A stretch of 64,000 bases of DNA from an uncultured Candidatus Saccharibacteria bacterium. GTDB lineage: Bacteria > Patescibacteriota > Minisyncoccia > UBA6257 > GWB1-50-10. The DNA is taken from the NCBI GenBank assembly GCA_964365955.1, contig CAYISA010000002.1:23329-87328 (forward strand), written 5' to 3'. A model generated the notes under the pieces. That model saw only the letters and a program-made list of their open reading frames with translations. It searched no databases and had not been told where the DNA came from. Positions within the stretch are counted from its first letter, which is position 1. The number at the start of each line of letters is the position of its first letter. A program made the position numbers and the translations under genes. This document shows, one piece after another, positions 1-64,000 of the stretch.

Positions 1-252
1 CAGATCCGATACATGTCCGAGGATAACCACCGCATTATTCGGAAACTCCGGATTTTCAAAACCAACAGCTACAAGGATATGTACCAGACTATCGGGAGCA
101 AGATTGCAAAAAACGAGGAGGGCGACTCCATCGAATCCGTCTTGATCACCTCAAAAATCATGCTCAATCTCGAGGCAAAACTCGAAACAATGAAAGGATG
201 GGGAGATCGGTACAAAAAAGCGAAGACGGAATTTTCAGCGCATTTCTTTTAG
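1..252 (+). CDS. 3' end of a gene that begins upstream of the window (frame open to position 1); hypothetical protein
   Basis: ORF 13..252 is in frame with position 1 with no upstream stop; no recognisable motif. Confidence 0.3.
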   Translation, partial: QIRYMSEDNHRIIRKLRIFKTNSYKDMYQTIGSKIAKNEEGDSIESVLITSKIMLNLEAKLETMKGWGDRYKKAKTEFSAHFF

Positions 253-281
253 GCACTTCGAAATTTGGAATAGCTAAAGGA

Positions 282-1052
282 TTAGTTGAAGTTAAAGATC
301 AATGGAAGGTGATCTGAAACGGCGACGTTAGGAACTGCGAGCGCTTTAATAATAACATCAGGAGAAACAAGGATGTAATCAGATATTTTATCTTCCTTAG
401 TTTTTAGTAAGCGACTCCGTGTTCGAGAAATATTTTGATTTTTAACAACATTTATCATATCTTCCTCGAGTATTGCTAGACTTCTTGTGTCGGGAGACAA
501 ATTAAAATCCCCGCACAATATTTTAGAATGGTTTATAGTTTTTAAAAATCCAGAAATATTTTCTGATTGTTTAATCCGCGATGCAGAATCAACTTTTGGC
601 CACACCGAAATACCATGAAAGTTAGCGATGGTATATTTTTTTTCCCCAAAAGAAAAGGTTGCGTGCTGTACCATGCTCGGCATTACGCTTGTGTTATTTG
701 ACAGAAAATATCGGTTGCGTTCTCCGTAGGTAAAAAGGCTTCCAAATTTTTCAACATTAATTGATTTCTTTATAAAAATTGCGAGGCCAGAAGATGAAAC
801 TAGTTTGTTCTGACTCGAATAGACATCCTGCATGGTCGTAAAATCACTTCTAAAATCGGGTAGTAAATTTTTGAAAACGGCGTACATATTATATTTATTA
901 TCAAGAAGATCGGCGGTGTTAAAATGTCCAGAGAGCATTTCTTGAAAACAAAAAAAATCCGTCTCTTTGGCGTTTTTTAAAACAAACTCCCTCAATGGCT
1001 CAAATACTTTGCCCAACCAAAGGTTTAAAACAATTAACTGCATTGTATCCAA
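282..1052 (-). CDS. endonuclease/exonuclease/phosphatase (EEP) family protein
   Basis: CGDFNLSPD and C-terminal SDHLPL motifs typical of the EEP fold. Confidence 0.55.
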   Translation of the reverse strand: MDTMQLIVLNLWLGKVFEPLREFVLKNAKETDFFCFQEMLSGHFNTADLLDNKYNMYAVFKNLLPDFRSDFTTMQDVYSSQNKLVSSSGLAIFIKKSINVEKFGSLFTYGERNRYFLSNNTSVMPSMVQHATFSFGEKKYTIANFHGISVWPKVDSASRIKQSENISGFLKTINHSKILCGDFNLSPDTRSLAILEEDMINVVKNQNISRTRSRLLKTKEDKISDYILVSPDVIIKALAVPNVAVSDHLPLIFNFN

Positions 1053-1124
1053 TTTTAAGAAATTACTGTCTTGCTCTTAATCCATCGACACATGTGTTTT
1101 TTTGTTACTTGTACTTTCTAGTAT

Positions 1125-2336
1125 CTAGAAGATTCTTTCAATAGCATCTAAACAAATCTCCTTTGTAAAATGAGTGAGGGCGTATTTTAGGCCGTTTTCT
1201 CCGTAATATTTTAATCTTTCTTTTTCTAGATAGACTTGCTCGGTCAGACGGGTCATTTTTTCTTCATTATCGGAAATGGTGGCCAAGCCGCATTTTGCGT
1301 CATTCACAATTTTTATCCCGTCGCTCTTTTCGTGAAGGAAGGCCAGTACCGGAAGGCCAGCAGCCATATATCCCATAAGTTTTGCCGGAACTGCCGGGGT
1401 GGTGTTGGCACCCGTAAGTGACGCTATCCCCACATCAGCGTCCCTTAGAAGCTGTGGGTAATCCTCTTTTGAAACCGGCGGCTTAAAAATAACATTGTCC
1501 AAACCGAGTGACTGCGCGAGCGCGACTAGTTGATTCTTTTCGGAACCGTCGCCGACAAAAAGAAATGTGATATCTTTATATTTTTTTAATTTTTCTGCGA
1601 TCCGGATGAATATTTCAAGCCCCTGCGAAGGACCGAGGATGCCACCAAAAATGAAAACAAATTTATCGTGAAGCCCGTATAATTTTCTAAACTTCCCGGT
1701 TTGTTTAACTTCTTCAAAAGGTTTTATGTCTATCCAGTGAGGAATAACGCGTATCTTCTGGAGCGGCACCTTATAACGCTCATGCAAAAAATCCTTATGA
1801 GCTTCCGAGGGTGTTACGATTATGTCCGAAATGATATAGGCGCGCTTCTCCATTTTTTGGAAAAACCGGATAAGAAATTTATTCTTTAAAATACCGAGAT
1901 CCACAGCATTTTGCGGAAAGAAATCCTGAAGATTCAAAAAATATTTCGCGCCATAAAATTTTTTGACCCATTGAGCGGTGAGGGCAAGTGGTAGGGGTGG
2001 ACTGTGAACCCATACCGCATCGAGCTTGCCCGTAATGTGCTTTTTAACATGATAAAAAAATAAGTACGGGAGTATCATTTGCGCAATGCCTTTTACGATG
2101 AAATTTACATTATGGTGCCGCAATACGTTTACGCGTATTACGGTAATTCCGTCCTCCCGCATGATACCCCCAGCAACCCGTCGTGTGCCGGATGGAACAT
2201 TCTGCTCTGCAGGGCGTGACGTTACCACAAACACTTCATATCCCCGCTCTTTAAGTCCGTCGGCCATCTCTTTCATTAAATGCGAGGAGGAGCGTGTTTC
2301 TGGCGGATAGGAGTCGGTGACGATTAAAACGCGCAT
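1125..2336 (-). CDS. glycosyltransferase family 4 (GT-B, group 1)
   Basis: N-terminus MRVLIVTDSYPP... and C-terminal GT4 region (GGILGPSQG..., LPVLA). Confidence 0.8.
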   Translation of the reverse strand: MRVLIVTDSYPPETRSSSHLMKEMADGLKERGYEVFVVTSRPAEQNVPSGTRRVAGGIMREDGITVIRVNVLRHHNVNFIVKGIAQMILPYLFFYHVKKHITGKLDAVWVHSPPLPLALTAQWVKKFYGAKYFLNLQDFFPQNAVDLGILKNKFLIRFFQKMEKRAYIISDIIVTPSEAHKDFLHERYKVPLQKIRVIPHWIDIKPFEEVKQTGKFRKLYGLHDKFVFIFGGILGPSQGLEIFIRIAEKLKKYKDITFLFVGDGSEKNQLVALAQSLGLDNVIFKPPVSKEDYPQLLRDADVGIASLTGANTTPAVPAKLMGYMAAGLPVLAFLHEKSDGIKIVNDAKCGLATISDNEEKMTRLTEQVYLEKERLKYYGENGLKYALTHFTKEICLDAIERIF

Positions 2337-2341
2337 ACTAT

Positions 2342-3130
2342 TTATATTCCTGATAATCCGTAGATTTTAGCATCAACCAGAAATCTATACCAAAAACCGT
2401 GTAAAAAATGGAAGATGAATCCGGCTTTACCATCAAGAAAACCGAGCCGGAAAAAATAGCGGTAAATAAAATAACAAAAAACGCGCAAGAACGGCGGAAG
2501 CTGATAGTAAAAATTCCTTTTTTCGCCCATGCCATATTCCCCGGCTTTAACTTCTTCGGCTTCTCGTGAAGCGTAATTTTTGTGTTTTAGGATCCAATTC
2601 TTGAGGTCTTTTTTATTATTATCAATAAAATCGTTGTTTAATCTTCGACTTTCGTCCTCAAGGAGAATGATGTGCTCGTCCATTTTTCTTTCTTCCGACC
2701 GTCCTTTCCCTTTTCGCCAAAGGCGTAAAAACCAGATTGGATAGTATCCACCGTGCTTAATCCACCGGCCCATGAAATAAAATCTGCGTTTCATGTAGAA
2801 GCCCGATATTTCCTTACCTGCCTTCGGCAGGAATTCTAAAATTTCATCCTTGAGTTCCGGCAAAATCTCCTCATCGGCGTCCAATTTCAAAATCCAATCG
2901 CTTGTAATGGCTAAATTATCGAGCCCCCAGTTGAATTGGTCGGCTTGGTTTTTAAAATCATGGGCATAAACTTGGGCGCTATATTTTTTTGCAATTTCTA
3001 AAGTTCTATCGGTACTGTGCGAATCGACGATAAAAATTTCTTGCGCTAAACCAGTAATGCTCTTCAGGCATTTTTCGAGATTTTCTTCTTCATTAAAAGT
3101 CAAAATAATGACTGAAATTGATGACTTCAC
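2342..3130 (-). CDS. glycosyltransferase family 2
   Basis: VIILTFNEEENLEKCL...IFIVDSHSTDRT GT-A signature; DAD-like motif. Confidence 0.8.
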   Translation of the reverse strand: MKSSISVIILTFNEEENLEKCLKSITGLAQEIFIVDSHSTDRTLEIAKKYSAQVYAHDFKNQADQFNWGLDNLAITSDWILKLDADEEILPELKDEILEFLPKAGKEISGFYMKRRFYFMGRWIKHGGYYPIWFLRLWRKGKGRSEERKMDEHIILLEDESRRLNNDFIDNNKKDLKNWILKHKNYASREAEEVKAGEYGMGEKRNFYYQLPPFLRVFCYFIYRYFFRLGFLDGKAGFIFHFLHGFWYRFLVDAKIYGLSGI

Positions 3131-3774
3131 AATTTTTTAGCGAAAACAATCAAATGGGCGCCCAGGGATGGAAAAATATCGCCTAGAATTTCGAAAACTC
3201 TGCCCAATTTATTTCGTCGTGTTGAAAAAAGAATATGTGTGGAAACGAGTTTCAAGACCTTTAAATTTCCTTCTTTGAACATGCTGGCGAGTGTCTTTCT
3301 GTTATACATATGGTAGTGATAGGGAGCGTAAGCAAAATACTTAGGCACCTGTCCGAACAACATCAAAAAACGGTTGGGGCCAAAAACTAAATTGGGCACG
3401 GTGATTATTAAAATGCCATCCGGCCTAAGCGCTTCGCGGCAATGCTGCAAAAAAGCGGAGTCGTCAAACAAATGCTCCATTACTTCGCCCGCAAAAATTA
3501 TGTCGAACTTAACGCCGAAATCAGGAATACCTTTATTTAAATCTGACTGGATTATCTTTATGCCGTTAATCTCTCTGGGGTTAACATCAACGCCAAAACA
3601 TCGCACCCCTTCCTTTTTCAGCATATCGGCAAGCCCCCCCTTCGCCACGCCACATTCAAGGAGATTAAGATTTCGCAAATCCTTAAAATATTCGGTGATA
3701 AAATTATACGCTTTTTTGATCCTTATCGGATCTGGAACCTCGAAATGCTCAAAAACTTCCTGTTTTTTGTCCAT
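3127..3774 (-). CDS. class I SAM-dependent methyltransferase
   Basis: LLECGVAKGG...GVDVNPREI motif I/II; 4-nt overlap with the neighbouring gene. Confidence 0.75.
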   Translation of the reverse strand: MDKKQEVFEHFEVPDPIRIKKAYNFITEYFKDLRNLNLLECGVAKGGLADMLKKEGVRCFGVDVNPREINGIKIIQSDLNKGIPDFGVKFDIIFAGEVMEHLFDDSAFLQHCREALRPDGILIITVPNLVFGPNRFLMLFGQVPKYFAYAPYHYHMYNRKTLASMFKEGNLKVLKLVSTHILFSTRRNKLGRVFEILGDIFPSLGAHLIVFAKKL

Positions 3775-3918
3775 AACTTTTGATTAAATCATTATAAACT
3801 TGAATCCATTTTTTCGCTATTTCCCGACTTAACTTTCAAGATGTTCTTCTCAATAAGGATGTTCAAGATCAAGCCCTGTCTTTTTGGATGCTTTGATACA
3901 GCACCTCGCGACAATCAT

Positions 3919-4883
3919 CTATAAGATTTTTTGTATATAAAGAGAGGAGGGAAAGTGCCGACCCTCAATGTTTCCACTCCTCAGTCCAAAATCATTCTCC
4001 TGTGGCTTATAACCAGAAAGGAGTTTCTCGAATTCACTGGGGACTGCGTAATGTAGCATACTTAATGACGTGCGTATGACATAGTGTGCGTTCCCGATTA
4101 AAAACGCGTGCAGCAATACACTCTCATTAGAGAAAAAGAGACCGTCTGACATTAAAGCTCTTTTATAATCATACGGGAAATAAATGTCGTGGAAATGCAC
4201 ATAAACACCTTTCGCAAGACGCGATAGCACTTCCAAAATAATGAGATTTACTTCGCTACCAGGTTTCACAGTATGGGTAGAATCAATAAACAAAAGGTCC
4301 CCTTCTCCTAGAGTAAGATATACATCCAAAGGAACACTCTGTGTTTTCTCCTGGTGCAAGGAAATGATATTTTTTTCGCGATCTCCCGCAAAAACTGCGT
4401 AGGATATGGATCAATGCAAATAATATCGCATTTAAAATCGAACTTTTTCATCGCTTGAAGCATCACCGCGGTGGAAAGTCCCGCTCCGACCTGAATAACC
4501 TTGTGGGGGCGTGCAAAACCGAGAAAACAAAATAGAAAATCGGACTCTACCGGACCAAAGCCTGCATCTCCGTTCATACGACAAGCCTCAAGAAAAACAT
4601 TTTCTTCGGACAACATCTGTGCCTTCCCGTTGCAACAACTTTTCGCAAAATCTAGTTGGGCATCCATGTCAGACCCCAGCACACCCACCATTGTACGTGG
4701 ATTCTTCCACGTCGATTCTTGTTTAAGTTCACGAATATCGGGTATTTCAGAATAAAAATGGCGAGGTAATATATCGAATCCTAAATATTGGGCCGCTTCA
4801 AAAAATTTCCTGAGTCCTTTTTTTAACCCCTCCTTAAGGGCTCTTTTACTTTTCTTCATAAGAAATTGTCCTTGTGTGTGCAC
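3919..4883 (-). pseudogene. class I SAM-dependent methyltransferase split into two frames by a frameshift at an A7/T7 homopolymer (4370-4376)
   Basis: ORFs 4308..4883 and 3919..4359 overlap in different frames. Adding one A to the coding-strand A7 tract fuses them into one ~320-aa protein (...REIAKKNIISLHQEKTQ...LLFIDSTHT...). VIQVGAGLSTAV is MTase motif I. Confidence 0.5.
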
Positions 4884-6043
4884 TTACTATATTCTTCTAT
4901 AAATCTTTCGGCAATTTTATTATAAGAATATTTCATCGCGACAAGTGCACGTCCCCGCTCTCCCATCTTTTTGCCTTCCACCGGGTCACCGAGTATTTTC
5001 AAAATTGCATCTGCAAGAGCCCTGTCGTCTTTAGGGACCACAAGCCCCGCTTTCGCCTCCAAAACGTCGGAACCAATCGCGACGCCCTCTGTCACAACCA
5101 CGGGGACACTCGCCGCCATTGCTTGCCCAAGTGCTACACCAAAATTTTCAGAATAAGAACCGAGTACAAACACGTCCGTATCGACGAATGCTTCTGCGCG
5201 TTCTATTCCCTCCAATGGTCCGGTGAATAGAATACTCGTCTCAAGCTGGTATTTCGCAATAAGTTGCATAATTGTCGCTTTATATCCTTCATCCGACCAT
5301 ACTGCGATAACGAGTATTGCACCGGGGTTCTTTTCGTGTACACGCCCAAAGGCGGGAATGAGTGTATCAAAACCTTTTTTCCATCCAATCCTGCCATGAT
5401 ACAGAATCACTTCCCTCTCTGGAGATATACCAAGTCGCTTCTTAAACCTTCCTGCGGAAACAACCTTTTTTTTATCAACATCAATGCCGTTCGGAATCAC
5501 AATACTGCGCTTGATTGGAAAGTTCTTTGTCCTGTACTCTTTCTCTTCCTTGGGGGCTGTAAAATGAATTGCCGAAGCATTCTTAAGATTATTTTTCTCA
5601 ATAAACTTGAGGTAGAACGTTTTCTTTAGCGAGCTCTTTTTTGTTAATGGATCAATCATTAAGCTTCCACGCGGAGAGATAATATAAGGCTTTCCACATT
5701 TCTTAGCATAATATGCGCCCAAAGTAGATGCGGCCAGAAATACCGAGGTGACATGAACTATGTCAAACTCTTTACAGTGTTCTCTTAGGGCTTTGTGCAT
5801 CGTCCGAGAATAAAACCAAGATCGCGGGAATGAGATCGGAAAGTACACAACCTTTACGCCGTCCTGTTCTACCGGCGTCTCCAGGGGCACGTCGAGCGTG
5901 CCTCTGCCATCGGCGTTCGTGGCATAAACCGTAACGTCGACACCCGCTCGTACAAGCCATTTATTGAGTGTATGAACGCTTGAGATCGGTCCGCCATAGC
6001 GGTAGGCCGGAGTATACGCCGGGGTTATATGGAGAATTTTCAT
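4856..6043 (-). CDS. glycosyltransferase family 4
   Basis: MKILHITPAYTPAYRYGGP... and C-terminal EGFGVALGQAMAASVPVV motif. Confidence 0.8.
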   Translation of the reverse strand: MKILHITPAYTPAYRYGGPISSVHTLNKWLVRAGVDVTVYATNADGRGTLDVPLETPVEQDGVKVVYFPISFPRSWFYSRTMHKALREHCKEFDIVHVTSVFLAASTLGAYYAKKCGKPYIISPRGSLMIDPLTKKSSLKKTFYLKFIEKNNLKNASAIHFTAPKEEKEYRTKNFPIKRSIVIPNGIDVDKKKVVSAGRFKKRLGISPEREVILYHGRIGWKKGFDTLIPAFGRVHEKNPGAILVIAVWSDEGYKATIMQLIAKYQLETSILFTGPLEGIERAEAFVDTDVFVLGSYSENFGVALGQAMAASVPVVVTEGVAIGSDVLEAKAGLVVPKDDRALADAILKILGDPVEGKKMGERGRALVAMKYSYNKIAERFIEEYSKCTHKDNFL

Positions 6044-6090
6044 TACAAAATGATTTTAACAGCATCTGATGAGTTCGCAATGCGGTGCTC

Positions 6091-6813
6091 CTAATCCATT
6101 TTATTTTTCGACAGATGACGTTCTACTTCCCGATACTTATCCATCGTGTCGATTCCTTTGGAATATTCATCACATTCATAACCGTAGAAATTCTTCCCTT
6201 TTCTGACGATTTCCGGCAAAAGTTCTTTACCGATTTCGTAAGAAATGCCTAGCGGCACAAAATTCAAGATTTCCTTTTTGAGAATAAAAACACCTCGCAT
6301 CCTGTACGCGTTCGGATATTTTTCGGTGTGAGGCTTCGGATGGATCTTCATAAACCGACCGTTCTGATTGAGCTCGGCAATGTCTGCATCCGCGTAATCA
6401 CCTGTCTTTCCCACGCGCTGGATGCCAATAGGATCTTTAAGCTTATCAAAAAAATCGGCCATTGTCGTATAATCAACCAAACTTATCATATCGCCATAGA
6501 TCAGAAAGAACTCGACATCTAATTTGTTTTCAAATTGTTTCACGCCGCCTGCAGTCCCCAAGATGGCGGACTCGAAAACGTAGTTGATTTTAACGCCAAA
6601 CTTGGAGCCGTCTCCAAAATAATTCCGAATCACATCCGGCAAATAATGGAGATTTATGAAAAATTCCGTAACCCCGTGCTTTTTGAACTGCTCGATGTTC
6701 CACTCGAGCATCGGCTTCCCTAAAAGTGGAATCATTGGCTTCGGGATAGTATCGGTAAGTGGCCTTAACCTTGTGCCCAAGCCCGCAGAGAGAATAACGG
6801 CTTGTTTTAACAT
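6091..6813 (-). CDS. hddC: sugar-phosphate nucleotidyltransferase, probably D-glycero-alpha-D-manno-heptose 1-phosphate guanylyltransferase (HddC-like)
   Basis: AVILSAGLGTRLRPLT...KPM nucleotidyltransferase signature; sits next to gmhB, gmhA and hddA. Confidence 0.65.
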   Translation of the reverse strand: MLKQAVILSAGLGTRLRPLTDTIPKPMIPLLGKPMLEWNIEQFKKHGVTEFFINLHYLPDVIRNYFGDGSKFGVKINYVFESAILGTAGGVKQFENKLDVEFFLIYGDMISLVDYTTMADFFDKLKDPIGIQRVGKTGDYADADIAELNQNGRFMKIHPKPHTEKYPNAYRMRGVFILKKEILNFVPLGISYEIGKELLPEIVRKGKNFYGYECDEYSKGIDTMDKYREVERHLSKNKMD

Positions 6814-7409
6814 TTATTTTTTATTATTTTTACTGCTTCGATCAAATTTTTCGCCTTAAAATCCGGTCGTACTTTATTTTCATAGATTCTATCTAACCGG
6901 GAATGACCCGGCCCAGTCTTAACCAGAATCGTCTTTAATCCCGCCCGTTTCCCGGAAACAACGTCGATAACAGAATCTCCAATCATAAAGCTCTTTCGGG
7001 GGTCAATGTTAAATTTTTTAATAGCTTGTTTTAACATTCCGGGGCTCGGTTTCCTGCAAAAACAAACTACCCGATATTTTTTTAATGTCGCTTCCGGATG
7101 ATGTGGGCAAAAATAGAATGCATCGATATGGGCCTTTGAACGCTTGAATCTTTTAATTAAGATTTCATGAAGATCGTCGATGCCTTTTGGTGTAATTAAA
7201 CCGCGGGCCACTACCGGCTGATTTGTCACTACAATCACTAAGAAACCGAGCTTGTTAAACTTGTTTATCGTCTCTGCGGCACGTGGAAGCAGGCGTAATT
7301 GCGAGGGCTTCGTTACTAAATCTTCAAACTTGATGATGGTGCCGTCGCGATCAAGGAAAATCGCTCTACGCAATTTTTGTTTTTTGAACCGATTCCCATT
7401 TTCCTTCAT
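6807..7409 (-). CDS. gmhB: D,D-heptose 1,7-bisphosphate phosphatase (HAD-IIIA, GmhB-like)
   Basis: AIFLDRDGTI, VVTNQPVVARG, CPHHPE...CFCRKP zinc-binding loop; start moved to Met10 of the ORF. Confidence 0.7.
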   Translation of the reverse strand: MKENGNRFKKQKLRRAIFLDRDGTIIKFEDLVTKPSQLRLLPRAAETINKFNKLGFLVIVVTNQPVVARGLITPKGIDDLHEILIKRFKRSKAHIDAFYFCPHHPEATLKKYRVVCFCRKPSPGMLKQAIKKFNIDPRKSFMIGDSVIDVVSGKRAGLKTILVKTGPGHSRLDRIYENKVRPDFKAKNLIEAVKIIKNKC

Positions 7410-7983
7410 TGGTTCTGAATTTTGGATGTGAAACAATCAAATGCCACAGCACCGCCTGGAAAGATTCGGTATGAGGAGTGACGTTCTCGACGTTTACCAC
7501 GGGCACCACAACACAGGCATCAGCAACGGTCTTAGTATACCCCCCGTCGCGCCCTACAATGCCTACCACTTTTGCGCCAATTGATTTCGCAAGTTTCAAA
7601 GACTCCACAATGTTCATGCTAACGTTTTTTTCGGCATTGCCTCCGCCGACAGAAAATACCATAAGCGCGTCCCTAATATTCAATTTGCTTCCTAAAAGCC
7701 AGTTGGCAAAAACCGTGTGCCATCCATCATCGTTTACCCGGGCCGTGAGCTCCGAGACATTATCGGTGGGTGTGTACGTCTCAATGCCCGTAAGTTTTCT
7801 GAAGTCATTTACCGCATGGCTTGCATGCCCCGCTCCGCCACCAACGCCAATGATAAAAAGCCGTCCACCGCCAGTTCGCACATTGTTTAAAATCTCTATC
7901 ATTTTATTCAAAGGTTCGCGGTCAATTTTTTCCGCAATTTCCTTCACTTCATCTAAATAAGATTTTATGTAGTCGTAGTACAT
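7366..7983 (-). CDS. gmhA: phosphoheptose isomerase (SIS domain, GmhA-like)
   Basis: SIS motif GGRLFIIGVGGGAGHASHAVND; pathway context. Confidence 0.7.
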   Translation of the reverse strand: MYYDYIKSYLDEVKEIAEKIDREPLNKMIEILNNVRTGGGRLFIIGVGGGAGHASHAVNDFRKLTGIETYTPTDNVSELTARVNDDGWHTVFANWLLGSKLNIRDALMVFSVGGGNAEKNVSMNIVESLKLAKSIGAKVVGIVGRDGGYTKTVADACVVVPVVNVENVTPHTESFQAVLWHLIVSHPKFRTNEGKWESVQKTKIA

Positions 7984-7998
7984 TTCAAATTTCTCTAG

Positions 7999-8745
7999 TT
8001 ATGCTTCATACAGCGTGTAGCCGGCCTTTTGCCCATCGTCGTAAAACATTTTGACGGTGTCCAAGGAGAGTTCGTGATGGTCATATCCGACTTTCTCCAA
8101 TTTCTTCAAAATGTCGGAAGTGACGGTAACTATTTCACACCCTACTTCATCGGCGTGGTAAATATCCAAAAGCTGTCTCGGACTTGCCCATAACAGTTCG
8201 CACCGAGAAACCTGCGAGGTGATTGCTTTTGCTTCTTTCATGATGGGGGTGGGGTTTACTCCGGTATCGGCGATGCGACCAGCAAAAACGGAAATAATTG
8301 AGGGCGTCTTGGGTGAGAGCGCGCGAACAATGTGCGCTACTTGAGAAACGGTAAGTATTGCGGTTACGTTTAATTTTATCTCTTCTCCCACAAGTTTTTT
8401 TACAAGATCAAATGAAGATTCTTTTTTGGTATTGGTGATCGGTATTTTAACATAAACGTTAGGCGCCCAAGAATTTATGATTCGCGCCTGCCGCTCCATT
8501 TCGTTAAAGTCGTCGGAGAACACCTCAAATGAGATTGGCTTGTCTCTTATAACTCCTAAAATATCTTTTGCAAAAGAAGCATAATCGGTGATGCCCGCCT
8601 TCCTCATTAACGTAGGGTTGGTGGTAAATCCCTTAATATGAGGCTCTTTGGCCAAAGCGACCATTCCTTCTTTTTCAGCTCCATCCGCAAAAATCTTGAT
8701 TTTTAGCTCGTGGGCTTTCTTCGGCATTTTGTAATAATTAAACAA
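7999..8745 (-). CDS. transaldolase / fructose-6-phosphate aldolase family protein
   Basis: GFTTNPTL and ...VKIP... motifs of the MipB/TalC family; could supply sedoheptulose-7-P. Confidence 0.65.
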   Translation of the reverse strand: MFNYYKMPKKAHELKIKIFADGAEKEGMVALAKEPHIKGFTTNPTLMRKAGITDYASFAKDILGVIRDKPISFEVFSDDFNEMERQARIINSWAPNVYVKIPITNTKKESSFDLVKKLVGEEIKLNVTAILTVSQVAHIVRALSPKTPSIISVFAGRIADTGVNPTPIMKEAKAITSQVSRCELLWASPRQLLDIYHADEVGCEIVTVTSDILKKLEKVGYDHHELSLDTVKMFYDDGQKAGYTLYEA

Positions 8746-8763
8746 AAATTAAAAGAAGTCAAC

Positions 8764-9789
8764 TCACCGCTCCCTTGCAAGCCAAATTGGTTTTTTAGTT
8801 TTTGAAGATTCATAAACCGCGGCTATAATCCTATTTGCTTCAAGGCCGTCTTTTGCATCGCCAATAATTTTCCCTTTACCCTGTAGCGCCGATAAAAAAT
8901 TCTTCCATTCTTCTACCCAACTTACGTCTTTCTGAAATTTGAAAATTTTTATTTTCGGTACACCGAATTTTTTAGGTCTTCGACCGAAAACCAATGTTTC
9001 CTCTCCATAACTACCGCCCTTGCCATCAACGGCAAGAAATCCCCTGTCGCCAAAAAGTTCAAAAGAAAATATGTTCTTCCAATTCGTTGTACTCACGTGA
9101 AACGAGGCGGTAACAGTCTTATTTTTCATCAGTACGAAAGTATTATCGTCCAACTTTGTCTTCCAAAATTTTGTTTCTGCAAGACCGTAAACCTCATTAA
9201 AATCGCCGGCAAACCAACGACACAAATCAATGATATGAACGCCTTGATCCAAAAGCTCGCCACCTCCGGAAATATTCTTTTGAAACCGCCATTCTTTCTC
9301 CATTCCCAAGCGACCACCATGGCCATAGCGCGCTCTGATAAAAAGTAGCTTGCCTATCTGACCTTGATCAAAAATTTTCTTCGCCTCTCGAATTGCCGCA
9401 TGAAAACGGTGGTTAAATCCCACTTGAATTAATCTTTTATATTTTTTACCAGCATCAAAAATCTTCTTGGCCTCATCAAAATTCCGGCCAAAAGGTTTTT
9501 CACACAAAAGATGTTTTCCATTTTTGAGCGCAGCCATGGCAATCGGCATCAAAAACTTGTTGGGTGTAGCAATAATGACCACATCAATTTTTTGATCCTT
9601 CACCAAATCCTGCCAGCGACGATATGATTTGCACTTATAATTCTGACTCAGGCTTAAGGCGCGATTCCAGTCAATATCTGCTACAGCCAAAAGACGGGTA
9701 CCACCTACATGTTTTAAGGCCTCGGCACGTTTATTGCCAATTAGTCCAGCGCCTACAATCCCTACATTGATAATCCGTCTTCCTTTCAT
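8764..9789 (-). CDS. Gfo/Idh/MocA family NAD(P)-dependent oxidoreductase
   Basis: N-terminal Rossmann INVGIVGAGLIG...; EKP motif (LLCEKPF). Confidence 0.8.
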   Translation of the reverse strand: MKGRRIINVGIVGAGLIGNKRAEALKHVGGTRLLAVADIDWNRALSLSQNYKCKSYRRWQDLVKDQKIDVVIIATPNKFLMPIAMAALKNGKHLLCEKPFGRNFDEAKKIFDAGKKYKRLIQVGFNHRFHAAIREAKKIFDQGQIGKLLFIRARYGHGGRLGMEKEWRFQKNISGGGELLDQGVHIIDLCRWFAGDFNEVYGLAETKFWKTKLDDNTFVLMKNKTVTASFHVSTTNWKNIFSFELFGDRGFLAVDGKGGSYGEETLVFGRRPKKFGVPKIKIFKFQKDVSWVEEWKNFLSALQGKGKIIGDAKDGLEANRIIAAVYESSKTKKPIWLARER

Positions 9790-9793
9790 AATT

Positions 9794-10621
9794 TTATTTA
9801 ATTCTCCGGAGAGTAAGTTTGTCGCTTTTCATTATCTTTTTTAAATCGCTCTTCCGCCAACCCTGCCAGTCGTCCCAAACGGCGCTGATCAAGCGGCCAC
9901 TAAGTGGTTTGGATTTATCGGAGGCAAGAAAAAGTACAAGTTCCGCAGCTTTTTCAGGGGGCGCACCACCGATTTTCGACCTCTTTTTAGCCGAAGCTAG
10001 CTCTTCCGCGCCAGCTCTTGCTCCGGCACGTAAAACCTCTTTTAGCATTTTTGTATTGACCGCACCCGGCGCAATCGCATTGACCCGGATTCTGTATTTT
10101 TTTAATTCATCAGCTAGAATTTCTGTAAATCTCACAACGCCGGTTTTGGCAACAGCATAGGCGGAAAAATTGGTACGCGAAGAAGTACTGCCGCCACCTG
10201 AAAAATTGATAATGCTTCCTGATCTCCTTTTTATCATCGCCGGCAAAATTAGCTGACAAAGAAATACTGTCCCCAAGAGATTGACTTCCAGATTCTTGCG
10301 CCATTGCCCTAAATCATTTTCAACAAACGAGCCGATGGGTTCCTGAATGCCGGCGGCATTCACAAGTACGTCTATAAAACCATATTTTTTCTGAATGCCA
10401 CGAACCACTTGCGAAGTTTCGTTGAGGTTGGAAATATTAACTGTTTTGAAATCTACTAAACCACCTTCTTTTTTAATCTTGTAAGCCACTATTTTCAATA
10501 ATCTCCGGGAACGACCAAGAATAATTACCTTGGCACCCGCGCGGCAAAAATAATCTGCGATAACCGAACCAATACCCCCGCTTCCACCGGCAATCAAAAC
10601 TACCTTATTTCTAAAATTCAT
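9794..10621 (-). CDS. SDR family oxidoreductase
   Basis: VVLIAGGSGGIG Rossmann motif; YAVAK catalytic motif. Confidence 0.8.
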   Translation of the reverse strand: MNFRNKVVLIAGGSGGIGSVIADYFCRAGAKVIILGRSRRLLKIVAYKIKKEGGLVDFKTVNISNLNETSQVVRGIQKKYGFIDVLVNAAGIQEPIGSFVENDLGQWRKNLEVNLLGTVFLCQLILPAMIKRRSGSIINFSGGGSTSSRTNFSAYAVAKTGVVRFTEILADELKKYRIRVNAIAPGAVNTKMLKEVLRAGARAGAEELASAKKRSKIGGAPPEKAAELVLFLASDKSKPLSGRLISAVWDDWQGWRKSDLKKIMKSDKLTLRRIK

Positions 10622-10622
10622 C

Positions 10623-11609
10623 TTAGAAGTTTGTTAATACCTTTGAGCCCTCAAAATCAAAACGGTATCGCATCTCTCTTAAACCTTCACGTGCCATTGT
10701 TTCGCGGAAATTCTTGTGACCGCCCGGAACGTAAAATATAAAGAATCCTCCGCCGCCGGCGCCGGAGATTTTTCCTCCTAAAGCACCGCTTTCCTTAGCA
10801 AGATCATACAACCGGTCAAATTCCGGATTCGTCATTTTTGAAGATATCTTCTTTTTGTGCTGCCAATGCGCATCAAAAAGCTTTCCCACTTCATCGATAT
10901 TCCCCTCTTCAACCGCCTCAAGAATCTCACACCCGATTTCCTTGATATAATGCATGCTCTCTACAACTTCCTTTTTCTCTTCGCTTACTCCGGAAGATTG
11001 TTCTTGCAAAATTTCATCGGCCTGCCGCGTAACTCCAGTAAAGAAAATTAGTATATTGCGATTCAGTTCATCCGCCACATCCATTGAAACGTTTGCTTTT
11101 CTTAAAGAAACATTTCCATCTTTTTTAATTTCTAAGACTGTGAATCCGCCAAAAGCCGCCATATAAGGATCTTGTTTGCCGATGGGTCGTTTTAAAACTT
11201 CTGCTTCGAGTTTAAAATCTTCTTCGGCTAAAGTTTGAAGAGAAATATACTCTCTTTTTAAAGTGTGGAGGGCGTGGAGAAGCCCCACAGTATAACAACT
11301 TGAGGAACCCAGACCCGTGCCGGCTGGTATATCGGCTAAAGAACTGATTTCTATATTTTTTTCAACGCCGGTCATTCGAAGCGCCTCGCGAACAAGGTCG
11401 TGTTGAATTTGATCCACTCTCTCAACTGTTTCCGATTTTGTGTATTTAAGCCGAATCAAATCGTCGGCTTTCGGTCGGTTAACATCAACAAACATGTATT
11501 TATCAAGGGCGGCTGCAAAAATAAAGCCGCCGTATTTTGAATAGTAGGAAGGCAGGTCGGTTCCTCCGCCGCCCAAAGTAATCCGAAATGGTGTTTGAGT
11601 GATTATCAT
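10623..11609 (-). CDS. hddA: GHMP kinase, probably D-glycero-alpha-D-manno-heptose 7-phosphate kinase (HddA-like)
   Basis: MIITQTPFRITLGGGGTDLPSYY N-terminus and GHMP motif PAGTGLGSSS. Confidence 0.7.
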   Translation of the reverse strand: MIITQTPFRITLGGGGTDLPSYYSKYGGFIFAAALDKYMFVDVNRPKADDLIRLKYTKSETVERVDQIQHDLVREALRMTGVEKNIEISSLADIPAGTGLGSSSCYTVGLLHALHTLKREYISLQTLAEEDFKLEAEVLKRPIGKQDPYMAAFGGFTVLEIKKDGNVSLRKANVSMDVADELNRNILIFFTGVTRQADEILQEQSSGVSEEKKEVVESMHYIKEIGCEILEAVEEGNIDEVGKLFDAHWQHKKKISSKMTNPEFDRLYDLAKESGALGGKISGAGGGGFFIFYVPGGHKNFRETMAREGLREMRYRFDFEGSKVLTNF

Positions 11610-11678
11610 CTTATTTACTTCTACTTAATAAGCTACAACGAAAACAACTAAATGTAAAATGGGGCGCGGTGGAAACAA

Positions 11679-12464
11679 CTATTTTCTGGCGTATACATAA
11701 GCAGTGGAACCGACTAACTTGGGTACTATTCTCCCATCCAAATCAACTAAAAATACCTCGAAGCCATTTTCTTTTAATGCTCTCTGAATTTTTAAATAAT
11801 CTACCCTATCACAATGTATCTCCATAGAAATGAGCTTGGTGATCTTCAAAAATTGATTATTGTATAAGAACAAGTTTTCTTCAGAACCGTCGACATCGAC
11901 CTTCAAAAAATCGATTTGTTCGATTTTCTCTTTTTTTATGATGTCATTAAGAGAGAGAGAGAGATTAGAATTTTCGGGATCATTGCTATCAAATCCTAGA
12001 GTATCTCCGACAAAACCATGCAGCAGTTGAATAGTCTCGAAACAACTATTGGTAGCAACATTTTTCTGGAATATTTTAGTACGGGGATAATTTGTTTCTA
12101 CGGCAATTACTTTTTCTGCTCCCAATTTAGCCGCAAGAATAGAAAAAGCCCCGAAACTAGCGCCTAAATCCAAAACAACGTTTCCCTCTTTTATTAAAAA
12201 TCCGGGTAATCGGCAGTATACGTTCCGAGCGTATATCTCATAAGCATAGCCAATCGTATCTTTCTCCGCAATTATTCTTTTGCCAAAAACACGAAAATTC
12301 CAAGCCGACTTATCCATTTCAGAAAATAACGAGGATAGGTTTTTACTTCTTAGTATTTTCGAAAATTGACGGATTAATATTTTCAGAAAACGTATAAAAT
12401 CCCCGAAGGTAAGGGCTAGGAAAAAATCAAAAGGAATTTTTATAGTTCTTAAAATTCTTTTCAT
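11679..12464 (-). CDS. FkbM family methyltransferase
   Basis: VVLDLGASFGAFSI...VIAVE motif typical of FkbM. Confidence 0.65.
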   Translation of the reverse strand: MKRILRTIKIPFDFFLALTFGDFIRFLKILIRQFSKILRSKNLSSLFSEMDKSAWNFRVFGKRIIAEKDTIGYAYEIYARNVYCRLPGFLIKEGNVVLDLGASFGAFSILAAKLGAEKVIAVETNYPRTKIFQKNVATNSCFETIQLLHGFVGDTLGFDSNDPENSNLSLSLNDIIKKEKIEQIDFLKVDVDGSEENLFLYNNQFLKITKLISMEIHCDRVDYLKIQRALKENGFEVFLVDLDGRIVPKLVGSTAYVYARK

Positions 12465-12496
12465 AAAATGATTGTAGATTGAGATTAAAACTGTCT

Positions 12497-13420
12497 CTAT
12501 ATCCTTCCCTTCTCCATCTCCCCTTTAATAAACTCAGCCATTGCGCGCAGTCCTTCTTCAAGATTTGTTTTGGGCTTCCAGCCCAGCGCTACGGCATCCG
12601 AAATATCGGCGAGTGTTTGTGTCGGAACGTCTCCGCTTAGCTGTGGTTTTATGATTGGCTCAATGTCGGATTGTAAAATATTTTTTATTGTATTTAAAAT
12701 ATCTACCACTGAATAAGACTTTCCGCTCCCCAATCTAAACATCCGATTATCTACACGGTCATCGGTAATGCACTGCAAGTGGAAATCATTGATGTCATCT
12801 ACATAAACAAAATCGCGTTTGTTATTTTCCGCTCCTTCATAAATCGTCGGTCGCTCACCCTTTAGTAGTTTTATTATAAAAGCGGACATAACAGGTGGAA
12901 TTAAACGCCGATAATCCTGGCGTGGGCCGTAGACGTTAAAATACCTAACGCCGACCATCGTTACACCAAAAGCCGCGTGGTAACCGTCGGCAATCATTGC
13001 GTCTGTTAATTTACTTATTGCATAGAATCCTTTCAAACGATCGTCGCCTTCTTCAACAGCCGAAGATTGAGCGTAAACAACCTTTCGCACTCCGGCTCTT
13101 TTTGCAGCTTCAAAAACATTCGTAGTTCCAACAACATTAATCTGCATTGTCTCGACGGGATCTTTTTGGCAATCAAGAAGCTGGTTTTTAGCAGCAAGAT
13201 GGAAGACGGCATCAACGCCCTCAAATAATGGATAAATGCTCTGCGAAGAAACATCAACCCTATGAAACTCTACTTCTTTGGGGACTTGATGGGCCGGTCC
13301 ATATGCTAGATTATCAAGGCCCAAAACTTTATAGCCCGCGGCCAGCAATCTATCAGCTAAATTACTGCCGATGAAACCGGCCACGCCCGTAATCAAGATT
13401 TTTCCTTTGCTGACAGCCAT
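12497..13420 (-). CDS. NAD-dependent epimerase/dehydratase (extended SDR)
   Basis: ILITGVAGFIGSNL Rossmann motif; YAISK catalytic motif. Confidence 0.8.
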   Translation of the reverse strand: MAVSKGKILITGVAGFIGSNLADRLLAAGYKVLGLDNLAYGPAHQVPKEVEFHRVDVSSQSIYPLFEGVDAVFHLAAKNQLLDCQKDPVETMQINVVGTTNVFEAAKRAGVRKVVYAQSSAVEEGDDRLKGFYAISKLTDAMIADGYHAAFGVTMVGVRYFNVYGPRQDYRRLIPPVMSAFIIKLLKGERPTIYEGAENNKRDFVYVDDINDFHLQCITDDRVDNRMFRLGSGKSYSVVDILNTIKNILQSDIEPIIKPQLSGDVPTQTLADISDAVALGWKPKTNLEEGLRAMAEFIKGEMEKGRI

Positions 13421-13435
13421 ATAAGTTCTTTAATT

Positions 13436-14191
13436 CTAAATCTTTTCGGCAACAACACAAATAGAAAGATAGGGATAACCCAACAAATCACTAATAGGCT
13501 TGTCTAAAATCTGGAAAATCCGTAGGGGAAATGTTACAAACCATCCTAAATTATGGAACATGCGATCAAGGACTTTTGCAATCCGACATAAATACTGAGA
13601 AATAAAACCAGTTACATATTCCTCTTTGTTAACTTTGAAACCCGACGCAACTAATAGAGAGTTCATTTCTTTAAATGTGTAACCCCAACGAACGTGGTTT
13701 CCATCCTCAACTTCAGACACACCATCTCCTGGAAAATGCCTGTAATACTTGTAGGGAGTCGTTAAAAGAATATGACCGCCCGGTTTTAAGAACAAACAAA
13801 AATTTTTCAATAATTTTTTATCGTCCATAATATGCTCGATTGTTTCAAAACAGATAATCTCGTCGAAAAGTCCTAAGTCTTTAGCTAGCAAATCGAGTTG
13901 GTTTAGATTTGTATGGACAAATTTCACATTTTTCAATCCCAAAATATCCGCTCTCTCCACTGCTTCGTGATTATTCCTTTCGTCAAAAGAAATGCCGATT
14001 GCTTCCCCACCTCGTTTTGCAGCACAAAAAGTGAAAGCCCCGGAACCGCAGCCGGCATCAAGAACACGTAAATTCCCTGTCCCAAGATTACGTCTCAACC
14101 AAACTAGACGATCAAAGGCCGCTGGGTCGCTCCACAAAACTGCACTCTGATATCCACCAATTTTTAATATTAGTTTTTGAAGAGAGGACAT
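13436..14191 (-). CDS. class I SAM-dependent methyltransferase
   Basis: VLDAGCGSGAFT motif I. Confidence 0.75.
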   Translation of the reverse strand: MSSLQKLILKIGGYQSAVLWSDPAAFDRLVWLRRNLGTGNLRVLDAGCGSGAFTFCAAKRGGEAIGISFDERNNHEAVERADILGLKNVKFVHTNLNQLDLLAKDLGLFDEIICFETIEHIMDDKKLLKNFCLFLKPGGHILLTTPYKYYRHFPGDGVSEVEDGNHVRWGYTFKEMNSLLVASGFKVNKEEYVTGFISQYLCRIAKVLDRMFHNLGWFVTFPLRIFQILDKPISDLLGYPYLSICVVAEKI

Positions 14192-14192
14192 T

Positions 14193-15359
14193 TCATTGTT
14201 TTTTCGCTGCCATTATTTTTTCAAAAGCCGCAAATACCTTATCGCCATAATCGTCCCACGTTAATCCAGAAGTTACCCTCTGTTTAGCCGCTTGACCCAT
14301 AGCTACGACTGCCTGGGGATTTTTATAAAAAAATAAAATTTTTTCTTTAAGCGCTTCAACATCTTTTATGGGTATGATAAATCCCTCTTTCCCCTCTTCA
14401 ATAATGTCGGGCCCGCCGGTATTCGTCGAAGCAATGGCTGGCAAACCACAGGCCATCGCCTGCACCAAAACTGCCCCAAAGCCATCATCGAGCGAGGGGA
14501 AGGCAAACACTGATCCTTGGGAGTACAGTTTGTAAAGCTCCGCCTGGGGTTTGTGGCCAACCCATGTATAATGGCCTTCATATTTTTTAAAAATGGGTTT
14601 TATTTGCTCGGTCAAGCCGCCGACAAGGAACAGTTCCGAATTCGGCAGTTTAAGTTCTGTAAATGCCTGGATCAAATAGTGAACTCCTTTTCTAAGCGAC
14701 ATCCCGCCAGCAAAAATGACCCTGAAAATCTTGTCTTCCTTGGGAACTTGCCTAAAGGCGGAAAGGTCAACGCCGTATGGAATATGAATTATTCTCTCCT
14801 CCGGTATTCCGAAAGCTAGAAAACGATTTTTGATATAAAGGGACGGAACGCTTAAATAGTCAGTTTCCTTGTATTCCTGAATCGCCTTCTCGACCAATCT
14901 CGGAGAAGATAATTCATATGATTTTGTAGGCCAACCGACTAAGTCATACTCATCTTTAAGAAGTCTATTCTGTTCAAGCATGGGCGCGTTACCCACCTCG
15001 ATGATAGAAATTGCACCTTTTTTCTGGGCCTCTCTTAAGGAATGGAGTGAAAAAGAGGTCCAGCCCCAAAAAATGTCGGCCGGAGTTATTCTTTTTGCAG
15101 CCCCCTTATCAAAAGTTTCATGAATGAAATAATCTGGGCTCGTAACATTTTTTATAAAATTAGGAAGCTTCGACCACCCCCGCGTCAAAATTTCTTTAAT
15201 GATTACGGAATCTATCTTTGAACGCGGGATCCCATATTTGACTATCTCAAATTTGGGATACGATGTGATGAGCTTCTCCAAAGAATTTCTCTTTAGAAGT
15301 TGTTGGGCTAAATAAGTGGTGCTTGCCCCACGTCCCGCGATGCTTATGATAGTTTTCAT
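14193..15359 (-). CDS. glycosyltransferase family 4
   Basis: FAFPSLDDGFGAVLVQAMACGLPAIAS EX7E-type motif. Confidence 0.8.
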   Translation of the reverse strand: MKTIISIAGRGASTTYLAQQLLKRNSLEKLITSYPKFEIVKYGIPRSKIDSVIIKEILTRGWSKLPNFIKNVTSPDYFIHETFDKGAAKRITPADIFWGWTSFSLHSLREAQKKGAISIIEVGNAPMLEQNRLLKDEYDLVGWPTKSYELSSPRLVEKAIQEYKETDYLSVPSLYIKNRFLAFGIPEERIIHIPYGVDLSAFRQVPKEDKIFRVIFAGGMSLRKGVHYLIQAFTELKLPNSELFLVGGLTEQIKPIFKKYEGHYTWVGHKPQAELYKLYSQGSVFAFPSLDDGFGAVLVQAMACGLPAIASTNTGGPDIIEEGKEGFIIPIKDVEALKEKILFFYKNPQAVVAMGQAAKQRVTSGLTWDDYGDKVFAAFEKIMAAKKQ

Positions 15360-15368
15360 ACGGATTGA

Positions 15369-16559
15369 TTATTTAACGCTTGATTCTAACGCTCGCAAGA
15401 TACCCGTAACGCAAGCACCATAGTTCCACTTTGAAATCAATTCTAGAGACTTCTTGCCCATGGCATTTATTTTCCCACGATCATTAACCAATAGTTCTAA
15501 GGAATTTTTTAGACGCTCGACATCACCACAGGGATAAATGAATCCGTTTGAGCCATCTTTTACAATGTCATAAACGGATGGCACAGCGTCGGAGACAATA
15601 ACCGGCAGGCCTGAACACATTGCCTCGTTTACAACCAATCCCCACGTTTCACCATCAGAGGGCAAAACAAAAATATCGCCCAATGCATAATATTTAGGCA
15701 TCATACCTTGAGAAATAAAGCCGGTAAAAACCGCATTTCGTATATGAAATTCTTGAACATACTCTGTGAGAGCTGACCTTAAGTCGCCATCGCCAACAAA
15801 GACTAAAGATGCCAAACCGTTTTTTAACTGTGAAAACGCTTTTAATAGATCTTCGGGTCTTTTCCTATGAATTAACTTGCCCATAAAGATCACCACCGGC
15901 AAATCAACTGGCAAATTAAGTTCTTTCTTGAGTTCGGTCTGGTGTGGTTTGTACTTACTGTTTTGATTAATAAAAAAATCATTATCCACGGAGTACGGGG
16001 TTAGAAAAATACGATCTGCGGGTACTCCATAGTACTTATAAAATTCTCCGCTCTTGCTACCTATGGACAAGCATGCCTTTGTCAACTTAAAAAGTGGTTT
16101 TAGCGCCATAAATTTTAAGGCCTTGGTCCAGAGCGATTGATTTGGCCGCACTAGAGTTTCTCCTCTAAATATAAGCGGGGTGCCTGTAATAAGGGCTCCA
16201 AAAAAACAAAACCAATCCGACAAGTGCGTGTAACCATGAACGATAATCGCATCGTAGCGATTCCGAAAAAGCTCTACTATAATTCCGGGATTGATAATTC
16301 CCAAAAAATTGGAGGAGGTTTTTTTAATCGCCCAATTATTAAGGAATTTATATCTGTATCCTTCTAAAAGCGGGATGTCCCACTTGATATTGACACCCGA
16401 TTCCAAATCATGGGTCTCCTTAACTCCAAAGTCCCAACCGTAATAAACCGTCAAATCAATTTTAGAGTGTCTGGCCAAACTTTTAAATAAGGGGCCGTTA
16501 TACTCACTGGGGTGAGAGGTAAAAAAAGCTAATTTTATTTTTTCGGATTGTTGAACCAT
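15369..16559 (-). CDS. glycosyltransferase family 4
   Basis: IFVLPSDGETWGLVVNEAMCSGLPVIVSD motif. Confidence 0.8.
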   Translation of the reverse strand: MVQQSEKIKLAFFTSHPSEYNGPLFKSLARHSKIDLTVYYGWDFGVKETHDLESGVNIKWDIPLLEGYRYKFLNNWAIKKTSSNFLGIINPGIIVELFRNRYDAIIVHGYTHLSDWFCFFGALITGTPLIFRGETLVRPNQSLWTKALKFMALKPLFKLTKACLSIGSKSGEFYKYYGVPADRIFLTPYSVDNDFFINQNSKYKPHQTELKKELNLPVDLPVVIFMGKLIHRKRPEDLLKAFSQLKNGLASLVFVGDGDLRSALTEYVQEFHIRNAVFTGFISQGMMPKYYALGDIFVLPSDGETWGLVVNEAMCSGLPVIVSDAVPSVYDIVKDGSNGFIYPCGDVERLKNSLELLVNDRGKINAMGKKSLELISKWNYGACVTGILRALESSVK

Positions 16560-17696
16560 TTAAACCTTAAAATAGCCGTCGCGGTCCAAAAAATTTTCTT
16601 TAACAAACACTTGAGATTCTTTTAATTTTAGATCATCTTTCTTCGCAGATCTTCCAAGGAAACCAAAAAGGCGAGAAATGATTCTTGGAATCAAAAGGGA
16701 AGTTACAAGCACACGCTCAATAATAGAAAAATCTTTGAAATATTCAGAAATCACCTTGCGGTTTTCTTTTATATCAAAAAAAGATGGCCGCAATCCTGAT
16801 CTTAAGAAATAAATAAAAAACGTTGCTAAGGATTGCGCTCCTGTATAAATTTTCATTCTGCTGTAAAAGTTTGGATATTTGTATTTATAAATGGATTTAA
16901 AAAAGAGTAGGCCATAATACTCACTCTTCAAGACGTTGGATGCTGAAGAAAATTCAAGATTCTTAAACGTCAAATTGCTTGAATGCGTTATTTTCATAAT
17001 TATGAATGAATCGTCTGAAACGCAGTTTTTATATCTTGTCAAAATTTCCAGAAAAAATATAAAATCGGGAGCATAGGCCTTTTTTAGGGTGATCTCTCTC
17101 AATTCTTCAGGAAAATCTGGGCTATAACAACAATTTTTTAGAAAATAGTTTATGGCACTTAGCGCATCTTCTTTTCTAAACAAAGCGAAGAGACAAGAGG
17201 CGGATAAAAACCCTCGATAGGTTTGCTTTGCAATCCATTCGGCTGAATAAATCCCCGAGGGCACGCTGGCATCCATAATAAAATCAAATTTTTCCTTATC
17301 AATTTCGCGCAAGCTTATTACTCTTGGCATAACGGCAGATGAATCGGGGTAACGTAAAAAACTACGCACGCCCCTTTCAATAGAGTTCCGCGTAAGCCAA
17401 TCATCGGTCCCGAGCCAAATAACGAATTCTCCTTCCGCGAGTTCATACGCTCGCTTGAGACCCGGAATAATGCCAAGCTTCTCGGGATTTCTGAAATACC
17501 TTATCCGCTTGTCGTGTAAAGCATATTCCGCAATTATTCTCTGACTATCGTCGGTGCTGGCATCGTCTACAAGCACAACTTCAATGTTCTTATAAGTTTG
17601 ATTCAGAGAGCTTTCAAGAAATCTGTGAATATATTTCTCCGAATTTAAAAATGTTGCGCAAATACTAACTAATGGTTTTTTGTTATTGAATTTCAT
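16560..17696 (-). CDS. glycosyltransferase family 2
   Basis: VSICATFLNSEKYI...VVLVDDASTDDS GT-A signature. Confidence 0.75.
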   Translation of the reverse strand: MKFNNKKPLVSICATFLNSEKYIHRFLESSLNQTYKNIEVVLVDDASTDDSQRIIAEYALHDKRIRYFRNPEKLGIIPGLKRAYELAEGEFVIWLGTDDWLTRNSIERGVRSFLRYPDSSAVMPRVISLREIDKEKFDFIMDASVPSGIYSAEWIAKQTYRGFLSASCLFALFRKEDALSAINYFLKNCCYSPDFPEELREITLKKAYAPDFIFFLEILTRYKNCVSDDSFIIMKITHSSNLTFKNLEFSSASNVLKSEYYGLLFFKSIYKYKYPNFYSRMKIYTGAQSLATFFIYFLRSGLRPSFFDIKENRKVISEYFKDFSIIERVLVTSLLIPRIISRLFGFLGRSAKKDDLKLKESQVFVKENFLDRDGYFKV

Positions 17697-18685
17697 TGGA
17701 TTTTCTTTTTTGCCAACACATACAGATTCACGCCTCTCAAAAAAACGAACTTGGATAAAAGAAAAAGAAACGGCAAAAGAATTATAACGGGCACCTGCAA
17801 TACAACGGTTTTTATAACGGCGGCTACTTTCAGGATTCTAAATTTTAACGTGTTTTTTTGTTGTTTTTCATGATTAGAAAATTGATCTTTCTTAACCTTG
17901 GCAACTGCGCCGGTGCTCGTTAAAAAACTCAAAAATCCCTGAATAAACTCGTAGTTCTGTCCGATAGTTTCCAGACGTTCCTCGGCGATTTCCATAATTT
18001 CAAAACCCTGGCTCATCAAAAATTTGGACAGGCTGTCTTTATTCCAGCGGGTTAAATGGTGCGGTGGATAATCCCAACCTTCGCGTCTTTTTCTGAGATT
18101 TATGGTTAAAAAAAATCTTCTGGAATTCGGAACGGCGATCGCAAGAACTCCCTTTGAATTAAGTATTCCTTTTATTTCTTTTATAGACAAGGCGGGATCC
18201 TCTAAATGTTCCAGAACATGAAACATTGACGCAACGTCAAAAACAACACCGGGGAAAAGACGCGGGATATCTGAAAGAGCTCCGACTTTCACATTATTAA
18301 ACCCGCAACTTCTTGCCTTCTCTATTGCCAACTCGTTAAAATCTACCCCGAACACATCAAAACCGCATCGTGATGCAACTTTCAAAAATTCTCCGGGTCC
18401 ACATCCTATATCAATAAGTCGGCCTCGTACATTGAATTTTTTAGAATCGGTTGCAAATTTTTGAAATTCCCACTTGTTTTCATCTCCGTATCCCTCACCG
18501 TCAGCTCCGTAATTAAATTCATAATATTCAGATGATCCGGCTTCGATTGAAACACAAAATTCCGCCCCGCAATCATCACAAAAATAAAACGAGTCGTCAT
18601 TGATCGCGCTGGCCGGTTTTACGGATTTAGAGTTACAGAGTGGGCACAAAATGTCTTGAGTGGGATTTTTAATTGAACTTTTCAT
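17693..18685 (-). CDS. class I SAM-dependent methyltransferase with N-terminal C4 zinc ribbon
   Basis: CPLCNS...CDDCGAEFC zinc ribbon; LIDIGCGPGEF motif I. Confidence 0.7.
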   Translation of the reverse strand: MKSSIKNPTQDILCPLCNSKSVKPASAINDDSFYFCDDCGAEFCVSIEAGSSEYYEFNYGADGEGYGDENKWEFQKFATDSKKFNVRGRLIDIGCGPGEFLKVASRCGFDVFGVDFNELAIEKARSCGFNNVKVGALSDIPRLFPGVVFDVASMFHVLEHLEDPALSIKEIKGILNSKGVLAIAVPNSRRFFLTINLRKRREGWDYPPHHLTRWNKDSLSKFLMSQGFEIMEIAEERLETIGQNYEFIQGFLSFLTSTGAVAKVKKDQFSNHEKQQKNTLKFRILKVAAVIKTVVLQVPVIILLPFLFLLSKFVFLRGVNLYVLAKKKIQ

Positions 18686-18782
18686 CCTTTAGCTTATTAA
18701 GAACAGTATCATTTCGGCCTCTGCCGCGCAATAAAAAGCCATCCTTCACACACAAAAAATGCTGTGTTAAACTAGCCCGTAT

Positions 18783-20132
18783 ATGGGGAACTCCCAAAAG
18801 ACGGTGGCAATTTTTGGCCTTGGATATGTTGGACTTCCACTCGCAGTAGTGCTCGCAGAAAAAGGATTTAATGTTCTTGGAATCGACACAAATCCCGAAA
18901 TTCGCGATACGATCATGGAAGGAACGCCCCATTTCTTTGAAACGGGGCTGGAGCCACTTCTTAAAAAATGCATTGGAAAAAATTTTGAAGTTCGCGCATC
19001 CATTGAAAAAGGAGATGCGTCCGTGTTCATCATCACGGTTGGAACGCCCCTTAGCGAAGGAGAAAGGGTTCCGGATCTCACTGCAATAAAAATGGTGAGT
19101 CGGTCGGTTGGTAGAACCCTGAAGCGTGGGGATTTAGTAATTCTACGATCAACCGTTCCAATCGGAGTAACACGTAGGGTTACCCTCCCCATACTGGAGC
19201 AGGAATCCCAAATGAACGCGGGAGGGGACTTTTTTCTTGCATTTGCACCAGAACGAGTTATCGAAGGCGCAGCACTTGAAGAGTTGGTCAAGCTTCCGCA
19301 AGTCGTTGGCGGAGTAAACGAAGAAAGCACAGTCCGTGCACGCGATTTTTTCCAAACCTTCGTTGAAAAAACAATCGTAGTGCGCTCTCTTGAAACCGCC
19401 GAGATTATTAAATTAGCAAATAATGCCTACCGTGATACGATATTTGGTTTTGCAAATGAGTTTTCACGTCTCTGCGGTGCATTCAATATCGACCCACAAG
19501 AGGTGGTCAATGCTGCAAACGCAAATTATCCCCGCGGACACATCCCCTCCCCTAGTCCGGGTGTAGGGGGATATTGTTTAACAAAAGATCCTTACATTTT
19601 AATGAGCTCTGCGGAGTCACGTGGAATTTCCATGTCGATCATTCACGCGGGCCGCAAAAGCAATGAGGTGATGGTACCTTATATTCTAAAAAAAGTTCAA
19701 GATTTTTTTGAGAATATCCGCAAAAAAGATATCCGCAAAGAAAAAATTGCGCTTTTGGGTATGGCGTTTAAGGGGTGGCCAGAAACATCCGACATCCGCT
19801 TCTCACCAAGCATTGATATGGCAAAACTACTTAGAAAGCAGGGAGCGGAAGTGTGGGGACATGATTTTGCGGTTCCCGCAGAAACACTAACGCCGCACGG
19901 AATCAAATTCGCGCTCAGCATAGAAAAAGCGGTACGCGAAGCAAGTTGTATAATACTCATGACCAATCATCCACGTTACCAGGATAAAAGCTGGCTCCCA
20001 TGTCTTGAAGCTTTAAATACTCCGGCCCTTTTTTTCGATCCATGGAGGCTGTGGGATGAAAAAATCATTACAAGCTATCCCCAAGTCTACTACACGAATC
20101 TTGGGTATAGCTCGTTTTACAAATCTCGTTAA
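18783..20132 (+). CDS. nucleotide-sugar dehydrogenase (UDP-glucose/GDP-mannose dehydrogenase family; WbpA-like)
   Basis: VAIFGLGYVGLPLA N-terminal motif and catalytic-Cys region GGYCLTKD; the only plus-strand gene in the island. Confidence 0.85.
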   Translation: MGNSQKTVAIFGLGYVGLPLAVVLAEKGFNVLGIDTNPEIRDTIMEGTPHFFETGLEPLLKKCIGKNFEVRASIEKGDASVFIITVGTPLSEGERVPDLTAIKMVSRSVGRTLKRGDLVILRSTVPIGVTRRVTLPILEQESQMNAGGDFFLAFAPERVIEGAALEELVKLPQVVGGVNEESTVRARDFFQTFVEKTIVVRSLETAEIIKLANNAYRDTIFGFANEFSRLCGAFNIDPQEVVNAANANYPRGHIPSPSPGVGGYCLTKDPYILMSSAESRGISMSIIHAGRKSNEVMVPYILKKVQDFFENIRKKDIRKEKIALLGMAFKGWPETSDIRFSPSIDMAKLLRKQGAEVWGHDFAVPAETLTPHGIKFALSIEKAVREASCIILMTNHPRYQDKSWLPCLEALNTPALFFDPWRLWDEKIITSYPQVYYTNLGYSSFYKSR

Positions 20133-20144
20133 CCGTCTCATCTC

Positions 20145-21143
20145 CTAAATTTTCCGTGCGTTTCGTATCCAAGCGGCGGTTTTTAATATTCCTTCCTTTA
20201 GCCCGATTTTCGGCGCCCAACCAATGAGATGCTCAATTTTTGATGGATCCATTTCGCGCTGAATGGCGGTATTAAAATCGGTCTTATCGACAATATATTT
20301 TAATTCCTTCCTGACACCAAGTAGTTCCCAAATCAAACGAGCCAGATCAATAATCTTGGTTACATCCTTTGATCCAATGTTAAAATCGCTATTGATCACG
20401 CGAGGATTTTCTTTTAGCGCTTCTTCAATAATCATGGTTGTTGCTTCTACGGCGTCGTCCACGTAAGTAAATGGCCTCGTTGCTTCAACTTCGCCTAAAA
20501 GTTCAAGGGGGTACTGACCGCTAATAATTTTTTTAATGAGCGCTGGGATAACGTGAATATCAGCCAGCGTCGAACCTTTTGAATCCTCGCCAGGACCATA
20601 GACGTTGTGATATCGGATAACGACATATTGCAAACCATATTGTTTTTGGAACGCCGTGCAGAAGTATTCACCGCCGAGTTTTGAAAAACCATAAATATTT
20701 GTTGGTGGCTTTATAAGAGGCAAATCACTTTCCTTATAGGGATAGTGTTCTGCTCCTTGAAAAACCATAGAGCTCGAGGAGTATATGATCGTTTTGACCC
20801 CAGCCTCAACTGCCGTAGGATAAACAACGGAATCAATCGCCATATTATTCGCCATAATTTCAGCCTGATGATCGCGCATGTAACCAATGGGGCCAATGTC
20901 AGCAGCAAGGTGAACAACGAGATGAATTCCTTTGAGTGACTTTTTCGCACAAGATTTTTCCCTTAAGTCACACGTCAGTATTTCCACTGCGCTCGGCAAT
21001 TCAACCATAACTTTTTTATGCTCCTCTGGCGTTGCAATATCAACGACACGAACATCGTGCCCAGCTTCACTTAGTGCTTTTGCTACCCGACTTCCGATGT
21101 AGCCACAGCCGCCCGTCACAAGAATTTTTTTGCCTTGCATCAT
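20145..21143 (-). CDS. NAD-dependent epimerase/dehydratase
   Basis: ILVTGGCGYIGS Rossmann motif; YGFSK catalytic motif. Confidence 0.8.
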   Translation of the reverse strand: MMQGKKILVTGGCGYIGSRVAKALSEAGHDVRVVDIATPEEHKKVMVELPSAVEILTCDLREKSCAKKSLKGIHLVVHLAADIGPIGYMRDHQAEIMANNMAIDSVVYPTAVEAGVKTIIYSSSSMVFQGAEHYPYKESDLPLIKPPTNIYGFSKLGGEYFCTAFQKQYGLQYVVIRYHNVYGPGEDSKGSTLADIHVIPALIKKIISGQYPLELLGEVEATRPFTYVDDAVEATTMIIEEALKENPRVINSDFNIGSKDVTKIIDLARLIWELLGVRKELKYIVDKTDFNTAIQREMDPSKIEHLIGWAPKIGLKEGILKTAAWIRNARKI

Positions 21144-21174
21144 TAGAAGGGTTTTTTATTAATCCTGGAAATAT

Positions 21175-22104
21175 TTATTTATTCCACCCCACATTTATTA
21201 CACGAAAAAGCGCCTGCCACATTCCTATAATCATGCCAGCATCCTTGACATAACTTATCCACATAAATGGGATAAAGTCTTTATGCCTCCGCCCAGAGTA
21301 AAGCGATATGTGCCACGCGCGAATAATGGGGAGAGGAATTACTATTTTCACCAGTCGTGAGACGGTCGAAAGAATGGTATTTAAGATTATATGGAACAGG
21401 GAAAAATGTTTCGCGTAGTAGTAATAATTCGTTCTCCCTTTTCCCCGAGCTCTCTGTTGCCACCAAAATTCCTTCAGGGTGTCTGGCGCGATATGGGGAA
21501 CAATAATTTCCGTTGCTCGCACGCCTGGATACCGTTTCTCAAGTTCAACTCCAAAATCAACATCTTCGCCGGAAAACCCTGGCATATCTTCAGAAAATAA
21601 GCCTACCTCAAGCGCTGCGTCTTTTCGGCACGAAAAACCTTCGGTCCATACCCAAGGAGCACCCTTTACCGTATACACATAGTATCCCTCTGCGCCGACA
21701 TATCGAGGATATAGTTTTTCGGTATTGAGCACGCGATCAAACACAGAAACCCAATACTTGCCCTCAAGATAATATGGAGCTATCCTTCCCAAAAAATCAC
21801 GCGGAAGAATAACATCAGCGTTCAGAATAACGAGCACGTTGTTCTTCGCGGCTTTAATTCCAATATTGCGTGCCTCGGCAACACCTTTTCGTTTGCTTTC
21901 CGGCTGAAAAAGAAGCGAAAAATACGAGAGGCGATTTGCATATCCCTTGATAATCTCAATGGTTTTATCTGTAGAGTGACCATCCACAATAATTACCTCG
22001 TATCCGTCCCAATCAAGAGCTTCGAGCGCATTTAGCGTACGATAAATATCTTTTTCCTCATTGTAGGTAGGAACAATTATGCTAAAACTCGGTTTATTGA
22101 ACAT
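21175..22104 (-). CDS. glycosyltransferase family 2
   Basis: FSIIVPTYNEEKDI...VIIVDGHSTDKT. Confidence 0.75.
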   Translation of the reverse strand: MFNKPSFSIIVPTYNEEKDIYRTLNALEALDWDGYEVIIVDGHSTDKTIEIIKGYANRLSYFSLLFQPESKRKGVAEARNIGIKAAKNNVLVILNADVILPRDFLGRIAPYYLEGKYWVSVFDRVLNTEKLYPRYVGAEGYYVYTVKGAPWVWTEGFSCRKDAALEVGLFSEDMPGFSGEDVDFGVELEKRYPGVRATEIIVPHIAPDTLKEFWWQQRARGKGRTNYYYYAKHFSLFHIILNTILSTVSRLVKIVIPLPIIRAWHISLYSGRRHKDFIPFMWISYVKDAGMIIGMWQALFRVINVGWNK

Positions 22105-22157
22105 TTAGTTATACTATATCTAATTTTGCACCTTTTCAAAAATTCGTTTTGATTTTT

Positions 22158-23426
22158 TTATCTCCGGGTGGTATGAAAAAGATAAGAAGCGATATTTTGC
22201 GAATACGCTTCCCACGTGAATTTATTAAGGGTCCGCTCTGCCTCGGCAACAAGAATTGATTCGGTATTCAAAGCATGCTCTATAACGCGAGCCATAGAAA
22301 CTGGATCGGGATTCGCCTCAAAAAGCATCTTGCCTTTGAGTTCGCCCAAATCTCCCGAAAGGTCATAGTCGGTCGAGCAAATAACCTTTTTCCTTAAAGA
22401 GAGGCCTTCCATCACAGTAAGATCAAAGTCGATCCAGGCAGGATGGAATATTGCCGCAGCACTTGCGTAGAGATCCAGTAAATCCTCCTCCGCAACAAAA
22501 CCAGCAAGTACTGCATGACTTTCTACACGTAGTTCTTTAATAAGTGCTTCCAGATTTTTATCCTCCGGACCTCTGCCTCCCACTACAAAATAAATATCAT
22601 TTCTTTTCTTTTTTAGCTCTGCTATGGTCCGAATGCAAAGATCAATGCGTTTCCCGGGAATCAATCGGCTTATATCAACAAGTATCTTAGCGTCAGGAGG
22701 AAAACCATATTTTGCTCGCATGTCTTTTTTTGATTTGTAATTAAAAAAAGACGGGTTCACACCACTTTTTATATCAATTACAGGGCGACTATAAAATTGC
22801 TCATTCTCCCAAGCCATCCTCCGAGTCATAGAAAAAGCGTAGGCAGCGCGACGCACTACAAAATAATTCATCCAAGCGCGGCACTGCAACGCCAATCTAG
22901 CAAAAAATCCCCTAACCGGATTTTCCAGTGGAATAAAAGCCTGATGTCCGGAAATCGAATTTCTTACTTTGGTAAACACTCGATTAAAGGGTGCCATATA
23001 TTTCAATCCGTCTTCTGGAAAATTAAAAAATGAAGCGTAGAGAAATGTAGCGTAAGGAATTCTCATCCCCAGAGAAGCTAAATAAAGTAACTCTGCGTCC
23101 GCGGGATTCTGTCCTAATAAAATATCTGGTCGAAATATTTTTATCTCCTTCCGGAGTCTACCAACACTCGAGAGAGAAATCCAAATCTTCCAGAATATAT
23201 GAGTTGGATAATTACCTTCATGAAAGCTGGCAATAGGGACATCTGCGTAAGCACCGTCAAAAAGCGAAACAGTATTTTTGCCCTTTACCGAAACCACGCG
23301 TACTTCATAACCGAATTTTATAAACCACTTAGCGATTTCAAGCATCAACCGCTCAGCACCACCTTCGTGTGCAAGAGTTTTCCTAAACAAAAGTATTCTT
23401 TTCTTTTCAATCATATACGCGCGCAA
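22158..23426 (-). CDS. glycosyltransferase family 4
   Basis: C-terminal GT4 fold (FHPAWIDFDLTVMEG...). Confidence 0.7.
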   Translation of the reverse strand: MRAYMIEKKRILLFRKTLAHEGGAERLMLEIAKWFIKFGYEVRVVSVKGKNTVSLFDGAYADVPIASFHEGNYPTHIFWKIWISLSSVGRLRKEIKIFRPDILLGQNPADAELLYLASLGMRIPYATFLYASFFNFPEDGLKYMAPFNRVFTKVRNSISGHQAFIPLENPVRGFFARLALQCRAWMNYFVVRRAAYAFSMTRRMAWENEQFYSRPVIDIKSGVNPSFFNYKSKKDMRAKYGFPPDAKILVDISRLIPGKRIDLCIRTIAELKKKRNDIYFVVGGRGPEDKNLEALIKELRVESHAVLAGFVAEEDLLDLYASAAAIFHPAWIDFDLTVMEGLSLRKKVICSTDYDLSGDLGELKGKMLFEANPDPVSMARVIEHALNTESILVAEAERTLNKFTWEAYSQNIASYLFHTTRR

Positions 23427-23463
23427 GGTTTCTCAAAAACTAAAAGATTGTGGTCAACCAGAG

Positions 23464-24483
23464 CTAGTGTATTTCGGAAATATTTACTACACGTTTCTCT
23501 GCGTTTGATATTCTTGCGGCTTCAAGAATACGCGCTTGAGCCAAAAGATCATCTTCATAATCCTTCGTGCTTGCTTGACCCACAAAAATTTCTTTACAAA
23601 AATCGTCCACCATTAATTTAAAATGGTCGATCGGCGGGAATCCAATTTCCTCAACCCTATCGTTAGAATCAAGAAAAATTTTTGTTCCCATGTCACTTGG
23701 GACAGCATATGCTCGCCCCATTCTTATATGAGCCTTAGTACCCAAAACACTGTAGGTTGATTGAAAGTAAGAACCAAAGAATGAAGTAGTTGAGGCTGTT
23801 CGTCCCTCGGAATATTCCAGAAGTACGGTTGCGCCTATATCAACACCACTCTTCGGATCGATTTCCAATCGACAAAAAACACTGACCGGCTCTTCACCAA
23901 AAACCATCCGACTTGCAGAGACCGGATATACCGCACATGAGTTCAAAGATCCTCCCTCTAAATCTTTCTTCATCGCAATATCTGTTTCCTCAGGCATGGT
24001 AAAACCAAGACAACCATCAAATTTGGTAAGCCTCCCTAGAGTTCCTTGTTCTATCAATTCTTTTACTTTTATTTGTTGGGGGTGATAACGAAACATCAAG
24101 CCCTCAAGAAGCCGAACTTTGTTTTTTTTTGCAGCACCAACCATTCGCTTTGCTGCCGCATAAGAAATAGCGGCTGGTTTTTCGCAAATTACATGCTTTC
24201 CGGCCTCAAGTGCTTTCACAGTCCACTCTTCGTGAAGAGAGTTGGGAAGAGAAATATAAACCGCTTGAATATCCTTATTTTCTAAAACTTCTTCATATGT
24301 TCCCCACTTGTCCGCACCGAATTGCGCTGCGACTTCTTTTGCTTTTTCAGAGTTCCTACTTCCCACCATGCTAAGCTCGGAATATTCCGAACTTCCTATT
24401 GCGGAAAGCATCCTCTTCAGGGCAATACGTGATAAACCAATGACGCCAAATTTAACTTTAGAATTTTGTTTTTTTGTAGTCAT
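23464..24483 (-). CDS. Gfo/Idh/MocA family oxidoreductase (WbpB-like)
   Basis: KFGVIGLSRIALKR, CEKP motif. Confidence 0.8.
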   Translation of the reverse strand: MTTKKQNSKVKFGVIGLSRIALKRMLSAIGSSEYSELSMVGSRNSEKAKEVAAQFGADKWGTYEEVLENKDIQAVYISLPNSLHEEWTVKALEAGKHVICEKPAAISYAAAKRMVGAAKKNKVRLLEGLMFRYHPQQIKVKELIEQGTLGRLTKFDGCLGFTMPEETDIAMKKDLEGGSLNSCAVYPVSASRMVFGEEPVSVFCRLEIDPKSGVDIGATVLLEYSEGRTASTTSFFGSYFQSTYSVLGTKAHIRMGRAYAVPSDMGTKIFLDSNDRVEEIGFPPIDHFKLMVDDFCKEIFVGQASTKDYEDDLLAQARILEAARISNAEKRVVNISEIH

Positions 24484-24498
24484 GATATGTCAATTGCT

Positions 24499-25230
24499 TC
24501 AGGATTTTTTTGCTATAACGATAACATTTTGTGTAAAAACTCCTACCCCACTCCCGGCTTCAACTAGACGGTACAAACGAAGGCGAAGCTCAATACAAAA
24601 CCATAAAATAAGCCGAAGGAAAGAGATGGGTCCATGAGCCGTCGGCCGGACTGAAAAGACCTGCACTGCATCAAAGCCATATGCCAAAAGTATCTGTTTT
24701 AAACTTGAGCCAGTAAAACTTGTATCGTGTGTAAAGTCACCATAGCGGAGACGGCCACTCATCGGACTTTCGGCATTCGGAGTTTTTATAATAAGGGTTC
24801 CACCTTTTTTTAATGACTCAAAAATTAATTCCATAATTTCTAAAACTTCAGCTTTTTCAAAGTGACCCAAGACATCCCGTATAAAAATCAGATCAAAAAA
24901 ATTCTTTCGAGTTTTCAAAAAATTGCTCAGATCGTCCTTCTCAATTCCAGAGATACCAATTTTTTTACCCAACTCAATCTGCTCAGAACTCACATCAACC
25001 CCCACAGCATTTTTATAATCCAAGGACCTTAACCAATAAACAAAACCACCGTTGCCACATCCCAGATCAACAATATTCGCATCGGTATTCCCCGTCAAAA
25101 ATCCGGAATAATAATTATTCCAAGCAGTAAACTGGTTTTTAATAATTTCCAAGCTAGTGTCCCCATAAAGATTGTGATTGTGCTGGGAAACGTACTTTGA
25201 ATAAAATTTTTCTTTGTAATTACTCTCCAT
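24499..25230 (-). CDS. class I SAM-dependent methyltransferase
   Basis: IVDLGCGNGGFV motif I. Confidence 0.75.
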   Translation of the reverse strand: MESNYKEKFYSKYVSQHNHNLYGDTSLEIIKNQFTAWNNYYSGFLTGNTDANIVDLGCGNGGFVYWLRSLDYKNAVGVDVSSEQIELGKKIGISGIEKDDLSNFLKTRKNFFDLIFIRDVLGHFEKAEVLEIMELIFESLKKGGTLIIKTPNAESPMSGRLRYGDFTHDTSFTGSSLKQILLAYGFDAVQVFSVRPTAHGPISFLRLILWFCIELRLRLYRLVEAGSGVGVFTQNVIVIAKKS

Positions 25231-25233
25231 GAT

Positions 25234-26400
25234 TTAAGAAAGGGACTGAAGAACTGCTTTTAAAGTACGGACAACATAACTTTTTTCTTCATCGGTTAAA
25301 ATCGGGCCACTGGGAATATAAAATCCATTTAGGCCAAGATTGTTTGCAACCGGGCAGTCCTCTGGCTTCGCCAATCCTTTCTTAATGAAAATGTCTTGCA
25401 TATTGTACGGAATAAAATCTTCTCGAACTTCGATTCCCTGCCTTAATAATTCTTTAAGAACAGCTGACCTCTTCCCATGGGCGCTTCCACGAAGGATTAC
25501 ATTAAACATCCAGTACACATTCTTGGCATACGGTTTTTCTACAGGAAGCTGAAGTTGCTCTACATCCGCAAGTTCTTTTAAATAAAAGGAGGCGAGTTCT
25601 CGTTTTTTTTGAATGATAAAATCAATTTTTTTAAGCTGAGCCAACCCTAGCGCCGCCTGCAAATTCGTAAGCCGATAATTAAAACCAATCTCCTGATGCA
25701 TGAATTTGTTTTCTTTTCCAAACGCAAGCGCCTTTAGCATCCGCGCTCTTTCTGCAAGCTCCTTGTTATTGGTTGTGATCATTCCACCTTCACCAGTCGT
25801 GATTATTTTATTCGCATAAAAACTAAAACAACCAATATCACCCAAGGAACCGACTTTTCTCCCTTTGTATTCTGTGCCATGCGCTTCAGCACAATCTTCA
25901 ATTACATACAGGTTATGTTTTTTTGCAATCGCTAAAATTGGATCCATATCAACCGGGTGCCCGTAAATATGAACAACCATAATCGCCTTAGTTTTTGGCG
26001 TTATCTTTGCCTCAATCAAATTTGGATCAATGTTCCATGTGTCCGGTTCACTATCGATCGGAATGGGCCTTGCTCCTTGGTAATGGACAGCAAAGAAAGT
26101 GGCCATATTCGTAAAGCTCTGCACAAGCACATCATCACCCGCACCGATCTTCAGGGCCGCAAGTGCCAGATGAAGCGCCGTCGTCCCGTTTGATACAGTT
26201 ACTGCATGCTCAACCCCACAATAGCGCGCGAAGCCGGTTTCAAAGTCTGTTATATAGTTTCCGGAAAACCCAGAAAGCTCTCCTTTGTTTAGAGCGTCAT
26301 TTACAAACTTTTTTTCTTCTTCTCCAATAACCGGCTGGGAAACAGGGATTTTCATAAGAATTACAGGTGTAATTATGACGAAGTGGTGCAAAAAATACAA
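25234..26400 (-). CDS. DegT/DnrJ/EryC1/StrS family PLP-dependent sugar aminotransferase (WbpE-like)
   Basis: Characteristic SFxxxK lysine region (SFYANKIITTGEGG) and N-terminal cofactor-binding region. Confidence 0.85.
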   Translation of the reverse strand: MYFLHHFVIITPVILMKIPVSQPVIGEEEKKFVNDALNKGELSGFSGNYITDFETGFARYCGVEHAVTVSNGTTALHLALAALKIGAGDDVLVQSFTNMATFFAVHYQGARPIPIDSEPDTWNIDPNLIEAKITPKTKAIMVVHIYGHPVDMDPILAIAKKHNLYVIEDCAEAHGTEYKGRKVGSLGDIGCFSFYANKIITTGEGGMITTNNKELAERARMLKALAFGKENKFMHQEIGFNYRLTNLQAALGLAQLKKIDFIIQKKRELASFYLKELADVEQLQLPVEKPYAKNVYWMFNVILRGSAHGKRSAVLKELLRQGIEVREDFIPYNMQDIFIKKGLAKPEDCPVANNLGLNGFYIPSGPILTDEEKSYVVRTLKAVLQSLS

Positions 26401-26401
26401 A

Positions 26402-26430
26402 CGTACATAATAAAAAGAGGCGGGGTATTT
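26402..26430 (-). terminator. rho-independent terminator downstream of the HD-domain gene
   Basis: Perfect 9-bp GC stem GAGGCGGGG/CCCCGCCTC followed by a U-tract on the minus strand. Confidence 0.6.
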
Positions 26431-26458
26431 CCCCCGCCTCTACCTTGAGCTTTGTAAC

Positions 26459-27166
26459 TCAATCTCTCGCGAACTCCACCGGATATGGCACGAGACCTTC
26501 CTTGCGCCGCTGTTCCACAATCTTTTCGAGGAACGCTCTAAGTTCGGCCACATACTCCGTAATCATCCACTTCGCCTTCTCAGTCCGCACCGCGAATCGC
26601 GCATTCTCGGGAGAATTAAAATCTCCCCAGTCCAGGCAATCACGGAGAGCGTCCATAACCGTCGGACGACTATTGTAGCGCCCGACTTTCTCGCCGCTCA
26701 AAAGTCGAACGGGATCAAGCACTAGTTGTTCTGAATGAAACTGCGCCGAGCGAATTATGACATCGAGTCGCGTGTTTACAACCCGATCGGCGTCCTTCAA
26801 GGCAATCGTAACAGCATCATCTGACTCTTCGTTCGGTCTGCCATGATTCAAAACCGCTCGAGCAATGATCTGTTTTTCCTCTTCGGAGAGATTCGGTTCT
26901 GTATCAAGCCAGCTCCTTACTAGCACTTCGACATCTGCGGCGGGAACTTCTCCACGCGGCTTGCCTAAGTCTATCGCAATCATGCGATCAGCATTATGAC
27001 AAATACCAGCGACCCAAGCTTGACCAGAAGAATCCGACCAAAACGTTTGAGCAAGTTGTGCCACAGCAAAAGCATGATCGAAATCATGTCCATGGGCCAT
27101 CTTTCGGCTCACGTGTGCTTTTCTCACAATTTTTGTGAGATTCGGAAACACAGTCCATAAATGCAT
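26459..27166 (-). CDS. HD-domain-like phosphohydrolase (hypothetical)
   Basis: HGHDFDH ... CHNADR ... DADR motifs; visibly higher GC than its neighbours. Confidence 0.45.
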   Translation of the reverse strand: MHLWTVFPNLTKIVRKAHVSRKMAHGHDFDHAFAVAQLAQTFWSDSSGQAWVAGICHNADRMIAIDLGKPRGEVPAADVEVLVRSWLDTEPNLSEEEKQIIARAVLNHGRPNEESDDAVTIALKDADRVVNTRLDVIIRSAQFHSEQLVLDPVRLLSGEKVGRYNSRPTVMDALRDCLDWGDFNSPENARFAVRTEKAKWMITEYVAELRAFLEKIVEQRRKEGLVPYPVEFARD

Positions 27167-27303
27167 CTGAAACTCCTTTCGTAGAGTTATTTGCTATACG
27201 TTATTTTTAAGCTTCTAGTAAGACAATAACATACTATATATTTCTTTGTCAATACTACGTAATGGTTCAATAGCTTGGAATACCCCTCGGGGCCATTCAA
27301 GCT

Positions 27304-27657
27304 ATGTACATGGCATATTCTAACAATCCCCATCTGCCTCGTGTCCGACGGGAAGCGGTGCAGCTTGTTCGTGCAGGATGGAGCACCGTGAAGGTTGCTC
27401 GACATTTGGGATATTCCCAGAGTGCCGTTGTGAAGTGGGCGCAGCGTGCTCCGGAGGATGGGAGAAAAATCATTCCTACGCTCTCATCCCGCCCTCTTCA
27501 TCATCCGAACGAACTTTCGGATACGGTGGTGTTCCGCATCTTGGAACTTCGGAGAGAACGGAACCAATGCGCGGAGATTCTGCAGTATCGGCTGCAGAGA
27601 GAAGGAATCGCAGTATCTCTCTCTTCGGTAAAACGAACTCTCCGCAGACATCAATAG
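27304..27657 (+). mobile_element. truncated IS481-family transposase N-terminal HTH fragment (no DDE core)
   Basis: GWS..KVAR.LGYS...V.KW..R......SSRP.HHP......ILELRRER....I...L.REGI.VS.SSV.R.LRRH matches the IS481 transposase N-terminus; ORF stops before the integrase core; high-GC patch. Confidence 0.55.
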
Positions 27658-27663
27658 AACCCT

Positions 27664-28743
27664 TCACCTTATCTTGAGCTCGTGCTCCATCATTATGGAC
27701 ACAAGATCGTCAAATTTTATTTTCGGCTCCCAACCAAGTTTGGTTTTAGCTTTTGTATAATCACCCAGGAGATCGTGGACTTCTGATGGACGAAAGAAAT
27801 CCGGATCAATTTCCAATAGTACCGCCCCCGTTTTTTTATCAAACCCCTTTTCATCAATGCCCTTGCCGCGCCACTCTATATCAATTCCCACGTGTTTAAA
27901 GGATTTTTCAACAAATTCACGCACGGAGTGACTTTCTCCTGTTGCAATAACGTAATCATCTGGCTCCGACTGTTGTAGCATAAGCCACATCGCCTCTACA
28001 TATTCGGGAGCGTATCCCCAATCTCTTTTTGCATCTAAATTACCAAGATGTAGTTTTGGATGAAGTCCCTTCTTAATACCCACAACGCCTTTTGCAATTT
28101 TCCGTGTTACAAAATTAATTCCCCGCCTAGGTGATTCATGGTTAAAAAGAATGCCATTTGCTGCAAATATGTTATAAGCTTCGCGATAATTCCTTACTAC
28201 ATTGAATGCAAACACCTTGGCGCATCCATAAGGACTTCTTGGATGAAAAGGGGTTAGCTCATGTTGTGGAGCAGGAGCAGCGCCAAACATCTCTGAACTT
28301 GCCGCTTGGTAAAATTTAATTTTATGCCCCGGATTACGCGCTTCAAACTCTTTAATAAGCTCAAGGAGTCTTAACACACCAAGACCCGTAACATTCGCAG
28401 TATATTCGGGAATATCAAAACTAATTCGCACGTGGGATTGAGCGCCTAAGTTATAAATTTCGTCCGGAGGGAAGTCGAATTTATGGAGCCCATATCTTCC
28501 GTATGCGTCATGCGAACCAAATATAAACCTGGAAAGACTATGCGTATCTGAGAGATCGCCATAATCTCTAAAGAGGACCGCTCCTTTGTTATGTAAGTCT
28601 TTAAGGATATGGTCAATACGCTCCGTATTCGGAGAAGAAGAACGGCGAACAACTCCCATGACTTTATAGCCTTTTTCCAATAATAACTCAGCGAGGTATG
28701 AACCGTCTTGGCCCGTTATGCCCGTAATAAGCGCGCTTTTCAT
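27664..28743 (-). CDS. gmd: GDP-sugar 4,6-dehydratase (Gmd family; possibly GDP-heptose 4,6-dehydratase)
   Basis: [26 protein letters not shown]...VHG; start set at the MKSALITG Met. Confidence 0.85.
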
Positions 28744-28828
28744 GATTAACAAATGATAAGAAAAATAAGGCCGATGGTCAAGTTTATGCGTTGACTGATA
28801 AGGTTTATTTTGCTTACATGTATATGCT

Positions 28829-30061
28829 ATGGCGCATATTACGAAATGCAGATTTTGCAACAAAACGACCCTAGAGCCCTACCTTGACCTAGGTTTTACG
28901 CCTCATGCCGATCGATTCCCAACGTTGGAACAGCTCGAAAAGCCGGAACTATACCACCCCCTAAAAGTAATGATGTGTAAAAACTGCGGACTGCATCAAT
29001 TAAGCTACACAGTAGATCCAAAATTCCTTTACCAAGAGGATTATTTGTACGAATCGTCCATAACAAAAACCGGAGTTAGTCACTACCATAGTTTTGCCGA
29101 GTCGGTCACAAAGAAATTTGATCTTACAAAAAAAGACCTTGTGGTTGATGTGGGCTCAAACGTCGGGGTTCTCCTTAAGGGATTCAAAAACCAGGACGTA
29201 AAAATTCTTGGCGTTGATCCGGCAAAAAACATTGCGGCGATCGCGAATAAGAACGGCATACGGACCATTCCAGATTTTTTCGTTTCGCACGTTGCGCAGA
29301 CGGCGCGGAAAAAATACGGCCCCGCCAAAATCATTGTCGGCACGAATGTTTTTGCCCATATTTTTGACCACCACATTTTTATGAAAGCGGTAAAAATCCT
29401 TCTCGCAAAAGACGGGGTGTTTATCTTTGAATCCCCCCATCTTTCGCACCTCATACAAAACCTCGAATACGACACAATCTACCATCAGCACCTCCTCTAT
29501 CTATCATTAAAACCCGTGGTGCAATTTTTCAAAAGCCATGGAATGGAGGTATTTGATGTGGAAACATACCCCATTCACGGTGGCTCGTTTAGGGTATTTA
29601 TCGGTAACCGAGATGTCCACAAAGTCCAACTATCGGTGGCGCGGATGCTAAAAAGCGAAAAGAAAGGCGGAATTTATTTTATTCCGAAATTGAAAAAATT
29701 CGGAAAAAAAGTTCATCAGCACCGGCAAAAACTTATGAATTTATTGACGGATTTAAAGCGTCGTGGGAAAAAAATCGCCATTGTAAGCACCCCTGCCAAA
29801 GGAATGACCTTGTTAAATTTTTGCCGGATAGGTCCGGAACACGTTGAGTTTGCAACGGAAAAATCAAAATTAAAAATAGGTCGTTTTACTTCGGGAACGC
29901 ACATCCCGATTTTCCCCGATTCCGAATTATTGAAACGGAAACCCGATTATGCTCTGCTTCTGGCCTGGAATTTTGCGCCGGAGATTATGCGGGGACTAAG
30001 CGAGTACAAAAAGAAAGGTGGTAAATTTATCATCCCGATTCCTAAACCAAAAATAGTATAA
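28829..30061 (+). CDS. NDP-sugar C-methyltransferase (TylCIII-like; zinc ribbon + SAM MTase + C-methyltransferase C-terminal domain)
   Basis: CRFCNK...CKNCGLHQ zinc ribbon, [10 protein letters not shown] motif I, C-terminal domain characteristic of sugar C-MTs. Confidence 0.7.
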
Positions 30062-30068
30062 TTGAATT

Positions 30069-30446
30069 ATGCAAGTAGAAAAAAAGCCCATTAACTTCGA
30101 GGATGCGCGCGGCACTATCCGCGATATTCTGATTGGCGTAGATGTTGATGCAGTCACTATTATCACCTGTGCAAAAAATTCCGTCCGGGGAAATCACTTC
30201 CATAAAAAGACGACGCAAAACACTTATGTGGTAAGCGGCAAATTAATTTATGCAACCCAACAAGACGACGGACCGATCGAAACCAAAACTGTTGAAACAG
30301 GAGATATCACCATAGATATTCCAGGATCAAGGCATGCCTTCAAAGCGCTTAAAGATTCGGTTATCCTACAGATGTCAAAAGGCCCCCGCCAGGGGAAGGA
30401 ATACGAATCAGACACTTTTCGTTTAGAAAAACCGATTCTTTCATAA
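30069..30446 (+). CDS. cupin-fold sugar ketoisomerase/epimerase (FdtA/WxcM-like)
   Basis: INFEDARGTIRDI...RGNHFHKK pattern similar to FdtA/WxcM C-terminal domain. Confidence 0.55.
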   Translation: MQVEKKPINFEDARGTIRDILIGVDVDAVTIITCAKNSVRGNHFHKKTTQNTYVVSGKLIYATQQDDGPIETKTVETGDITIDIPGSRHAFKALKDSVILQMSKGPRQGKEYESDTFRLEKPILS

Positions 30447-30472
30447 AAATATCCCTTTGAGGGATATTTTTA
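30445..30472. terminator. bidirectional rho-independent terminator between convergent genes
   Basis: AAAATATCCC-tttga-GGGATATTTT hairpin flanked by A/T tracts. Confidence 0.55.
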
Positions 30473-30497
30473 TTATGCCAAAAGACTGTTTGACGGA

Positions 30498-31085
30498 TCA
30501 TTGAAGCATTTCAAGAGTGCTCTTGGTTTGTTCATCATCCGGCCACAGCGAAAGAATTCGCTTTGCGATCACTTTCGCTTTTTCTTTTTGACCGCCGTCT
30601 TTATAAAGTTGGAAAAGCGTATAAAGCGGAGGCGGCAACTTCGGACCGATTTCCAATACTTTTAAATAATAATCTTCGGCTTTCCCGAAATCTTCTTGTT
30701 TCCCAAAACGCCTCCATAAGATGTAGTACATCTGCCCCGTCGTCAAAAGATGCCGCACGTCGTTTTTAAACATATACGGCTCCAGGTATCCCAGAAGCGC
30801 GCGCGATACGTTTTCCGGCGTGTCTTGCTGCGAGATCGCGGACATAATATCGTTCGACAAAAACTTTGCAATCTCTTCGTCCCCCACGGGAGCATAGAAC
30901 TTGAACGACGCATCAAACGTATCCTGGAATTGCTGGAGCGATTGCACGGAGCCAAGAGCGCGAAGCCCCGCAATAAACCGGCGGGAACGCGCAATAGGAA
31001 GGAGTGACCCATAAATAATCGCGACGATCACGATCATCCCTACCATGCTCGAGATAATAATTTTAACGGTTGGAGTCGCGCGCAT
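30498..31085 (-). CDS. membrane-anchored TPR-like protein (hypothetical), overlaps the upstream gene
   Basis: N-terminal TM helix, then helical repeat region; 23-nt overlap with the ligase-family gene. Confidence 0.45.
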   Translation of the reverse strand: MRATPTVKIIISSMVGMIVIVAIIYGSLLPIARSRRFIAGLRALGSVQSLQQFQDTFDASFKFYAPVGDEEIAKFLSNDIMSAISQQDTPENVSRALLGYLEPYMFKNDVRHLLTTGQMYYILWRRFGKQEDFGKAEDYYLKVLEIGPKLPPPLYTLFQLYKDGGQKEKAKVIAKRILSLWPDDEQTKSTLEMLQ

Positions 31086-32493
31086 GTTCGATGATGGTAT
31101 TGGAACTCGACGATTTGAATTCTAAAAGAAACGTGGAAAATGCCAGGAAGAAAAATAAATTGAGGTAGGTGGGAAGTACGTCGAAGAGCACTAATCCTTG
31201 CACAAGATACGCAATCGGGATCGCGGCAATCAAGGCACGCTGAAACGATGATTTTTGGGAAATGAACGAATCCTGTTTTTTGGACGCGATAAAGAAACGC
31301 CAGTAAAAAACGATAAACATTCCCACAAAACTCAAAAGACCCACAATGCCCGTCTCGGCCAAGTAATCGAAAATCAAACTGTGAGCGCGGTCAAACCATG
31401 CCCCGAATCCATCCTTCGGAATAAAATAGCGCGTATCGAAATGGGTGTCGAAAATTTTAATATAGTTCTCCGGTCCCCAACCGAACACGGGGTGCACTTT
31501 AAATCCTTCCCACGCCACATTCCACATAATACGCCGTGTTGCGAATGTCTCCGCGGAAATGGAGACATCGAAAACACGATGACCTGGAATCGCCTGCACA
31601 AAAGGGGTATTTTTAAAATTGATCAAAAGCACCACCACGGCAATAAAGGCGACGACGCCCGTAATCAGCCACTTCCGCCATACTTTGTGACTGTAAGCAA
31701 ATAACAGCGCCGCAAAAACCGCCGACGCCACAAGTCCCATAAATGCTCCGCGCGTACCTGCAAGGAAAAAGAAAGCAAGAAAAATAGCGAGAAGTCCTAA
31801 GAGAATCCATGCGGAAGGTTTCTGTTTAAAATCTTTATATTTTTCTGCAAAAAAGTATAGGACATAATACACCATGAATGCCAAGAATACAGCTACGTAA
31901 GACGAGTTGCCGATGGAGCCTGCGAAACGAAATCCCGGAGTGCTGAATTTATCGCCAATAAAACCGAACATACCGAAATTCGCCAATACACCATATAAAA
32001 TCATCAGTGTTGCGCCCACGAAAAACCACCGGAGCGCTGTGTGCCATTGCTTTTCTTCATGAAATAAGAGCGACGTGAGAATAAAGAAAAACCAAAGATG
32101 AAGAATCTGAAACCCACCTTCACCGCGCTCAAAATTTGACCAAAACGACCACTTGGGATCGATACCGAAAAAAGATGCTAAGAGAAACGCGATCGTGAAA
32201 ACGGTAACCGCGATCGCGATCGGGGATCTGAATAAACTTTTCAACCGCGTCCAGAAAAACTCCGCCTGTTTCCCCCACAAAAGTCCCATCACGGTAAAAA
32301 AGAACGCCAGATCCACGGCGGTGCGGAACCAGACATATTTACCGACAATAAAAGGGAATAGCGTGGAGGTAGTGACAATCGCGACGGTAACGCCGATTGC
32401 CATCAGAAAAAATCGGGCAATTTTGAAAAAGTCGGGCATAACACTAAATAGTCGTTTATCAGTGTACTGTATTCGTGAAGTCCCTGCAACCAA
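31063..32493 (-). CDS. O-antigen ligase family (Wzy_C) polytopic membrane protein; candidate oligosaccharyltransferase or polymerase
   Basis: About 12 predicted TM segments; loop motif FDRAHSLIFDYLAETGIVGL matches the O-antigen ligase H-N-x-x-L...E-x-G signature. Confidence 0.7.
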   Translation of the reverse strand: MVAGTSRIQYTDKRLFSVMPDFFKIARFFLMAIGVTVAIVTTSTLFPFIVGKYVWFRTAVDLAFFFTVMGLLWGKQAEFFWTRLKSLFRSPIAIAVTVFTIAFLLASFFGIDPKWSFWSNFERGEGGFQILHLWFFFILTSLLFHEEKQWHTALRWFFVGATLMILYGVLANFGMFGFIGDKFSTPGFRFAGSIGNSSYVAVFLAFMVYYVLYFFAEKYKDFKQKPSAWILLGLLAIFLAFFFLAGTRGAFMGLVASAVFAALLFAYSHKVWRKWLITGVVAFIAVVVLLINFKNTPFVQAIPGHRVFDVSISAETFATRRIMWNVAWEGFKVHPVFGWGPENYIKIFDTHFDTRYFIPKDGFGAWFDRAHSLIFDYLAETGIVGLLSFVGMFIVFYWRFFIASKKQDSFISQKSSFQRALIAAIPIAYLVQGLVLFDVLPTYLNLFFFLAFSTFLLEFKSSSSNTIIEHARDSNR

Positions 32494-32552
32494 AATTAAA
32501 ACCGCCCCGAAGGGCGGTTTTAATACAGTTTTTTGCTACTGCAAAACCAGAT

Positions 32553-35500
32553 TTAGGTCTTCGCGGTAACCGTTCCGAGTGAAGGCGTACCATCAACATA
32601 CATGTTGCTGGTGGTATCGGACAAGTCAGAGTCAGCATTACCGGAGTATCCAAGATCGGACTCAAGTGCGTAGTAGATGACATTCCCCAACGCGCTCACA
32701 GAAAGCTGGAACGTGTTGTTGTTTGCCGCCGCTGCGCTGGTCTTGATCGTGAGATACCTCCAAGAACCTCCATCGAGCTTCGCTTCTGTAGGAGTAACTA
32801 CAGCCGTATCAAACGGAATCGTGGAAGAAGCGCCGAAGGTACCGGTGTTTGCCGCATACCCACTGCCGCTCGACCATGCCGATGTATCCGACTGACCGCC
32901 ACCCATCGCAGATGCGTAGATCTTAAAGGTTGTGGACGAAGAGGCAGTTCCACCGTTCGCAAACACAAATGTTGATGTCGCGAGGTAGACCGGAGCAGAA
33001 CCGTTATTGGTAACTTTGAAGATACCAACTGTGTTTCCACTACCCGTACCAATATCGACTGCCGTAAGCGGAGACACCGCGGAGATCACAACGTTTTGCG
33101 ATGTGACATACGTAATACCGCTCGCCGTCGGCGTACCGGTAATGGTCGCCGTTGTCGTTGCAGTGGTGTTTCCTTTCACGGCAATATCTGTCGTCGCCGC
33201 AATCGAGAACACATAGTCATTCGCCAAGATCGCAACACCACCGTTTGACACATCCGCTTTTACCGACATCGTCACACCTGTGACCGGCACCGGGGCCGAA
33301 AGCAGGTTATCCGTTGCGGTAAACGTGATCGTACAAACCGTTGCGGTGCAAGCATCAAACTGCGAGGCCTGTGCGACTTGGGTCGAGCCTTCGTACAAAC
33401 GAATGTTTGAAAGCGTCGTTGTCGCCAAAGCGCCCGCGCCTGTTGCGGTGATCTTCAAGGACGTAATCTTCTGCGTCTCAAACTGCGAGGTCATCTTCCA
33501 CGCAAAGTAGACACCATTTGCGGTACCCACGCTCACCACCTGCTTCTGGGAAGGCGATGCGCCACTACCAGAAACCAATGCGAGGTTGAGTTTGCCGGAT
33601 GCGACATGCGTCATCATCTGGCCAGTACCCGCGAACGTGATGTTCGTTCCGTGCGTCAAAGAGTTACCCGTAGAGATACCTGTTGCAACAATGTTTCCCG
33701 AAGAGGAAGCAATGTTGAACGTGCTGGTGGTTGTTCCGGAGAGCGCATCCGCCTTAAGGTGGAGCGTAACCGGAGCCACACGCGTCACAACAATCGGAGT
33801 TGTGAAGTCAAACGTTACGGTTACCGCATTGGTAGCGGTCGATCCGGTTGTCGGAAGCGGAGAAGTGTCATTATCTTTGTAGAGATAAAGATTCCCCACG
33901 TCCCCAACGGTCGGACCCGTATGCGTGACAATGATTTTTGTTACCTTCACATCCTCGCCGCCCGACTGGGCATTGAGCTGGAGGGTAGCATATTCATAGC
34001 CGTTTGTTCCCGCAACAACAGAGTTCGCGACCGGAGTCGAGAGTGTCGTTACTGCGAGTTTCGCGGCCTGAACGCCAACCGTAAGACCGCTCACGGTTCC
34101 CACGGAAGGATCCGTAAGATCATTTGTGATCAAGCGCTTTACCTGAAGAAGGTCAAACGCGTTCACTGTGTAGGTCGCGGTTGAGGCCGCACTGGAATTC
34201 ACAGAACCTTCTACCGAAATCACGGAGTCCTGACCGGAAGTCAGAATCGGATACGAAGAAAGCGTGATGGTCTGAACCGTTCCTGCTGTAGCGAAACCGG
34301 AAGCGGCTGCGCTGTAGACCGTTACGCCGTTTACCTTCACATAAACCGTGCCGGTAAGAGCAGTCGTAACCTGTGTGATCCCAAAACTAATCTGGCGGAG
34401 TTCCATGTTTTCACCCGTCGGCTTCGCATTGAATTTCGCGAGAACCACGTTGGTGGAACCAGGAACCACGGAAGCGCTCGGGGAGTCCGACGCGCGGGTA
34501 AAGGTAACCGAACCCGAGTTGATGGTATGAATGTTGAATCCATTACCAATCGGGAATGATGTGTCATTCGAGCCTACACCCGGAATGACGGATACGCCGG
34601 TTGATGCGCCACGAATATCAATATCGTAGTTGTTGTAAACCACGAACTCAATTTTGCGGCTGGTGCCATCAACAACTTTTGCGCGCACCGCGAAATCTTT
34701 CGTCAATCCCTTGTCAATGAAGTAGGGCGACGTGAGGTTAAAGACAATGTTCTTGCTAGAGGGCTGTGCCGTTGCAAGAACCGTGCCGTCCTGCGCTTCC
34801 AAGGTGATATCTTTAATATCCCTGTCGGAGGCAGTGTTGTACATGTAAAGCGTTAAGCTATGCAAGTAAATTCCCTCGTTGCTTCCAACTTCTTGAATTC
34901 GGAATTTTGTGATTTCCTGAACACTGTTCGGATCCACGTTCAACGACGAGGAACCGGTGGAGGTGAGCACATCAAGCGTCGTAGACGCAAGAGAGGTACC
35001 ACCATTCACAATGTTCATCGCATTACCGTTCAACGGAAATGCTCCGGAAACTGCGGTCGTGTCGGCGCCCACTGCGGAAACCGAGTTGAGGCCGAACGCA
35101 ACCGTACCGTTGTAATTTCCTGTAAGGAGGTTAAAGCGAACCGTGAGGTATTCCGTCGATCCTGCGCCAACCATGACCGGATCCATCGACATCGTGATCA
35201 AAACGGAGTTGTCGGCATTCACCGAGGTTACGACATTTCCATGCCGCATCCCCTTAGAATCCACGACATCCACGCCGTTCAAATTCGAATTTGCGAGAAA
35301 TCCGCTCTTCATGACGGAGAGGGACGAAACTTTCACGTTTTTGGAACCGGCAGTTAACTTCACCTTTAAGGCGGGGTTAAACGCGGTACCACTTCCGAGC
35401 GTGCGAGACGCCGGATTGTCCGATGCCAACTCCACCATCAGATCCGTTCCCACGGGAACCGGAACCGGTCCTGGTACGGGGATCGGAGAAGGAGCAGTCG

Positions 35501-35888
35501 CCATTGCGGCGCGGCTTTTCGGACCAAAGTAGCCAACCGCTGGGGTAATCCCATTCGCGCTCTGCCATGCGGCAAGAGCGGCTTTGGTCATAGGACCAAA
35601 GTAGCCGGTGGGGGCGGAAATTTTAAGGTAACCACCCGAGATCAAGACATTCTGCAGAGCCGTTACGTCAGCGCCTTTCGATCCGAGAGTGAGGTTCACG
35701 GAGAAAGTGTATGACGACGGAGCAGTTGCCTGCACAGCGCCCAATTTTGCTTGAAGCGCTGCGATTTGAGCTAAAATTGCAGCTACATCTGCGGAAGAAA
35801 GCGATTGTGCCGCCGCGATTCCCGAAAGGGACGCGATGGTCGCTACCGCTACTGCCACGGATGCAACTTTTCGTACTAATATACTCAT
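32553..35888 (-). CDS. 1111-aa secreted surface protein (S-layer-like): signal peptide, coiled segment, peptidoglycan-binding domain, Pro-rich linker, ~950 aa Thr/Ser/Gly/Val/Asn-rich beta-type region
   Basis: N-terminus MSILVRKVASVAVAVATIASLSGIAAAQS; PG_binding_1-like GSKGADVTALQNVL...GYFGPMTKAALAAWQSANG; PIPVPGPVPVPV linker; long low-complexity Thr/Ser-rich body. Confidence 0.8.
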   Translation of the reverse strand: MSILVRKVASVAVAVATIASLSGIAAAQSLSSADVAAILAQIAALQAKLGAVQATAPSSYTFSVNLTLGSKGADVTALQNVLISGGYLKISAPTGYFGPMTKAALAAWQSANGITPAVGYFGPKSRAAMATAPSPIPVPGPVPVPVGTDLMVELASDNPASRTLGSGTAFNPALKVKLTAGSKNVKVSSLSVMKSGFLANSNLNGVDVVDSKGMRHGNVVTSVNADNSVLITMSMDPVMVGAGSTEYLTVRFNLLTGNYNGTVAFGLNSVSAVGADTTAVSGAFPLNGNAMNIVNGGTSLASTTLDVLTSTGSSSLNVDPNSVQEITKFRIQEVGSNEGIYLHSLTLYMYNTASDRDIKDITLEAQDGTVLATAQPSSKNIVFNLTSPYFIDKGLTKDFAVRAKVVDGTSRKIEFVVYNNYDIDIRGASTGVSVIPGVGSNDTSFPIGNGFNIHTINSGSVTFTRASDSPSASVVPGSTNVVLAKFNAKPTGENMELRQISFGITQVTTALTGTVYVKVNGVTVYSAAASGFATAGTVQTITLSSYPILTSGQDSVISVEGSVNSSAASTATYTVNAFDLLQVKRLITNDLTDPSVGTVSGLTVGVQAAKLAVTTLSTPVANSVVAGTNGYEYATLQLNAQSGGEDVKVTKIIVTHTGPTVGDVGNLYLYKDNDTSPLPTTGSTATNAVTVTFDFTTPIVVTRVAPVTLHLKADALSGTTTSTFNIASSSGNIVATGISTGNSLTHGTNITFAGTGQMMTHVASGKLNLALVSGSGASPSQKQVVSVGTANGVYFAWKMTSQFETQKITSLKITATGAGALATTTLSNIRLYEGSTQVAQASQFDACTATVCTITFTATDNLLSAPVPVTGVTMSVKADVSNGGVAILANDYVFSIAATTDIAVKGNTTATTTATITGTPTASGITYVTSQNVVISAVSPLTAVDIGTGSGNTVGIFKVTNNGSAPVYLATSTFVFANGGTASSSTTFKIYASAMGGGQSDTSAWSSGSGYAANTGTFGASSTIPFDTAVVTPTEAKLDGGSWRYLTIKTSAAAANNNTFQLSVSALGNVIYYALESDLGYSGNADSDLSDTTSNMYVDGTPSLGTVTAKT

Positions 35889-36140
35889 TTCTAACTTATA
35901 TTTAACTTAATTATTTTTTATTTTGTATGGTTTCGACCTTTTTTTCTGATACCTGTCGCCCACGCGTTTCGACCCTGATACCATCAGGAACCGTTAGGGA
36001 CAGGGGTGATAATGATTGAAAAAAGAAAAATCCCGCTTTATTGGAGCGAGACAAAAAATAACGCTAATACCCCGACTGGGTGATAAACGCAAAACCGACC
36101 TAGAATTAGCGTATTCGGCCTCACACCAAATACAGCAATG

Positions 36141-36169
36141 ATATTAGTAAACAATCGTAAAAAGTGCAA
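36141..36169 (-). promoter_or_regulatory. candidate sigma70-type promoter for the surface-protein gene (-35 TTGCAC, 17-nt spacer, -10 TAATAT), giving a ~245-nt leader
   Basis: Read on the minus strand: TTGCAC-N17-TAATAT. Confidence 0.35.
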
Positions 36170-36257
36170 CTACCTAAACGCTCTCCCTCTATCGTAAGGT
36201 ATAACGATACAGGCGGGTGGAAGTTACGAGAATCGCCGAAAATCCAAGTAAAACGGA

Positions 36258-37010
36258 CTAAACAGACCACTGACTCCCCGCAAATATGAGGATAGCCACC
36301 CCAACAAAAAAAGCGAGTCCACGAAGAAGGAAGGGGATGTCCAACTTGCCGCGATAATGGGCTATTACGGAATCGCGCATGAGAAAGAGAATGAGCGTCA
36401 AAAACGCGGCGGCATTTAAAAATCCGAGCGGCAACAGTTTCAGAAAAAATCCTGCCTGAAGCGCCAGGAACGCAATCACCGCGCTTACAATCCATACTCG
36501 TCGCCTTCCTGCAATGTCAAAAAATCCAAAAGCGCCCCGAAACAGCAACAAAACGGCGCAGAAAAGAAAAAGTGCCGACATAAGGGCAAAAAATCCGCTA
36601 AAACTAAACGCCCATGCCGCAACCAAGAAAAAGAGGGTGGTGCTTAAAAGGGAATAGACAAACTCGCGTTGTTTTATGAAAAATGACGTAATTCCCACAA
36701 GAAAGAAAAAGAAGATAGTAAAACCGACAATGACCCATCCTATCGACGCGCTTTCGGGAAACGTCTCGGCGAGCGCTTTCAGTTCTCCTACGCTTAGAAT
36801 CGCGAAAAACCAGAACATAATGCGCGTACGCTTCCTCTCCGGCTGTTCCTGTAGATAAATCCAGAGCAAAAATGCTCCGTACAGCGTCCAAAACAAAAAT
36901 TCGGTGGAATCATACGTGCTCCACCATAAAAAACCGCCGAACAGCGCCGCTTCAAGCGCTAATCTCCACGCGATTCGCTGGGTTAAGAAAAACGTTAACT
37001 TTTTGACCAT
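36258..37010 (-). CDS. polytopic integral membrane protein (hypothetical)
   Basis: Multiple hydrophobic helices; no recognisable motif. Confidence 0.45.
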
Positions 37011-39603
37011 CTTTAATGTCGCCCCGGATCATTTTGTCCGCCAAGGCATCCACAATCAGCTTCTGAATCAGACGCTTAATCGGCCGTGCGCCATAATCGG
37101 GATCGAATCCGTTTTTCACGATATGCTCGCGTACCGAAGGTTTGATATGCAGTACAATCCCTCGCTCTTTCAGTCGCTCCTCAAGGCGCGTGATCTGAAT
37201 ATCCACGATTTTGCCGATCTCACCAGGCGTAAGCGGATGAAAAACAATCACTTCGTCCAATCGGTTCAAAAATTCCGGCCGGAACGTGTCTTTTAAGTCC
37301 CCCATCACCCGATCGCGGAAATCATCTTCCCGTACCTGCATCTCTTTCTTTTTGGAATCCCCAAACCCGAGCGTCGAAATTTCACGGAAATACGAGCTTC
37401 CGACATTGGAGGTCAAAATAATGATGGAATTTTTGAAATTCACTATCTTTCCCTTTCCATCCGTCATCCGGCCGTTATCCAGTACTTGCAGGAGAATGTT
37501 AAAAACTTCCGGGTGGGCCTTTTCGATCTCGTCGAATAAAATCAGACTGTAGGGCCGGTGGCGGACGATATCGGTAAGTTGTCCGCCTTCGTCATATCCC
37601 ACATACCCCGGCGGAGAGCCGATCAGGCGCGAAACGGCATGGCGCTCCATATACTCCGACATATCAATGCGGATCAGGGCTTTTTCGTCATTGAACATGA
37701 ACTCCGAAAGCGCTCGTGCCAGCTCGGTCTTCCCGACCCCGGTGGGACCAAGAAACATAAACGATCCCGACGGTTTGTCCTCGTCCGCAAGCCCCGCGCG
37801 GCTACGCCGCAAGGCGCGCGCGACCGCGTCAATCGCTTCTTTTTGCCCCACCACGCGTTTCCCGAGCTCTTCCTCCATACGGATCAATTTCCCCATCTCG
37901 GACTCCATCATGCGTTCTACCGGTATTCCGGTCCAGCGCGAAACAACGCCCGCAATGTCTTCCGCATCCACTACCTCTTTTATGAAGCGCTCGTTTTTAT
38001 CGGATTTTTTCTTTTTATTTTCTTCGGTCGCGAATTTTTTCTCGTACGCGCGATATTCTTTTTCCGCCGACGGCAACTCTCCATAGAGAATCTGCGCCAC
38101 GCGCTCCAGATTGCCTTCCCGTTCCGCAATTTCCGCCTGGCGGCGCAGTTCTTCGATCCGTTTTTGAAGATTATGAAGATTTTCGAACGTCATTTTTTCC
38201 GCGCGCCATTTCCCCTGAAACGCGTCGTACTCTGTTTTTAATTTTGAAAGTTTTTTATCGAGCTCCTTAAGACGCGCCGAAGGCTTCTTTTTGTTTTCTT
38301 TTTGAAAGGCGGAACGCTCGATCTCAAGCCGCGTAATATCGCGCTTCAGCGTATCCATCTCAACGGGAACGCTGTCGGATTCCAATCGCTGCGCCGCCGC
38401 CGCCTCATCGATCAAGTCAATGGCTTTATCGGGCAAAAAACGGTCGGTAATGTAGCGCGCGCTCAAATTCACCGCCGCGACAATCGCGCCGTCGTTGATT
38501 TTGAGCCCATGATGCGTTTCGTACTTATCTTTGAGTCCCCGCAAAATAGAAATGGAGTCCTCGATTGTCGGCTCTTCCACAATCACGGGTTGGAACCGCC
38601 GTTCGAGCGCGGCATCTTTTTCGATGTGTTTTTGATACTCTTTGGTGGTCGTTGCGCCGATTGCATGAAGCTCTCCGCGAGCGAGAGCGGGTTTCAGCAG
38701 GTTTGCGGCATCAAGCGCCCCTTCTGCGGTTCCCGCCCCCACAATCATGTGAATTTCATCGATAAAAAGGATAATCCGTCCTTGGGAATTCTGGATTTCT
38801 CTCAAAAACGCCTTCAGACGATCTTCGAACTCGCCGCGGAACTTTGTCCCGGCAATCAAGGATCCCAAGTCCAACATCACCACCTCTTTTTCTTTCAGCG
38901 ACTCCGGAACTTCGCCGTGAATAATCCGTTGAGCCAGTCCTTCCACGATCGCGGTTTTCCCGACGCCAGATTCACCAATCAAGACGGGATTATTTTTGGT
39001 GCGGCGCGACAGAATCTGCATCACGCGGCGCAGTTCTTCTTCGCGGCCGATCACCGGATCTAATTTTCCTTCCCGCGCCTTCTGCGTAAGATTCACCGCA
39101 TATTTTTCAAGCACTTGAAATTTGCTTTCGGGCGTTTCGTCCGTCACGCGCATGGATCCGCGCAACTGCGCGAGCGTCCGTAACAACACATCGCGGCGGA
39201 CGCTAAGTTTAAGAAGAAGTTCCTGCGCGGCGGACGGAATATCCAAAAGCGCAAGCAACAGATGTTCGCAGGAGATAAATTCGTCTTTCTGGCGAAACGC
39301 GATCTCCGCCGCATGATCCAGTAGTTTCATTAATTCTTGCGACAGATACATCTGGGCGACATTCCCGGTCGCGGTTACCGCTTTTGGAAGTCGGCGCAGG
39401 ATTGTTTCAAGATCACGGCGCAACGCATCCACATTCACATTCGTACGCAGGAGCATGGGCGCCACAAGCGTTTGCTCGTCCTCCAAAAGAGAAAACAAAA
39501 GATGGAGCGCTTTGAGTTCGCCGTGCTGATACTGGCTCACGAGCTCCTGCGCTCTCTGAAGCGCTTCTTGTGCTTTGATCGTAAATCGGTGGAATTGGGG
39601 CAT
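36952..39603 (-). CDS. clpB: ATP-dependent chaperone ClpB
   Basis: Clp N-domain, two AAA+ modules ([15 protein letters not shown]; [15 protein letters not shown]), long middle coiled coil. Confidence 0.9.
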
Positions 39604-39654
39604 AGGTTAGATGCTTACAGTATAAATTTTCCTTTCCTTATTTTCAAATATGTA

Positions 39655-39684
39655 TTGCGAAATTGAGATTGTGGGATATATAAT
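39655..39684 (+). promoter_or_regulatory. candidate sigma70 promoter (TTGCGA-N18-TATAAT) for the 39767 gene
   Basis: Near-consensus hexamers with good spacing in the divergent intergenic region. Confidence 0.4.
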
Positions 39685-39766
39685 GGAGCCATACGGATAC
39701 TGGATAACATTTTCTTCCGTGATTCGTAGTATTCTAGGCAAAAGGTCGAGGTCAAAATTATAAAAT

Positions 39767-40387
39767 ATGAAACATACAGTAATTTTATTGGGAGGCACGC
39801 TACTTATGATGGCGATGCCGTTCCTCGCGGGCGCGCAAGTGACCCCGGCGCAGACATCATGCGCCATACCAGCGAACCCAACAACCGCAAGTGACTGGAC
39901 ACCAACCGTCACCTGCTTGATGCAGAGAATTTTTGCTATAGAAGCTCGTCTGGCAAAGATGGAGACGCAACTCGGCGTGGGAAACGCGGGAGTTCTTCCG
40001 TCAATCGGAGCACCGACTCCGGCCCTCTATCCAGCTAATCCGACAAGCGGATCAATCCCTCCGAACTACGGCGTCCCGACACCAGTTGGCCCCTATGTAG
40101 GAGGAAGCGGCTCGGCAGGCGTCGGTACCGCAATGGTGTCGCCTTCTATGGTGACTACGGTTCAGAATTTCCTGAAAGCAGAGGGATCATTCGTTTATCC
40201 CACCGCTACAGGATTTTTCGGGCCTATCACCCGGGAAGCGCTGAAACAATTCCAGGAAAAACAAGGGCTTCCGGCATCAGGAGAAATTGATGCGGCAACC
40301 TTGAATAAGATGAAGATGCTTGCACCTACGATTGCGCCCGGCATGTCTTCGCAAATGCAAATGATTACCATCCCTTCAGTTCGATAA
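39767..40387 (+). CDS. small secreted protein with coiled segment and C-terminal peptidoglycan-binding domain
   Basis: Signal peptide MKHTVILLGGTLLMMAMPFLAGAQ; PG-binding-like ATGFFGPITREALKQFQEKQGL; same module types as the giant protein. Confidence 0.6.
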   Translation: MKHTVILLGGTLLMMAMPFLAGAQVTPAQTSCAIPANPTTASDWTPTVTCLMQRIFAIEARLAKMETQLGVGNAGVLPSIGAPTPALYPANPTSGSIPPNYGVPTPVGPYVGGSGSAGVGTAMVSPSMVTTVQNFLKAEGSFVYPTATGFFGPITREALKQFQEKQGLPASGEIDAATLNKMKMLAPTIAPGMSSQMQMITIPSVR

Positions 40388-40403
40388 ACCGGAAAAGAAA
40401 CAA

Positions 40404-40446
40404 GAAAAACTCCCATCTAAACATAGGTTAAGATGGGAGTTTTTAT
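40404..40446. terminator. bidirectional rho-independent terminator
   Basis: 10-bp stem ACTCCCATCT/AGATGGGAGT with A-tract upstream and T-tract downstream. Confidence 0.6.
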
Positions 40447-40456
40447 TTAAGCGCTG

Positions 40457-41719
40457 CTAGTTTGAAGGACGCTCGGCAAGCGCGGCGCGTACCGTAACAA
40501 TAGTATCGCCGCGCTGTATTTTGAAGGTAAGAGTGTCGCCGATATTATATTTTTGAATGATCGCTGAAAGCGGATGTTCGATTGTAATTTTTTCGCCGTT
40601 CGCTTCAAGCAGAATATCTTCCGCTAAAATCCCCGCTCTATCGGCCGGAGAATCCTTAACGACTGCGGGACCGTCTTCGGAACCGCGCACCAATGCGCCG
40701 TAATTCACCGGAAGTTTTTGCGCCTTCGCGTACTCTTCGTCCACCAGCCGATACCGCACTCCCAGATAGGCGGACCTGATACTGCCGGTTGTTTTAACCG
40801 ACTGAATGGCACGTTTTGCATTATTGATGGGGATCGTAAACCCGATGCTCTGCGCTCCCTCGGCCATCGCGGTATTAATACCGATCACTTCGCCCCGAAG
40901 ATTCAGAAGCGGCCCGCCGGAGTTTCCCGGATTGATTGCCGCGTCGGTCTGGATTACACCGGAAATCGTTTCCGTGCCGATCCCCTCGCCGGACGCGGTT
41001 ACCGTGCGCCCCAATCCGGATATCACTCCCACGGAAACCGTATTCCGGTACTCGCCAAGCGCGTTCCCGATTGCAATTGCGGTCTGCCCCAGTTTCAACG
41101 CACTCGAATCCCCCAGTTTTGCCGCGACAAGTCCTGCCGCCGTGATTTTGATGACCGCTAAGTCCTGTACAGGATCGCGCGCAAGCACTTTTGCGCTGTA
41201 TTTTTTTCCGTCGTTTGTGAGGACGGTGTACTCTGCTTTTGCATCCGCAACCACATGTTTATTCGTTAAAATCATGCCGTCCTCCGAAATCACGAACCCT
41301 GACCCCCCGCCCACTTCCTGCTTCTTGGTTCCCCTCTGGCAGGGTTGGCTGAACTGGAATCCAAAGTTTCCGCCAAAAAAATCGCGGAACTCCGGCGGAA
41401 TACCCCCCAACGGGTCTCCCGGACACTGTTCAATCACGGGTAGATCCTTGGAAATAACAATTGAGACTACTGACTTTGCGGCAGAATCCACTGCACCCAC
41501 AACGGCATTTTCATAATCAATCGCCGGCTTGTAGAGCGGAACTGTTTTCTCTTCCTTTTTTTGATCACTATAAACAGGCGCTTCCGGAACTTCACGCTTG
41601 AAAAACTTGAAGATATCGTCAAAAACGTTCGCGCGCGCGACTCCAATCGTGATCGCCACACCCGCGATTCCTCCCACAAGTCCTACCGCCACAATAAAAG
41701 AAATTAGTTTTTTAGACAT
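40457..41719 (-). CDS. htrA: HtrA/DegP family serine protease with PDZ domain
   Basis: TNKHVV (His), D, and GNSGGPL catalytic motifs; C-terminal PDZ. Confidence 0.85.
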   Translation of the reverse strand: MSKKLISFIVAVGLVGGIAGVAITIGVARANVFDDIFKFFKREVPEAPVYSDQKKEEKTVPLYKPAIDYENAVVGAVDSAAKSVVSIVISKDLPVIEQCPGDPLGGIPPEFRDFFGGNFGFQFSQPCQRGTKKQEVGGGSGFVISEDGMILTNKHVVADAKAEYTVLTNDGKKYSAKVLARDPVQDLAVIKITAAGLVAAKLGDSSALKLGQTAIAIGNALGEYRNTVSVGVISGLGRTVTASGEGIGTETISGVIQTDAAINPGNSGGPLLNLRGEVIGINTAMAEGAQSIGFTIPINNAKRAIQSVKTTGSIRSAYLGVRYRLVDEEYAKAQKLPVNYGALVRGSEDGPAVVKDSPADRAGILAEDILLEANGEKITIEHPLSAIIQKYNIGDTLTFKIQRGDTIVTVRAALAERPSN

Positions 41720-41746
41720 CGATAAACATATCTACGGTGTTCCAAC

Positions 41747-42538
41747 CTAGCGAATTTCGTACCGAAGCGTGACCGAAACGGAAACATCCTGCGAGCCGGG
41801 TTCAATCGCGGGAACGGGAACCGGAGCGGCATCGCCTCCGCCCATCCCGTATACTATTTTTTCATTCATCATCCGCAACGGAGCATACCCCTCATCAATC
41901 GAAAGTAATTTGCCGATACGAAAACCCCCGGCGTCCGCGATCATCTTCGCCTTCTCTTTAGCCCCTGTAATCGCCTTGGCACGGGCTTCATTTTGCACTT
42001 TTGAAAGATCGTCGATTCTGAAATCAAGGCCCGAAACCGTGTTTGCCCCGTTTTTTACGACACCTGCCAAAATATCGCCCACCTTCCCGAAATCGCGCAC
42101 TTTAACCGATACGGTCTGCGTAATGGCGTACCCCACGATCTCCGCGGGCGGGCAGGGTTTTGTGTTCCTCGACGCATCATAGGCGGGATTGCAGTTGTAA
42201 TGCTGGTACCGCGGTTCCAGATTATAGTTCTGTGTTTCGATGTCTTTTGCCTCCACACCCTGCGATTTTGCATACGCAATCGCTCCGTTCATTTTTTCGG
42301 TATTTTCTCTAATAAGCCCCGCGATCTCTTTCCCGCCTTGCGTTAAAACACTGAACGTAAAGGCGGCAACATCCGGAATCGCCACCACCTTTCCTTCTCC
42401 CTGAACCGTAAAGCTTCTCTCACGATTTAGATTGACCGAATCGTTATAACTCGACACGTAACTCCACGCGGCGAGCGTCACCCCCACAAGCGCAAGGATA
42501 ATCGCGCCTCCCACATAATTTTTTATTTTTTCTGTCAT
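41747..42538 (-). CDS. SIMPL (DUF541) domain protein
   Basis: N-terminal TM, then SIMPL-like region (VAIPDVAAFTFSV...). Confidence 0.7.
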   Translation of the reverse strand: MTEKIKNYVGGAIILALVGVTLAAWSYVSSYNDSVNLNRERSFTVQGEGKVVAIPDVAAFTFSVLTQGGKEIAGLIRENTEKMNGAIAYAKSQGVEAKDIETQNYNLEPRYQHYNCNPAYDASRNTKPCPPAEIVGYAITQTVSVKVRDFGKVGDILAGVVKNGANTVSGLDFRIDDLSKVQNEARAKAITGAKEKAKMIADAGGFRIGKLLSIDEGYAPLRMMNEKIVYGMGGGDAAPVPVPAIEPGSQDVSVSVTLRYEIR

Positions 42539-42552
42539 AGATTTTATTATAA

Positions 42553-42584
42553 CAAAAGACCCGTTTCAAAAATCGAAACGGGTC
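42553..42584 (-). terminator. rho-independent terminator of the 42641..43279 gene
   Basis: Perfect 10-bp stem GACCCGTTTC/GAAACGGGTC with a flanking U-tract on the minus strand. Confidence 0.55.
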
Positions 42585-42640
42585 AAAAATCTAAGGGACT
42601 AAGAGATTAAAAATCTAAGCATCAAAGTCCCAAGTCCAAG

Positions 42641-43279
42641 TTACTTGCGCACCGCAAGGAAACGATAGTTGCCATCCCAGCCACCCTCAAACCCAAGCAG
42701 ACCCAGCCCGCGCCCCGAAGCATGCGAGCAGAGCACCAGCACGCGGCGGTGGCCATCCAAGTACTGCCAGACCGAACCAAGAGCTACGATAGGATACTCC
42801 TTCTGCTCATCGCGGAAGGTTTCCCCAAAGGCAAGAAGCTCTGCTCCGTTCCCCGGGCGGAATCCATCCTTTTCCATCCATTTGATCGCCTCTTCGGAGG
42901 AGATGGGACGATCAAAGTGATAGAGTTTGTGGTCTGGAGAGTAGTCTACAGGCACGTTTGTGGGGAAATGCCCTTTTGTGATGTCGGGGTTTACCCAGTC
43001 GTACTTCCCACGGGCGATACGGTCGGCAAGGGAGAGATGCGCTGGAATTTCCAAAATGTTTTTAACCACTCCATGCACTAGCTCGGCGAGCACATCAGCG
43101 ATCTTCTTGATCGCGGGTTTTCCCCTTGGTTGTGCCACCGCAGTAATTGCCTCGACAACGTTTATACCGCGCTCCTTGAGTTCTTCTGATATTTCAGTTG
43201 CGACAGACTGAAAATGGCCGGCAAACTGAATCAAAGGATTTTTTTTACTCATGACACTACTCCTTATATTGTGGCTCAT
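42641..43279 (-). CDS. hypothetical protein
   Basis: No recognised motif; has its own terminator. Confidence 0.4.
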   Translation of the reverse strand: MSHNIRSSVMSKKNPLIQFAGHFQSVATEISEELKERGINVVEAITAVAQPRGKPAIKKIADVLAELVHGVVKNILEIPAHLSLADRIARGKYDWVNPDITKGHFPTNVPVDYSPDHKLYHFDRPISSEEAIKWMEKDGFRPGNGAELLAFGETFRDEQKEYPIVALGSVWQYLDGHRRVLVLCSHASGRGLGLLGFEGGWDGNYRFLAVRK

Positions 43280-43402
43280 CTCTCATCTCATGATTTTCAC
43301 GAGACCCCAGACAAACCGTTTGTAAAGTACATTTCTAGTCTAGCATATGATACGCTAGAAAGTCAATAGCTATGAACGATAAGTAAAATATGGAGTTTTG
43401 GC

Positions 43403-44866
43403 CTATCGCTTAATAATTTTTCTTAATCTTTTTACCACCTTCCGAACTTCTTCTTGCGTGGTTTCACGTCCTAAACTGAACCGGATACTGCACGTTATGC
43501 GATCGGGCGCGCACCCGATCGCCTGAAGGACGTGCGATGATTTTAACGCGCGTGCGGAACACGCCGCACCGGCGGAAACCGCAACTCCCGCCCGATCAAA
43601 TTGCATAAGCAGGTCTTCCGCAAGATGCGCCGGGAAAAATACGTTCGCGACATGCGGCGCAAAACGTGCCCTCTTACTCTCAAAATCCAGACCGTTCCAC
43701 TGCGCATCGGGATAAACTTTTTTGATGCCTTCAAGAAGCTCGGCGCGCAACACGTAGACTTTCTTCCTATTTTTCACGCGCTCTTTTACGGCAATCTCAA
43801 CTGCCTTCCCGAACCCCGCGATCCCCGGCGTATTCGGAGTTCCCGCCCGCATTTTGAACTCCTGCTCCCCGCCCGTGATCACGCCCGGCAGTTTCACACG
43901 GGTGTAGAGCACGCCCACACCTTTCGGACCCTCGATTTTATGTGCCGAAAGCGTCATCATATCCACATTGAGTTCCCACACGTTGCAATCCAGATACTGA
44001 AATGCTTGTACGGCATCGGTATGAAACAATGGATAGACAGAGTCGCTCACCTTTCTTTCACGAAAAGACGGGGTCTCACTCGCCCAGCCGCTCGTTCGCC
44101 CGCTTAACTCTCGTCCTCGCTCTTCTCGCAATGCTCGAAACCATGCCCGCTCGGACTCCGAGACACTTTTCTTAGAAAGAAACGTTTGCTCCTTAAATTC
44201 TTTAATAATTTTTGAAATCTCGACGATCGGTTGAATCGTCCCAATCACATTATTCACATACATGATGGAAACCAGAATCGTGTTTTCGTTCAGCGCGCTT
44301 TGTAGCGCGTGGAGATCTACCACGCCCCGCGCATCCACCGGAAGATACACCACCTCCACGCCTTTGCGCTCCAGATCTTTTGCGGTTTCCAAAACAGATT
44401 CGTGTTCGATCGCAGAAACAATAATTCTTGGACGATGCTTTATTTCAGAAAGCTGTTTTGAGGAATATCCCACAGCTTCAACAAGCTTGGACTCCGACTC
44501 ATGTCGGAGTTGTTGAGGCGAGGGAAAAGAAAGTTTTGCCGCTGGAGAAAAACTATTCTGGTTCCGAAAAACAGTTTGCTGAAATAATAAGGCTTGTTTT
44601 ACAACACCGCGAAGCGCCAAATTATTCGCCTCCGTTGCGGAACCCGTAAATACAATCTCTTCAAACTGTCCTCCAATCGCGCGCGCGACTTTTTCCCGTG
44701 CGTCATCCACCGCCTTGATGGCTGCCTGCCCCCAGGAATGGAGCGATCCCGCATTCCCAAACTCACCCTTAAAATACGGTTCCATCGCCTTAAAGACCTT
44801 GGGGTCAAGGGGTGTAGAGGCGCAATAATCCATATAAATCCTTTTATTTGCTTGCTTTTTTGACAT
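43403..44866 (-). CDS. cysteine desulfurase (aminotransferase class V, IscS/NifS-like) with two insertions
   Basis: DYCASTPLDP..., SAHKIEGPKG PLP-lysine, C-terminal active-site Cys region; ~90 extra low-complexity residues compared with typical IscS. Confidence 0.8.
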   Translation of the reverse strand: MSKKQANKRIYMDYCASTPLDPKVFKAMEPYFKGEFGNAGSLHSWGQAAIKAVDDAREKVARAIGGQFEEIVFTGSATEANNLALRGVVKQALLFQQTVFRNQNSFSPAAKLSFPSPQQLRHESESKLVEAVGYSSKQLSEIKHRPRIIVSAIEHESVLETAKDLERKGVEVVYLPVDARGVVDLHALQSALNENTILVSIMYVNNVIGTIQPIVEISKIIKEFKEQTFLSKKSVSESERAWFRALREERGRELSGRTSGWASETPSFRERKVSDSVYPLFHTDAVQAFQYLDCNVWELNVDMMTLSAHKIEGPKGVGVLYTRVKLPGVITGGEQEFKMRAGTPNTPGIAGFGKAVEIAVKERVKNRKKVYVLRAELLEGIKKVYPDAQWNGLDFESKRARFAPHVANVFFPAHLAEDLLMQFDRAGVAVSAGAACSARALKSSHVLQAIGCAPDRITCSIRFSLGRETTQEEVRKVVKRLRKIIKR

Positions 44867-44894
44867 ATTGACAGATTAGTATCTATATAATAAG

Positions 44895-45548
44895 ATGATA
44901 ACAGAATTCTTTACAATTTTCAATCACTTAAAAGAAAGGTGGCTTCTTATGCCCCAGCAAGTAAAAAAATGGAGCGAGTATGCTCCTCCGGGTCGTCGTG
45001 TTTCAGGAGACTGGGACGTGATGGCGTATGAAAAAAACGAATCGGGAAAGATGGTCGTTCATCTGATCATCTGGGACGGCGCCTCTATCGTCCTTGTAAA
45101 AAATGAAAAAGGGGAAAGTAGCGGGTTTCAAAAACCTGCGGCATGGGGACTCCCAACCGAGACCGTGCGTTCGGGGGAGCTTGCAACTATTGAGACGCCC
45201 TACGCAGCTGTAGAACGGGTGGTCAGAGAGGAACTAAATCTTTTCGATCATTCGGTCTCGGTAAATTCGAAACCGATCCTCGTCACAAAAACATCCAACG
45301 GGGTTTTCCATTTCTATTTTGGTGGCACCATAGAGCCATATACGGATATCCCAAAAAATATTCGTGATGTCAATAGAGGAGAAGTCTCCGCCGCAACACT
45401 CGTGGATCCAGACACAATCCGGATTCCAGATGCCTCGCCTGATGCCCCAGAGATAGAACGCTTTCCGTTTTTTGAAAATCGAGACGGAAAACAAATTATC
45501 TATCCGGGACACCTGGGTGGGGTAGCGTATGCCCGGTCTCACGGTTAG
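44895..45548 (+). CDS. NUDIX-like hydrolase with degenerate Nudix box (hypothetical)
   Basis: AAWGLPTETVRSGELATIETPYAAVERVVREELNL only loosely matches GX5EX7REUXEEXGU. Confidence 0.4.
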   Translation: MITEFFTIFNHLKERWLLMPQQVKKWSEYAPPGRRVSGDWDVMAYEKNESGKMVVHLIIWDGASIVLVKNEKGESSGFQKPAAWGLPTETVRSGELATIETPYAAVERVVREELNLFDHSVSVNSKPILVTKTSNGVFHFYFGGTIEPYTDIPKNIRDVNRGEVSAATLVDPDTIRIPDASPDAPEIERFPFFENRDGKQIIYPGHLGGVAYARSHG

Positions 45549-45599
45549 AAAAATCGAGCCGATCCGAGAAATGAATCCCCTGCAATACGCGGGGGATTT

Positions 45600-46190
45600 T
45601 TATTTTCCTGTGAGCGACGTAAGAAGTTTTCGAATCTCAATTCCGTCTTTTGTTTTTTTGTTTTCGCACGCAAGTAGAAGCCGCGCTAGTTTCTTGCGGT
45701 GCCCGAATGCCATTCCCGCGCCTTCGGACGCCGCATCGTCCCCACCCGGAAGTTTCGAAAGCGGGAACCACTTGGTTTTTTCAATCACCTTGTCGCGCGC
45801 GACATCTTTCAACGGTTTTGGTTCTTTGTCGGTTACCACAAGAAAAAAAGTGTCTTCGTGAAACTCGGCGTCGGGCCGATCCGAAGGGATGCGGATAGAA
45901 ATCGAAAGCTTGGCATCGAGAACTCCTTTCGGGAGCGCACATCCGGTTTCTTCTTCAAACTCGCGCTGTGCCGTATCCGTCAAAGATGTGTCGATGCGGA
46001 TATTAAAATGTCCCATCGGCATTTTCCATGCGCGTTCTTCAACAAAAAATCCTCCGCTTTTCTGGAGGTTTTTTTCACCCGCCCGCTGCAGCATCAATAG
46101 CAGATGCGGAATTTTATTTTTCAAAAAAATGAACGCGACGCCCGCCGAGTAACTGACGCCGGATTCGGGTTTAAATGCCGCACGCTCCAT
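45600..46190 (-). CDS. NUDIX hydrolase
   Basis: Canonical Nudix box ...REFEEETG; start set at MERAAF so that it abuts mgtC. Confidence 0.6.
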   Translation of the reverse strand: MERAAFKPESGVSYSAGVAFIFLKNKIPHLLLMLQRAGEKNLQKSGGFFVEERAWKMPMGHFNIRIDTSLTDTAQREFEEETGCALPKGVLDAKLSISIRIPSDRPDAEFHEDTFFLVVTDKEPKPLKDVARDKVIEKTKWFPLSKLPGGDDAASEGAGMAFGHRKKLARLLLACENKKTKDGIEIRKLLTSLTGK

Positions 46191-46194
46191 AGGG

Positions 46195-46770
46195 TTAATC
46201 GTGACTGTGGCTACGATCTTCTTCGTCTGCCTCCTCTTCCGGATGCCGGTGCCCGGGAGCCTTCCCGACGTATTTATAAAGGTTGATTTTTCTAAGTCCG
46301 ACCAATAACAATGTGAGACCCACCGAAGAAACCGCCGCGAATTCCCACAGCCCAATGCCACAGAGCACTCCGATTGCCGCCGCAAACCACACAGTAGCCG
46401 CGGTGGTAAGCCCTCGTACATGGATCCCCTGCTTTACAATAATGCCGGCACCCAAAAAACCTACTCCCACAACCACATTCGCCACAGCGCCCAAGAATCC
46501 GCTGTTACGCGCCAGAATTTCTTCCAAGTTCGCGGGTGAAAGCGCAATTAAATAAGGAAGCGTAACTCCAACAATCGCAAAAATTGCCGCCCCCGCCGCA
46601 ACCATAATATCCGTGCGGATTCCCGCCTCTTTCCCGGCAAGTTCGCGCTCCAACCCAATGATGGCTCCTAAAACCACCGCAATCGCGAGCCGCAACACCA
46701 TCTGTTCCAGGGTAAGCATGACCCTATTATTGTAATCATAAAAAAACACCCCCGCAAATCGCGGAGGCAC
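46195..46770 (-). CDS. mgtC: MgtC/SapB family membrane protein
   Basis: LRLAIAVVLGAIIGLERELAGKEAGIRT signature. Confidence 0.7.
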   Translation of the reverse strand: MPPRFAGVFFYDYNNRVMLTLEQMVLRLAIAVVLGAIIGLERELAGKEAGIRTDIMVAAGAAIFAIVGVTLPYLIALSPANLEEILARNSGFLGAVANVVVGVGFLGAGIIVKQGIHVRGLTTAATVWFAAAIGVLCGIGLWEFAAVSSVGLTLLLVGLRKINLYKYVGKAPGHRHPEEEADEEDRSHSHD

Positions 46771-46785
46771 TTTTTAAGCTCTGAT

Positions 46786-47073
46786 CTAGAGACTGTTTAC
46801 ATCACTATTGACGCTCTGAAAATCGGGCGCAATCGGATTCATGTTAATCCCTTGTACATCTTCATCTAAGGGAGTGAGATTTTCCGCCGGAAAAGCAGAC
46901 GGGGAATTTTGACCTGTAGACGGCGCGGAAACTTTATTCATGCTGGTGATCCAGACAGCCGCGATAATCGCCACAAGGACAACAAGAACAATCCAAAGCA
47001 TCATCTTCTTCTTTGAATCCTCTGGTTGGGGCGCACTCACGGGAGTCACGGGTTGTTGCATATTATTATCCAT
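46786..47073 (-). CDS. small single-pass membrane protein (hypothetical)
   Basis: MLWIVLVVLVAIIAAVWITS TM segment. Confidence 0.35.
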   Translation of the reverse strand: MDNNMQQPVTPVSAPQPEDSKKKMMLWIVLVVLVAIIAAVWITSMNKVSAPSTGQNSPSAFPAENLTPLDEDVQGINMNPIAPDFQSVNSDVNSL

Positions 47074-47090
47074 AAGAAATAAAAATTAAA

Positions 47091-48077
47091 TTAAGGAGTC
47101 GACGTTGTCGCGGTAGACGTTGGAGTGGAAGTGGGTATTACCACTAGAGGATTTTCCGCACCACGTGCTTTCGCAAGCGCAACAGCCGCTGTATGCACGG
47201 CATCGCGCGCGCCCTGTACGACCGTTCGTGTCGCTTCTAAATCTTTACGAAGCGCATCCCGCGCCGCTTGAACCGCATCTTTCACCACTGCGGGCGTGGT
47301 CGAAGCCGTCCATGTGATCGGATACGTTTTCCCGCTCTGTGCTTTTACTGCCGCTTGCGCGTTTTGAATTGCGGTATCGGCTACGGTGATTGCTGTTCGC
47401 ACATCCGCAACATTGATGCCCCTAGAAGCCACATCATCGGTCCGCGCCTTAATGCGCACTAGCACTTCCCCTACCTGATCCAATACATCCAGGAAATGGT
47501 CTGTCCAACGTGTATTCAGTTTTCCAAGATTTTCATCCACGCGGTTCACGACTTCTTCCCGGCGGGTATCGCGCAGTTCGCGCACTTTTTCTTTTAGTTT
47601 TTCGCGCGCGTTTTCTATTTTCTTCTTCGCCTCTTCGCGAACCGTTTCCATCTTGAACTTAAACTCTTCCCGCTTCACTTCAAACGCTTTTTTCATCTCT
47701 TCCCGTTTCGCTTCAAATACTTGTTTCATTTCTTCTCGCTTTGCTTCAAACGCTTTCTTTGCGTCTTCGCGGGTATTTTTAATTTCCTCGCGGAGATTTT
47801 GGACCCCTTCCTTTCGCGCTTCATTGAGATCCCGCTTTACGTCGCGCACTTCCTCACGCACATCTTTATGTACGTCGCGTATGTTTTCCCTTACGTTTTT
47901 CTGTACATCACGCACTTCTTGACGGACGTCTTTGCGCGCATCGCGCATCTGTTCGACCGTCTCTTTCTTCCCTTCACGCAATACTTCGCGAGCCCCTTGA
48001 AACGGTACCGGTGTTGGTTGAGCAAGCGCCGCTCCCGTAATCGCAAAGAATGCTATAAACGAAATAACAGTTTTCAT
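47091..48077 (-). CDS. secreted coiled-coil protein with tandem 8-11-aa amphipathic repeats
   Basis: Signal peptide; (D)VRxEVRDV repeats, then AKREEMKxxFE 11-mers; Thr/Ser-rich C-terminus. Confidence 0.6.
   Translation of the reverse strand: MKTVISFIAFFAITGAALAQPTPVPFQGAREVLREGKKETVEQMRDARKDVRQEVRDVQKNVRENIRDVHKDVREEVRDVKRDLNEARKEGVQNLREEIKNTREDAKKAFEAKREEMKQVFEAKREEMKKAFEVKREEFKFKMETVREEAKKKIENAREKLKEKVRELRDTRREEVVNRVDENLGKLNTRWTDHFLDVLDQVGEVLVRIKARTDDVASRGINVADVRTAITVADTAIQNAQAAVKAQSGKTYPITWTASTTPAVVKDAVQAARDALRKDLEATRTVVQGARDAVHTAAVALAKARGAENPLVVIPTSTPTSTATTSTP
47640..47759 (-). repeat. about three tandem 33-bp repeats encoding the 11-residue AKREEMKxxFE units
   Basis: Near-identical DNA units visible at 47650-47760. 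Confidence 0.6.
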
Positions 48078-48162
48078 ATAGTATTTTTTGTTTGACCTTT
48101 ATAGATAATACGCCTTCTATGGGACGTATGCTCTATTATGCCATATCGCACACGAAAAAAAA

Positions 48163-48726
48163 TCAATAGGAAGGATGTTCTTCTAAAATTCCCTTCGCGT
48201 GGTTTGCATACCGCGCGAGCGCAAATAAAACACTTGAAAGTCGGTTCCAAAAAGTAAGGAACTCGGAAGAGAGCGCGAGTCGCTCGCGCACACCCGCGAT
48301 GCTCCGCTCCGCGCGCCGCGCTTCCACGCGCGCAAGCTCAAACCGCGCGGAAAGTTCACTTCCGCCGGGGATAATGAACTGTGTGAGCGTCGGCATTTTC
48401 TTGTCGATCACGTGAATCGTTTCTTCCAAAAAAGCGATATGGGACTCCAAAATCTTCCTGGTGTTGTCGGACACACCGAACGCGCGTGCGGCGCATTCCG
48501 CCTGCGCGATAAAAATTATTTCCTGAATTTTCAAAATAGTATTCCCGATCTCGCGGAGCGCGGGAATCGCTTGAGGAGCGCTTTCAACCCGGCAAAACCC
48601 TAAAAGCGCGTTCACCGAATCCATCGCCCCAAGCACCTTGAACACGGCATCGTCTTTTCCGTATGTCTTTCCGCCAATCTTACTTTCTCCTCCGTCTCCT
48701 GCTCCTGTAAAAAACTGGGTATTCAT
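48163..48726 (-). CDS. PduO-type ATP:cob(I)alamin adenosyltransferase family protein
   Basis: FTGAGDGGESKIGGKTYGKDDAVFKVLGAMDSVNALLG N-terminal signature; start at the MNTQFF Met. Confidence 0.75.
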   Translation of the reverse strand: MNTQFFTGAGDGGESKIGGKTYGKDDAVFKVLGAMDSVNALLGFCRVESAPQAIPALREIGNTILKIQEIIFIAQAECAARAFGVSDNTRKILESHIAFLEETIHVIDKKMPTLTQFIIPGGSELSARFELARVEARRAERSIAGVRERLALSSEFLTFWNRLSSVLFALARYANHAKGILEEHPSY

Positions 48727-48775
48727 GGATATATTGTAGAACAAAATAAAAACCCCCGGAACTCGGGGGGTGATG

Positions 48776-49186
48776 TCATTCGGTTTTCGGCGGCGTATAG
48801 GGCACCTCGTCGTAGCCGTCATCAATTAACTTTTTCCTTCTCTTCCGTATTACTTCAGAAGTCTGCTTAATCTCTGCCTCTGCGCCACAAAAGGGACAAA
48901 ATCTTACTTCTACTCTTCCGTTCAGATACAGGCCTAGTTCCCCGCGCACAAGGAGCTGTATGCCAGGTCCTCCGTAAAAAACATCATCTGGGTTCGGTCC
49001 AAAACAACGGTCCCGATACAAGGCATCGAAAGCCGCGCAACAGGATTTTGTTTGCTCATAATCCGGCCTCTTGCCCCAAACAGTTTCTGGGCTTGCCCAT
49101 ATTTTTCTGAATCCGACGACGCATTTTTTCTTCTCGTCTGCCACAATCGTTTCTCCTAAAATAGTGAGTGAATGTCCTGAAACCAA
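48776..49186 (-). CDS. hypothetical Cys-containing protein
   Basis: ORF only; CPFCG motif. Confidence 0.3.
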   Translation of the reverse strand: MVSGHSLTILGETIVADEKKKCVVGFRKIWASPETVWGKRPDYEQTKSCCAAFDALYRDRCFGPNPDDVFYGGPGIQLLVRGELGLYLNGRVEVRFCPFCGAEAEIKQTSEVIRKRRKKLIDDGYDEVPYTPPKTE

Positions 49187-49256
49187 GATAGCCTTTTTGC
49201 GCTACCTCGTCAAGTTTTGGATCGTTTAATCAGTCCGCACAACCGGTCGTCCAAAT

Positions 49257-49331
49257 TGGGGTGCCTGAAGGGAATCGAACCCTCGTGACCGCTGCCACAG
49301 AGCGGTGTTCTACCATTGAACTACAGGCACC
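49257..49331 (-). tRNA. tRNA-His (GTG) with G-1 and genomically encoded CCA
   Basis: Hand-folded cloverleaf: anticodon loop CTGTGGC, G-1:C73 pair, TTCGATT T-loop. Confidence 0.85.
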
Positions 49332-49378
49332 GTCGTTTATGTTATACCCCTTTCAAAAGGTGACGTCAAAAAGCTCCC

Positions 49379-49777
49379 CTACCAGCGCCCGGAACGAAGC
49401 GCTTTTTTGCGTCCGTGCATTTTTTTGTCTTCGCGACGAGCACGTTTTACACTCCGCGGAACCGCGGTAGGAATGCGCGGAGCTTTTATTTTAAGAACGC
49501 TATTGATAAGTGCGTTTAAATGTCCAATCGCCATAGCACGATTCTGCGCCTGCGACCGTTCTTCTTCGCACCATGCTTCTATTTCATCGCGGTGATTCAA
49601 CCGGTGGCGCGGAAGTTTTTTTCGGAGCATTTTTTTCTGCTCTGCCGAAAGCGGCAATTTTCCCACGCCCACCCACACTTGCGCTTTGGTCGCGCGGCGA
49701 TTCGTGCGGGATCCGCCCGGACCCGACGAGCGCGCGCTTTTGAATTTCACATCTTTTTCCGTAAGGTAAATAGGCAT
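49379..49777 (-). CDS. ArfB-like peptidyl-tRNA hydrolase domain protein (RF-1 domain) with GGS in place of GGQ
   Basis: SARSSGPGGSRTNRRATKAQV aligns to the ArfB GAGGQHVNKTSTA loop; basic C-terminal tail; start at MPIYLTEKD. Confidence 0.55.
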   Translation of the reverse strand: MPIYLTEKDVKFKSARSSGPGGSRTNRRATKAQVWVGVGKLPLSAEQKKMLRKKLPRHRLNHRDEIEAWCEEERSQAQNRAMAIGHLNALINSVLKIKAPRIPTAVPRSVKRARREDKKMHGRKKALRSGRW

Positions 49778-49804
49778 TTTTGAATTATACGGTATACTAT
49801 TTCG

Positions 49805-50506
49805 ATGGGCAATCTTGTGGATGGGTTGGGACAGCTCTTTATGAACTATCCAGCGTGGCGCCTTGCAATTATCGGTGGAAGCATGCTGATTCAGGGCGAA
49901 CTCGCGGTCTTGGTGCTTATGTATTTCGTCCTCAATCATTTCCTGACGTTCCAGGAATTCGTAATCTCGGCGCTCGGAACCGTATTTGTGGCTGAACTAT
50001 TCGTTTATTTCTTTGGACGCATGATGCGCGGCACACGCTTCGGATGGAAGTTTTACCGCAAAATGAAAGGGAATCGTCGCGTTCAGTTGTATTCTTACTA
50101 TCTCAAAAAAAATATTGGTAAATTATTGGTCATCGCAAAATTTTTGCCCGCCACCAGCGTCCTTTCGTTGCTTCTGACCGGATGGACGCGCGTACGATTC
50201 GGTACATTTTTAAAAGCGTATACCAAAGGTCTTCTGTTTTGGTTCGGAAGCATGACGCTTATCGCGTATTTTTTAATGAGCGGCGTAACATACTTAAAAA
50301 CTTCACAATCCTTCCGAAGCGTGGAGATTGTGATTGGGGGACTGTTCGTGCTGATTTTCATCGCGGAACATTTTATAAAAAAATCCATGAATGCGCGTTT
50401 TAATCTGGAATCCAAGGCGGAAATGATTGGAAAAGCGGTGGAGGAATGGGAACGGAATACTCCGGAAATAAAAAACCCCGCGGACGATGACGTCGTGCAG
50501 GGTTAA
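49805..50506 (+). CDS. DedA/SNARE-associated (VTT domain) family membrane protein
   Basis: Hydrophobic profile and ...FLPATSVLSLLLTGWTRVRF region. Confidence 0.5.
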   Translation: MGNLVDGLGQLFMNYPAWRLAIIGGSMLIQGELAVLVLMYFVLNHFLTFQEFVISALGTVFVAELFVYFFGRMMRGTRFGWKFYRKMKGNRRVQLYSYYLKKNIGKLLVIAKFLPATSVLSLLLTGWTRVRFGTFLKAYTKGLLFWFGSMTLIAYFLMSGVTYLKTSQSFRSVEIVIGGLFVLIFIAEHFIKKSMNARFNLESKAEMIGKAVEEWERNTPEIKNPADDDVVQG

Positions 50507-51312
50507 GAAGAGATCAATTTGGCATACCGAAGCACTACGATGCGATACATTTTCCCGTTATATCGATCAAGCGCCGATCTTTGCCGCGCAAGTTTCTTTG
50601 CCCATCCGTGCGCGCGAAGATAATTCGCCGCGCTCGCGAGCGCATCGCGTTCATTAAAGAGATCGAGATAACCATCATTGCTCCCATCAACCGCAAAAAC
50701 AAACGAGCAGGGGCGAAATTGAGTGCGTCCCCACGCTCCCGCAGAAGATCCCGTAAGAGAAAAAACGTCCACGACGTCTCGGCGCGCGAGCTCTAGAAAA
50801 CAAACCAGCTGATTAAATTCTTCCAACTGTTTTTTTCCGGTGCGCATGAAATATCGAGTATAAAGCGCTTGAAGCACGCTATGAGTTCCAAGATAGCGTC
50901 CGAAATTCGTCTCGGCGCGATACACGGCGGTAATGACCGCCGCATCAACGCCAAACTCTCTCTCGAGTGAGTCAAGGAATTCTCGCTTTTCAGCAAAAAA
51001 TCGCTTTCCTTCTGCAATCGAAGTGTCGGTAAATAAGAACGAGTAGTCGCTTTTTCGCGGTTTCCGATACAGGAGCGTGGAGTCAATCTTGCAACGCGAA
51101 TCCGCAAAAATCTTCTCGACATACATACTATCCGTCGCTTGCGCCAGTTTGTGTTTTAACATTTCGCGCTCTTTCAAATAGATTCGTTTGCTTTTTGAAA
51201 CGCGCATCTGATTATCTTCCGCGCGCGCACGCGGTGGGCAGGAAAGCGCGGACCACGAAAAAATCAGAAGCGCCACGATGTACCACAAAAATCTTCGCAT
51301 GCCATTCTCCAA
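50503..51312 (-). CDS. lytic murein transglycosylase B-like (SLT_2 family)
   Basis: VITAVYRAETNFGRYLGTHSVLQAL matches the ETxFGR active-site region; signal peptide. Confidence 0.7.
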   Translation of the reverse strand: MENGMRRFLWYIVALLIFSWSALSCPPRARAEDNQMRVSKSKRIYLKEREMLKHKLAQATDSMYVEKIFADSRCKIDSTLLYRKPRKSDYSFLFTDTSIAEGKRFFAEKREFLDSLEREFGVDAAVITAVYRAETNFGRYLGTHSVLQALYTRYFMRTGKKQLEEFNQLVCFLELARRDVVDVFSLTGSSAGAWGRTQFRPCSFVFAVDGSNDGYLDLFNERDALASAANYLRAHGWAKKLARQRSALDRYNGKMYRIVVLRYAKLISS

Positions 51313-51395
51313 ATAAGTTGTTTAAGTTCTACTGTTAGAATACTCCGCATTTTCTTTTTTCGCAAAAAAATACCCCGCACGTGGCGGGGGGCGGA

Positions 51396-51809
51396 TTAAA
51401 AAAAATCAATGCCGTGGGAAACTACCTGATAATAATTCCACACAATTACGAATGGATAAATCATGTTTATGCCGAGAAGGGCCTCGGGAGATCGTTTAAA
51501 AAGAAAATAGATAAGCGTGTTCAACACAACGAGCCGTGTAAATACCATACCAGCCATTCCCAATGTTTTGAACAAATAGTAAGGAATGAGCGAACCTTCA
51601 CATTCGAAACCGAATACACTTATCAACCGCGAAGTGCTATGAATATCGAGGACGGAAAATAGGACAAAAGAAAAAAAGAACCAAGGGAACACTTTTTTGC
51701 CCACTAGAACCGGAAATCGCGCTACGAAAAATTCCACAAATGCCACAATGATCATCCACGCCCCAATCAATCCCAACAACACAGGGATAAAACGCAGTAT
51801 CGATTCCAT
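51396..51809 (-). CDS. integral membrane protein (hypothetical)
   Basis: 4 predicted TM helices. Confidence 0.4.
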   Translation of the reverse strand: MESILRFIPVLLGLIGAWMIIVAFVEFFVARFPVLVGKKVFPWFFFSFVLFSVLDIHSTSRLISVFGFECEGSLIPYYLFKTLGMAGMVFTRLVVLNTLIYFLFKRSPEALLGINMIYPFVIVWNYYQVVSHGIDFF

Positions 51810-51929
51810 AACAACTCCTTCTGTATGAAATTGTGAAATAGTTTGCTGATTTTTTTATACTCCCCAAAACCGTTGAAGTCAAATAAAAAGCCCCCCGCAA
51901 CTGCGAAGGGGCCATTTGAAACCGCTTCT

Positions 51930-52571
51930 TTATACTTCGACTTCCGTCGTTGGTCCAACAAGGAGGCAAATTTGCCCATCCTGAACTGTCAAAAATCCAG
52001 ACGGTTCAAGCGGAAGAGCAGTATCTCCGATCTTGTTGCCACCCGCATCTCTCTTCCATCGCAGGACTCTCGTCCCGTTGGACTCGAAAAGCGAAACCCG
52101 CCCCTCAAGATTGATGCTCGCGGCGAATTTCCCCGGGACAACCTGTTTGTCTACGAAGAGCGGGTTGATATACCCGCGAACACGCCAGAGCGCTGCGGCG
52201 CAAATTTCTTCAAATGCGTCTCGCAAGACATCGCGTTCCGCGACGAAATTTTTCGAGCAGGTTGCCCAATTTTCCGGCGCGAACATGAAGCGCGTGATAA
52301 AGTGATACTTTTTGGATTTCGGATCCTGCATTTGCCGACACCACGCGCCAACCATGACGAATCCGATTCCCTCAAGTTGATTTAGAAAATCAGAAACGGA
52401 GATGTTTTCGGTCATCTCAAACACCTCCACTCCCTTGATGGATTCTTTGTTCGTGGGAGGTCGCTCTGGTTCCCATGGAATCGCTTGTGGAACATCTTTC
52501 TTCTTGGCAAATCTAAATTGGATGCAAATGAGTCCCACTTTCGCAGAACTCTTGGTTGATGCGTCGTCCAT
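51930..52571 (-). CDS. hypothetical protein
   Basis: ORF only. Confidence 0.35.
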   Translation of the reverse strand: MDDASTKSSAKVGLICIQFRFAKKKDVPQAIPWEPERPPTNKESIKGVEVFEMTENISVSDFLNQLEGIGFVMVGAWCRQMQDPKSKKYHFITRFMFAPENWATCSKNFVAERDVLRDAFEEICAAALWRVRGYINPLFVDKQVVPGKFAASINLEGRVSLFESNGTRVLRWKRDAGGNKIGDTALPLEPSGFLTVQDGQICLLVGPTTEVEV

Positions 52572-52705
52572 GACGTTTCCCTTCTAAAATGTGAATGGAA
52601 TTGTTAACTTTCTGCTATAAGTATAGCATAGTCGACACTATTCTGTCAATAGCCAAAACGAAATGAAAACCGGGGGGTATTGATTTCCTTCTTTTCGTTC
52701 AGTTG

Positions 52706-52777
52706 TGCCGCGGGGGTGAATCGAACACCCTACGCCAGCCTCTTCAGGGCTGCGCTCTACCAATGAGCTACCGCGGC
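52706..52777 (-). tRNA. tRNA-Phe (GAA)
   Basis: Cloverleaf: acceptor GCCGCGG/CCGCGGC, anticodon loop CTGAAGA, T-loop TTCGATT; CCA not encoded. Confidence 0.85.
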
Positions 52778-52846
52778 GTTTCTTAAAGCGTTTCTTCTAT
52801 TTTTAACGCATTCCCATTATAATCAAGATAGGATCTTCGTCAAAAC

Positions 52847-53551
52847 ATGGAACCAACCACCATCCTTTCGGTATATAATCTATCGGTCACGCTTGGACAT
52901 AAACGCATCATTCATGATGTTTCCTTTTCGGTTCAGCCCCAAGAAGTGGTGGCAATTATCGGCCCAAACGGCGCCGGCAAATCCATACTGGTAAAAACGC
53001 TAATCGGACTGACTGAAGCAACGTCGGGAAAAATCGAATGGCAACCCGGCACAAAAGTGGGATATCTCCCCCAGCGCTTTCATGTGGATCATTATCTCCC
53101 CATGACCATCAAAGAATTTCTGGATCTGAAACCGAAACGCGCATTTTCCATTCATGAAGTGCTGGAGCTCACCAAACTGGATACGTCATGGCTCAAACGT
53201 CCGCTCGCACATCTGTCGAGCGGTCAGTTGCAGCACGTTCTGCTGGCATGGGCGATTTTGGATAAACCGCAACTTCTGATTTTCGACGAACCGACCGAAA
53301 ACGTGGACGTCGTCGGGCAAGAATCTATTTACACGCTTCTCCATAATCTCCAGGATACGCTCGGCATCGCGATGATGATCGTTTCGCACGATCTGCACGT
53401 GGTGTATCGCTACGCGAATACCGTGATCTGTTTGAACGGAAAAATGGTCTGCTACGGAGCGCCCGAAACCGCACTCACCACCGATAAACTTTCGGAGCTC
53501 TACGGCAACCACGCGTTTTTCCATCATCATCATTATAAAAACGAAGAATGA
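52847..53551 (+). CDS. znuC: metal (Zn/Mn-type) ABC transporter ATP-binding protein
   Basis: Walker A GPNGAGKS, signature LSSGQLQ, Walker B LLIFDEP. Confidence 0.85.
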   Translation: MEPTTILSVYNLSVTLGHKRIIHDVSFSVQPQEVVAIIGPNGAGKSILVKTLIGLTEATSGKIEWQPGTKVGYLPQRFHVDHYLPMTIKEFLDLKPKRAFSIHEVLELTKLDTSWLKRPLAHLSSGQLQHVLLAWAILDKPQLLIFDEPTENVDVVGQESIYTLLHNLQDTLGIAMMIVSHDLHVVYRYANTVICLNGKMVCYGAPETALTTDKLSELYGNHAFFHHHHYKNEE

Positions 53552-54321
53552 CAAACACCTTATTTCCTCTCATTTTGGGTTCAGGAATCCTGGTCGCCAC
53601 CGCAAGCGGTCTGGTGGGATCATTTTTGCTGTTGCGAAAAATGACGCTCCTTTCGGACGCGCTTTCCCATATTGCGCTCCCGGGGATCGCGCTCGGAGTA
53701 CTCTTCCATTTTGAGCCACTGCTCGGAGGCGTTCTATTCTTATTCATCGGCGTATTTTTTATCTGGGCGATCGAGCATAAAACAAAGCTCGCGGTAGAAA
53801 CGATTACCGGCGTTTTGTTTGTCACAGCGCTTGCGGCGGGCTCCTTTCTTATTCCGGAAGAAAATCTTTTGGAGACATTTTTTGGAAGCGTGACGCGCAT
53901 CACCGTCCCCGAGCTCATACTACAAGGCGTCGTCGCGCTGCTCATTATCGCGGTCATTATTCGTTTTTTAAAACCACTCGTCCTTTCCTCCATCGCGCCC
54001 GACCTCGCGAGAGCAGAGCGTCTTCCCGCCTCTTTTCTGGAATTTCTCCTTTTGACACTCATTGCCTTTACCATTGCGATCGGCATCAGCTTCGTGGGGA
54101 TTCTTCTGATGAGCGCGCTTGTTATCATCCCGGCTGCGTCCGCACGGAATATCGCAAGAAATTTTCGCCAGTTTATCGGATGGAGTGTCGTCTTTTCTGT
54201 TGCATCGCTCACCATCGGTCTGTATGCGGATGCCATCTGGCATTTCGGACCGGGAACAGCAACAGTTTTCACGGGAGCATTCTTTTTCATACTTACGCTG
54301 TTCGGCAAACGAGATTATTAA
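53548..54321 (+). CDS. znuB: metal ABC transporter permease (ABC-3 family)
   Basis: Polytopic protein; 4-nt overlap with the ATPase gene. Confidence 0.8.
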   Translation: MTNTLFPLILGSGILVATASGLVGSFLLLRKMTLLSDALSHIALPGIALGVLFHFEPLLGGVLFLFIGVFFIWAIEHKTKLAVETITGVLFVTALAAGSFLIPEENLLETFFGSVTRITVPELILQGVVALLIIAVIIRFLKPLVLSSIAPDLARAERLPASFLEFLLLTLIAFTIAIGISFVGILLMSALVIIPAASARNIARNFRQFIGWSVVFSVASLTIGLYADAIWHFGPGTATVFTGAFFFILTLFGKRDY

Positions 54322-54322
54322 C

Positions 54323-55036
54323 ATGACACCCGCGTCATCACCGCTTCTAGCCCGGGCGGGCGTAAACACCATGATGATTTCCGACGTGCACTTGGGTTCT
54401 CATGTGAGTCGGGCAAAAGATTTGCTTGTAGAACTCAAGAAATACGACTACCGCCGACTTATTTTACTCGGTGATGTTTTTGATAATTTGAATTTTAAGC
54501 GTCTTACGAAAGATCACTGGGCACTCCTTTCTTATATCCGCGATCTTTCGGAGCCTGAAAATAATGTCGAGGTAATCTGGGTGCTTGGAAATCACGACAC
54601 CCCGCTTGAAAATTTCTCGCACTTCATTGACGCGAACGCGGTCTCGGAATATCTATGGGAGCACTGCGGCGTAAAACATCTTGCGATTCATGGGCATCAA
54701 TTCGATAGTTTTTTGCGTCGCAATAAATTCATTAGCGGCATCGCCAGTTGGGCATTTCTTACCGTCCAGCGGGTGAGCGGCGTAGATCAACGCCTGGCGC
54801 GTTTTTTGAAACGCTTGAGCAAGGGGTGGCTCCGACTTTCGAAACAAATTGCCCGAAAAGCGATAGAGCGGGCTGAATCCAAGGGCGCAAGCATCGTCTT
54901 TTGCGGGCACACGCATAAATCCATGACCGAAACAGCGGGCGGCATCCGCTACTTCAACACGGGATCCTCAACCGATATCCCCGGATATTACATTACGATT
55001 GGGAACGCCGGAGAAATTACGATACACTCTTATTGA
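54323..55036 (+). CDS. metallophosphoesterase (calcineurin-like)
   Basis: ISDVHLG, GDVFD, GNHD, HGH, GHTH motifs; start at MTPASS. Confidence 0.65.
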   Translation: MTPASSPLLARAGVNTMMISDVHLGSHVSRAKDLLVELKKYDYRRLILLGDVFDNLNFKRLTKDHWALLSYIRDLSEPENNVEVIWVLGNHDTPLENFSHFIDANAVSEYLWEHCGVKHLAIHGHQFDSFLRRNKFISGIASWAFLTVQRVSGVDQRLARFLKRLSKGWLRLSKQIARKAIERAESKGASIVFCGHTHKSMTETAGGIRYFNTGSSTDIPGYYITIGNAGEITIHSY

Positions 55037-55758
55037 TGGAACTGAACCAGGAACTTTCTATCGTAGTTCCGACAAAAGACGAAGAAACGCAGATCGGGCG
55101 TCTGATTGATTCGCTGCGCGGACAAGACTACCCCCGTCTTTCTCAAACCCCCATTTTTATCGCGGACGCTCATTCGACGGATCGAACCTGCGAAGTTGCG
55201 CGCGAACATTCCGAGGACATTCTCCTCTGGTGCATTAAAGGCGGACTTCCCGCAAAAGGACGGAATATCGGGGCGCGCCAAACCAAAAGCACCTACATTC
55301 TTTTCATTGACGCCGACATCACGCTTCCCGATCCACGCACCATTCGGCTGGCACTCGAAATCGCGAAAAAAAGAGGGTATGCATGCATCACTACGATGAT
55401 TCGCGCAAATAACGGTGACTGGATCGATAATCTTTTTTACGGAGCCGGAAATCTTCTATTCTGCATCTCAAAGTATTTTTCTCCTTTTGCATCCGGCATG
55501 TTTATGCTGTTCCGCCGCGACCGGTTTGAAGAAATCGGGGGGTTTGATGAAACCGTCACATGGTCCGAAGATTACGTGTTGACCCGCAACCTTCGGGCCT
55601 CGGAATTCCACGTTCTTCCCATTTATGCGGAAACGCCGAATCGCCGGCTCGAAAAGTTGGGACACTGGAAATTTTTGCGCATGATGATTGGGAGTCTTCT
55701 GCACATATGGGGAATTAACTATTTCCGCCGCGCCGGAAGGAAGTATTTCGATAAATAA
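55033..55758 (+). CDS. glycosyltransferase family 2
   Basis: SIVVPTKDEE...IFIADAHSTDRT, DAD motif. Confidence 0.7.
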   Translation: MMELNQELSIVVPTKDEETQIGRLIDSLRGQDYPRLSQTPIFIADAHSTDRTCEVAREHSEDILLWCIKGGLPAKGRNIGARQTKSTYILFIDADITLPDPRTIRLALEIAKKRGYACITTMIRANNGDWIDNLFYGAGNLLFCISKYFSPFASGMFMLFRRDRFEEIGGFDETVTWSEDYVLTRNLRASEFHVLPIYAETPNRRLEKLGHWKFLRMMIGSLLHIWGINYFRRAGRKYFDK

Positions 55759-55782
55759 AGAACCGCTCATTTGAGAGCGGTT

Positions 55783-55956
55783 TTATGATGACAGTGGCCA
55801 GCGTTTTGTCGTGGTGATTTCGTCTGTGGATTTTTTAAACCCTCGGGCAAGATTTTTGATGCCGCGACCGATCTTAAACAAAAGATCAATTGCAACGACA
55901 ATAATTGACATGAAAAGCGCTACCACGAAAAAAAGGAGCCAACCCAACGGTCCCAT
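55783..55956 (-). CDS. tatA: TatA/E-like twin-arginine translocase subunit (small membrane protein)
   Basis: MGPLGWLLFFVVALF...KIGRGIKNLARGFKK resembles the TatA TM+amphipathic helix. Confidence 0.45.
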   Translation of the reverse strand: MGPLGWLLFFVVALFMSIIVVAIDLLFKIGRGIKNLARGFKKSTDEITTTKRWPLSS

Positions 55957-56070
55957 TCCTTTCGATATTTTCGGCGATACTGCTTCCATCTGTCCCTCTT
56001 GTGGTTAAACAAAAAAACTATCTTTAGAATACTCCGGAGCAAAAAGAAGTCAAGGATGGGTCTATTTTTG

Positions 56071-56142
56071 TGTCCCCGCGAGGAATCGAACCTCGATCTA
56101 CTCCTTAGAAGGGAGTCGTTCTATCCGTTGAACTACGGGGAC
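56071..56142 (-). tRNA. tRNA-Arg (TCT)
   Basis: Cloverleaf: acceptor GTCCCCG/CGGGGAC, anticodon loop CTTCTAA. Confidence 0.85.
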
Positions 56143-56224
56143 GATAATTTGACTTTATTACTATATTAATTTATCGTGGAAAAAGCAATTCAAAACATAA
56201 TTTCCCAAATAAAAAAGGTGGCGT

Positions 56225-56422
56225 ATGTTGTTGAGCAAGAAAGAACGCGAAGAGATCATCCTGGCACAAATAGACAACCTTAAGGATTCTCGATGGGCTG
56301 CGGGTGCACAGATCGAGGCTGCAAAAGCTATCGCATCACTACTGCAAGCGGAAGCATTGGAAAAAATTGGTGAGGAACTCCATTTACTTGTGGGAGCGCT
56401 AAAGACAGGCAGGCAACAATGA
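56225..56422 (+). CDS. small hypothetical protein (65 aa) with SD and terminator
   Basis: AAGGTGG 5 nt upstream of ATG; terminator follows. Confidence 0.4.
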   Translation: MLLSKKEREEIILAQIDNLKDSRWAAGAQIEAAKAIASLLQAEALEKIGEELHLLVGALKTGRQQ

Positions 56423-56479
56423 GAAAAGGGGCAAAGAAGTCTCAACCTGCGTCCTGAAGTGTAATAATAAAAAAGTGTT

Positions 56480-56505
56480 GCCGCACCTTGAGTGCGGCTT
56501 TTTAT
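56480..56505 (+). terminator. rho-independent terminator
   Basis: GCCGCAC-cttgagt-GTGCGGC then TTTTTATTTT. Confidence 0.6.
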
Positions 56506-56526
56506 TTTGGTAAGCTGTGGAAGTAA

Positions 56527-56600
56527 CGGGATGTGGTGTAACGGTAGCACGCATGCTTTGGGAGTATGTAGTCCGGGTTCAAATCCCGGCATCCCGACCA
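56527..56600 (+). tRNA. tRNA-Pro (TGG) with encoded CCA
   Basis: Cloverleaf: acceptor CGGGATG/CATCCCG, anticodon loop TTTGGGA, T-loop TTCAAAT, 3' ACCA. Confidence 0.85.
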
Positions 56601-56698
56601 GTTCAGACGTTTTGAAAATTTGACAAAAGTAAAAAACACGCTACAATAAAAAGTGTAATTTAACAATTTCAACATTTCATTATCGAAAGGATTTTTGA

Positions 56699-57067
56699 AT
56701 GCAGCAGCAAGCGCTTACCGCAGAAAAAAAGGGGGGGTTTCTCATAATCGTCGACAAGGAATGCCGCGAACTTGAAAAATGCATCGAGGAATTGGGAGTA
56801 CGGCTTGAAGAAGTGCGAGATGACAGTCTGATCCCTATCGCACATGCGCCGGGAGAAGACGGGGCAAATATACAAGCAAAGGAAAGTATCGCACTACAAA
56901 GAAAGGCAGTGGTCTTGCGTTACAAAGCTCTACAGAGAGCACGACATGCGCTACGCACAGGAACCTACTACGGTGTTTGCTGTTCTTGCAGGAAATTCGT
57001 GGATTTTGAACACCTCAAGGAAGTACCCGAGGCAACTCACTGTGTGTCTTGCATAACCCCAAGGTAA
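56699..57067 (+). CDS. DksA/TraR family C4-type zinc-finger protein
   Basis: C-terminal CxxC-N17-CxxC (CCSCRKF...HCVSC); coiled N-terminal half. Confidence 0.65.
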   Translation: MQQQALTAEKKGGFLIIVDKECRELEKCIEELGVRLEEVRDDSLIPIAHAPGEDGANIQAKESIALQRKAVVLRYKALQRARHALRTGTYYGVCCSCRKFVDFEHLKEVPEATHCVSCITPR

Positions 57068-57104
57068 TGCCATCCGAACCGCCTCAATATTTATCGGGGC
57101 GTTT

Positions 57105-57713
57105 TTATTGTAGCGCTTGGTCGAACGCCTGCATTTTTACGTTGAATTCTTGATTGATTTCGTTGATGCGTGTTGCCTGCTCGTTTGCTGCCTGAAGCGC
57201 CATATCGGCAACCGCGCGATCCGCAACAGATCCCGTCGCGATGGTTTTCCCTAATTTTTCCAAAAATATATTCAGTTTCTGTGTGTAAAGAATAAACTCA
57301 CTTACCAGCGATAATTCCGTAGAGATTGCATCATACGCCCGTCCCCGCAGTTCGGACGCGCCCATGGAAGAAAGCGACTCCGCAAGACGCTGAAGATGTT
57401 TGGTGAGCTCGAACACCTGTGCGTACGCTTCCTGATTCGACGCATTTGCTTCCCGAATAAACGTGAGCGCACGCTCGGCATCTCCCGCAAACTCGCTGTA
57501 ATTTACGGCGCGAATTTTGTCGCTTGTGTAGTTCGTCAAATCCACGATTCGTGCGCTTACCCCGGCCGCTTCTTTTCGCGCTTCCAAAAATTCAGCCGAA
57601 ACGCCGCCAGAACGCGTGGCGCGCACGATAAAATAGATTCCGAACGCAACTATAACAATTCCAAGAAAAATTCCGATATTCTTTTTTGCTGTTTTCCCGC
57701 CTAAAATACTCAT
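57105..57713 (-). CDS. membrane-anchored hypothetical protein
   Basis: N-terminal TM, then helical soluble domain. Confidence 0.4.
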   Translation of the reverse strand: MSILGGKTAKKNIGIFLGIVIVAFGIYFIVRATRSGGVSAEFLEARKEAAGVSARIVDLTNYTSDKIRAVNYSEFAGDAERALTFIREANASNQEAYAQVFELTKHLQRLAESLSSMGASELRGRAYDAISTELSLVSEFILYTQKLNIFLEKLGKTIATGSVADRAVADMALQAANEQATRINEINQEFNVKMQAFDQALQ

Positions 57714-57835
57714 AAATGATTACGCTCCATCATACCAACACCTTTCTATTTTCTCAATTGTCAGATTGAAAAAGAGTTGCGCGCGCGCATTTTCCCCGTT
57801 ACTATAGTAATCACAGAGGGTTACTCGTTGGGGAG

Positions 57836-57906
57836 GCGGGATTCGTATAGTGGCAGTACGTGACCCTTCCAAGGTTAAGGCGCCGGTTCAATTCCGGCAT
57901 CCCGCA
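57836..57906 (+). tRNA. tRNA-Gly (TCC)
   Basis: Cloverleaf: acceptor GCGGGAT/ATCCCGC, anticodon loop CTTCCAA, T-loop TTCAATT. Confidence 0.8.
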
Positions 57907-57973
57907 CAAAATATGGAAAAAATAGCGTTACACACCGTTACGAAACAAAGTCGCAATTTTATCGTTCTACTTC

Positions 57974-58537
57974 ATGAAGGAAGAGGAGTTGCTCGTTAAA
58001 AAGGCGCAAGAAGGGAATGCGGACGCGTTCGGAAAACTCTACGACACGCATATGCCGCGGATTTTCCGTTTCATTGTCCTCAAGGTAGGAGCCAAACACG
58101 ATGCCGAAGATTTGACACAGCAGGTTTTTATAAACGCGTGGCAACATCTTCCGAATTTCGAGTTCAAGGGATTCCCTTTTTCAAGCTGGCTCTACCGCAT
58201 CGCATCGAACGCCGTGATTGATTATTACCGAACCGCGCGACCAACCTATGACATCGAAAAAGTTCCGGAAGAGCTGGTGGCACGAACCGCGGCGATGGAA
58301 AATGAACTGGATCACTCGTTCGGAATGGAGACGATCAAAATAGCGCTTGCGAAACTTGATCCCGAACACCAAAACGTGCTGATTCTGCGATTTGTCGAAG
58401 ACAGGAGCACAAAAGAGATTGCGGAGCTGATCGAAAAAAGCGAAGGAGCGGTACGCGTGATTCAACACCGGGCGCTCAAAACGTTAAAATCAATTGTCGA
58501 TGGAAAACAATATCGTTCTACAATTAAAGAGGCTTAA
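57974..58537 (+). CDS. ECF-type RNA polymerase sigma factor
   Basis: Region 2 (DLTQQVFINAW) and region 4 HTH. Confidence 0.85.
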   Translation: MKEEELLVKKAQEGNADAFGKLYDTHMPRIFRFIVLKVGAKHDAEDLTQQVFINAWQHLPNFEFKGFPFSSWLYRIASNAVIDYYRTARPTYDIEKVPEELVARTAAMENELDHSFGMETIKIALAKLDPEHQNVLILRFVEDRSTKEIAELIEKSEGAVRVIQHRALKTLKSIVDGKQYRSTIKEA

Positions 58538-58988
58538 GACAATCACGCCAGACCCCGTATGGAACGCGAACGCGCGGCGCGTGGTTTTGGCATCCCGTGA
58601 AATTTTGCGCGCGCCAATCTCGAGTGGAATGCGATACCGCTTTTTGTGGTTTGCGGCTCCCGTTCTGGCACTCGGGGTCATCGCTTTTGTCATGCTCCCC
58701 ACTTCATTTTTGCCGGCGGAAGACGGCGGTCTTGCGGCAAATGGAGCGCTGAACCCGCAGAGTATCGCGCAGGAACTGAAAGGGTTTTCTATCCATGTAC
58801 AGATCAAAGAAATTCGCTACCAGGAAACGGCGGATAACGCGGTCGCAACCGCACTTTCCGAGATCACTGACAGCGCCACGCAACATTTAAGCCCTTCCCT
58901 TTTAAAATCTGAAGAGGCCAACGCGTTGAATCTTACGAATCCGAAAAATCCGTCTATCGATGAAATGTTAGACACCGTTATTTTCTAA
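58494..58988 (+). CDS. putative anti-sigma factor (single TM)
   Basis: Overlaps the 3' end of the sigma gene; central TM FLWFAAPVLALGVIAFVML; operon position. Confidence 0.45.
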   Translation: MSMENNIVLQLKRLKTITPDPVWNANARRVVLASREILRAPISSGMRYRFLWFAAPVLALGVIAFVMLPTSFLPAEDGGLAANGALNPQSIAQELKGFSIHVQIKEIRYQETADNAVATALSEITDSATQHLSPSLLKSEEANALNLTNPKNPSIDEMLDTVIF

Positions 58989-58993
58989 GCCCG

Positions 58994-59938
58994 ATGTTGT
59001 CCCGCACACTATTTTTAACTACTCTGTCGCTCGTTTTTTCACTCTCTCTTACGGGAGTTTTTCCGGCTTTCGTACAGGCGCAGGATAATCCGGTGCAAAA
59101 AGCGACACAGGATATCAAAAACACCTTAGGCGATCTGGTCGCGGCAAAAGACGAAAATGCCGGGAACGAACTCCGCCTTCGCGTGGATACGTTCCGTAAG
59201 GTGCTCGAGCTGTCGCTTGTGGAAGCAAAAGAATTCAAAGCGAATATCGTGGTGATGGACACGGGAAAAATAAAGGAAATAGAGCGCTGGAAGGATAGCG
59301 CCTTGCAGATACTTGATGCCGCACAGAGCTATTTTGGAGATGAACAGGAGTGGCTCGACCTCAATTCAAAAACAATCGACCTTACTGGCATCAAGGTAGC
59401 CGCCACAAAGTTCAAAGAATGGCGAGAAAAGAACTATCTAGAAACCGCGGACCAGGTTCAGGCATTTCTTTTAATCGCGCAAGAAGCCCAAGCGATCAAA
59501 ACCGCCGAAAAACGCCTCCAGAAGGTGGCGGAGGAGATAAAAAAGATATTAAAAACACGAGCGGGAAGCAAAAAAACCAAAGAATTATCGGGATTTTTGG
59601 CAGCTGCGGTGAATTTGATTACGGACGCGAGATCCATAAACGAGGACGCTGGGAACGTTTTCTTCCAAAATTATGTGCTACCGCTTATCGCGACCTCCTC
59701 CACTGCCACCTCAACACTGCCGATTGCCACCAGCACGTCTCCCCTCTCAACCTCCACATTGGAAACCGCTTCTTCTACATCCACTTCGACATCTACAGTG
59801 AGCGGAGACATTCCCCCGCTTCCCCCCTCCCCCGCGCTATCAATCAAAGAAAAAGTGATTGCGTCGCTTACAAAAATCAGAGACGCGTATCAGGTCTTTA
59901 TTGATATGAGCAACTCTGTGAGGGACTTGCTCAAGTAA
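58994..59938 (+). CDS. secreted helical protein with Ser/Thr-rich C-terminal linker (hypothetical)
   Basis: Signal peptide; ATSSTATSTLPIATSTSPLSTSTLETASSTSTSTSTVSG tract. Confidence 0.45.
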   Translation: MLSRTLFLTTLSLVFSLSLTGVFPAFVQAQDNPVQKATQDIKNTLGDLVAAKDENAGNELRLRVDTFRKVLELSLVEAKEFKANIVVMDTGKIKEIERWKDSALQILDAAQSYFGDEQEWLDLNSKTIDLTGIKVAATKFKEWREKNYLETADQVQAFLLIAQEAQAIKTAEKRLQKVAEEIKKILKTRAGSKKTKELSGFLAAAVNLITDARSINEDAGNVFFQNYVLPLIATSSTATSTLPIATSTSPLSTSTLETASSTSTSTSTVSGDIPPLPPSPALSIKEKVIASLTKIRDAYQVFIDMSNSVRDLLK

Positions 59939-59944
59939 CTAACT

Positions 59945-59973
59945 AAAACCCCCGGAATTGTCCGGGGTTTTAG
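59945..59973. terminator. bidirectional rho-independent terminator
   Basis: AAAACCCCGGA-attgt-CCGGGGTTTT. Confidence 0.65.
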
Positions 59974-59998
59974 TTACTCCTTTTAGAGATAAAGCCAT

Positions 59999-60274
59999 TT
60001 ACTTTACCGCTTCTTTCAAAAGCTTTCCTGCGCGGAACTTTGGCTTGGTGGATGCGGCAATCTGGATCGATTCGCCAGTTTTCGGATTCCGTCCCATGCG
60101 CGCCGCACGTTTCACAACACGGAATACCCCGAATCCTGCGACCGCGACTTCTTCGCCGCGGCTCAATGATTTTACAATAGCATCGAAGACTGCTTCTACC
60201 GCTTCACCACCCTGTTTTTTTGTTTCAATACCTGCCGCTTTCATTACGGCTTCTACAAGACCATCTTTTTTCAT
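59999..60274 (-). CDS. hup: HU family DNA-binding protein
   Basis: GFGVF...R.GRNP.TGE...I signature arm. Confidence 0.9.
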   Translation of the reverse strand: MKKDGLVEAVMKAAGIETKKQGGEAVEAVFDAIVKSLSRGEEVAVAGFGVFRVVKRAARMGRNPKTGESIQIAASTKPKFRAGKLLKEAVK

Positions 60275-60456
60275 AAAATTAAGTGTAGGTTGTCTAATCG
60301 ACCTTTTCAGATTCGGCTTCAGTATAGCAAATAAGGAAAATCAAGCAAAAACAGGCCTGTCCACAAGGTGTGGAGCGAGATTTTTTGAAAAAGCTTGAAA
60401 ATAAAGGGATTTCTAAGGTCCTTATTTCAATTGATTTTCTTACACTTTTTGTACTA

Positions 60457-60485
60457 TTGACAAATTAGGATATTAGGAGTATACT
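60457..60485 (+). promoter_or_regulatory. near-consensus sigma70 promoter (TTGACA-N17-TATACT)
   Basis: Read directly from the sequence; GGAGG SD 6 nt before the ATG at 60535. Confidence 0.45.
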
Positions 60486-60534
60486 TACACCAGAATCGAT
60501 TAACAATTTCATTCACTAACTTTTTGGAGGTTGT

Positions 60535-60774
60535 ATGGCTTTGATCCGTGTAACGGTAACTGAAAAATCTGGGCCTTCCCATGTCGTATCCAACATGGAA
60601 ATGCCGATCGTTCCTTTTCTAGATCTTATACTCATTGACGCCTATGGAAAGAAAACTTGCGTTACAAAAGTTTCTTGTCTACTTTCTGACTTCAGCAAAG
60701 GACAGGGCTTGGGTTATCGCGAAAGAGACCCGTATGGGAACGCGATCCAAATCGAATGCGAACCCGTAAAGTAA
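60535..60774 (+). CDS. small hypothetical protein (79 aa)
   Basis: Flanked by strong promoter, SD and terminator. Confidence 0.45.
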   Translation: MALIRVTVTEKSGPSHVVSNMEMPIVPFLDLILIDAYGKKTCVTKVSCLLSDFSKGQGLGYRERDPYGNAIQIECEPVK

Positions 60775-60797
60775 AATGGTTTTCCATCCTCACAATC

Positions 60798-60821
60798 CCC
60801 CGCCTAACCGCGGGGTTTTTT
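60798..60821 (+). terminator. rho-independent terminator
   Basis: CCCCGC-ctaacc-GCGGGG then TTTTTT. Confidence 0.6.
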
Positions 60822-61020
60822 ATAAACTCTCTGTAACTTTCTCTGTTGTCTCAAATCACCAGAATCATTTTTCTCCAGCGGAAAAATGTTCTTTCCGCTC
60901 GGTTGATTTATTTCGCCAAGGCGGAAACCAAGCTAAATCAACCTGCGCGATATGCTTTGAGGCAACAGAGAAAGCCGTGACATAAGAAGCAACCGCATAG
61001 TTTTGAGGAAGCTCTCGGAG

Positions 61021-61066
61021 GCAAAAAAGATTGGTTCCGCCCGCAAAGTGCGGGTGGATTTTTTGC
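61021..61066. terminator. bidirectional terminator, probably the rny terminator
   Basis: GGCAAAAAA...CCGCCCGC-aaag-TGCGGGTGG...TTTTTTGCC, with an A-tract and a T-tract pairing outside the GC stem. Confidence 0.5.
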
Positions 61067-61138
61067 CGAGAGGGCAGACCGCCTTCCGCCGCTGGAGCGG
61101 GAGGACGGTCGGTTCCGAAAAGCTATGCGGTTGCTGGT

Positions 61139-62662
61139 CTACCTAGCAAACTCCACCGCTTTTGTTTCGCGTATTACCGTAACTTTTATCTCCCCCGGAT
61201 AATTTACCTCCGTCTGAATTTTTCCCGCGATTTTCTTGGCCAGTTCAATCGCGCCGAAATCGTCTATTTTCTCCGGCACCACGAATACCCTCACTTCCCG
61301 CCCGGCCGCCACCGCATACGCTTGTTTCACACCCTCAAAGCTGGATGTTACTTTTTCGATATCTTCCAAGCGCTTCAGGTATTTCTCTAGTGTATCGCGC
61401 CGCGCTCCGGGCCGCGCCGCAGAAATTGCATCCGCCGCCGCTACAATATAGGACTCCGGCGTGGAGTACGGATACTCGTCGTGATGTGCTTCCATGCCTT
61501 TAATAACTGCGTCTTCAATGCCGTATTTTTTTAAGAGTTTCCGCCCCAGTTCCACATGCGTACCTTCCACTTCATGGTCAATCGCTTTTCCGATATCGTG
61601 TAAAAGAGCCGCTTTTTTGGTAACGGCTACGTTAATGCCTAGCTCCGCCGCCATCATTCCGGCAATATGCGTCATTTCAAGGGAGTGCTGTAGCACGTTC
61701 TGGCCATAGCTGGTGCGATAATTCAGGCGACCCACCAGATAATTCAGCTCTTTCGGAAGATCCAGAATCCCCACCTCATAGGCGGCATCCTCGCCAATTT
61801 TGCGGATATGTTCTTCCAACTGATTTTTTGCTTCCTCAACTTTTTCTTCAATCTTTGCCGGTTGAATACGGCCGTCTTTAATCAGTTTTTCAAGCGCGAG
61901 TTTTGCAAGTTCGCGGCGCATAGGATCAAACGAAGAAAGTACAATTGCGTCCGGCGTCTCATCTACAATCACCTCAACACCCGTTAAACGCTCGAAGGCG
62001 CGGATATTTCGTCCTTCGCGCCCGATGATTTTCCCTTTCAAGTCTTCGCTTGGGATCTGCACCGATGTGGTGGTAATGTCCGGGATATAATCACGCGCAT
62101 AGCGTTGAATAGCGCCAGTGATAATATCCAGACTTTTTGCCTCGATCGCATCGCGACGTTCCCGCTCAAGCCGCGCGAGTGTCTCCCCCATTTCTTTCCG
62201 GTTCGATTCTTCAAGATCACGGAACAGTTTTTCTCGCGCTTCTTCTTTAGAGAGTCCTGCAACGCGTTCCAGCTCCAACGACGCTTGCGTTTCGCGCTCT
62301 TTAAGCGTTATTTCAAACGTACCCAGACGCTCCCCTTCGTGACGAAGGCGGGCGGATTCGCTGTCCAAACGACCCCGCTCTTTATCGAGCGTGTCCTCTT
62401 TTTTGACCAACCGCTCCTCCATCTTGCGAAGCTCTTCGCGCCGCTCGCGCTCTTCTTTTTGCGCGTCCGCGACAATCGACGCCGCTTTTTCTTTCGCGGC
62501 TACAAGCGCTTCTTTTGCTTGGGCGTTAGCGGCCTCGAGCTCCTTTTTGGATTTCTCTTCGAGTGATCCTTGGACGCGCTTGGCGACCCAGAATCGTGAA
62601 AGATATCCGATTGCGATACCCACTACCGCTAAACCGCCTGTAATCCAGGTGGCTTGATCCAT
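61139..62662 (-). CDS. rny: ribonuclease Y
   Basis: N-terminal TM, coiled coil, KH domain (GKIIGREGRNIR), HD domain (LLHDIGK). Confidence 0.9.
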   Translation of the reverse strand: MDQATWITGGLAVVGIAIGYLSRFWVAKRVQGSLEEKSKKELEAANAQAKEALVAAKEKAASIVADAQKEERERREELRKMEERLVKKEDTLDKERGRLDSESARLRHEGERLGTFEITLKERETQASLELERVAGLSKEEAREKLFRDLEESNRKEMGETLARLERERRDAIEAKSLDIITGAIQRYARDYIPDITTTSVQIPSEDLKGKIIGREGRNIRAFERLTGVEVIVDETPDAIVLSSFDPMRRELAKLALEKLIKDGRIQPAKIEEKVEEAKNQLEEHIRKIGEDAAYEVGILDLPKELNYLVGRLNYRTSYGQNVLQHSLEMTHIAGMMAAELGINVAVTKKAALLHDIGKAIDHEVEGTHVELGRKLLKKYGIEDAVIKGMEAHHDEYPYSTPESYIVAAADAISAARPGARRDTLEKYLKRLEDIEKVTSSFEGVKQAYAVAAGREVRVFVVPEKIDDFGAIELAKKIAGKIQTEVNYPGEIKVTVIRETKAVEFAR

Positions 62663-62799
62663 AAACGAAAATGTTAGTTAAAACTATTGTTGATTGCATC
62701 GACTTTAAAATGCTTCTTTAGTATAACGCGAAGCGCGTCGCGGGGTCAAATAAAAAGGAATGAAAAAATAATCTACCTAAAGTACAATAAAGGAACCTT

Positions 62800-64000
62800 A
62801 TGAAACGTACCTGCGTGCTGGTGGTGCTGGACGGGTGGGGAATCGGTGAACCCGATGCTTCAAACCCCATTCATGTGGCGGATCTGCCCACCATCAAATT
62901 CATTGAAACCAACTTCCCTGCCGGAACCCTGCAGGCCTCCGGCATCACGGTGGGGCTCCCCTGGGAAGAAGAAGGAAACAGCGAGGTGGGGCACTTAACG
63001 CTTGGCGCCGGAAAAATCCTCTATCAGTATTATCCCCGCATCTCGCTTGCGGTGCGTAATAAAAATTTCTTTACGCTTCCCCGCCTGAAGCAGGTATTTG
63101 CGCACGCAAAAAAAACCGGCGGCTCAGTGCATCTGGCAGGACTTTTGACTACTGGAAACGTCCACGCCGCGTGGGAACACCTGGACGCGCTCCTTGAAAT
63201 GGCGAAGCGCGAAACGTGCGCGTCGCTGTTCCTGCATATTTTTACCGACGGACGCGACAGCGATCCGCACTCCGCAAAAAGATTGATAGAAAAACTGGAA
63301 GAAACCGCGAAGGCGAAGGGGGTCGGGAAAATCGCGAGTGTGGTGGGGCGATATTACGCGATGGATCGCGACCGGCATTTTGAACGGACGAAGGAAGCGT
63401 ACGAACTCTTGGTACGCGGCAAAGGATTTGTGCGTCCAATCGAAGAATCAATCCAAAAAGTGTACAGCAAAGATCTAAACGACGAATATATTGAACCAAC
63501 GGCGCCGAACGGACCCATGCCTGTAAAAAACGGCGACGCGCTTCTATTCTTCAACTTTCGCGAAGATCGCATGCGGCAGTTAAGCGAACCGTTTTTAAAT
63601 CCTAAATTCAGCCAGTTTCCCATAGAACAGTTCAAGGATCTTTTTATCGCCACCATGACCGAATACCACAAAGAAATTCCCGGGTATGAAGTATTCGACC
63701 GCGAAATGGTGAACGAGCCGCTTGGAAAGACGCTTGCGGACGCCGAAAAAACCCAGCTCCGCATCGCGGAGACGGAAAAATACGCCCACGTTACTTATTT
63801 TTTCAACGGCTTGCGGGAAGAACCGTTCCCCAACGAATACCGCATTTTGATTCCTTCGCAGTCCGTCTCGCGCCATGATGAGCGCCCCGAAATGATGGCG
63901 ACCGCGATTACCGATCGCGCGATCTCCACCCTGCAGGAAGGGAGCACAGATTTTATTTTAGTGAACTACGCGAATGCCGATATGGTGGCGCACACCGGAA
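62800..64000 (+). CDS. gpmI: 2,3-bisphosphoglycerate-independent phosphoglycerate mutase, 5' part (runs off the window end)
   Basis: VLVVLDGWGIG...GNSEVGHLTLGAGKI; frame open from ATG 62800 to the window end; not in the ORF track because it has no stop. Confidence 0.85.
   Translation, partial: MKRTCVLVVLDGWGIGEPDASNPIHVADLPTIKFIETNFPAGTLQASGITVGLPWEEEGNSEVGHLTLGAGKILYQYYPRISLAVRNKNFFTLPRLKQVFAHAKKTGGSVHLAGLLTTGNVHAAWEHLDALLEMAKRETCASLFLHIFTDGRDSDPHSAKRLIEKLEETAKAKGVGKIASVVGRYYAMDRDRHFERTKEAYELLVRGKGFVRPIEESIQKVYSKDLNDEYIEPTAPNGPMPVKNGDALLFFNFREDRMRQLSEPFLNPKFSQFPIEQFKDLFIATMTEYHKEIPGYEVFDREMVNEPLGKTLADAEKTQLRIAETEKYAHVTYFFNGLREEPFPNEYRILIPSQSVSRHDERPEMMATAITDRAISTLQEGSTDFILVNYANADMVAHTG

Follow-up and report, generated by a model that had tools for sequence, protein, structure and literature searches.

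A variable, methyltransferase-rich and AT-rich centre in a conserved Wzx/Wzy_C-type surface-glycan locus of a groundwater Paceibacteria bacterium

The first half of the window (the whole analysed stretch of 64,000 nt) is best explained, with a probability of roughly 65%, as the greater part of a ~37 kb Wzx/Wzy_C surface-glycan locus with predicted sugars, from which the glycan is probably transferred onto a surface protein. Within this conserved locus, the block at 253-30497 forms the variable, AT-rich centre and is not one acquired island. The host belongs to the Paceibacteria (Patescibacteria/CPR) and is an ultra-small bacterium from Hainich groundwater; NCBI names its proteins “Patescibacteria group bacterium”, and its ClpB has the best match among species representatives (75%) in Ca. 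Jorgensenbacteria. Identical contigs are present in at least five Hainich H43 assemblies.

The genes on either side of the block are conserved, and their GC resembles that of the host. To the left, mapping of contig L007 onto the window placed the 3′ end of a gene for a Gfo/Idh/MocA-domain protein of 540 aa (1..252, + strand; GC ~0.53), which the earlier note had not listed. This contig covers 1-12336 and extends 8.9 kb further left, outside the window, where it carries the Wzx flippase and a Bac_transf phosphoglycosyltransferase. The 540-aa protein shares 60–81% identity with more than 100 Paceibacteria proteins. The right flank comprises, on the − strand, a TPR-like protein (30498-31085), a Wzy_C-family membrane protein (31063-32493; PF04932, 69 bits) and a secreted surface protein of 1111 aa with an N-terminal PG_binding_1 domain (32553..35888; Pfam; Ser+Thr 24.7%), together with ClpB. 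In relatives the order is SIMPL-HtrA-ClpB-orf250-surface protein-Wzy_C-TPR, and the surface protein gene adjoins Wzy_C in many of them; fusions of Wzy_C and TPR into one protein also occur among relatives. The TPR-like ORF, which gave weak TPR hits, shares 39% identity with residues 447-639 of one such fusion (P0058). Two relatives (L091, L093) carry AsnB beside Wzy_C/TPR.

That the first half is AT-rich had been noticed by eye, and the computed values bear this out: GC is 0.418 at 1-30446 vs 0.491 at 30447-64000, and in 100-bp bins a single change point fits best at ~30700 (t = −14.4, p ~4e-41). GC3 ranges from 0.33 to 0.51 in block genes and from 0.47 to 0.59 in the genes to the right. The first gene of the block, encoding an Exo_endo_phos family protein (282..1052, −; PF03372, 37 bits), has the lowest GC (0.35) and no homologue in the related loci compared. 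The exception to the block composition is an HD-like ORF (26459..27166, −; HD domain at E = 0.009 only), with a GC3 of 0.475 and an overall GC of 0.50; it has a terminator (26441-26416) and its own promoter-like site (27252-27223), and its homologue adjoins DegT/MT6 in relative L127. Neither gene was in the earlier note. Tight packing largely on one strand was confirmed (96% coding, gaps mostly <50 nt, 28 of 32 genes on the − strand), but calling 4-nt overlaps frequent was generous, since GTGA/ATGA overlaps occur at only three junctions.

The GC step alone could be taken for an assembly or binning chimera, in which the AT-rich half stems from another organism. However, independent assemblies are 100% identical across both borders (L007, as well as L001 and L002, which cover 26952-42598), and the flank-cassette-flank order is the same on single contigs of relatives; this refutes a chimera, whose probability we consider negligible.

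A single island of ~30 kb, recently acquired by horizontal transfer, is improbable as well; the earlier note had suggested horizontal acquisition from the GC shift, the IS relic and the homopolymer frameshift. Such an island would fit the 7-point GC drop with its sharp right-hand boundary and a content unlike that of relatives. [quoted passage not shown] Yet neither an integrase nor, at the block borders, a tRNA or a repeat of at least 11 nt was found; no empty site was seen among the relatives compared. Moreover, four glycosyltransferases on the − strand, GT4_a (1125-2336), GT2_a (2342-3130), GT4_b (4856..6043) and GT4_c (14193-15359), all assigned by Pfam, have orthologues with 35–76% identity beside the same flank genes on ~20 related Paceibacteria contigs, diverging to the same extent as the flanks. 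For GT4_a and GT2_a, which lie beside the 540-aa Gfo-domain gene, identities are 40–76%, for GT4_b 35–63% and for GT4_c ~50%. As judged from this conserved core, read from 24 metagenome loci anchored on that gene, the four are ancestral to the lineage.

Other cassettes occupy this site in relatives. In one relative that is 83.5% identical in nucleotide sequence over 30533-36658, homology ends exactly at 30533 and an AsnB-type gene follows. Among relatives with long contigs, the closest (SRR14825528_38912; ClpB 85% identical) possesses both flanks and a different 17.2-kb cassette, which has GT4_a, GT2_a, GT4_b, GT4_c and MT4 in common with the block at 43–64%; another relative has yet a different, likewise methyltransferase-rich cassette. 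The flanks and the four core glycosyltransferases are conserved, whereas the other content differs, and what stands of the earlier reading is a variable locus. Gain and loss happen module by module: GT4_b and GT4_c, for example, are neighbours in SRR14825528_38912 but are separated here by 6091-14191. A donor lineage was identified for none of the modules. The core glycosyltransferases are as AT-rich as the rest (GC 0.39–0.46) and the cassette of SRR14825528_38912 (0.463) is also below its flanks (0.505); low GC thus belongs to loci of this type, as has been reported for slg, cps and O-antigen clusters (PMC2943079), and gives no evidence of recent transfer. Overlapping genes and IS remnants are likewise usual in them. 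On these findings, the single recent island is largely refuted.

All gene families previously listed for the block were recovered with Pfam, including GMD, DegT, a cupin, five GT4 and three GT2 enzymes. Besides the core, these are GT4_d (15369-16559; 45% identical to a GT4 in relative L091), GT2_b (16560-17696), GT2_c (21175-22104) and GT4_e (22158-23426), all on the − strand. The count of seven methyltransferase genes also held. Six are on the − strand: MT1 (3127..3774; class I, Methyltransf_23, 65.7 bits), to which a 65% homologue corresponds in position in relative L121; MT2 (3919..4883; Methyltransf_24); an FkbM-family enzyme (11679-12464; TIGR01444, 54 bits vs cut-off 37.7); and the class I enzymes MT4 (13436-14191; Pfam; 50–52% identical in two relatives), MT5 (17693..18685; Methyltransf_23, 78 bits) and MT6 (24499-25230; Pfam). 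MT5 has an N-terminal CxxC...CxxC zinc ribbon, its Cys motifs being read from the translation, and a hydrophobic C-terminus. A −1 frameshift splits MT2 into 3919-4359 and 4308-4883; it lies in a run of seven A residues (A7; 4370-4376, − strand), and with one A added the ORF, then 313 aa long, matches Methyltransf_24 over the full length (47.7 bits vs 26.6 for the fragment). Split and frameshift are identical in all independent assemblies; a homopolymer of only A7, fixed throughout, does not demonstrate phase variation. The seventh enzyme is an NDP-hexose 3-C-methyltransferase of the TylCIII/TcaB9/MtmC family (28829..30061, +; Methyltransf_13 + 23 + 14), matching 4rv9 over its full length (E = 2.4e-86) as well as 5t64 and 3ndi. 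Only this enzyme and the FkbM one belong to sugar-linked families; the remaining five are class I enzymes of generic type without a substrate-specific match, one of them a pseudogene. A poly-O/C-methylated glycan, as proposed earlier, is plausible, though for the most part deduced. The number of methyltransferases is high by the standard of classical O-antigen loci; within this lineage it is not, relatives having three in 17 kb or three to four in 9.4 kb (one of these an uncharacterised DUF268 gene).

A heptose-nucleotide module between core GT4_b and GT4_c (6091-8745, plus a kinase at 10623) had escaped the earlier note. It consists, on the − strand, of an HddC-like NTP-transferase (6091-6813), a GmhB-like HAD-IIIA phosphatase (6807-7436) and a GmhA-like SIS isomerase (7366-7983), named from Pfam and best NCBIfam hits, a transaldolase (7999-8745; Pfam) and an HddA-like GHMP kinase (10623..11609; Pfam), which comes closest to D-glycero-D-manno-heptose 7-phosphate kinase HddA (NF049969, 174.6 bits vs cut-off 600). 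In the 6091-8745 module the transaldolase alone passes its NCBIfam equivalog cut-off; all four heptose enzymes stay below theirs (46/209, 175/600, 146/178, 82/300), and heptose nucleotide and sugar are thus not established. Together, the five enzymes would produce an NDP- (probably GDP-) glycero-manno-heptose, and the Aneurinibacillus thermoaerophilus slg cluster has the GDP-glycero-manno-heptose pathway predicted here. Unless the HddC-like enzyme is one, the locus has no recognisable GDP-mannose pyrophosphorylase. A Gfo/Idh/MocA oxidoreductase (8764-9789, −) and a classical SDR (9794-10621, −), both assigned by Pfam with all NCBIfam hits below cut-off, form a putative sugar-tailoring redox pair within this block; with the neighbouring extended SDR epimerase/dehydratase (12497-13420, −; Pfam), FkbM enzyme and class I methyltransferase, they may tailor the heptose. 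Capsule heptose-modification loci of Campylobacter jejuni combine GDP-heptose, a 4,6-dehydratase, the cupin C3/C5 epimerases MlghB/Cj1430, reductases, O-methyl groups and phase-variable homopolymers. The block resembles them in its GDP-heptose-type four-enzyme set, GMD-like dehydratase, SDR reductases and methyltransferases, in a tailoring methyltransferase that is off at a homopolymer, and in its cupin fold, which matches MlghB and Cj1430 among others. Sequence identities are low, though, and C. jejuni, a diderm, exports its capsule through an ABC/Kps system.

[quoted passage not shown] The AlphaFold2 model of the latter has a cupin fold (pLDDT 96.6) with the CapF cupin, FdtD/QdtA/FdtA, RmlC/StrM and MlghB/Cj1430 as top Foldseek hits, and its sequence profile is nearer metal cupins (e.g., oxalate decarboxylase) than FdtA/QdtA; as modelled, it is probably an NDP-keto-sugar isomerase or epimerase. 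GMD would yield a GDP-4-keto-6-deoxy sugar, C-methylated at C3 by the TylCIII-type enzyme, isomerised or epimerised by the cupin and reduced by an extended SDR to a sugar like virenose or evalose. Against this, the solved TylCIII-family enzymes use TDP-sugars, not GDP-sugars. For the Coxiella burnetii O-antigen sugar virenose (a 6-deoxy-3-C-methyl sugar), a route from GDP-mannose via GMD and TylCIII-type methylation was proposed, in silico only (PMC3539893); it shares GMD beside a TylCIII-type 3-C-methyltransferase and a final epimerase/reductase step with the block, in which the small cupin takes the place of the GMER-type epimerase/reductase. The best solved homologues of the C-methyltransferase (MtmC, KijD1, TcaB9) come from antibiotic pathways, and TylCIII-type, FkbM, DegT and several methyltransferases are typical of macrolide- or aminoglycoside-type deoxysugar pathways. 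A glycosylated natural-product cluster is nevertheless very unlikely: no PKS, NRPS, terpene or aglycone genes were found within 40 kb, and the block, with its eight GT2/GT4 glycosyltransferases, is bracketed by the polyprenyl-phosphate glycosyltransferase, Wzx and Wzy_C.

A third set comprises a nucleotide-sugar dehydrogenase (18783-20132, +; TIGR03026, 358 bits vs cut-off 190; best equivalog hit UDP-ManNAc dehydrogenase, under cut-off), an extended SDR (20145-21143, −; Pfam) and an amino-sugar module in which MT6 lies between a second Gfo/Idh/MocA oxidoreductase (Gfo2; 23464-24483, −; Pfam) and a DegT aminotransferase (25234-26400, −; Pfam, 401 bits). Some relatives have these at 63–68% (DegT), 63–64% (Gfo2) and 43% (MT6) identity. 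Dehydrogenase, Gfo2 and DegT could supply an amino and/or uronic sugar, which MT6 may N-methylate, as the locus contains no acyltransferase.

Reading the assembly steps, like the sugar chemistry, from enzyme families and gene order, we propose that the phosphoglycosyltransferase and eight glycosyltransferases would build an oligosaccharide on undecaprenyl phosphate, that up to six intact methyltransferases would decorate it and that Wzx would flip it. The Wzy_C/TPR pair, a candidate oligosaccharyltransferase/ligase, would then transfer it, most likely to Ser/Thr of the adjacent 1111-aa protein, a candidate glycan acceptor and putative S-layer-like protein. This last step, the least certain, is proposed from the likeness to the S-layer glycosylation (slg) clusters of Bacillales, which are the closest analogue. 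Those reviewed are from Geobacillus stearothermophilus NRS 2004/3a, Paenibacillus alvei and A. thermoaerophilus; their O-oligosaccharyltransferases WsaB and WsfB carry Wzy_C, with the TPR fused in WsfB or separate as the small ORF WsaA; in Geobacillus the S-layer gene adjoins the cluster; there is an AsnB homologue, wsfA, and O-methyl caps occur; G+C is under the genome average with its minimum in the strain-specific centre, and overlapping genes and transposases are found (PMC2943079). Common to both are contiguous NDP-sugar, glycosyltransferase, export and transfer genes, a Wzy_C transferase with fused or separate TPR, a surface-protein gene beside the cluster, AsnB next to the transferase (here in relatives), methylated sugars (here predicted), G+C that is low and reaches its minimum in the strain-specific centre, overlapping genes, transposase remnants and probably a monoderm host (assumed for Patescibacteria). 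The locus differs in phylum (CPR), in Wzx where G. stearothermophilus has the ABC exporter Wzm/Wzt, in PG_binding_1 instead of SLH domains as anchor of the candidate acceptor, in seven methyltransferases instead of one domain in WsaE, in a C-methyl branched-sugar module and in the lack of rml genes.

The Wzy_C domain does not tell polymerase, ligase and O-oligosaccharyltransferase apart, and the protein has no sequence match among solved structures. With a probability of somewhat less than one in three, the product is instead a polymeric polysaccharide linked to the wall or to lipid (a capsule, an O-antigen-like chain or a secondary cell-wall polymer); Wzy_C would then act as polymerase or as ligase to a non-protein acceptor, and the surface protein would be merely syntenic. 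Wzx, Wzy_C and an initiating phosphoglycosyltransferase do make up the classical polymer pathway, the source annotation of the Wzy_C gene is “O-antigen ligase family protein”, and the surface protein, owing to its own PG-binding domain, needs no glycan anchor. On the other hand, neither a Wzz-type chain-length regulator nor a second Wzy-like multi-pass protein is among the scanned ORFs, eight glycosyltransferases suggest a long non-repeating oligosaccharide, and Wzy_C plus TPR with an adjacent Ser/Thr-rich surface protein resembles known O-oligosaccharyltransferases (PMC2943079).

With O-antigen, capsule and glycotype replacement islands (Pelagibacterales O-chain clusters, PMC11898729; enterobacterial O-antigen loci), the surface-glycan locus described here has in common a fixed chromosomal site between conserved flanks at which close relatives have exchanged cassettes, as well as low GC and the Wzx/Wzy machinery. 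In contrast to them, a lipid A-core acceptor is probably lacking (a monoderm envelope being assumed), four of the cassette glycosyltransferases are kept class-wide rather than strain-specific, and the locus is clonal across all assemblies of this population. The type of locus is textbook; it is notable chiefly for its host, its size and its abundance of sugar-tailoring enzymes.

The left half of the window is AT-richer than the right, as the earlier note had judged by eye: G+C is 41.8% in 1-30446 vs 49.1% in 30447-64000, the best single change point lies at ~30.7 kb (t = -14.4, 100-bp bins), and third-codon-position G+C is 0.33-0.51 in the left-hand vs 0.47-0.59 in the right-hand genes. The variable block itself extends over 253-30497, in near-exact agreement with the extent first proposed. 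Pfam recovered every enzyme family that had been listed for it, i.e., five GT4 and three GT2 glycosyltransferases, two Gfo/Idh/MocA oxidoreductases, one classical and two extended SDRs, a nucleotide-sugar dehydrogenase, DegT, GMD (508 bits against an NCBIfam equivalog cut-off of 415), a cupin and seven methyltransferase genes. The latter comprise three plain class I genes by Pfam (starting at 3127, 13436 and 24499) and a Methyltransf_24 gene that is divided between two ORFs (3919-4359, 4308-4883); of the other three, the gene at 11679 encodes an FkbM-family enzyme, that at 17693 a class I enzyme with an N-terminal CxxC...CxxC ribbon and that at 28829, on the plus strand, a three-domain Methyltransf_13/23/14 enzyme. 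The homopolymer frameshift, the IS relic, the tight packing and the nearly uniform orientation described earlier were likewise found. An A7 run (4370-4376, minus strand) breaks the Methyltransf_24 gene; once one A is inserted, a single ORF of 313 aa results that matches Methyltransf_24 at full length. Phase variation at this tract is unsupported, the tract being short and the frameshift fixed in every assembly. The IS relic is a 117-aa ORF (27304-27657) with an HTH only. Coding sequence makes up 96% of the block, 4-nt GTGA/ATGA overlaps occur at three junctions, and 28 of the 32 genes are on the minus strand.

Several genes had escaped the first reading: a contiguous NTP-transferase, GmhB-like HAD phosphatase, GmhA-like SIS isomerase, transaldolase and HddA-like GHMP kinase, as well as an Exo_endo_phos gene and an HD-like ORF. 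In NCBIfam scans for exact names, all proteins stayed below cut-off except GMD, the transaldolase, an NDP-sugar dehydrogenase subfamily, the FkbM domain and generic HAD-IIIA/histidinol-phosphatase domains, the last falling on the GmhB-like protein. The HD-like ORF (26459-27166, minus strand) matches an HD domain at E = 0.009 only, has a host-like G+C of 0.50, and is equipped with a promoter-like site of its own at 27252-27223 and with a strong terminator at 26441-26416. Since its homologue on contig L127, from a relative, stands beside homologues of DegT and the methyltransferase at 24499, it may be part of the amino-sugar module discussed below.

Exact protein matches placed the locus on contigs of several assemblies from Hainich groundwater well H43 (0.1- and 0.2-µm fractions), which are 100% identical to the window in the overlaps (99.95% in one case). 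As identical contigs cross both borders of the AT-rich block, a chimera is excluded. Among species-representative genomes, the best match of ClpB is to a Ca. Jorgensenbacteria MAG (75%), and all close matches belong to Paceibacteria/Parcubacteria. Contig L007, from the same population, reaches 8.9 kb leftward beyond window position 1. Accordingly, positions 1-252 are the 3' end of a gene (L007 12085-13707) for a 540-aa Gfo-domain protein (Gfo540). Leftward follow a Wzx-type flippase and a Bac_transf phosphoglycosyltransferase, with DsbA, glutaredoxin and thioredoxin reductase beyond them; the genes of this flank have a host-like G+C of 0.45-0.53. Gfo540 is the best conserved gene of the locus (60-81% identity, >100 Paceibacteria proteins). 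In its AlphaFold2 model (pLDDT 83.7) roughly the last ~330 residues take up the Gfo/Idh/MocA fold; a PDB search with the N-terminal domain of ~200 residues gave no match.

At its right end the block closes with a hairpin (30447-30497) between the convergent genes for the cupin and a 195-aa TPR-like protein, beyond which the genes for a Wzy_C-family membrane protein and a secreted protein of 1111 aa come first, and a conserved ORF of 250 aa and ClpB next. The functional locus thus measures ~37 kb, or ~40 kb counting the surface protein. Both this hairpin and another at 32495-32524, between the Wzy_C and surface-protein genes, are perfect and AT-flanked; they could be bidirectional terminators and appear to mark off transcription units at the island border. 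The 250-aa ORF (36258-37010, minus strand), for which Pfam gave no match, shares 59 nt with the 3' end of clpB and occupies the same position in relatives at 28-83% identity. Farther right, L001 and L002, contigs of the same population from two independent assemblies, both start exactly at 42598, just beyond the SIMPL gene, which suggests a repeat or population variation there.

The block had been interpreted as a horizontally acquired, variable glycan locus. Its variability was borne out, as cassettes differ among relatives; acquisition as a whole was not, as the site and the core glycosyltransferases are ancestral. The right-hand order SIMPL-HtrA-ClpB-orf250-surface protein-Wzy_C-TPR recurs in several Paceibacteria genomes. 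The DNA of one relative, contig L093, is 83.5% identical to 30533-36658, and homology stops exactly at 30533, the same place as the G+C change point, beyond which it carries an AsnB-type amidotransferase. The closest relative with a long contig, SRR14825528_38912 (ClpB 85%, surface protein 68%), has both flanks on this single contig with 17.2 kb between them, encoding AsnB, five GT4/GT1-type and three GT2 glycosyltransferases, NUDIX, two GMD/epimerase-type SDRs, DegT, two class I methyltransferases and a C-methyltransferase only 29% identical to ours; heptose genes are absent from this cassette, and its G+C is 0.463 vs 0.505 in the flanks. In contig L092, of another relative, Wzy_C is 60% identical to that of the window, and next to Wzy_C/TPR are an FkbM/RfbT-like gene, a DUF268 gene, two class I methyltransferases, GT11, GT2, an amine oxidase and a PMT_2 protein.

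For a broader comparison we used 24 metagenome loci anchored on Gfo540, sampling 10 kb on each side. The phosphoglycosyltransferase, Wzx and four glycosyltransferases (GT4_a, 1125-2336; GT2_a, 2342-3130; GT4_b, 4856-6043; GT4_c, 14193-15359) are conserved in most lineages at 35-76% identity. DegT, the second Gfo/Idh/MocA gene (Gfo2, 23464), the methyltransferases at 3127, 13436 and 24499, GMD and the C-methyltransferase occur sporadically. Within the sampled distance, none of the 24 loci showed GT4_d, GT2_b, the dehydrogenase, GT4_e or the cupin; the heptose set was likewise not seen, save that four loci gave weak matches (25-34%) to three heptose genes. GT4_b and GT4_c are adjacent in SRR14825528_38912 and separated in the window by 8 kb (6091-14191) holding the heptose genes, the first Gfo/Idh/MocA gene, the SDR, FkbM, an extended SDR and the methyltransferase at 13436. 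A small rearrangement of the conserved flank was also seen: GT4_a lies between Wzx and Gfo540 in two relatives (L094, 8695-9909; L095, 8690-9907) and on the opposite side of Gfo540 in the window and several other loci. Taken together, these comparisons indicate that the site and part of its content are ancestral and that the remainder is a mosaic of modules.

Low G+C is common to ancestral and lineage-specific genes. The signature expected of an acquired island was not found: there is no integrase, border tRNA or border repeat (direct repeats of ≥11 nt were sought at the borders), the HTH fragment being the only such element, and relatives carry alternative cassettes rather than empty sites. 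The tRNA nearest to the block borders lies at 49 kb, where five tRNA genes (His, Phe, Arg-TCT, Pro-TGG, Gly-TCC) occupy 49257-57907, none by an island border. Low G+C, densely packed and overlapping genes, IS remnants and gene decay are documented hallmarks of O-antigen, cps and slg (S-layer glycosylation) clusters. Seven methyltransferases are many by enterobacterial standards; judging from the related loci, they are ordinary for this Paceibacteria lineage.

The first of the modules concerns heptose. All four heptose enzyme families (SIS_2, GHMP kinase, HAD-IIIA, NTP_transferase) cluster in 6091-11609, together with a dedicated transaldolase that passes its equivalog cut-off. The best NCBIfam matches are HddA for the kinase, GmhB for the phosphatase and GmhA for the isomerase; for the NTP-transferase mannose-1-phosphate guanylyltransferase ranks first and HddC fifth. 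Because all four score beneath their equivalog cut-offs (GmhA 46 vs 209, HddA 175 vs 600, GmhB 146 vs 178, HddC 82 vs 300), we claim that the set probably works like the GmhA/HddA/GmhB/HddC route, not that its enzymes are members of these families.

The second module would yield a branched sugar. The product of gene 28829 has a Zn-binding N-domain (PF08421, 67 bits), a class I SAM domain (PF13489, 48 bits) and a C-terminal Methyltransf_14 domain (PF08484, 171 bits), and matches MtmC (4rv9) over its full length (residues 4-410, E = 2.4e-86), 5t64 (E = 4e-73), TcaB9 (E ~1e-68) and, strongly, KijD1. By homology it belongs to the sugar 3-C-methyltransferases (TylCIII/TcaB9/MtmC). Its gene diverges from that of GMD across an 85-bp spacer, and from this adjacency it is predicted to act on an NDP-4-keto-6-deoxy sugar. 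The AlphaFold2 model of the cupin (pLDDT 96.6) resembles the 3,4-ketoisomerases FdtD, QdtA and FdtA (TM 0.73-0.78, rmsd 2.2-2.8 Å), and its best structural neighbours also include the CapF cupin domain, RmlC, StrM and the GDP-heptose epimerases MlghB and Cj1430. Residues H43-x-H45, Q50 and H89 are invariant, and PF05523 is present in some homologues only. The model makes a keto-sugar isomerase or epimerase probable; it is not proven, since the sequence profile ranks oxalate-decarboxylase-type metal cupins (E ~1e-15) above WxcM-like (1e-4), QdtA (1e-3) and FdtA (8e-3) proteins. A 6-deoxy-3-C-methyl sugar would result if the GMD step were followed by 3-C-methylation, isomerisation or epimerisation, and reduction; an in silico proposal for Coxiella virenose follows this GMD/C-methylation logic (PMC3539893).

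In a third module, Gfo2, the methyltransferase at 24499 and DegT form a tight trio, which together with a UDP-ManNAc-dehydrogenase-like enzyme suggests an amino and/or uronic sugar. As the locus contains no acyltransferase, N-methylation by the methyltransferase at 24499 is a reasonable guess. PDB sequence searches with this enzyme, those at 17693 and 13436, the FkbM enzyme and the repaired Methyltransf_24 protein returned generic or non-sugar matches or none, and therefore we assign no substrate to these five. Nor did any of the plain class I methyltransferases, that at 3127 included, give a match that points to a substrate.

How the glycan leaves the cytoplasm is suggested by the flanks. On L007, the phosphoglycosyltransferase gene (PF02397, 442 aa) is located 4.2 kb to the left of the window and adjoins that of Wzx (491 aa, PF01943/PF13440, 35-54% identity in relatives). 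On the right, the multi-pass membrane protein at 31063-32493 matches Wzy_C (PF04932) with 69 bits vs a cut-off of 31.7, and a PDB sequence search meant to separate ligase, O-oligosaccharyltransferase and polymerase gave no match for it. The adjoining 195-aa ORF has weak TPR matches (E ~1e-3) and is 39% identical (E = 1e-50) to residues 447-639 of fused Wzy_C-TPR proteins in related CPR bacteria, so that it is apparently their split-off C-terminal domain. At the domain level, the pair has the Wzy_C and TPR combination of an slg-type O-oligosaccharyltransferase. This arrangement matches the S-layer protein O-oligosaccharyltransferases: WsfB and PglL carry a C-terminal TPR, and WsaB is accompanied by a separate 168-aa TPR protein, WsaA (PMC2943079). 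Further parallels concern the clusters themselves: slg genes have a G+C of 30-43%, less than the genome as a whole, with a minimum in the strain-specific centre, gene overlaps and transposases occur, slg glycans can bear O-methyl caps, and in Geobacillus the S-layer genes adjoin the cluster (PMC2943079). In the two closest relatives, contigs L091 (11948-13771) and L093 (6232-6512), an AsnB-type glutamine amidotransferase directly follows Wzy_C/TPR, resembling the asparagine-synthase homologue wsfA of the Paenibacillus alvei slg locus (PMC2943079); the window lacks it.

Adjacent and syntenic is the 1111-aa secreted protein (32553-35888, minus strand), a candidate S-layer acceptor with PG_binding_1 and 24.7% Ser+Thr. 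A different secreted PG_binding_1 protein (39767-40387, plus strand) flanks clpB on its other side, and the two fit a wall-anchored surface proteome without SLH domains. Given this type of locus, we propose en-bloc O-glycosylation of the adjacent Ser/Thr-rich surface protein, with a probability of about 0.5. The phosphoglycosyltransferase and the eight glycosyltransferases would assemble an oligosaccharide on undecaprenyl phosphate from the tailored sugars, up to six intact methyltransferases would decorate it, Wzx would flip it, and the Wzy_C/TPR pair would then transfer it. A polymer on a lipid or wall acceptor instead is a possible outcome to which we give less than even odds. En-bloc O-glycosylation is favoured over it since the scanned ORFs, which range from the left flank to ClpB, include no Wzz-type chain-length regulator, an absence compatible with en-bloc transfer, and no second Wzy-like protein was found.

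It is possible, though less likely than not, that the same holds throughout the class, i.e., that Paceibacteria share an slg-like general O-glycosylation in which Wzy_C/TPR serves a giant PG-anchored surface protein and swappable modules confer strain-specific surface identity. The glycan would then be a long oligosaccharide, for which the modules of the window would supply a methylated heptose, a GDP-derived 3-C-methyl branched 6-deoxy sugar and an N-methylated amino sugar, and the strain-specific surface would help an episymbiont to attach to its host or to evade phages. If so, the GMD/TylCIII pair would represent real GDP-sugar C-methylation, so far only proposed in silico.

As a kind of locus, this is a standard low-G+C variable glycan cluster. 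What is new is the host and the scale, a class-wide conserved glycan site in CPR bacteria, the slg-like arrangement of Wzy_C/TPR and surface protein, and perhaps the GDP-sugar C-methylation step. Our literature search found nothing specific on a glycan, O-antigen-ligase or heptose locus in Patescibacteria/Parcubacteria, and the Hainich CPR paper mentions neither glycosyltransferases nor methyltransferases. CPR bacteria typically have small genomes of around 1 Mb and depend on other cells, yet here ~37-40 kb, a large share of a probably tiny genome, is devoted to one surface glycan and includes a transaldolase and a predicted heptose-nucleotide pathway for it. Concrete testable targets are the 1111-aa protein together with the Wzy_C/TPR pair, and the trio of GMD, C-methyltransferase and cupin. 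With its conserved site and four-glycosyltransferase core across many Paceibacteria and its differing cassettes, the locus is a ready marker of surface diversity among strains and, in a group of which hardly any members are in culture, a candidate determinant of host or phage specificity.

Follow-up and report, generated by a model that had tools for sequence, protein, structure and literature searches.

Seven adjacent genes in the window, a 64,000-nucleotide stretch of a Patescibacteria MAG, make up a widespread, previously undescribed cassette conserved over many phyla. A dedicated transaldolase here feeds a heptose-like sugar activation route, so that an eight-carbon sugar, as in lincomycin biosynthesis, may be made rather than an ordinary GDP-heptose. 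We put the probability of a transaldolase-primed NDP-octose product at roughly 0.45.

Layout and distribution of the cassette

All seven genes lie on the minus strand. They encode a sugar-1-phosphate nucleotidyltransferase (6091-6813; Pfam NTP_transferase, 2.3e-29), a GmhB-like HAD-IIIA phosphatase with a zinc loop (ORF 6807-7436, likely ATG at 7409, giving 6807..7409), a SIS-domain ketose/aldose phosphate isomerase from a distinct GmhA-related subfamily (7366-7983; Pfam SIS_2), a TIGR02134-type transaldolase (ORF 7999-8745), a Gfo/Idh/MocA sugar dehydrogenase or ketoreductase (8764-9789; Pfam GFO_IDH_MocA plus C-terminal domains), a classical SDR (9794-10621; Pfam adh_short, 1.8e-50), and an HddA-like GHMP sugar kinase (10623-11609; Pfam GHMP_kinases_N and GHMP_kinases_C). 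The Gfo/Idh/MocA enzyme and the SDR are putative accessory tailoring enzymes. The transaldolase ORF reaches a TTG at 8745, and the likely start, an ATG at 8727 (7999..8727), agrees with the called gene and with an NCBI protein of 100% identity. Upstream of the kinase is an extended-SDR NDP-sugar epimerase/dehydratase, also on the minus strand (12497-13420; Pfam Epimerase, 1.4e-48), with the gene for an FkbM-type methyltransferase (11679-12464) separating the two.

The initial annotation had placed the seven genes correctly: the ORFs are found exactly at its positions, and Pfam domains agree with each gene claim (E-values 1e-8 to 1e-50). The block reads as an operon because successive genes overlap slightly or are separated by 1-36 nt, and the coding strand has no strong terminator-like site within it. 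The identical gene order was called on independent Logan metagenome contigs. The seven ORFs are genuine coding sequence, and chance does not explain the pattern. The block belongs to a surface-glycan locus, and the organism has no LPS, consistent with the surface-glycan rather than LPS setting that had been suggested for it.

The cassette is common in candidate-phyla-radiation (CPR) bacteria, with at least 575 matches among species-representative genomes, and carrier loci were found in Patescibacteria, Acidobacteriota, Pseudomonadota, Chloroflexota, Bacteroidota, Cyanobacteria, Omnitrophota, and others. Linkage was evaluated in 47 genome loci (full loci) whose transaldolase homologue is flanked on each side by at least 6 kb. 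The partner genes were present at high frequency (kinase 44/47, SIS 45/47, HAD 41/47, nucleotidyltransferase at least 35/47), while a few loci, e.g., L059, have none of the cassette partners near the transaldolase. The reverse search gave a similar picture: 16 of the 22 SIS-seeded metagenome loci with flanks carried a cassette-type transaldolase, two more had a TalC-like transaldolase directly after the SIS gene, and the remaining four had no transaldolase-family gene within reach. Culturable carriers include Methyloglobulus morosus, Rhizobium jaguaris, R. panacihumi, Polynucleobacter, and Lawsonia intracellularis, so the product should be directly identifiable.

Divergence from the GDP-heptose pathway

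The block had initially been read as a complete GDP-D-glycero-alpha-D-manno-heptose pathway (gmhA, hddA, gmhB, hddC) and not the ADP-heptose/HldE route. The kinase is indeed of the HddA type, but the complete pathway is not established because all four proteins fall far under their equivalog cut-offs; the same four models also fail in the Methyloglobulus copy of the cassette.

HddA is the top-scoring family for the kinase (NCBIfam E-values of 3.5e-51 for HddA, 1e-29 for fucokinase, 3e-22 for mevalonate kinase, and 3e-13 for galactokinase) despite a score of 174.6 bits against a cut-off of 600 for the HddA heptose-7-P kinase equivalog (NF049969). Its best PDB relatives are the heptose kinases 4usm, 3k85, and 4n3o (E ~1e-43), in line with the proposed HddA-type rather than HldE-, galacto-, or mevalonate-type kinase. 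We predict that it acts as an anomeric kinase on an aldose omega-phosphate. The HAD translation contains CPH...CFC, which corresponds to the Cys-x-His...Cys-x-Cys zinc loop seen in HAD-IIIA phosphatases of the GmhB type, as had also been recognized. The protein passes the HAD-SF-IIIA (TIGR01662, 109 bits, cut-off 44.6) and histidinol-phosphatase-domain subfamily models, but not those for alpha-type GmhB (NF050049, 91.2 bits, cut-off 250) or PRK08942 (145.9 bits, cut-off 178), and is matched by PDB heptose 1,7-bisphosphate phosphatases at 1.6e-28.

The designation of the nucleotidyltransferase as HddC is not specifically supported. It scored 81.8 bits against the HddC heptose-1-P guanylyltransferase model (NF049965, cut-off 300) and was better described by mannose-1-P guanylyltransferase and archaeal GlmU (its best NCBIfam models, 120 bits) and by MurU; GDP is therefore plausible, and not more, as the activating nucleotide. 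Among PDB structures, 8x7s matched at 3e-36 and the HddC structure 5xhw only at 3e-15. This protein is 57-70% identical among CPR cassettes, and a different nucleotidyltransferase (~30% identity) fills the role in non-CPR loci.

The SIS protein is likewise distant from GmhA. It scored 46.2 bits against the GmhA sedoheptulose-7-P isomerase equivalog (TIGR00441, cut-off 209.45), PDB GmhA structures matched it only at E ~1e-8, and its Methyloglobulus homologue had no NCBIfam match at 1e-15 or better. Instead of the GmhA motif S-T/S-S-G-x-S and GNGGSA, it has SVGGGNAEKNVS and GVGGGAG, the former being a 6-residue insertion into the phosphate loop relative to STSGKS. The insertion was present in 75 of the 77 transaldolase-linked SIS homologues; GmhA of C. 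jejuni and of B. pseudomallei lacks it, as do the SIS protein at the HygP position of a hygromycin B-type cluster and a Rhizobium cluster that has no transaldolase. SIS proteins from clusters with no transaldolase have the canonical loop even though they are only 22-30% identical to the window protein. In the latter, the metal/catalytic His residues are conserved, with Asp in place of the catalytic Glu. Judged from sequence, the altered loop points to divergence and not to the carbon number of the substrate.

The GDP-D-glycero-alpha-D-manno-heptose pathway, which is known from the S-layer glycan of Aneurinibacillus, the capsules of Campylobacter and Burkholderia, and the O-antigen of Yersinia, uses the same four protein families, with a GHMP-type rather than HldE-type kinase, and is the source of the closest solved structures for the window kinase and phosphatase. 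The cassette differs from it in the remodelled SIS loop, in a nucleotidyltransferase that is not specifically HddC-like, and in having an obligate transaldolase. The hygromycin B heptose genes (HygP isomerase, kinase, phosphatase, nucleotidyltransferase) offer a second comparison, in which SIS, HddA-like kinase, and HAD genes are again clustered and the kinase of a hygromycin B-type cluster is 33% identical to that of the window; that cluster, however, has no transaldolase, a canonical SIS loop, and a GalT-type nucleotidyltransferase.

A transaldolase tied to the cassette

Against the four "heptose" proteins, none of which reaches an NCBIfam equivalog cut-off, the transaldolase is the sole cassette protein to pass that of its family (TIGR02134, 320.3 bits, cut-off 281.95), and the Methyloglobulus homologue passes as well (327.7 bits). 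All catalytic residues of the T. acidophilum transaldolase are conserved, including the Schiff-base Lys94 (alignment to 3s0c: D15, N37, S66, E68, K94, T122, F148, R151, S182, R184), and Phe148 is the transaldolase-type residue rather than the Tyr of aldolases. The enzyme is thus predicted from its conserved residues to be catalytically competent. It shares with the Staphylococcus/Coxiella-type transaldolases of TIGR02134 the Schiff-base Lys, the Ser-x-Glu motif, the Asp, Thr, and Phe residues, and the phosphate-binding Arg residues. The members of the cassette clade, which in all phyla share at least 58% identity with the window protein, are set apart in that they are nearly always linked to or fused with kinase, SIS, and HAD.

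Rather than being merely embedded in the block, where it "could supply" sedoheptulose-7-P (S7P), the transaldolase is an obligate and the best-conserved member of a multi-phylum cassette. It is 58-81% identical between phyla, and it and the SIS protein are the most conserved cassette proteins, with ~60% identity between CPR and proteobacterial copies compared to 30-47% for the others. Single-ORF fusions join it to SIS (P0121) and to HAD (P0123, P0125, P0128, P0144). At some loci it is substituted by the second, TalC-like lineage, which is ~30% identical and keeps the catalytic Lys and the Phe. On the basis of this conservation, the fusions, and the replacement by a second lineage, the transaldolase looks intrinsic to the pathway.

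This genomic context argues for a dedicated rather than a housekeeping pentose-phosphate role. A housekeeping enzyme that happens to sit in a glycan locus would fit the membership of TIGR02134, a family thought to provide transaldolase activity in Staphylococcus and Coxiella, as well as the few loci with no cassette partner; in addition, no cassette-type genes are annotated adjacent to the Staphylococcus, Lactobacillus, and Streptomyces plasmid-borne relatives (46-52% identity). Set against linkage to kinase and SIS in 94-96% of loci over many phyla, the fusion proteins, and a second transaldolase lineage at the same position, we regard chance placement as very improbable, and the co-occurrence data bring the housekeeping interpretation close to refuted.

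A dedicated transaldolase could also serve a heptose. Here, GDP-D-glycero-alpha-D-manno-heptose or a tailored derivative would be made from S7P by divergent GmhA, HddA, GmhB, and HddC enzymes, with the transaldolase as the dedicated supply (F6P + E4P -> S7P + G3P). Among characterised proteins, the kinase, phosphatase, and isomerase score best with heptose-pathway enzymes, unlike the nucleotidyltransferase, and TIGR02134 is defined as a family of genuine transaldolases. The reduced central metabolism of CPR genomes makes a private S7P supply conceivable, and heptose biosynthesis has already been scored for Paceibacteria in a survey of CPR bacteria (PMC9166423). We nonetheless find this outcome unlikely, if a serious contender, in view of the wide misses of all four equivalog cut-offs and the loop insertion that separates transaldolase-linked SIS proteins from the rest. 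Rhizobium, Polynucleobacter, Methyloglobulus, and other carriers have a full pentose phosphate pathway, which would make an S7P-supply gene redundant there, and yet their cassettes retain the transaldolase. The heptose-type clusters that we retrieved (hygromycin B-type, Rhizobium plasmid) have no transaldolase, and to our knowledge those of Campylobacter, Yersinia, and Burkholderia have none either.

Candidate product and the lincomycin parallel

The lincomycin octose route is the only characterised parallel known for an obligate transaldolase in such a cassette. In the lincomycin/celesticetin pathway, GDP-octose is made by LmbR (transaldolase), LmbN (isomerase), LmbP (kinase), LmbK (phosphatase), and LmbO (guanylyltransferase) and then modified by the oxidoreductases LmbL and LmbZ and the epimerase LmbM (PMC4351081 Table 2; PMC5854111; PMC12945683), with F6P or S7P as the donor and R5P as the acceptor for LmbR (PMC4351081 Table 2; PMC5854111). 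At the level of enzyme type, the same five are clustered in the window, where a transaldolase entry step would again be followed by dehydrogenase/oxidoreductase and epimerase tailoring; the transaldolase is linked with kinase, SIS, and HAD in 41-45 of the 47 full loci, in addition to the fusions. The lincomycin genes, in contrast, reside in an actinomycete antibiotic cluster that feeds aminotransferase and thiosugar chemistry, whereas the cassette has no internal aminotransferase and occurs in surface-glycan loci with glycosyltransferases in many phyla.

We propose that the seven genes and the epimerase form a self-contained cassette for an activated, unusual higher-carbon sugar destined for the surface glycan of the surrounding locus. 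In the committed first step, the transaldolase would transfer a dihydroxyacetone unit from fructose-6-P or sedoheptulose-7-P to an aldose phosphate, giving a dedicated ketose phosphate that the specialised SIS isomerase would convert to an aldose omega-phosphate. The GHMP kinase would then phosphorylate the anomeric carbon, the HAD-IIIA phosphatase would take off the distal phosphate, and the nucleotidyltransferase would yield an NDP-sugar, possibly the GDP form. Finally, the Gfo/Idh/MocA enzyme, SDR, and epimerase could alter stereochemistry through oxidation and reduction. On the model of LmbR/LmbN/LmbP/LmbK/LmbO, we consider ribose-5-P the most likely acceptor and an NDP-octose (C8) the most likely product. 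The enzyme families, the intact catalytic residues, and the obligate co-occurrence and fusion of the genes are observed here, and the step order, acceptor, carbon number, and nucleotide are our inferences.

Several points weigh against an octose: heptose is the substrate of the characterised enzymes nearest to the kinase and phosphatase, the altered SIS loop does not speak to carbon number, four of the 22 SIS-seeded loci had no transaldolase-family gene within reach, and the co-occurrence and fusions fit a channelled S7P supply equally well. Moreover, we know of no report of octoses as common glycan constituents. We offer only tentatively, at something short of even odds, the broader proposal that a laterally mobile cassette supplies NDP-octose to cell-surface glycans. 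If it is true, eight-carbon aldoses, so far linked to lincosamides, would be a widespread and overlooked envelope building block, the sugar class of lincosamide biosynthesis would reach primary envelope biosynthesis in many phyla, and metabolic reconstructions of CPR bacteria would need to have their "transaldolase" and "heptose pathway" assignments revisited. If the product is instead a heptose, no earlier GDP-heptose-type system is known to include a private transaldolase as an obligate member, and transaldolase matches in reduced genomes could not automatically be taken as pentose-phosphate-pathway capacity. The surface glycans of uncultured CPR bacteria probably mediate attachment to host cells, and the cassette defines a route to one of their sugars that comprises seven enzymes and can be cloned.

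The tailoring genes bear on a further alternative. The Gfo/Idh/MocA gene is present in 33 of the 47 full loci and the SDR gene in 30, invariably with the Gfo gene. The nearest solved structures for the Gfo protein are levoglucosan dehydrogenase, inositol 2-dehydrogenase, and the C-glycoside 3-oxidase DgpA, and the SDR reached no NCBIfam equivalog. Conserved accessory membership in about two-thirds of loci fits the earlier idea that the pair are tailoring enzymes, and it makes the core and tailoring steps separable. The same architecture might use another transaldolase acceptor (e.g., arabinose-5-P, hexose-6-P, or a modified aldose phosphate) to give a different octose stereoisomer, a nonose, or another unusual sugar, or the Gfo and SDR enzymes might act on the sugar phosphate before activation. 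The present results leave the acceptor unconstrained, and two transaldolase lineages serve the cassette. We know of no precedent, however, and consider this variant improbable beside the ribose-5-P-derived octose. Where such enzymes build sugars, only ribose-5-P and erythrose-4-P have been documented as their physiological acceptors (PMC5854111). The FkbM-type methyltransferase had no homologue in any related locus examined. The epimerase is similar to GalE, LegB, and heptose-6-epimerase, each model falling below its cut-off; it is 51-68% identical and adjoins the kinase in most CPR loci, and is a member of the CPR cassette.

Gene block and comparison with GDP-heptose families

The initial annotation described a complete GDP-heptose pathway with a co-located transaldolase and two redox enzymes, and the gene block itself was confirmed, as seven minus-strand ORFs lie in 6091-11609 and Pfam supported every assignment. 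In transcription order, these encode a GHMP kinase (11609-10623), a classical SDR (10621-9794), a Gfo/Idh/MocA oxidoreductase (9789-8764), a transaldolase (8727-7999, with the ORF extending to a TTG at 8745), a SIS-domain protein (7983-7366), a HAD-IIIA phosphatase with a CPH...CFC zinc loop (7409-6807), and a nucleotidyltransferase (6813-6091). Adjacent genes overlap or lie 1-36 nt apart, and the coding strand shows no convincing terminator within the block. The transaldolase recorded at NCBI is the 242-aa ATG-start form (100% identity to 'MAG: transaldolase [Patescibacteria group bacterium]'); the 248-aa TTG-start form was set aside after an exact look-up gave no match. The window locus was also found on Logan metagenome contigs. 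An O-antigen match or an E. coli origin was rejected, as neither the block nor a housekeeping stretch gave a megablast match.

NCBIfam equivalog scores and cut-offs were used as the membership test for the heptose proteins. The kinase scored 174.6 bits against HddA (cut-off 600), the SIS protein 46.2 bits against GmhA (cut-off 209), the phosphatase 91.2 bits against alpha-type GmhB (cut-off 250) and 145.9 bits against PRK08942 (cut-off 178), and the nucleotidyltransferase 81.8 bits against HddC (cut-off 300). The transaldolase was the sole protein above a curated cut-off (TIGR02134, 320 vs. 282 bits). Judged from these scores, the four "heptose" proteins belong only loosely to the GDP-heptose families. 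The pathway reading was partly right: the feature is real and its kinase is HddA-like, but the heptose equivalog cut-offs were missed. The kinase is not of the galacto- or mevalonate type, since HddA is clearly nearer than fucokinase, mevalonate kinase, or galactokinase, and its best PDB matches are heptose kinases. The nucleotidyltransferase family is present as annotated, but its identity as HddC was not clearly upheld, with models for mannose-1-P guanylyltransferase, archaeal GlmU, and MurU all outscoring HddC.

Distribution and composition of the cassette

Three other contigs from candidate-phyla-radiation (CPR) bacteria carry the order epimerase, kinase, transaldolase, SIS, HAD, with Gfo, SDR, and nucleotidyltransferase genes close to this run and a transaldolase homologue 74-76% identical to that of the window. 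A scan of species-representative genomes identified at least 575 relatives. The best 80 of these came from Patescibacteria and many other groups, among them Thermoanaerobaculia, Polynucleobacter, Rhizobium, Methyloglobulus, Legionellales, Pelagibacteraceae, Leptolyngbya, Chlorobiaceae, Geobacteraceae, Omnitrophota, Chloroflexota, Bacteroidia, and Verrucomicrobiia. Outside the CPR the genes usually run SDR, Gfo, kinase, nucleotidyltransferase, SIS, HAD, transaldolase, spanning about 5.4 kb.

In the 47 loci that extend at least 6 kb to each side of the transaldolase, partners were a SIS protein (45), a kinase (44), a HAD phosphatase (41), a nucleotidyltransferase (at least 35), Gfo (33), SDR (30), an epimerase (30), and an NDP-sugar dehydrogenase (20). 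These counts define a core of transaldolase, SIS, HAD, kinase, and nucleotidyltransferase, often supplemented by the redox enzymes as tailoring members. The Gfo, SDR, and epimerase (12497-13420 in the window) would have tailoring roles, judging only by family membership. The best description of the cassette is a variant of GmhA/HddA/GmhB/HddC-type sugar activation that is new, widespread, and primed by a transaldolase.

A full cassette lies on Lawsonia intracellularis plasmid 3 (L088, NC_008014) under generic PGAP names. There and in Methyloglobulus morosus (L054), both outside the CPR, it sits beside GT2, a GtrA or lysyl-PG-synthase-like membrane protein, an NDP-sugar dehydrogenase, and very large hypothetical proteins, neighbors that hint at transfer via a polyprenyl-phosphate carrier and extracytoplasmic glycosylation.

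No published description of the cassette was found in our literature searches. Coxiella was rejected as a characterized carrier because the kinase of its O-antigen region (CBU0678) is HldE-like, and no mention of a transaldolase was found in the Coxiella literature searched. A CPR survey reported heptose biosynthesis "only in Paceibacteria" (PMC9166423), a result that we infer may reflect matches to this cassette.

Transaldolase, isomerase loop, and proposed product

The transaldolase and SIS protein are the best-conserved members of the cassette: CPR and proteobacterial versions share about 60% identity, vs. 30-47% for the others. Of the 22 SIS-seeded metagenome loci with flanks, 16 contained the cassette transaldolase; in two more, together with several partial loci, the SIS gene was immediately followed by a different, TalC/FSA-like member of the transaldolase family. 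The latter arrangement, in which a cassette-type SIS gene precedes a TalC/FSA-like and not a TIGR02134-type gene, is seen in metagenome loci L093 (3164-5033) and L154 (9986-11289). In the TalC/FSA-like lineage, the Schiff-base Lys and the Phe typical of transaldolases are both conserved. Fructose-6-phosphate aldolase chemistry was rejected, both lineages having Phe and not Tyr at the diagnostic position. Every catalytic residue of the Thermoplasma enzyme is present in the window protein, which on this basis is an active transaldolase rather than an aldolase.

Single ORFs fuse the transaldolase to SIS (P0121) or to HAD (P0123, P0125, P0128, P0144), and such predicted fusions are Rosetta-stone evidence for a shared pathway. 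P0133 is likewise predicted to fuse the cassette transaldolase to SIS or HAD, and P0129 shows an apparent tandem transaldolase duplication. Conservation, SIS-seeded loci, fusions, and catalytic residues point the same way, namely that the transaldolase is probably intrinsic to the pathway; chance co-location of a housekeeping transaldolase is, beside these observations, very improbable.

In SIS proteins encoded next to the cassette transaldolase, GVGG(G/S)AG replaces GNGGSA, a six-residue insertion gives SVGGGNxEKNxS vs. S-T-S-G-K-S, and a PK...KWES tail is conserved at the C-terminus. The loop carrying the insertion binds substrate phosphate in GmhA. The insertion occurs in 75 of 77 such homologues. 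It is absent from GmhA of C. jejuni and B. pseudomallei, from the SIS protein at the HygP position in a Streptomyces plasmid cluster of hygromycin B type, and from SIS proteins of a second Streptomyces cluster and a Rhizobium plasmid cluster, all of them in clusters lacking the transaldolase. The second SIS gene of L093, which follows the TalC-like transaldolase, also has the canonical loop. Because these insertion-free proteins keep the canonical loop at only 22-30% identity to the window protein, the insertion tracks transaldolase linkage and not mere divergence. A related cluster without the transaldolase occurs under generic annotation on Rhizobium phaseoli plasmid pRphaR630a (L089) and about 55 other Rhizobium plasmids; it comprises SIS, GT2, a hypothetical protein, a lysyl-PG-synthase-like TM protein, an epimerase, a 649-aa HAD-IIIA fusion, a GHMP kinase, and two oxidoreductases.

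The only characterized system built along these lines is the pathway to the lincosamide amino sugar, in which the transaldolase LmbR takes a C3 unit from F6P or S7P and adds it to ribose-5-P, giving octulose-8-P (PMC5854111). LmbN isomerizes this product, LmbP (kinase), LmbK (phosphatase), and LmbO (guanylyltransferase) act in the same pathway, and the GDP-octose is tailored by the oxidoreductases LmbL and LmbZ and the epimerase LmbM (PMC4351081 Table 2; PMC12945683). The cassette matches this pathway in its enzyme types and in the roles they fill. A plasmid tblastn search gave no Lmb match and only a non-Lmb Streptomyces transaldolase beside an arabinonolactone oxidase; high-GC representatives from a whole-library phmmer search were metagenome proteins. 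The shared types and roles favor a transaldolase-primed NDP-octose, and by this analogy we tentatively place its probability at about 0.45, leaving a credible chance that the cassette yields an octose. GDP-heptose with a private S7P supply, as the initial annotation proposed, is a serious rival, though a less likely one. In its favor, the kinase and phosphatase have heptose-acting enzymes as their nearest characterized relatives, and the carbon number may be C7 or C8. Three points weigh against it: hosts whose pentose phosphate pathway is complete would have no need of a separate S7P supply gene, no transaldolase was present in the retrieved clusters of heptose type, and the isomerase loop is remodeled. 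Another acceptor or sugar seems quite unlikely next to the octose favored by the lincosamide comparison.

The surrounding glycan locus

The cassette sits inside a minus-strand glycan locus of about 32 kb (282-32493) with many GT1/GT2 glycosyltransferases, seven SAM methyltransferases, a DegT aminotransferase, a second Gfo, a GDP-mannose 4,6-dehydratase, a sugar C-methyltransferase, and a Wzy_C protein. The Patescibacteria match of the transaldolase places the source organism in the CPR, whose members are not known to have an outer membrane or LPS. The NDP-sugar dehydrogenase (18783-20132) and the window GT2 genes were rejected as cassette members, with just 24-36% identity to the cassette-associated dehydrogenase and GT2 elsewhere.

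A second nucleotide-sugar module (23464-30446) comprises the second Gfo/Idh/MocA enzyme (23464-24483, minus), the DegT aminotransferase (25234-26400, minus), the GDP-mannose 4,6-dehydratase (27664-28863, minus), the sugar C-methyltransferase (28829-30061, plus), and a small cupin (30069-30446, plus), which suggests a GDP-linked 6-deoxy amino and/or C-methyl sugar. Seven SAM-dependent methyltransferase genes (3127-3774, 3919-4359, 11679-12464, 13436-14191, 17693-18685, 24499-25230, and 28829-30061) in one glycan locus point to a heavily methylated polysaccharide. The ORF at 3919-4359 covers the C-terminal part only of Methyltransf_24 and overlaps by about 50 nt with 4308-4883, which has no Pfam match; the pair may be a frameshifted or programmed-split methyltransferase, and the same split recurs in gene calls of an independent contig (L001).

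At the edge of the locus, the Wzy_C/O-antigen-ligase-like membrane protein (31063-32493) adjoins a 1111-aa protein (32553-35888) whose sole recognizable domain is PG_binding_1 (peptidoglycan-binding). G+C is 0.37-0.47 over the glycan locus (1-32500) vs. 0.45-0.52 in the housekeeping half (32500-64000), consistent with lateral origin or different constraints. The housekeeping half encodes ClpB, an HtrA-like protease, and tRNAs, with five tRNA genes for His, Phe, Arg-TCT, Pro-TGG, and Gly-TCC spread over 9 kb (49257-57907) amid short ORFs.

Follow-up and report, generated by a model that had tools for sequence, protein, structure and literature searches.

To our knowledge, nearly all described C-branched amino sugars come from antibiotics of actinomycetes or from a small number of mycobacterial glycolipids, and their synthesis there uses dTDP or CDP as the scaffold. 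The dTDP-sibirosamine pathway of sibiromycin was reportedly outlined by Li et al. in AEM in 2009. For N-acyl-kansosamine, the genes have been listed as part of the M. kansasii LOS locus (PMC4403928). Both are 4-amino-4,6-dideoxy-3-C-methyl sugars of actinomycete secondary metabolites or glycolipids, and their pathways start from dTDP- or CDP-glucose and proceed through a 4,6-dehydratase, an RmlC-type epimerase, a C-methyltransferase, an aminotransferase, an N-methyltransferase, and a glycosyltransferase. On the GDP scaffold, Gmd and Per/RfbE form the GDP-perosamine pathway of Vibrio cholerae O1, Escherichia coli O157, and Caulobacter crescentus, which also ends in a 4-amino-4,6-dideoxy sugar. 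A GDP route to virenose has been proposed for Coxiella burnetii, involving gmd (CBU_0689), a TylCIII-like C-methyltransferase (CBU_0691), and fcl (CBU_0688) (PMC3539893). Campylobacter jejuni and Yersinia pseudotuberculosis make GDP-6-deoxyheptoses with a DdahA/DmhA/WcbK dehydratase, RmlC-type epimerases, and C4 reductases (PMC10680097). A literature search for a cassette of C-methyltransferase, cupin, and aminotransferase, or for a 4-amino-4,6-dideoxy-3-C-methyl glycan sugar, returned only the Coxiella proposal and a mention of kansosamine.

The locus described here had some features in common with each of these systems. At positions 27664-30446 of the window (the whole 64-kb stretch of DNA that was analyzed), a gmd gene on the minus strand was divergent from a C-methyltransferase gene on the plus strand, followed 7 nt past its stop codon by a small cupin gene. 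The same sequence recurred on seven independent contigs from Hainich groundwater, assigned to a Patescibacteria MAG, and was therefore no assembly artefact. The trio probably lies at the centre of a nucleotide-sugar module of six genes within a large Patescibacteria surface-glycan cluster, and the gene set extending beyond it, which is widely conserved yet unstudied, most likely converts GDP-mannose into a methyl-branched cell-surface amino sugar.

Like the GDP-perosamine pathway, the locus held a bona fide Gmd, a DegT aminotransferase, and a predicted 4-amino-4,6-dideoxy product on GDP, but it would add a C-methyltransferase and a cupin between dehydration and transamination, as well as a further methyltransferase, and no perosamine N-acetyl- or N-formyltransferase was evident in the window. 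The predicted product class and the enzyme logic were those of sibirosamine and kansosamine, whereas the starting compound would be GDP-mannose, the cupin was small and of the FdtA fold, and the sugar would form part of a primary glycan on the surface of a CPR bacterium not yet cultivated. The Coxiella route, likewise a proposal, was the one published example found that pairs gmd with a TylCIII-type C-methyltransferase in making a cell-surface glycan (PMC3539893); its product, a 6-deoxy-3-C-methyl sugar without an amino group, is completed by an Fcl-type epimerase/reductase, whereas the window held an aminotransferase and no fcl. The GDP-6-deoxyheptose pathways were similar in scaffold, in having a cupin act beside the 4-keto group after a 4,6-dehydratase, and in the presence of a GDP-heptose cassette in the cluster, yet the window had a dehydratase of the Gmd clade, another type of cupin, and no dedicated C4 reductase, and no linkage to heptose genes was seen elsewhere.

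Enzymes of the trio

The dehydratase gene (27664-28743, minus strand) encoded 359 amino acids from an ATG at 28743. The listed open reading frame ran to a TTG at 28863 (27664-28863, minus strand), overlapping the C-methyltransferase gene; this extension is unlikely to be real coding sequence, and the true start is almost certainly the ATG (MKSALITG...), with which public gene calls agreed. The protein scored 507.6 bits against TIGR01472 (gmd), above the curated equivalog cutoff of 415, and 443 bits (1e-132) against Pfam PF16363 (GDP_Man_Dehyd). The SDR cofactor and catalytic motifs (GxxGxxG, Ser/Thr-x-Glu, Yxxx...) were present in the translation, as compared with a published motif list (PMC3539893). 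Scores against nine solved GMD groups were 382-413 bits (412 with human and other GMDs), versus 98.7 bits for the C. jejuni GDP-heptose dehydratase 7US5, the only one solved. By sequence, the enzyme is predicted to be a true Gmd, in the Gmd clade rather than the heptose clade. A lineage-specific insertion of 14 amino acids was common only to this Gmd and its counterparts in related Patescibacteria loci (L007/L011).

Gmd was the sole confident 4,6-dehydratase in the cluster across the 64-kb window. Two further SDRs, a generic epimerase type at 20145-21143 and an uncharacterized one at 12497-13420, were neither Rmd nor Fcl orthologues; no such orthologue was found in the window, the best Fcl-like score, 113 bits, falling well below the cutoff of 500. 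The GDP-mannose supply genes manB and manC were not found in the window either, save for an HddC/ManC-like nucleotidyltransferase in the heptose cassette.

The 85-bp divergent region between gmd and the C-methyltransferase gene (28744-28828) contained a sigma-70-like TTGACC-17-TATCAT sequence on the minus strand (28781-28753). This may be a promoter-like element, a reading that is only suggestive because the count of promoter-type sites in the region was not above the shuffled expectation.

The C-methyltransferase (28829-30061, plus strand; 410 amino acids) belonged to the TylCIII/TcaB9/MtmC family of NDP-hexose C-methyltransferases. Its three domains all scored above cutoffs: Methyltransf_13 (PF08421), the Zn domain, at 67 bits; Methyltransf_23 (PF13489) at 48 bits; and Methyltransf_14 (PF08484) at 171 bits. 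The closest solved relatives were MtmC (293 bits), KijD1 (250 bits), and TcaB9 (233 bits). Four Zn cysteines (C7, C10, C50, and C53) were present. The residues compared with TcaB9 (His181, Tyr222, Glu224, and His225) were those mutated in the PDB variant entries of that enzyme; Tyr222 and His225 were kept in the motif YDTIYHQH, and the equivalent of His181 was also present. At the position of Glu224 the window enzyme had Gln, as does an engineered TcaB9 variant (PDB 4e2y), giving YHQH versus the YHEH of most relatives. This replacement might lower or alter activity.

The small cupin (30069-30446, plus strand; 125 amino acids) shared its modelled fold with NDP-4-keto-sugar isomerases and epimerases. 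By sequence it was a weak cupin, with Cupin_2 at 9e-5 and all matches below Pfam cutoffs. FdtA (PF05523) did not match it, and matched only a few of its homologues, weakly. The RmlC models PF00908 and TIGR01221 did not match either, and assignment to a WbuC or RmlC type was set aside for want of any family match in Pfam or NCBIfam. The AF2 model was of high confidence (pLDDT 96). The top Foldseek matches were the CapF cupin domain, QdtA, FdtA, FdtD, and RmlC, with QdtA, FdtA, FdtD, and the CapF domain superposing at TM 0.74-0.78 and rmsd 2.1-2.6 Å (2pa7, 4o9e, and 4zu4 being among the structures in this TM range). RmlC structures were fold neighbours only, and the Campylobacter heptose epimerases ranked lower, at rmsd 7-9 Å.

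Profile alignment with hhalign paired the cupin with an FdtA-family protein at 89% probability, aligning VRGNHFHKKTTQ to VRGKHAHRKLEQ, with DxRG and the HxH pair both in register. The His pair of FdtA (H49/H51) had its counterpart in H43 and H45, which belonged, with Q50 and H89, to the invariant residues of the family; these four coincided with the metal ligands of oxalate decarboxylase. The fold, the N-terminal DxRG, and the active-site motif RGxHxHKKxxQ were thus common to the window cupin, FdtA/QdtA/FdtD, and the C-terminal domain of CapF, while identity to them was 19-24% and the third invariant His and the Gln at metal-ligand positions were points of difference. Unlike FdtA or QdtA, the family of the window cupin was paired with or fused to a C-methyltransferase, and we know of no such pairing or fusion for FdtA or QdtA. 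The family comprised 672 cluster representatives at E <= 1e-10, and no homologue occurred in the plasmid collection.

An earlier, sequence-only reading of this DNA had proposed a Gmd-like dehydratase, a C-methyltransferase, and a cupin resembling 3,4-ketoisomerases or epimerases, and all three genes were confirmed at 27664-30446, the resemblance of the cupin being borne out by its predicted FdtA/QdtA fold and His pair. The C-terminal domain of the C-methyltransferase, the absence of which that reading had named as a sign against itself, was present as Methyltransf_14. It had named in the same way a strict grouping with Gmd together with a nearby fcl or rmd; by PDB scores the Gmd grouping was found, while the window held neither fcl nor rmd. 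We agree that gmd with a C-methyltransferase is an uncommon combination on GDP, though the virenose proposal is a published precedent (PMC3539893).

Neighbouring genes and conservation of the cassette

Just beyond gmd on the minus strand lay a PLP-dependent sugar aminotransferase of the DegT type (25234-26355; PF01041 at 5e-120), together with a methyltransferase. The top PDB matches of the aminotransferase were the GDP-perosamine synthases 3bn1, 3dr4, and 3dr7 (304-307 bits), followed by matches at 263 and 236 bits, the latter to QdtB. Against the DegT proteins directly following the cupin in other loci, tblastn scores were 400-530 bits, making it closer to these cassette enzymes than to any characterized one; by sequence comparison it is a predicted orthologue of them.

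The methyltransferase (24499-25230, minus strand; 243 amino acids; Methyltransf_23 at 3e-20) was of class I, SAM-dependent, and a candidate for N- or O-methylation of the sugar. It had weak similarity to the N-methyltransferases PMT and BamL/BpumL and was kept with gmd and DegT in L007/L011, L008, and L012. The idea that it was the DesVI/TylM1-like N-methyltransferase of the canonical cassette was rejected, the two not being orthologous (BLASTP E = 0.014), and because it is not of that DesVI-like type, N-methylation in the window is a guess.

Two smaller genes completed this stretch. A 235-residue protein (26459-27166, minus strand) had no match among Pfam, NCBIfam, or PDB sequences, but its AF2 model (pLDDT 92) had the HD-superfamily fold and matched the HD hydrolases 2pjq, 3djb, 2pq7, and YpgQ. 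Its family comprised 36 clusters, the named ones being largely from CPR/Patescibacteria, and it was kept inside Patescibacteria modules, with homologues in L007, L008, L012, L016, L017, and L025. An ORF of 117 amino acids (27304-27657, plus strand), which separated gmd from the other genes of the minus-strand operon, was an N-terminal HTH fragment of an IS481/IS630-type transposase (NF033577 transpos_IS481 at 61 bits over profile positions 2-105 of 284, with further matches to HTH_23 and HTH_32). The fragment was absent from the equivalent place in L007 and L008, and it was not taken for a conserved regulator of the module, as it had no similarity to the small ORF at that place in L008.

The genomes of 333 species from many phyla contained relatives of the cupin, and synteny was counted in the 80 best cupin loci among them. 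A C-methyltransferase gene stood directly upstream of the cupin on the same strand in 75 of the 78 loci with room for it, and a DegT aminotransferase directly downstream in 54 of 73. The cassette often continued with a glycosyltransferase and a methyltransferase homologous to sugar N-methyltransferases (DesVI, CalS10, CcbJ, and TylM1). Three natural fusion proteins (P0289, P0343, and P0388) joined the two enzymes in the same order, C-methyltransferase then cupin. Carriers included Patescibacteria, Saccharibacteria, Verrucomicrobiota, SAR86, Elusimicrobia, Nitrobacter, and Rhizobium, the last with two cultured strains (R. phaseoli JHI366 and R. redzepovicii 18T).

Gmd at 250 bits or more occurred in 17 of the 80 best loci (Patescibacteria, SAR86, Nitrobacter, Curvibacter, and others), and in at least eight loci it adjoined the cassette without an Fcl-like SDR. 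Three other Patescibacteria loci had gmd, the methyltransferase, the HD protein, and DegT beside the C-methyltransferase and cupin, while the Rhizobium cassettes sat with CDP-glucose genes. The cassette is coupled to different 4,6-dehydratases by lineage, Gmd here and CDP-glucose dehydratase in Rhizobium. In a variant form (L031, L053, L069, L087, and L089), an SDR gene lay upstream of the C-methyltransferase and cupin and no aminotransferase was present. Most loci with a C-methyltransferase of the IYLEH type also lacked an aminotransferase; the window enzyme grouped with the aminotransferase-linked type and not with this lower-scoring one.

Proposed pathway and alternative readings

The proposed pathway would begin with Gmd converting GDP-mannose to GDP-4-keto-6-deoxymannose. 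The C-methyltransferase would then generate a C3 enolate by way of the 4-keto group and attach a methyl group from SAM; methylation is placed at C3 because the closest characterized relatives act there, and C5 is a possible alternative. The FdtA-fold cupin, an obligate partner of the C-methyltransferase, would next re-set the stereochemistry beside the 4-keto group, in the simplest form by C5 epimerization of the tertiary 3-C-methyl intermediate, which is the least certain step. The perosamine-synthase-like aminotransferase, whose predicted natural substrate is the C-methylated keto sugar, would convert the 4-keto to a 4-amino group. Further methylation of the sugar may follow through the SAM methyltransferase, and the glycosyltransferases of the cluster would install it. 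The product would probably be GDP-4-amino-4,6-dideoxy-3-C-methyl-hexose, of a C-methylated perosamine type, possibly methylated further. The exact step of the cupin, the methylated carbon, and the stereochemistry are all inferred, and the GDP scaffold is predicted, as the nucleotide preference of the C-methyltransferase, cupin, and aminotransferase is not readable from their sequences. The branched sugar on GDP of the earlier reading was supported by the complete C-methyltransferase, Gmd as the only confident 4,6-dehydratase, and the lack of fcl or rmd; its deoxy product gave way to a predicted amino sugar because of the conserved aminotransferase and the SAM methyltransferase beside it.

The chemistry of the cupin may differ from C5 epimerization, since its closest structural relatives are 3,4-ketoisomerases rather than 5-epimerases and its invariant residues match oxalate decarboxylase ligands. 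We tentatively raise a bolder reading, which is doubtful as it stands, whereby the C-methyltransferase and cupin would be a dedicated two-enzyme unit, in some cases fused into one protein, and would make a C-branched, N-methylated amino sugar. The FdtA-fold cupin, with an invariant His3-Gln site of a metal-binding kind, would act on the tertiary 3-C-methyl-4-keto intermediate by chemistry new to sugar cupins. This could be metal-assisted C5 epimerization, or else an alpha-ketol rearrangement in which a methyl shift yields a 4-C-methyl-3-keto sugar. The resulting class of sugar would be common among surface glycans of bacteria, uncultivated and cultivated alike, and yet absent from the glycan literature.

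The single pathway to GDP-4-amino-4,6-dideoxy-3-C-methyl-hexose was weighed against three others. By dividing the genes between two products, Gmd and the aminotransferase could make GDP-perosamine, or an N-modified form of it, while the C-methyltransferase, cupin, and a putative 4-ketoreductase could independently draw on the same GDP-4-keto-6-deoxymannose to make a non-amino 6-deoxy-3-C-methyl-hexose of the evalose or virenose type. Such a division would fit the position of gmd and the IS fragment, which part the aminotransferase from the C-methyltransferase and cupin, the SDR-containing variant without an aminotransferase, the use of gmd, C-methyltransferase, and reductase in the Coxiella proposal, and the two uncharacterized SDRs in the cluster. 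However, the two SDRs are not orthologous to Rmd or Fcl and do not adjoin the trio, the C-methyltransferase is of the aminotransferase-linked rather than the IYLEH type, and the orthologues of the aminotransferase stand immediately downstream of the cupin in most loci, which leaves two products unlikely.

Alternatively, the cupin could act first, as a 3,4-ketoisomerase on GDP-4-keto-6-deoxymannose, with the C-methyltransferase working beside the resulting 3-keto group and amination at C3 yielding a 3-amino-3,6-dideoxy C-methyl sugar. The closest cupin structures (QdtA, FdtA, and FdtD) with their aligned HxH pair were consistent with this order, as were the strong match of the aminotransferase to the C3 enzyme QdtB and the resemblance of the cassette methyltransferase to DesVI and TylM1, whose substrates are 3-amino sugars. 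Against it, all characterized homologues of the C-methyltransferase use a 4-keto substrate, the aminotransferase was nearer to the C4-specific perosamine synthase (306 versus 236 bits), PF05523 did not match the cupin, and the C-methyltransferase preceded the cupin both in nearly all loci and in the fusion proteins, so that this order of reactions is quite improbable.

The GDP-6-deoxyheptose-type product of the sequence-only reading, made by a DdahA/DmhA-like dehydratase, is highly unlikely and was rejected because of the contrast in PDB scores, the curated Gmd model, and the lack of heptose genes in related loci (none near the close Gmd relatives in L007/L011 and L008, and the cassette in 0 of 80 cupin loci). 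In its favour, a putative heptose-nucleotide cassette (transaldolase, GmhA-like, GmhB-like, HddA-like kinase, and HddC-like transferase) lies in the same cluster and includes the window's only observed sugar-1-phosphate nucleotidyltransferase. Against it, these genes are 16 kb off (6-11.6 kb), behind many glycosyltransferase and methyltransferase genes, and the window cupin differs from the RmlC-type heptose epimerases of Campylobacter.

Implications for surface glycans

The analysis indicates that a cassette of C-methyltransferase, small cupin, and aminotransferase, often with an N-methyltransferase and a glycosyltransferase, is conserved in at least 333 species and would here be attached to GDP-mannose. 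The module is open to direct biochemistry, as it involves five small enzymes that are predicted to be soluble, GDP-mannose is commercially available, and cultured Rhizobium strains carry the cassette. If the proposed pathway is true, a new nucleotide sugar would join the GDP family, a function would be assigned to an uncharacterized cupin family, and a handle would be gained on the surface glycans of CPR bacteria.

The dehydratase, the C-methyltransferase and the cupin

The three genes flagged by the sequence-only reading were real: a dehydratase, a sugar C-methyltransferase (C-MT) and a cupin. The dehydratase (ORF 27664-28863, minus strand) scored 507.6 bits against TIGR01472, the curated model for GDP-mannose 4,6-dehydratase (Gmd; cutoff 415), and 1e-132 against PF16363, and its cofactor and catalytic motifs, read in translation, were intact. 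When compared with all PDB sequences, it reached 382-413 bits with the GMDs of human, Naegleria, Aquifex, E. coli and Arabidopsis, versus 98.7 bits with the C. jejuni GDP-heptose dehydratase 7US5, a good stand-in for its kind, as the C. jejuni heptose dehydratases are mutually 89-98% identical (PMC10680097). The heptose dehydratase reading was rejected on this score contrast and on the match above the curated Gmd cutoff. The true gmd start is most likely the ATG at 28743, because public gene calls give 359 aa and a promoter-like TTGACC-17-TATCAT lies at 28781-28753; the 40 codons upstream of it in the listed ORF arise only from counting TTG as a start and are artefactual. An insertion of 14 aa at residues ~74-88 (window ~28460-28505) was shared with L007/L011 only, was shorter in L008 (the loci with the closest Gmd relatives), and was absent from 13 other Gmds.

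The C-MT gene (28829-30061, plus strand) is divergent from gmd across an 85-bp spacer. Its C-terminal domain was present, Methyltransf_14 being found along with Methyltransf_13 and the SAM methyltransferase domain, and its best solved relatives were the D-mycarose 3-C-methyltransferase MtmC (293 bits), followed by KijD1 and TcaB9. All four Zn cysteines were kept, as were the residues equivalent to TcaB9 His181, Tyr222 and His225. In the motif YDTIYHQH (residues 214-221, window ~29468-29491), Gln stood where TcaB9 has Glu224, a substitution also carried by the engineered TcaB9 variant PDB 4e2y. Among the related C-MTs compared, this Gln was limited to one Nanoarchaeota locus and the nearest relatives in Patescibacteria; Glu was kept in 66 of 72 (56 of them IYHEH), as in MtmC.

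Starting 7 nt after the C-MT stop, the cupin (125 aa, 30069-30446, plus strand) was weakly recognised as a cupin by sequence and, in the family model search, matched none of the FdtA, WbuC or RmlC models. An AF2 model built from an alignment of 42 homologues (pLDDT 96) found its best PDB fold matches among nucleotide-sugar cupins, namely the CapF cupin domain and the 3,4-ketoisomerases QdtA, FdtA and FdtD (TM 0.74-0.78, rmsd 2.1-2.6 A, identity 19-24%), with RmlC and StrM after them. Profile-profile comparison with an FdtA-family protein (89% probability) paired the cupin's DARG with DERG and VRGNHFHKKTTQ with VRGKHAHRKLEQ, which makes the invariant H43 and H45 the counterparts of the two His residues mutated in FdtA structures (the H49N and H51N entries). 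In a profile alignment, H43, H45, Q50 and H89 coincided with the four Mn ligands of oxalate decarboxylase, and the cupin may hold a metal site. The description "FdtA-like" thus stood for fold and motif, but not for established membership of the FdtA family.

A conserved cassette and its members in the window

Cupin relatives turned up in 333 species when one genome for each GTDB species was scanned with a pattern, and an exhaustive HMM search placed 672 cluster representatives in the family at E <= 1e-10. Neighborhoods were counted in the 80 best cupin loci, drawn from Patescibacteria, Saccharibacteria, Verrucomicrobiota, Elusimicrobia, SAR86, Nitrobacter, Bradyrhizobium, Rhizobium, Nanoarchaeota and others. 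Of the 78 loci with room, 75 had a C-MT directly upstream of the cupin in the same orientation, and 54 of 73 had a DegT aminotransferase as the next gene downstream. A SAM methyltransferase of ~257 aa, matching the sugar N-methyltransferases DesVI, CalS10, CcbJ and TylM1, was present in 38 of the 80, mostly directly after the aminotransferase, and a GT1 glycosyltransferase was often next in order. Three independent cluster representatives in public data (P0289, P0343, P0388) carried C-MT and then cupin in one predicted polypeptide of 529-564 aa; as Rosetta-stone evidence, these fusions suggested that C-MT and cupin act on the same substrate. Other predicted fusions (among P0375, P0348, P0355 and P0397) joined the cupin to a following class I methyltransferase, or an FkbM-type methyltransferase to a following cupin. 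In a variant arrangement (L031, L053, L069, L087, L089), an SDR lay directly upstream of C-MT and cupin without an aminotransferase, and the C-MT motif was IYLEH or VYLEH; this variant presumably makes a non-amino 6-deoxy C-methyl sugar.

In the window, the remaining members lay on the far side of gmd, on the minus strand. The aminotransferase (25234-26355) had the Caulobacter GDP-perosamine synthases as its best solved relatives (306 bits; QdtB, 236 bits) and matched the cassette aminotransferases at 400-530 tblastn bits; beside it were a methyltransferase of 243 aa (24499-25230) and an HD-fold protein of 235 aa (26459-27166). The latter had no family match in model searches, but its AF2 model (pLDDT 92) matched the HD hydrolases 2pjq, 3djb, 2pq7 and YpgQ, and its family, with invariant His and Asp residues, comprised 36 clusters only, of which the few with a source name were CPR/Patescibacteria. 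The gene was embedded in the gmd/DegT/methyltransferase operon of several Patescibacteria, and the full set of gmd, methyltransferase, HD-fold protein and DegT stood beside C-MT and cupin in three other Patescibacteria lineages (L007/L011, L008, L012). In the window, a plus-strand ORF of 117 aa (27304-27657) split gmd from the other operon genes; it encoded only an N-terminal HTH fragment of an IS481/IS630-type transposase, and may either be left over from an insertion that reshuffled the module or be a domesticated HTH protein. On a 113-kb contig (L001, 7631-8259), the HD-fold gene was called as two pieces (174 and 35 aa) and the adjoining small protein was 182 aa rather than 195 aa, while both were intact on another contig (L002, 7631-8338); this discrepancy suggests that the population varies in the region or that the assemblies differ there.

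The nucleotide scaffold and the place of heptose

The sequence-only reading had proposed a branched-chain or 6-deoxy (heptose) sugar; the branched sugar was upheld, the heptose was not, and the aminotransferase had been overlooked. A putative heptose-nucleotide cassette does occur 16 kb from the trio (6091-11609, minus strand), with an HddC/ManC-like NTP-transferase, a GmhB-like HAD phosphatase, a GmhA-like SIS protein, an HddA-like GHMP kinase and a transaldolase (TIGR02134, 320 bits), in a region that also holds a Gfo/Idh/MocA oxidoreductase and an SDR. Its product is uncertain, since all members except the transaldolase scored far under curated cutoffs. This cassette was found neither in L007/L011 and L008 nor in any of the 80 related cupin loci, and this lack of linkage, together with the Gmd identity of the dehydratase, argued against a heptose module. 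The simplest view is that heptose enters this glycan as a further sugar, made independently of the module.

Of the 80 loci, 17, spread over several phyla, had a true Gmd (>= 250 bits) no more than 10 kb from the cassette; in L039, L052 and L070, for example, the two were immediately adjacent. In two SAR86 loci, Gmd may serve fucose instead, as an Fcl-like gene (437-455 bits) comes after it; at least eight Gmd loci among the 80 had no Fcl-like SDR beside Gmd. In the cultured Rhizobium phaseoli JHI366 (L058, 8466-18033) and R. redzepovicii 18T (L076), C-MT, cupin, DegT, an N-methyltransferase-like gene and GT1 were followed by a glucose-1-phosphate cytidylyltransferase (412 bits) and a CDP-glucose 4,6-dehydratase (439 bits), and these loci also held a second paralogue of C-MT along with an RmlC-type epimerase. 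The rhizobial cassette is a CDP-linked version and possibly an experimental system, and the cassette is therefore coupled to different scaffolds by lineage. For the window, GDP is the parsimonious scaffold, because Gmd was the only confident 4,6-dehydratase, the aminotransferase was of the GDP-perosamine type, and the check for a nearby consumer of the Gmd product returned no Fcl or Rmd orthologue in the window, the SDR at 20145-21143 being of a generic epimerase type.

Predicted pathway and glycan setting

In the proposed pathway, Gmd would dehydrate GDP-mannose, and C-MT would methylate the carbon next to the 4-keto group, by homology C3. A methylated C3 has no proton, so classical 3,4-ketoisomerization or 3-epimerization would be impossible after this step. 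The cupin would then adjust the C-methylated intermediate, its simplest role being C5 epimerization, as it comes after C-MT both in the order of the genes and within the fusion proteins. A role as the epimerase-like partner of the first C-MT would fit the rhizobial loci, where an RmlC-type epimerase accompanies the second C-MT. Transamination at C4 and possibly further methylation would follow, giving a predicted GDP-4-amino-4,6-dideoxy-3-C-methyl-hexose, with the cupin step, the regiochemistry and all stereochemistry inferred.

Sibirosamine and kansosamine biosynthesis follows the logic of dehydratase, epimerase, C-MT, aminotransferase and N-methyltransferase. The window module shares this logic, but differs in scaffold, cupin type and biological setting. 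Genes for a cytidylyltransferase, an epimerase/dehydratase, a rhamnose epimerase and a methyltransferase are listed for the LOS cluster of M. kansasii (PMC4403928). The module also resembles the GDP-perosamine pathway with two inserted steps, and is related to the virenose route proposed for Coxiella, a predicted pathway in which gmd and a TylCIII-like C-MT work with fcl (PMC3539893).

Hainich groundwater yielded the Patescibacteria (CPR) MAG that contains the window, and the C-MT protein sequence was present on seven independent contigs, the longest of 113 kb. Positions 1-32 kb form a large glycan cluster rich in glycosyltransferases, methyltransferases and nucleotide-sugar enzymes, with a GC of ~0.37-0.47 versus ~0.45-0.52 in 32000-64000, a step that would fit an island of glycan genes that varies or is exchanged horizontally. 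Beside the cupin, 30498-35888 (minus strand) encoded a small protein (TPR-like in the L007 homologue), a Wzy_C/O-antigen-ligase-like membrane protein and a very large surface protein (1111 aa, Ala/Thr/Ser/Val-rich, with an N-terminal PG_binding_1 domain). Counterpart regions were L007 8395-14009, which also had the surface protein, and L008 9351-13307, which instead had two Wzy_C proteins. In a bacterium without an outer membrane, the adjoining Wzy_C and surface-protein genes suggest a wall polymer or the 1111-aa protein as the anchor of the glycan. No paper on the cassette or its product was found in the open-access literature. The cassette is widespread and uncharacterized, although every enzyme family in it is familiar, and its cupin may hide new chemistry.
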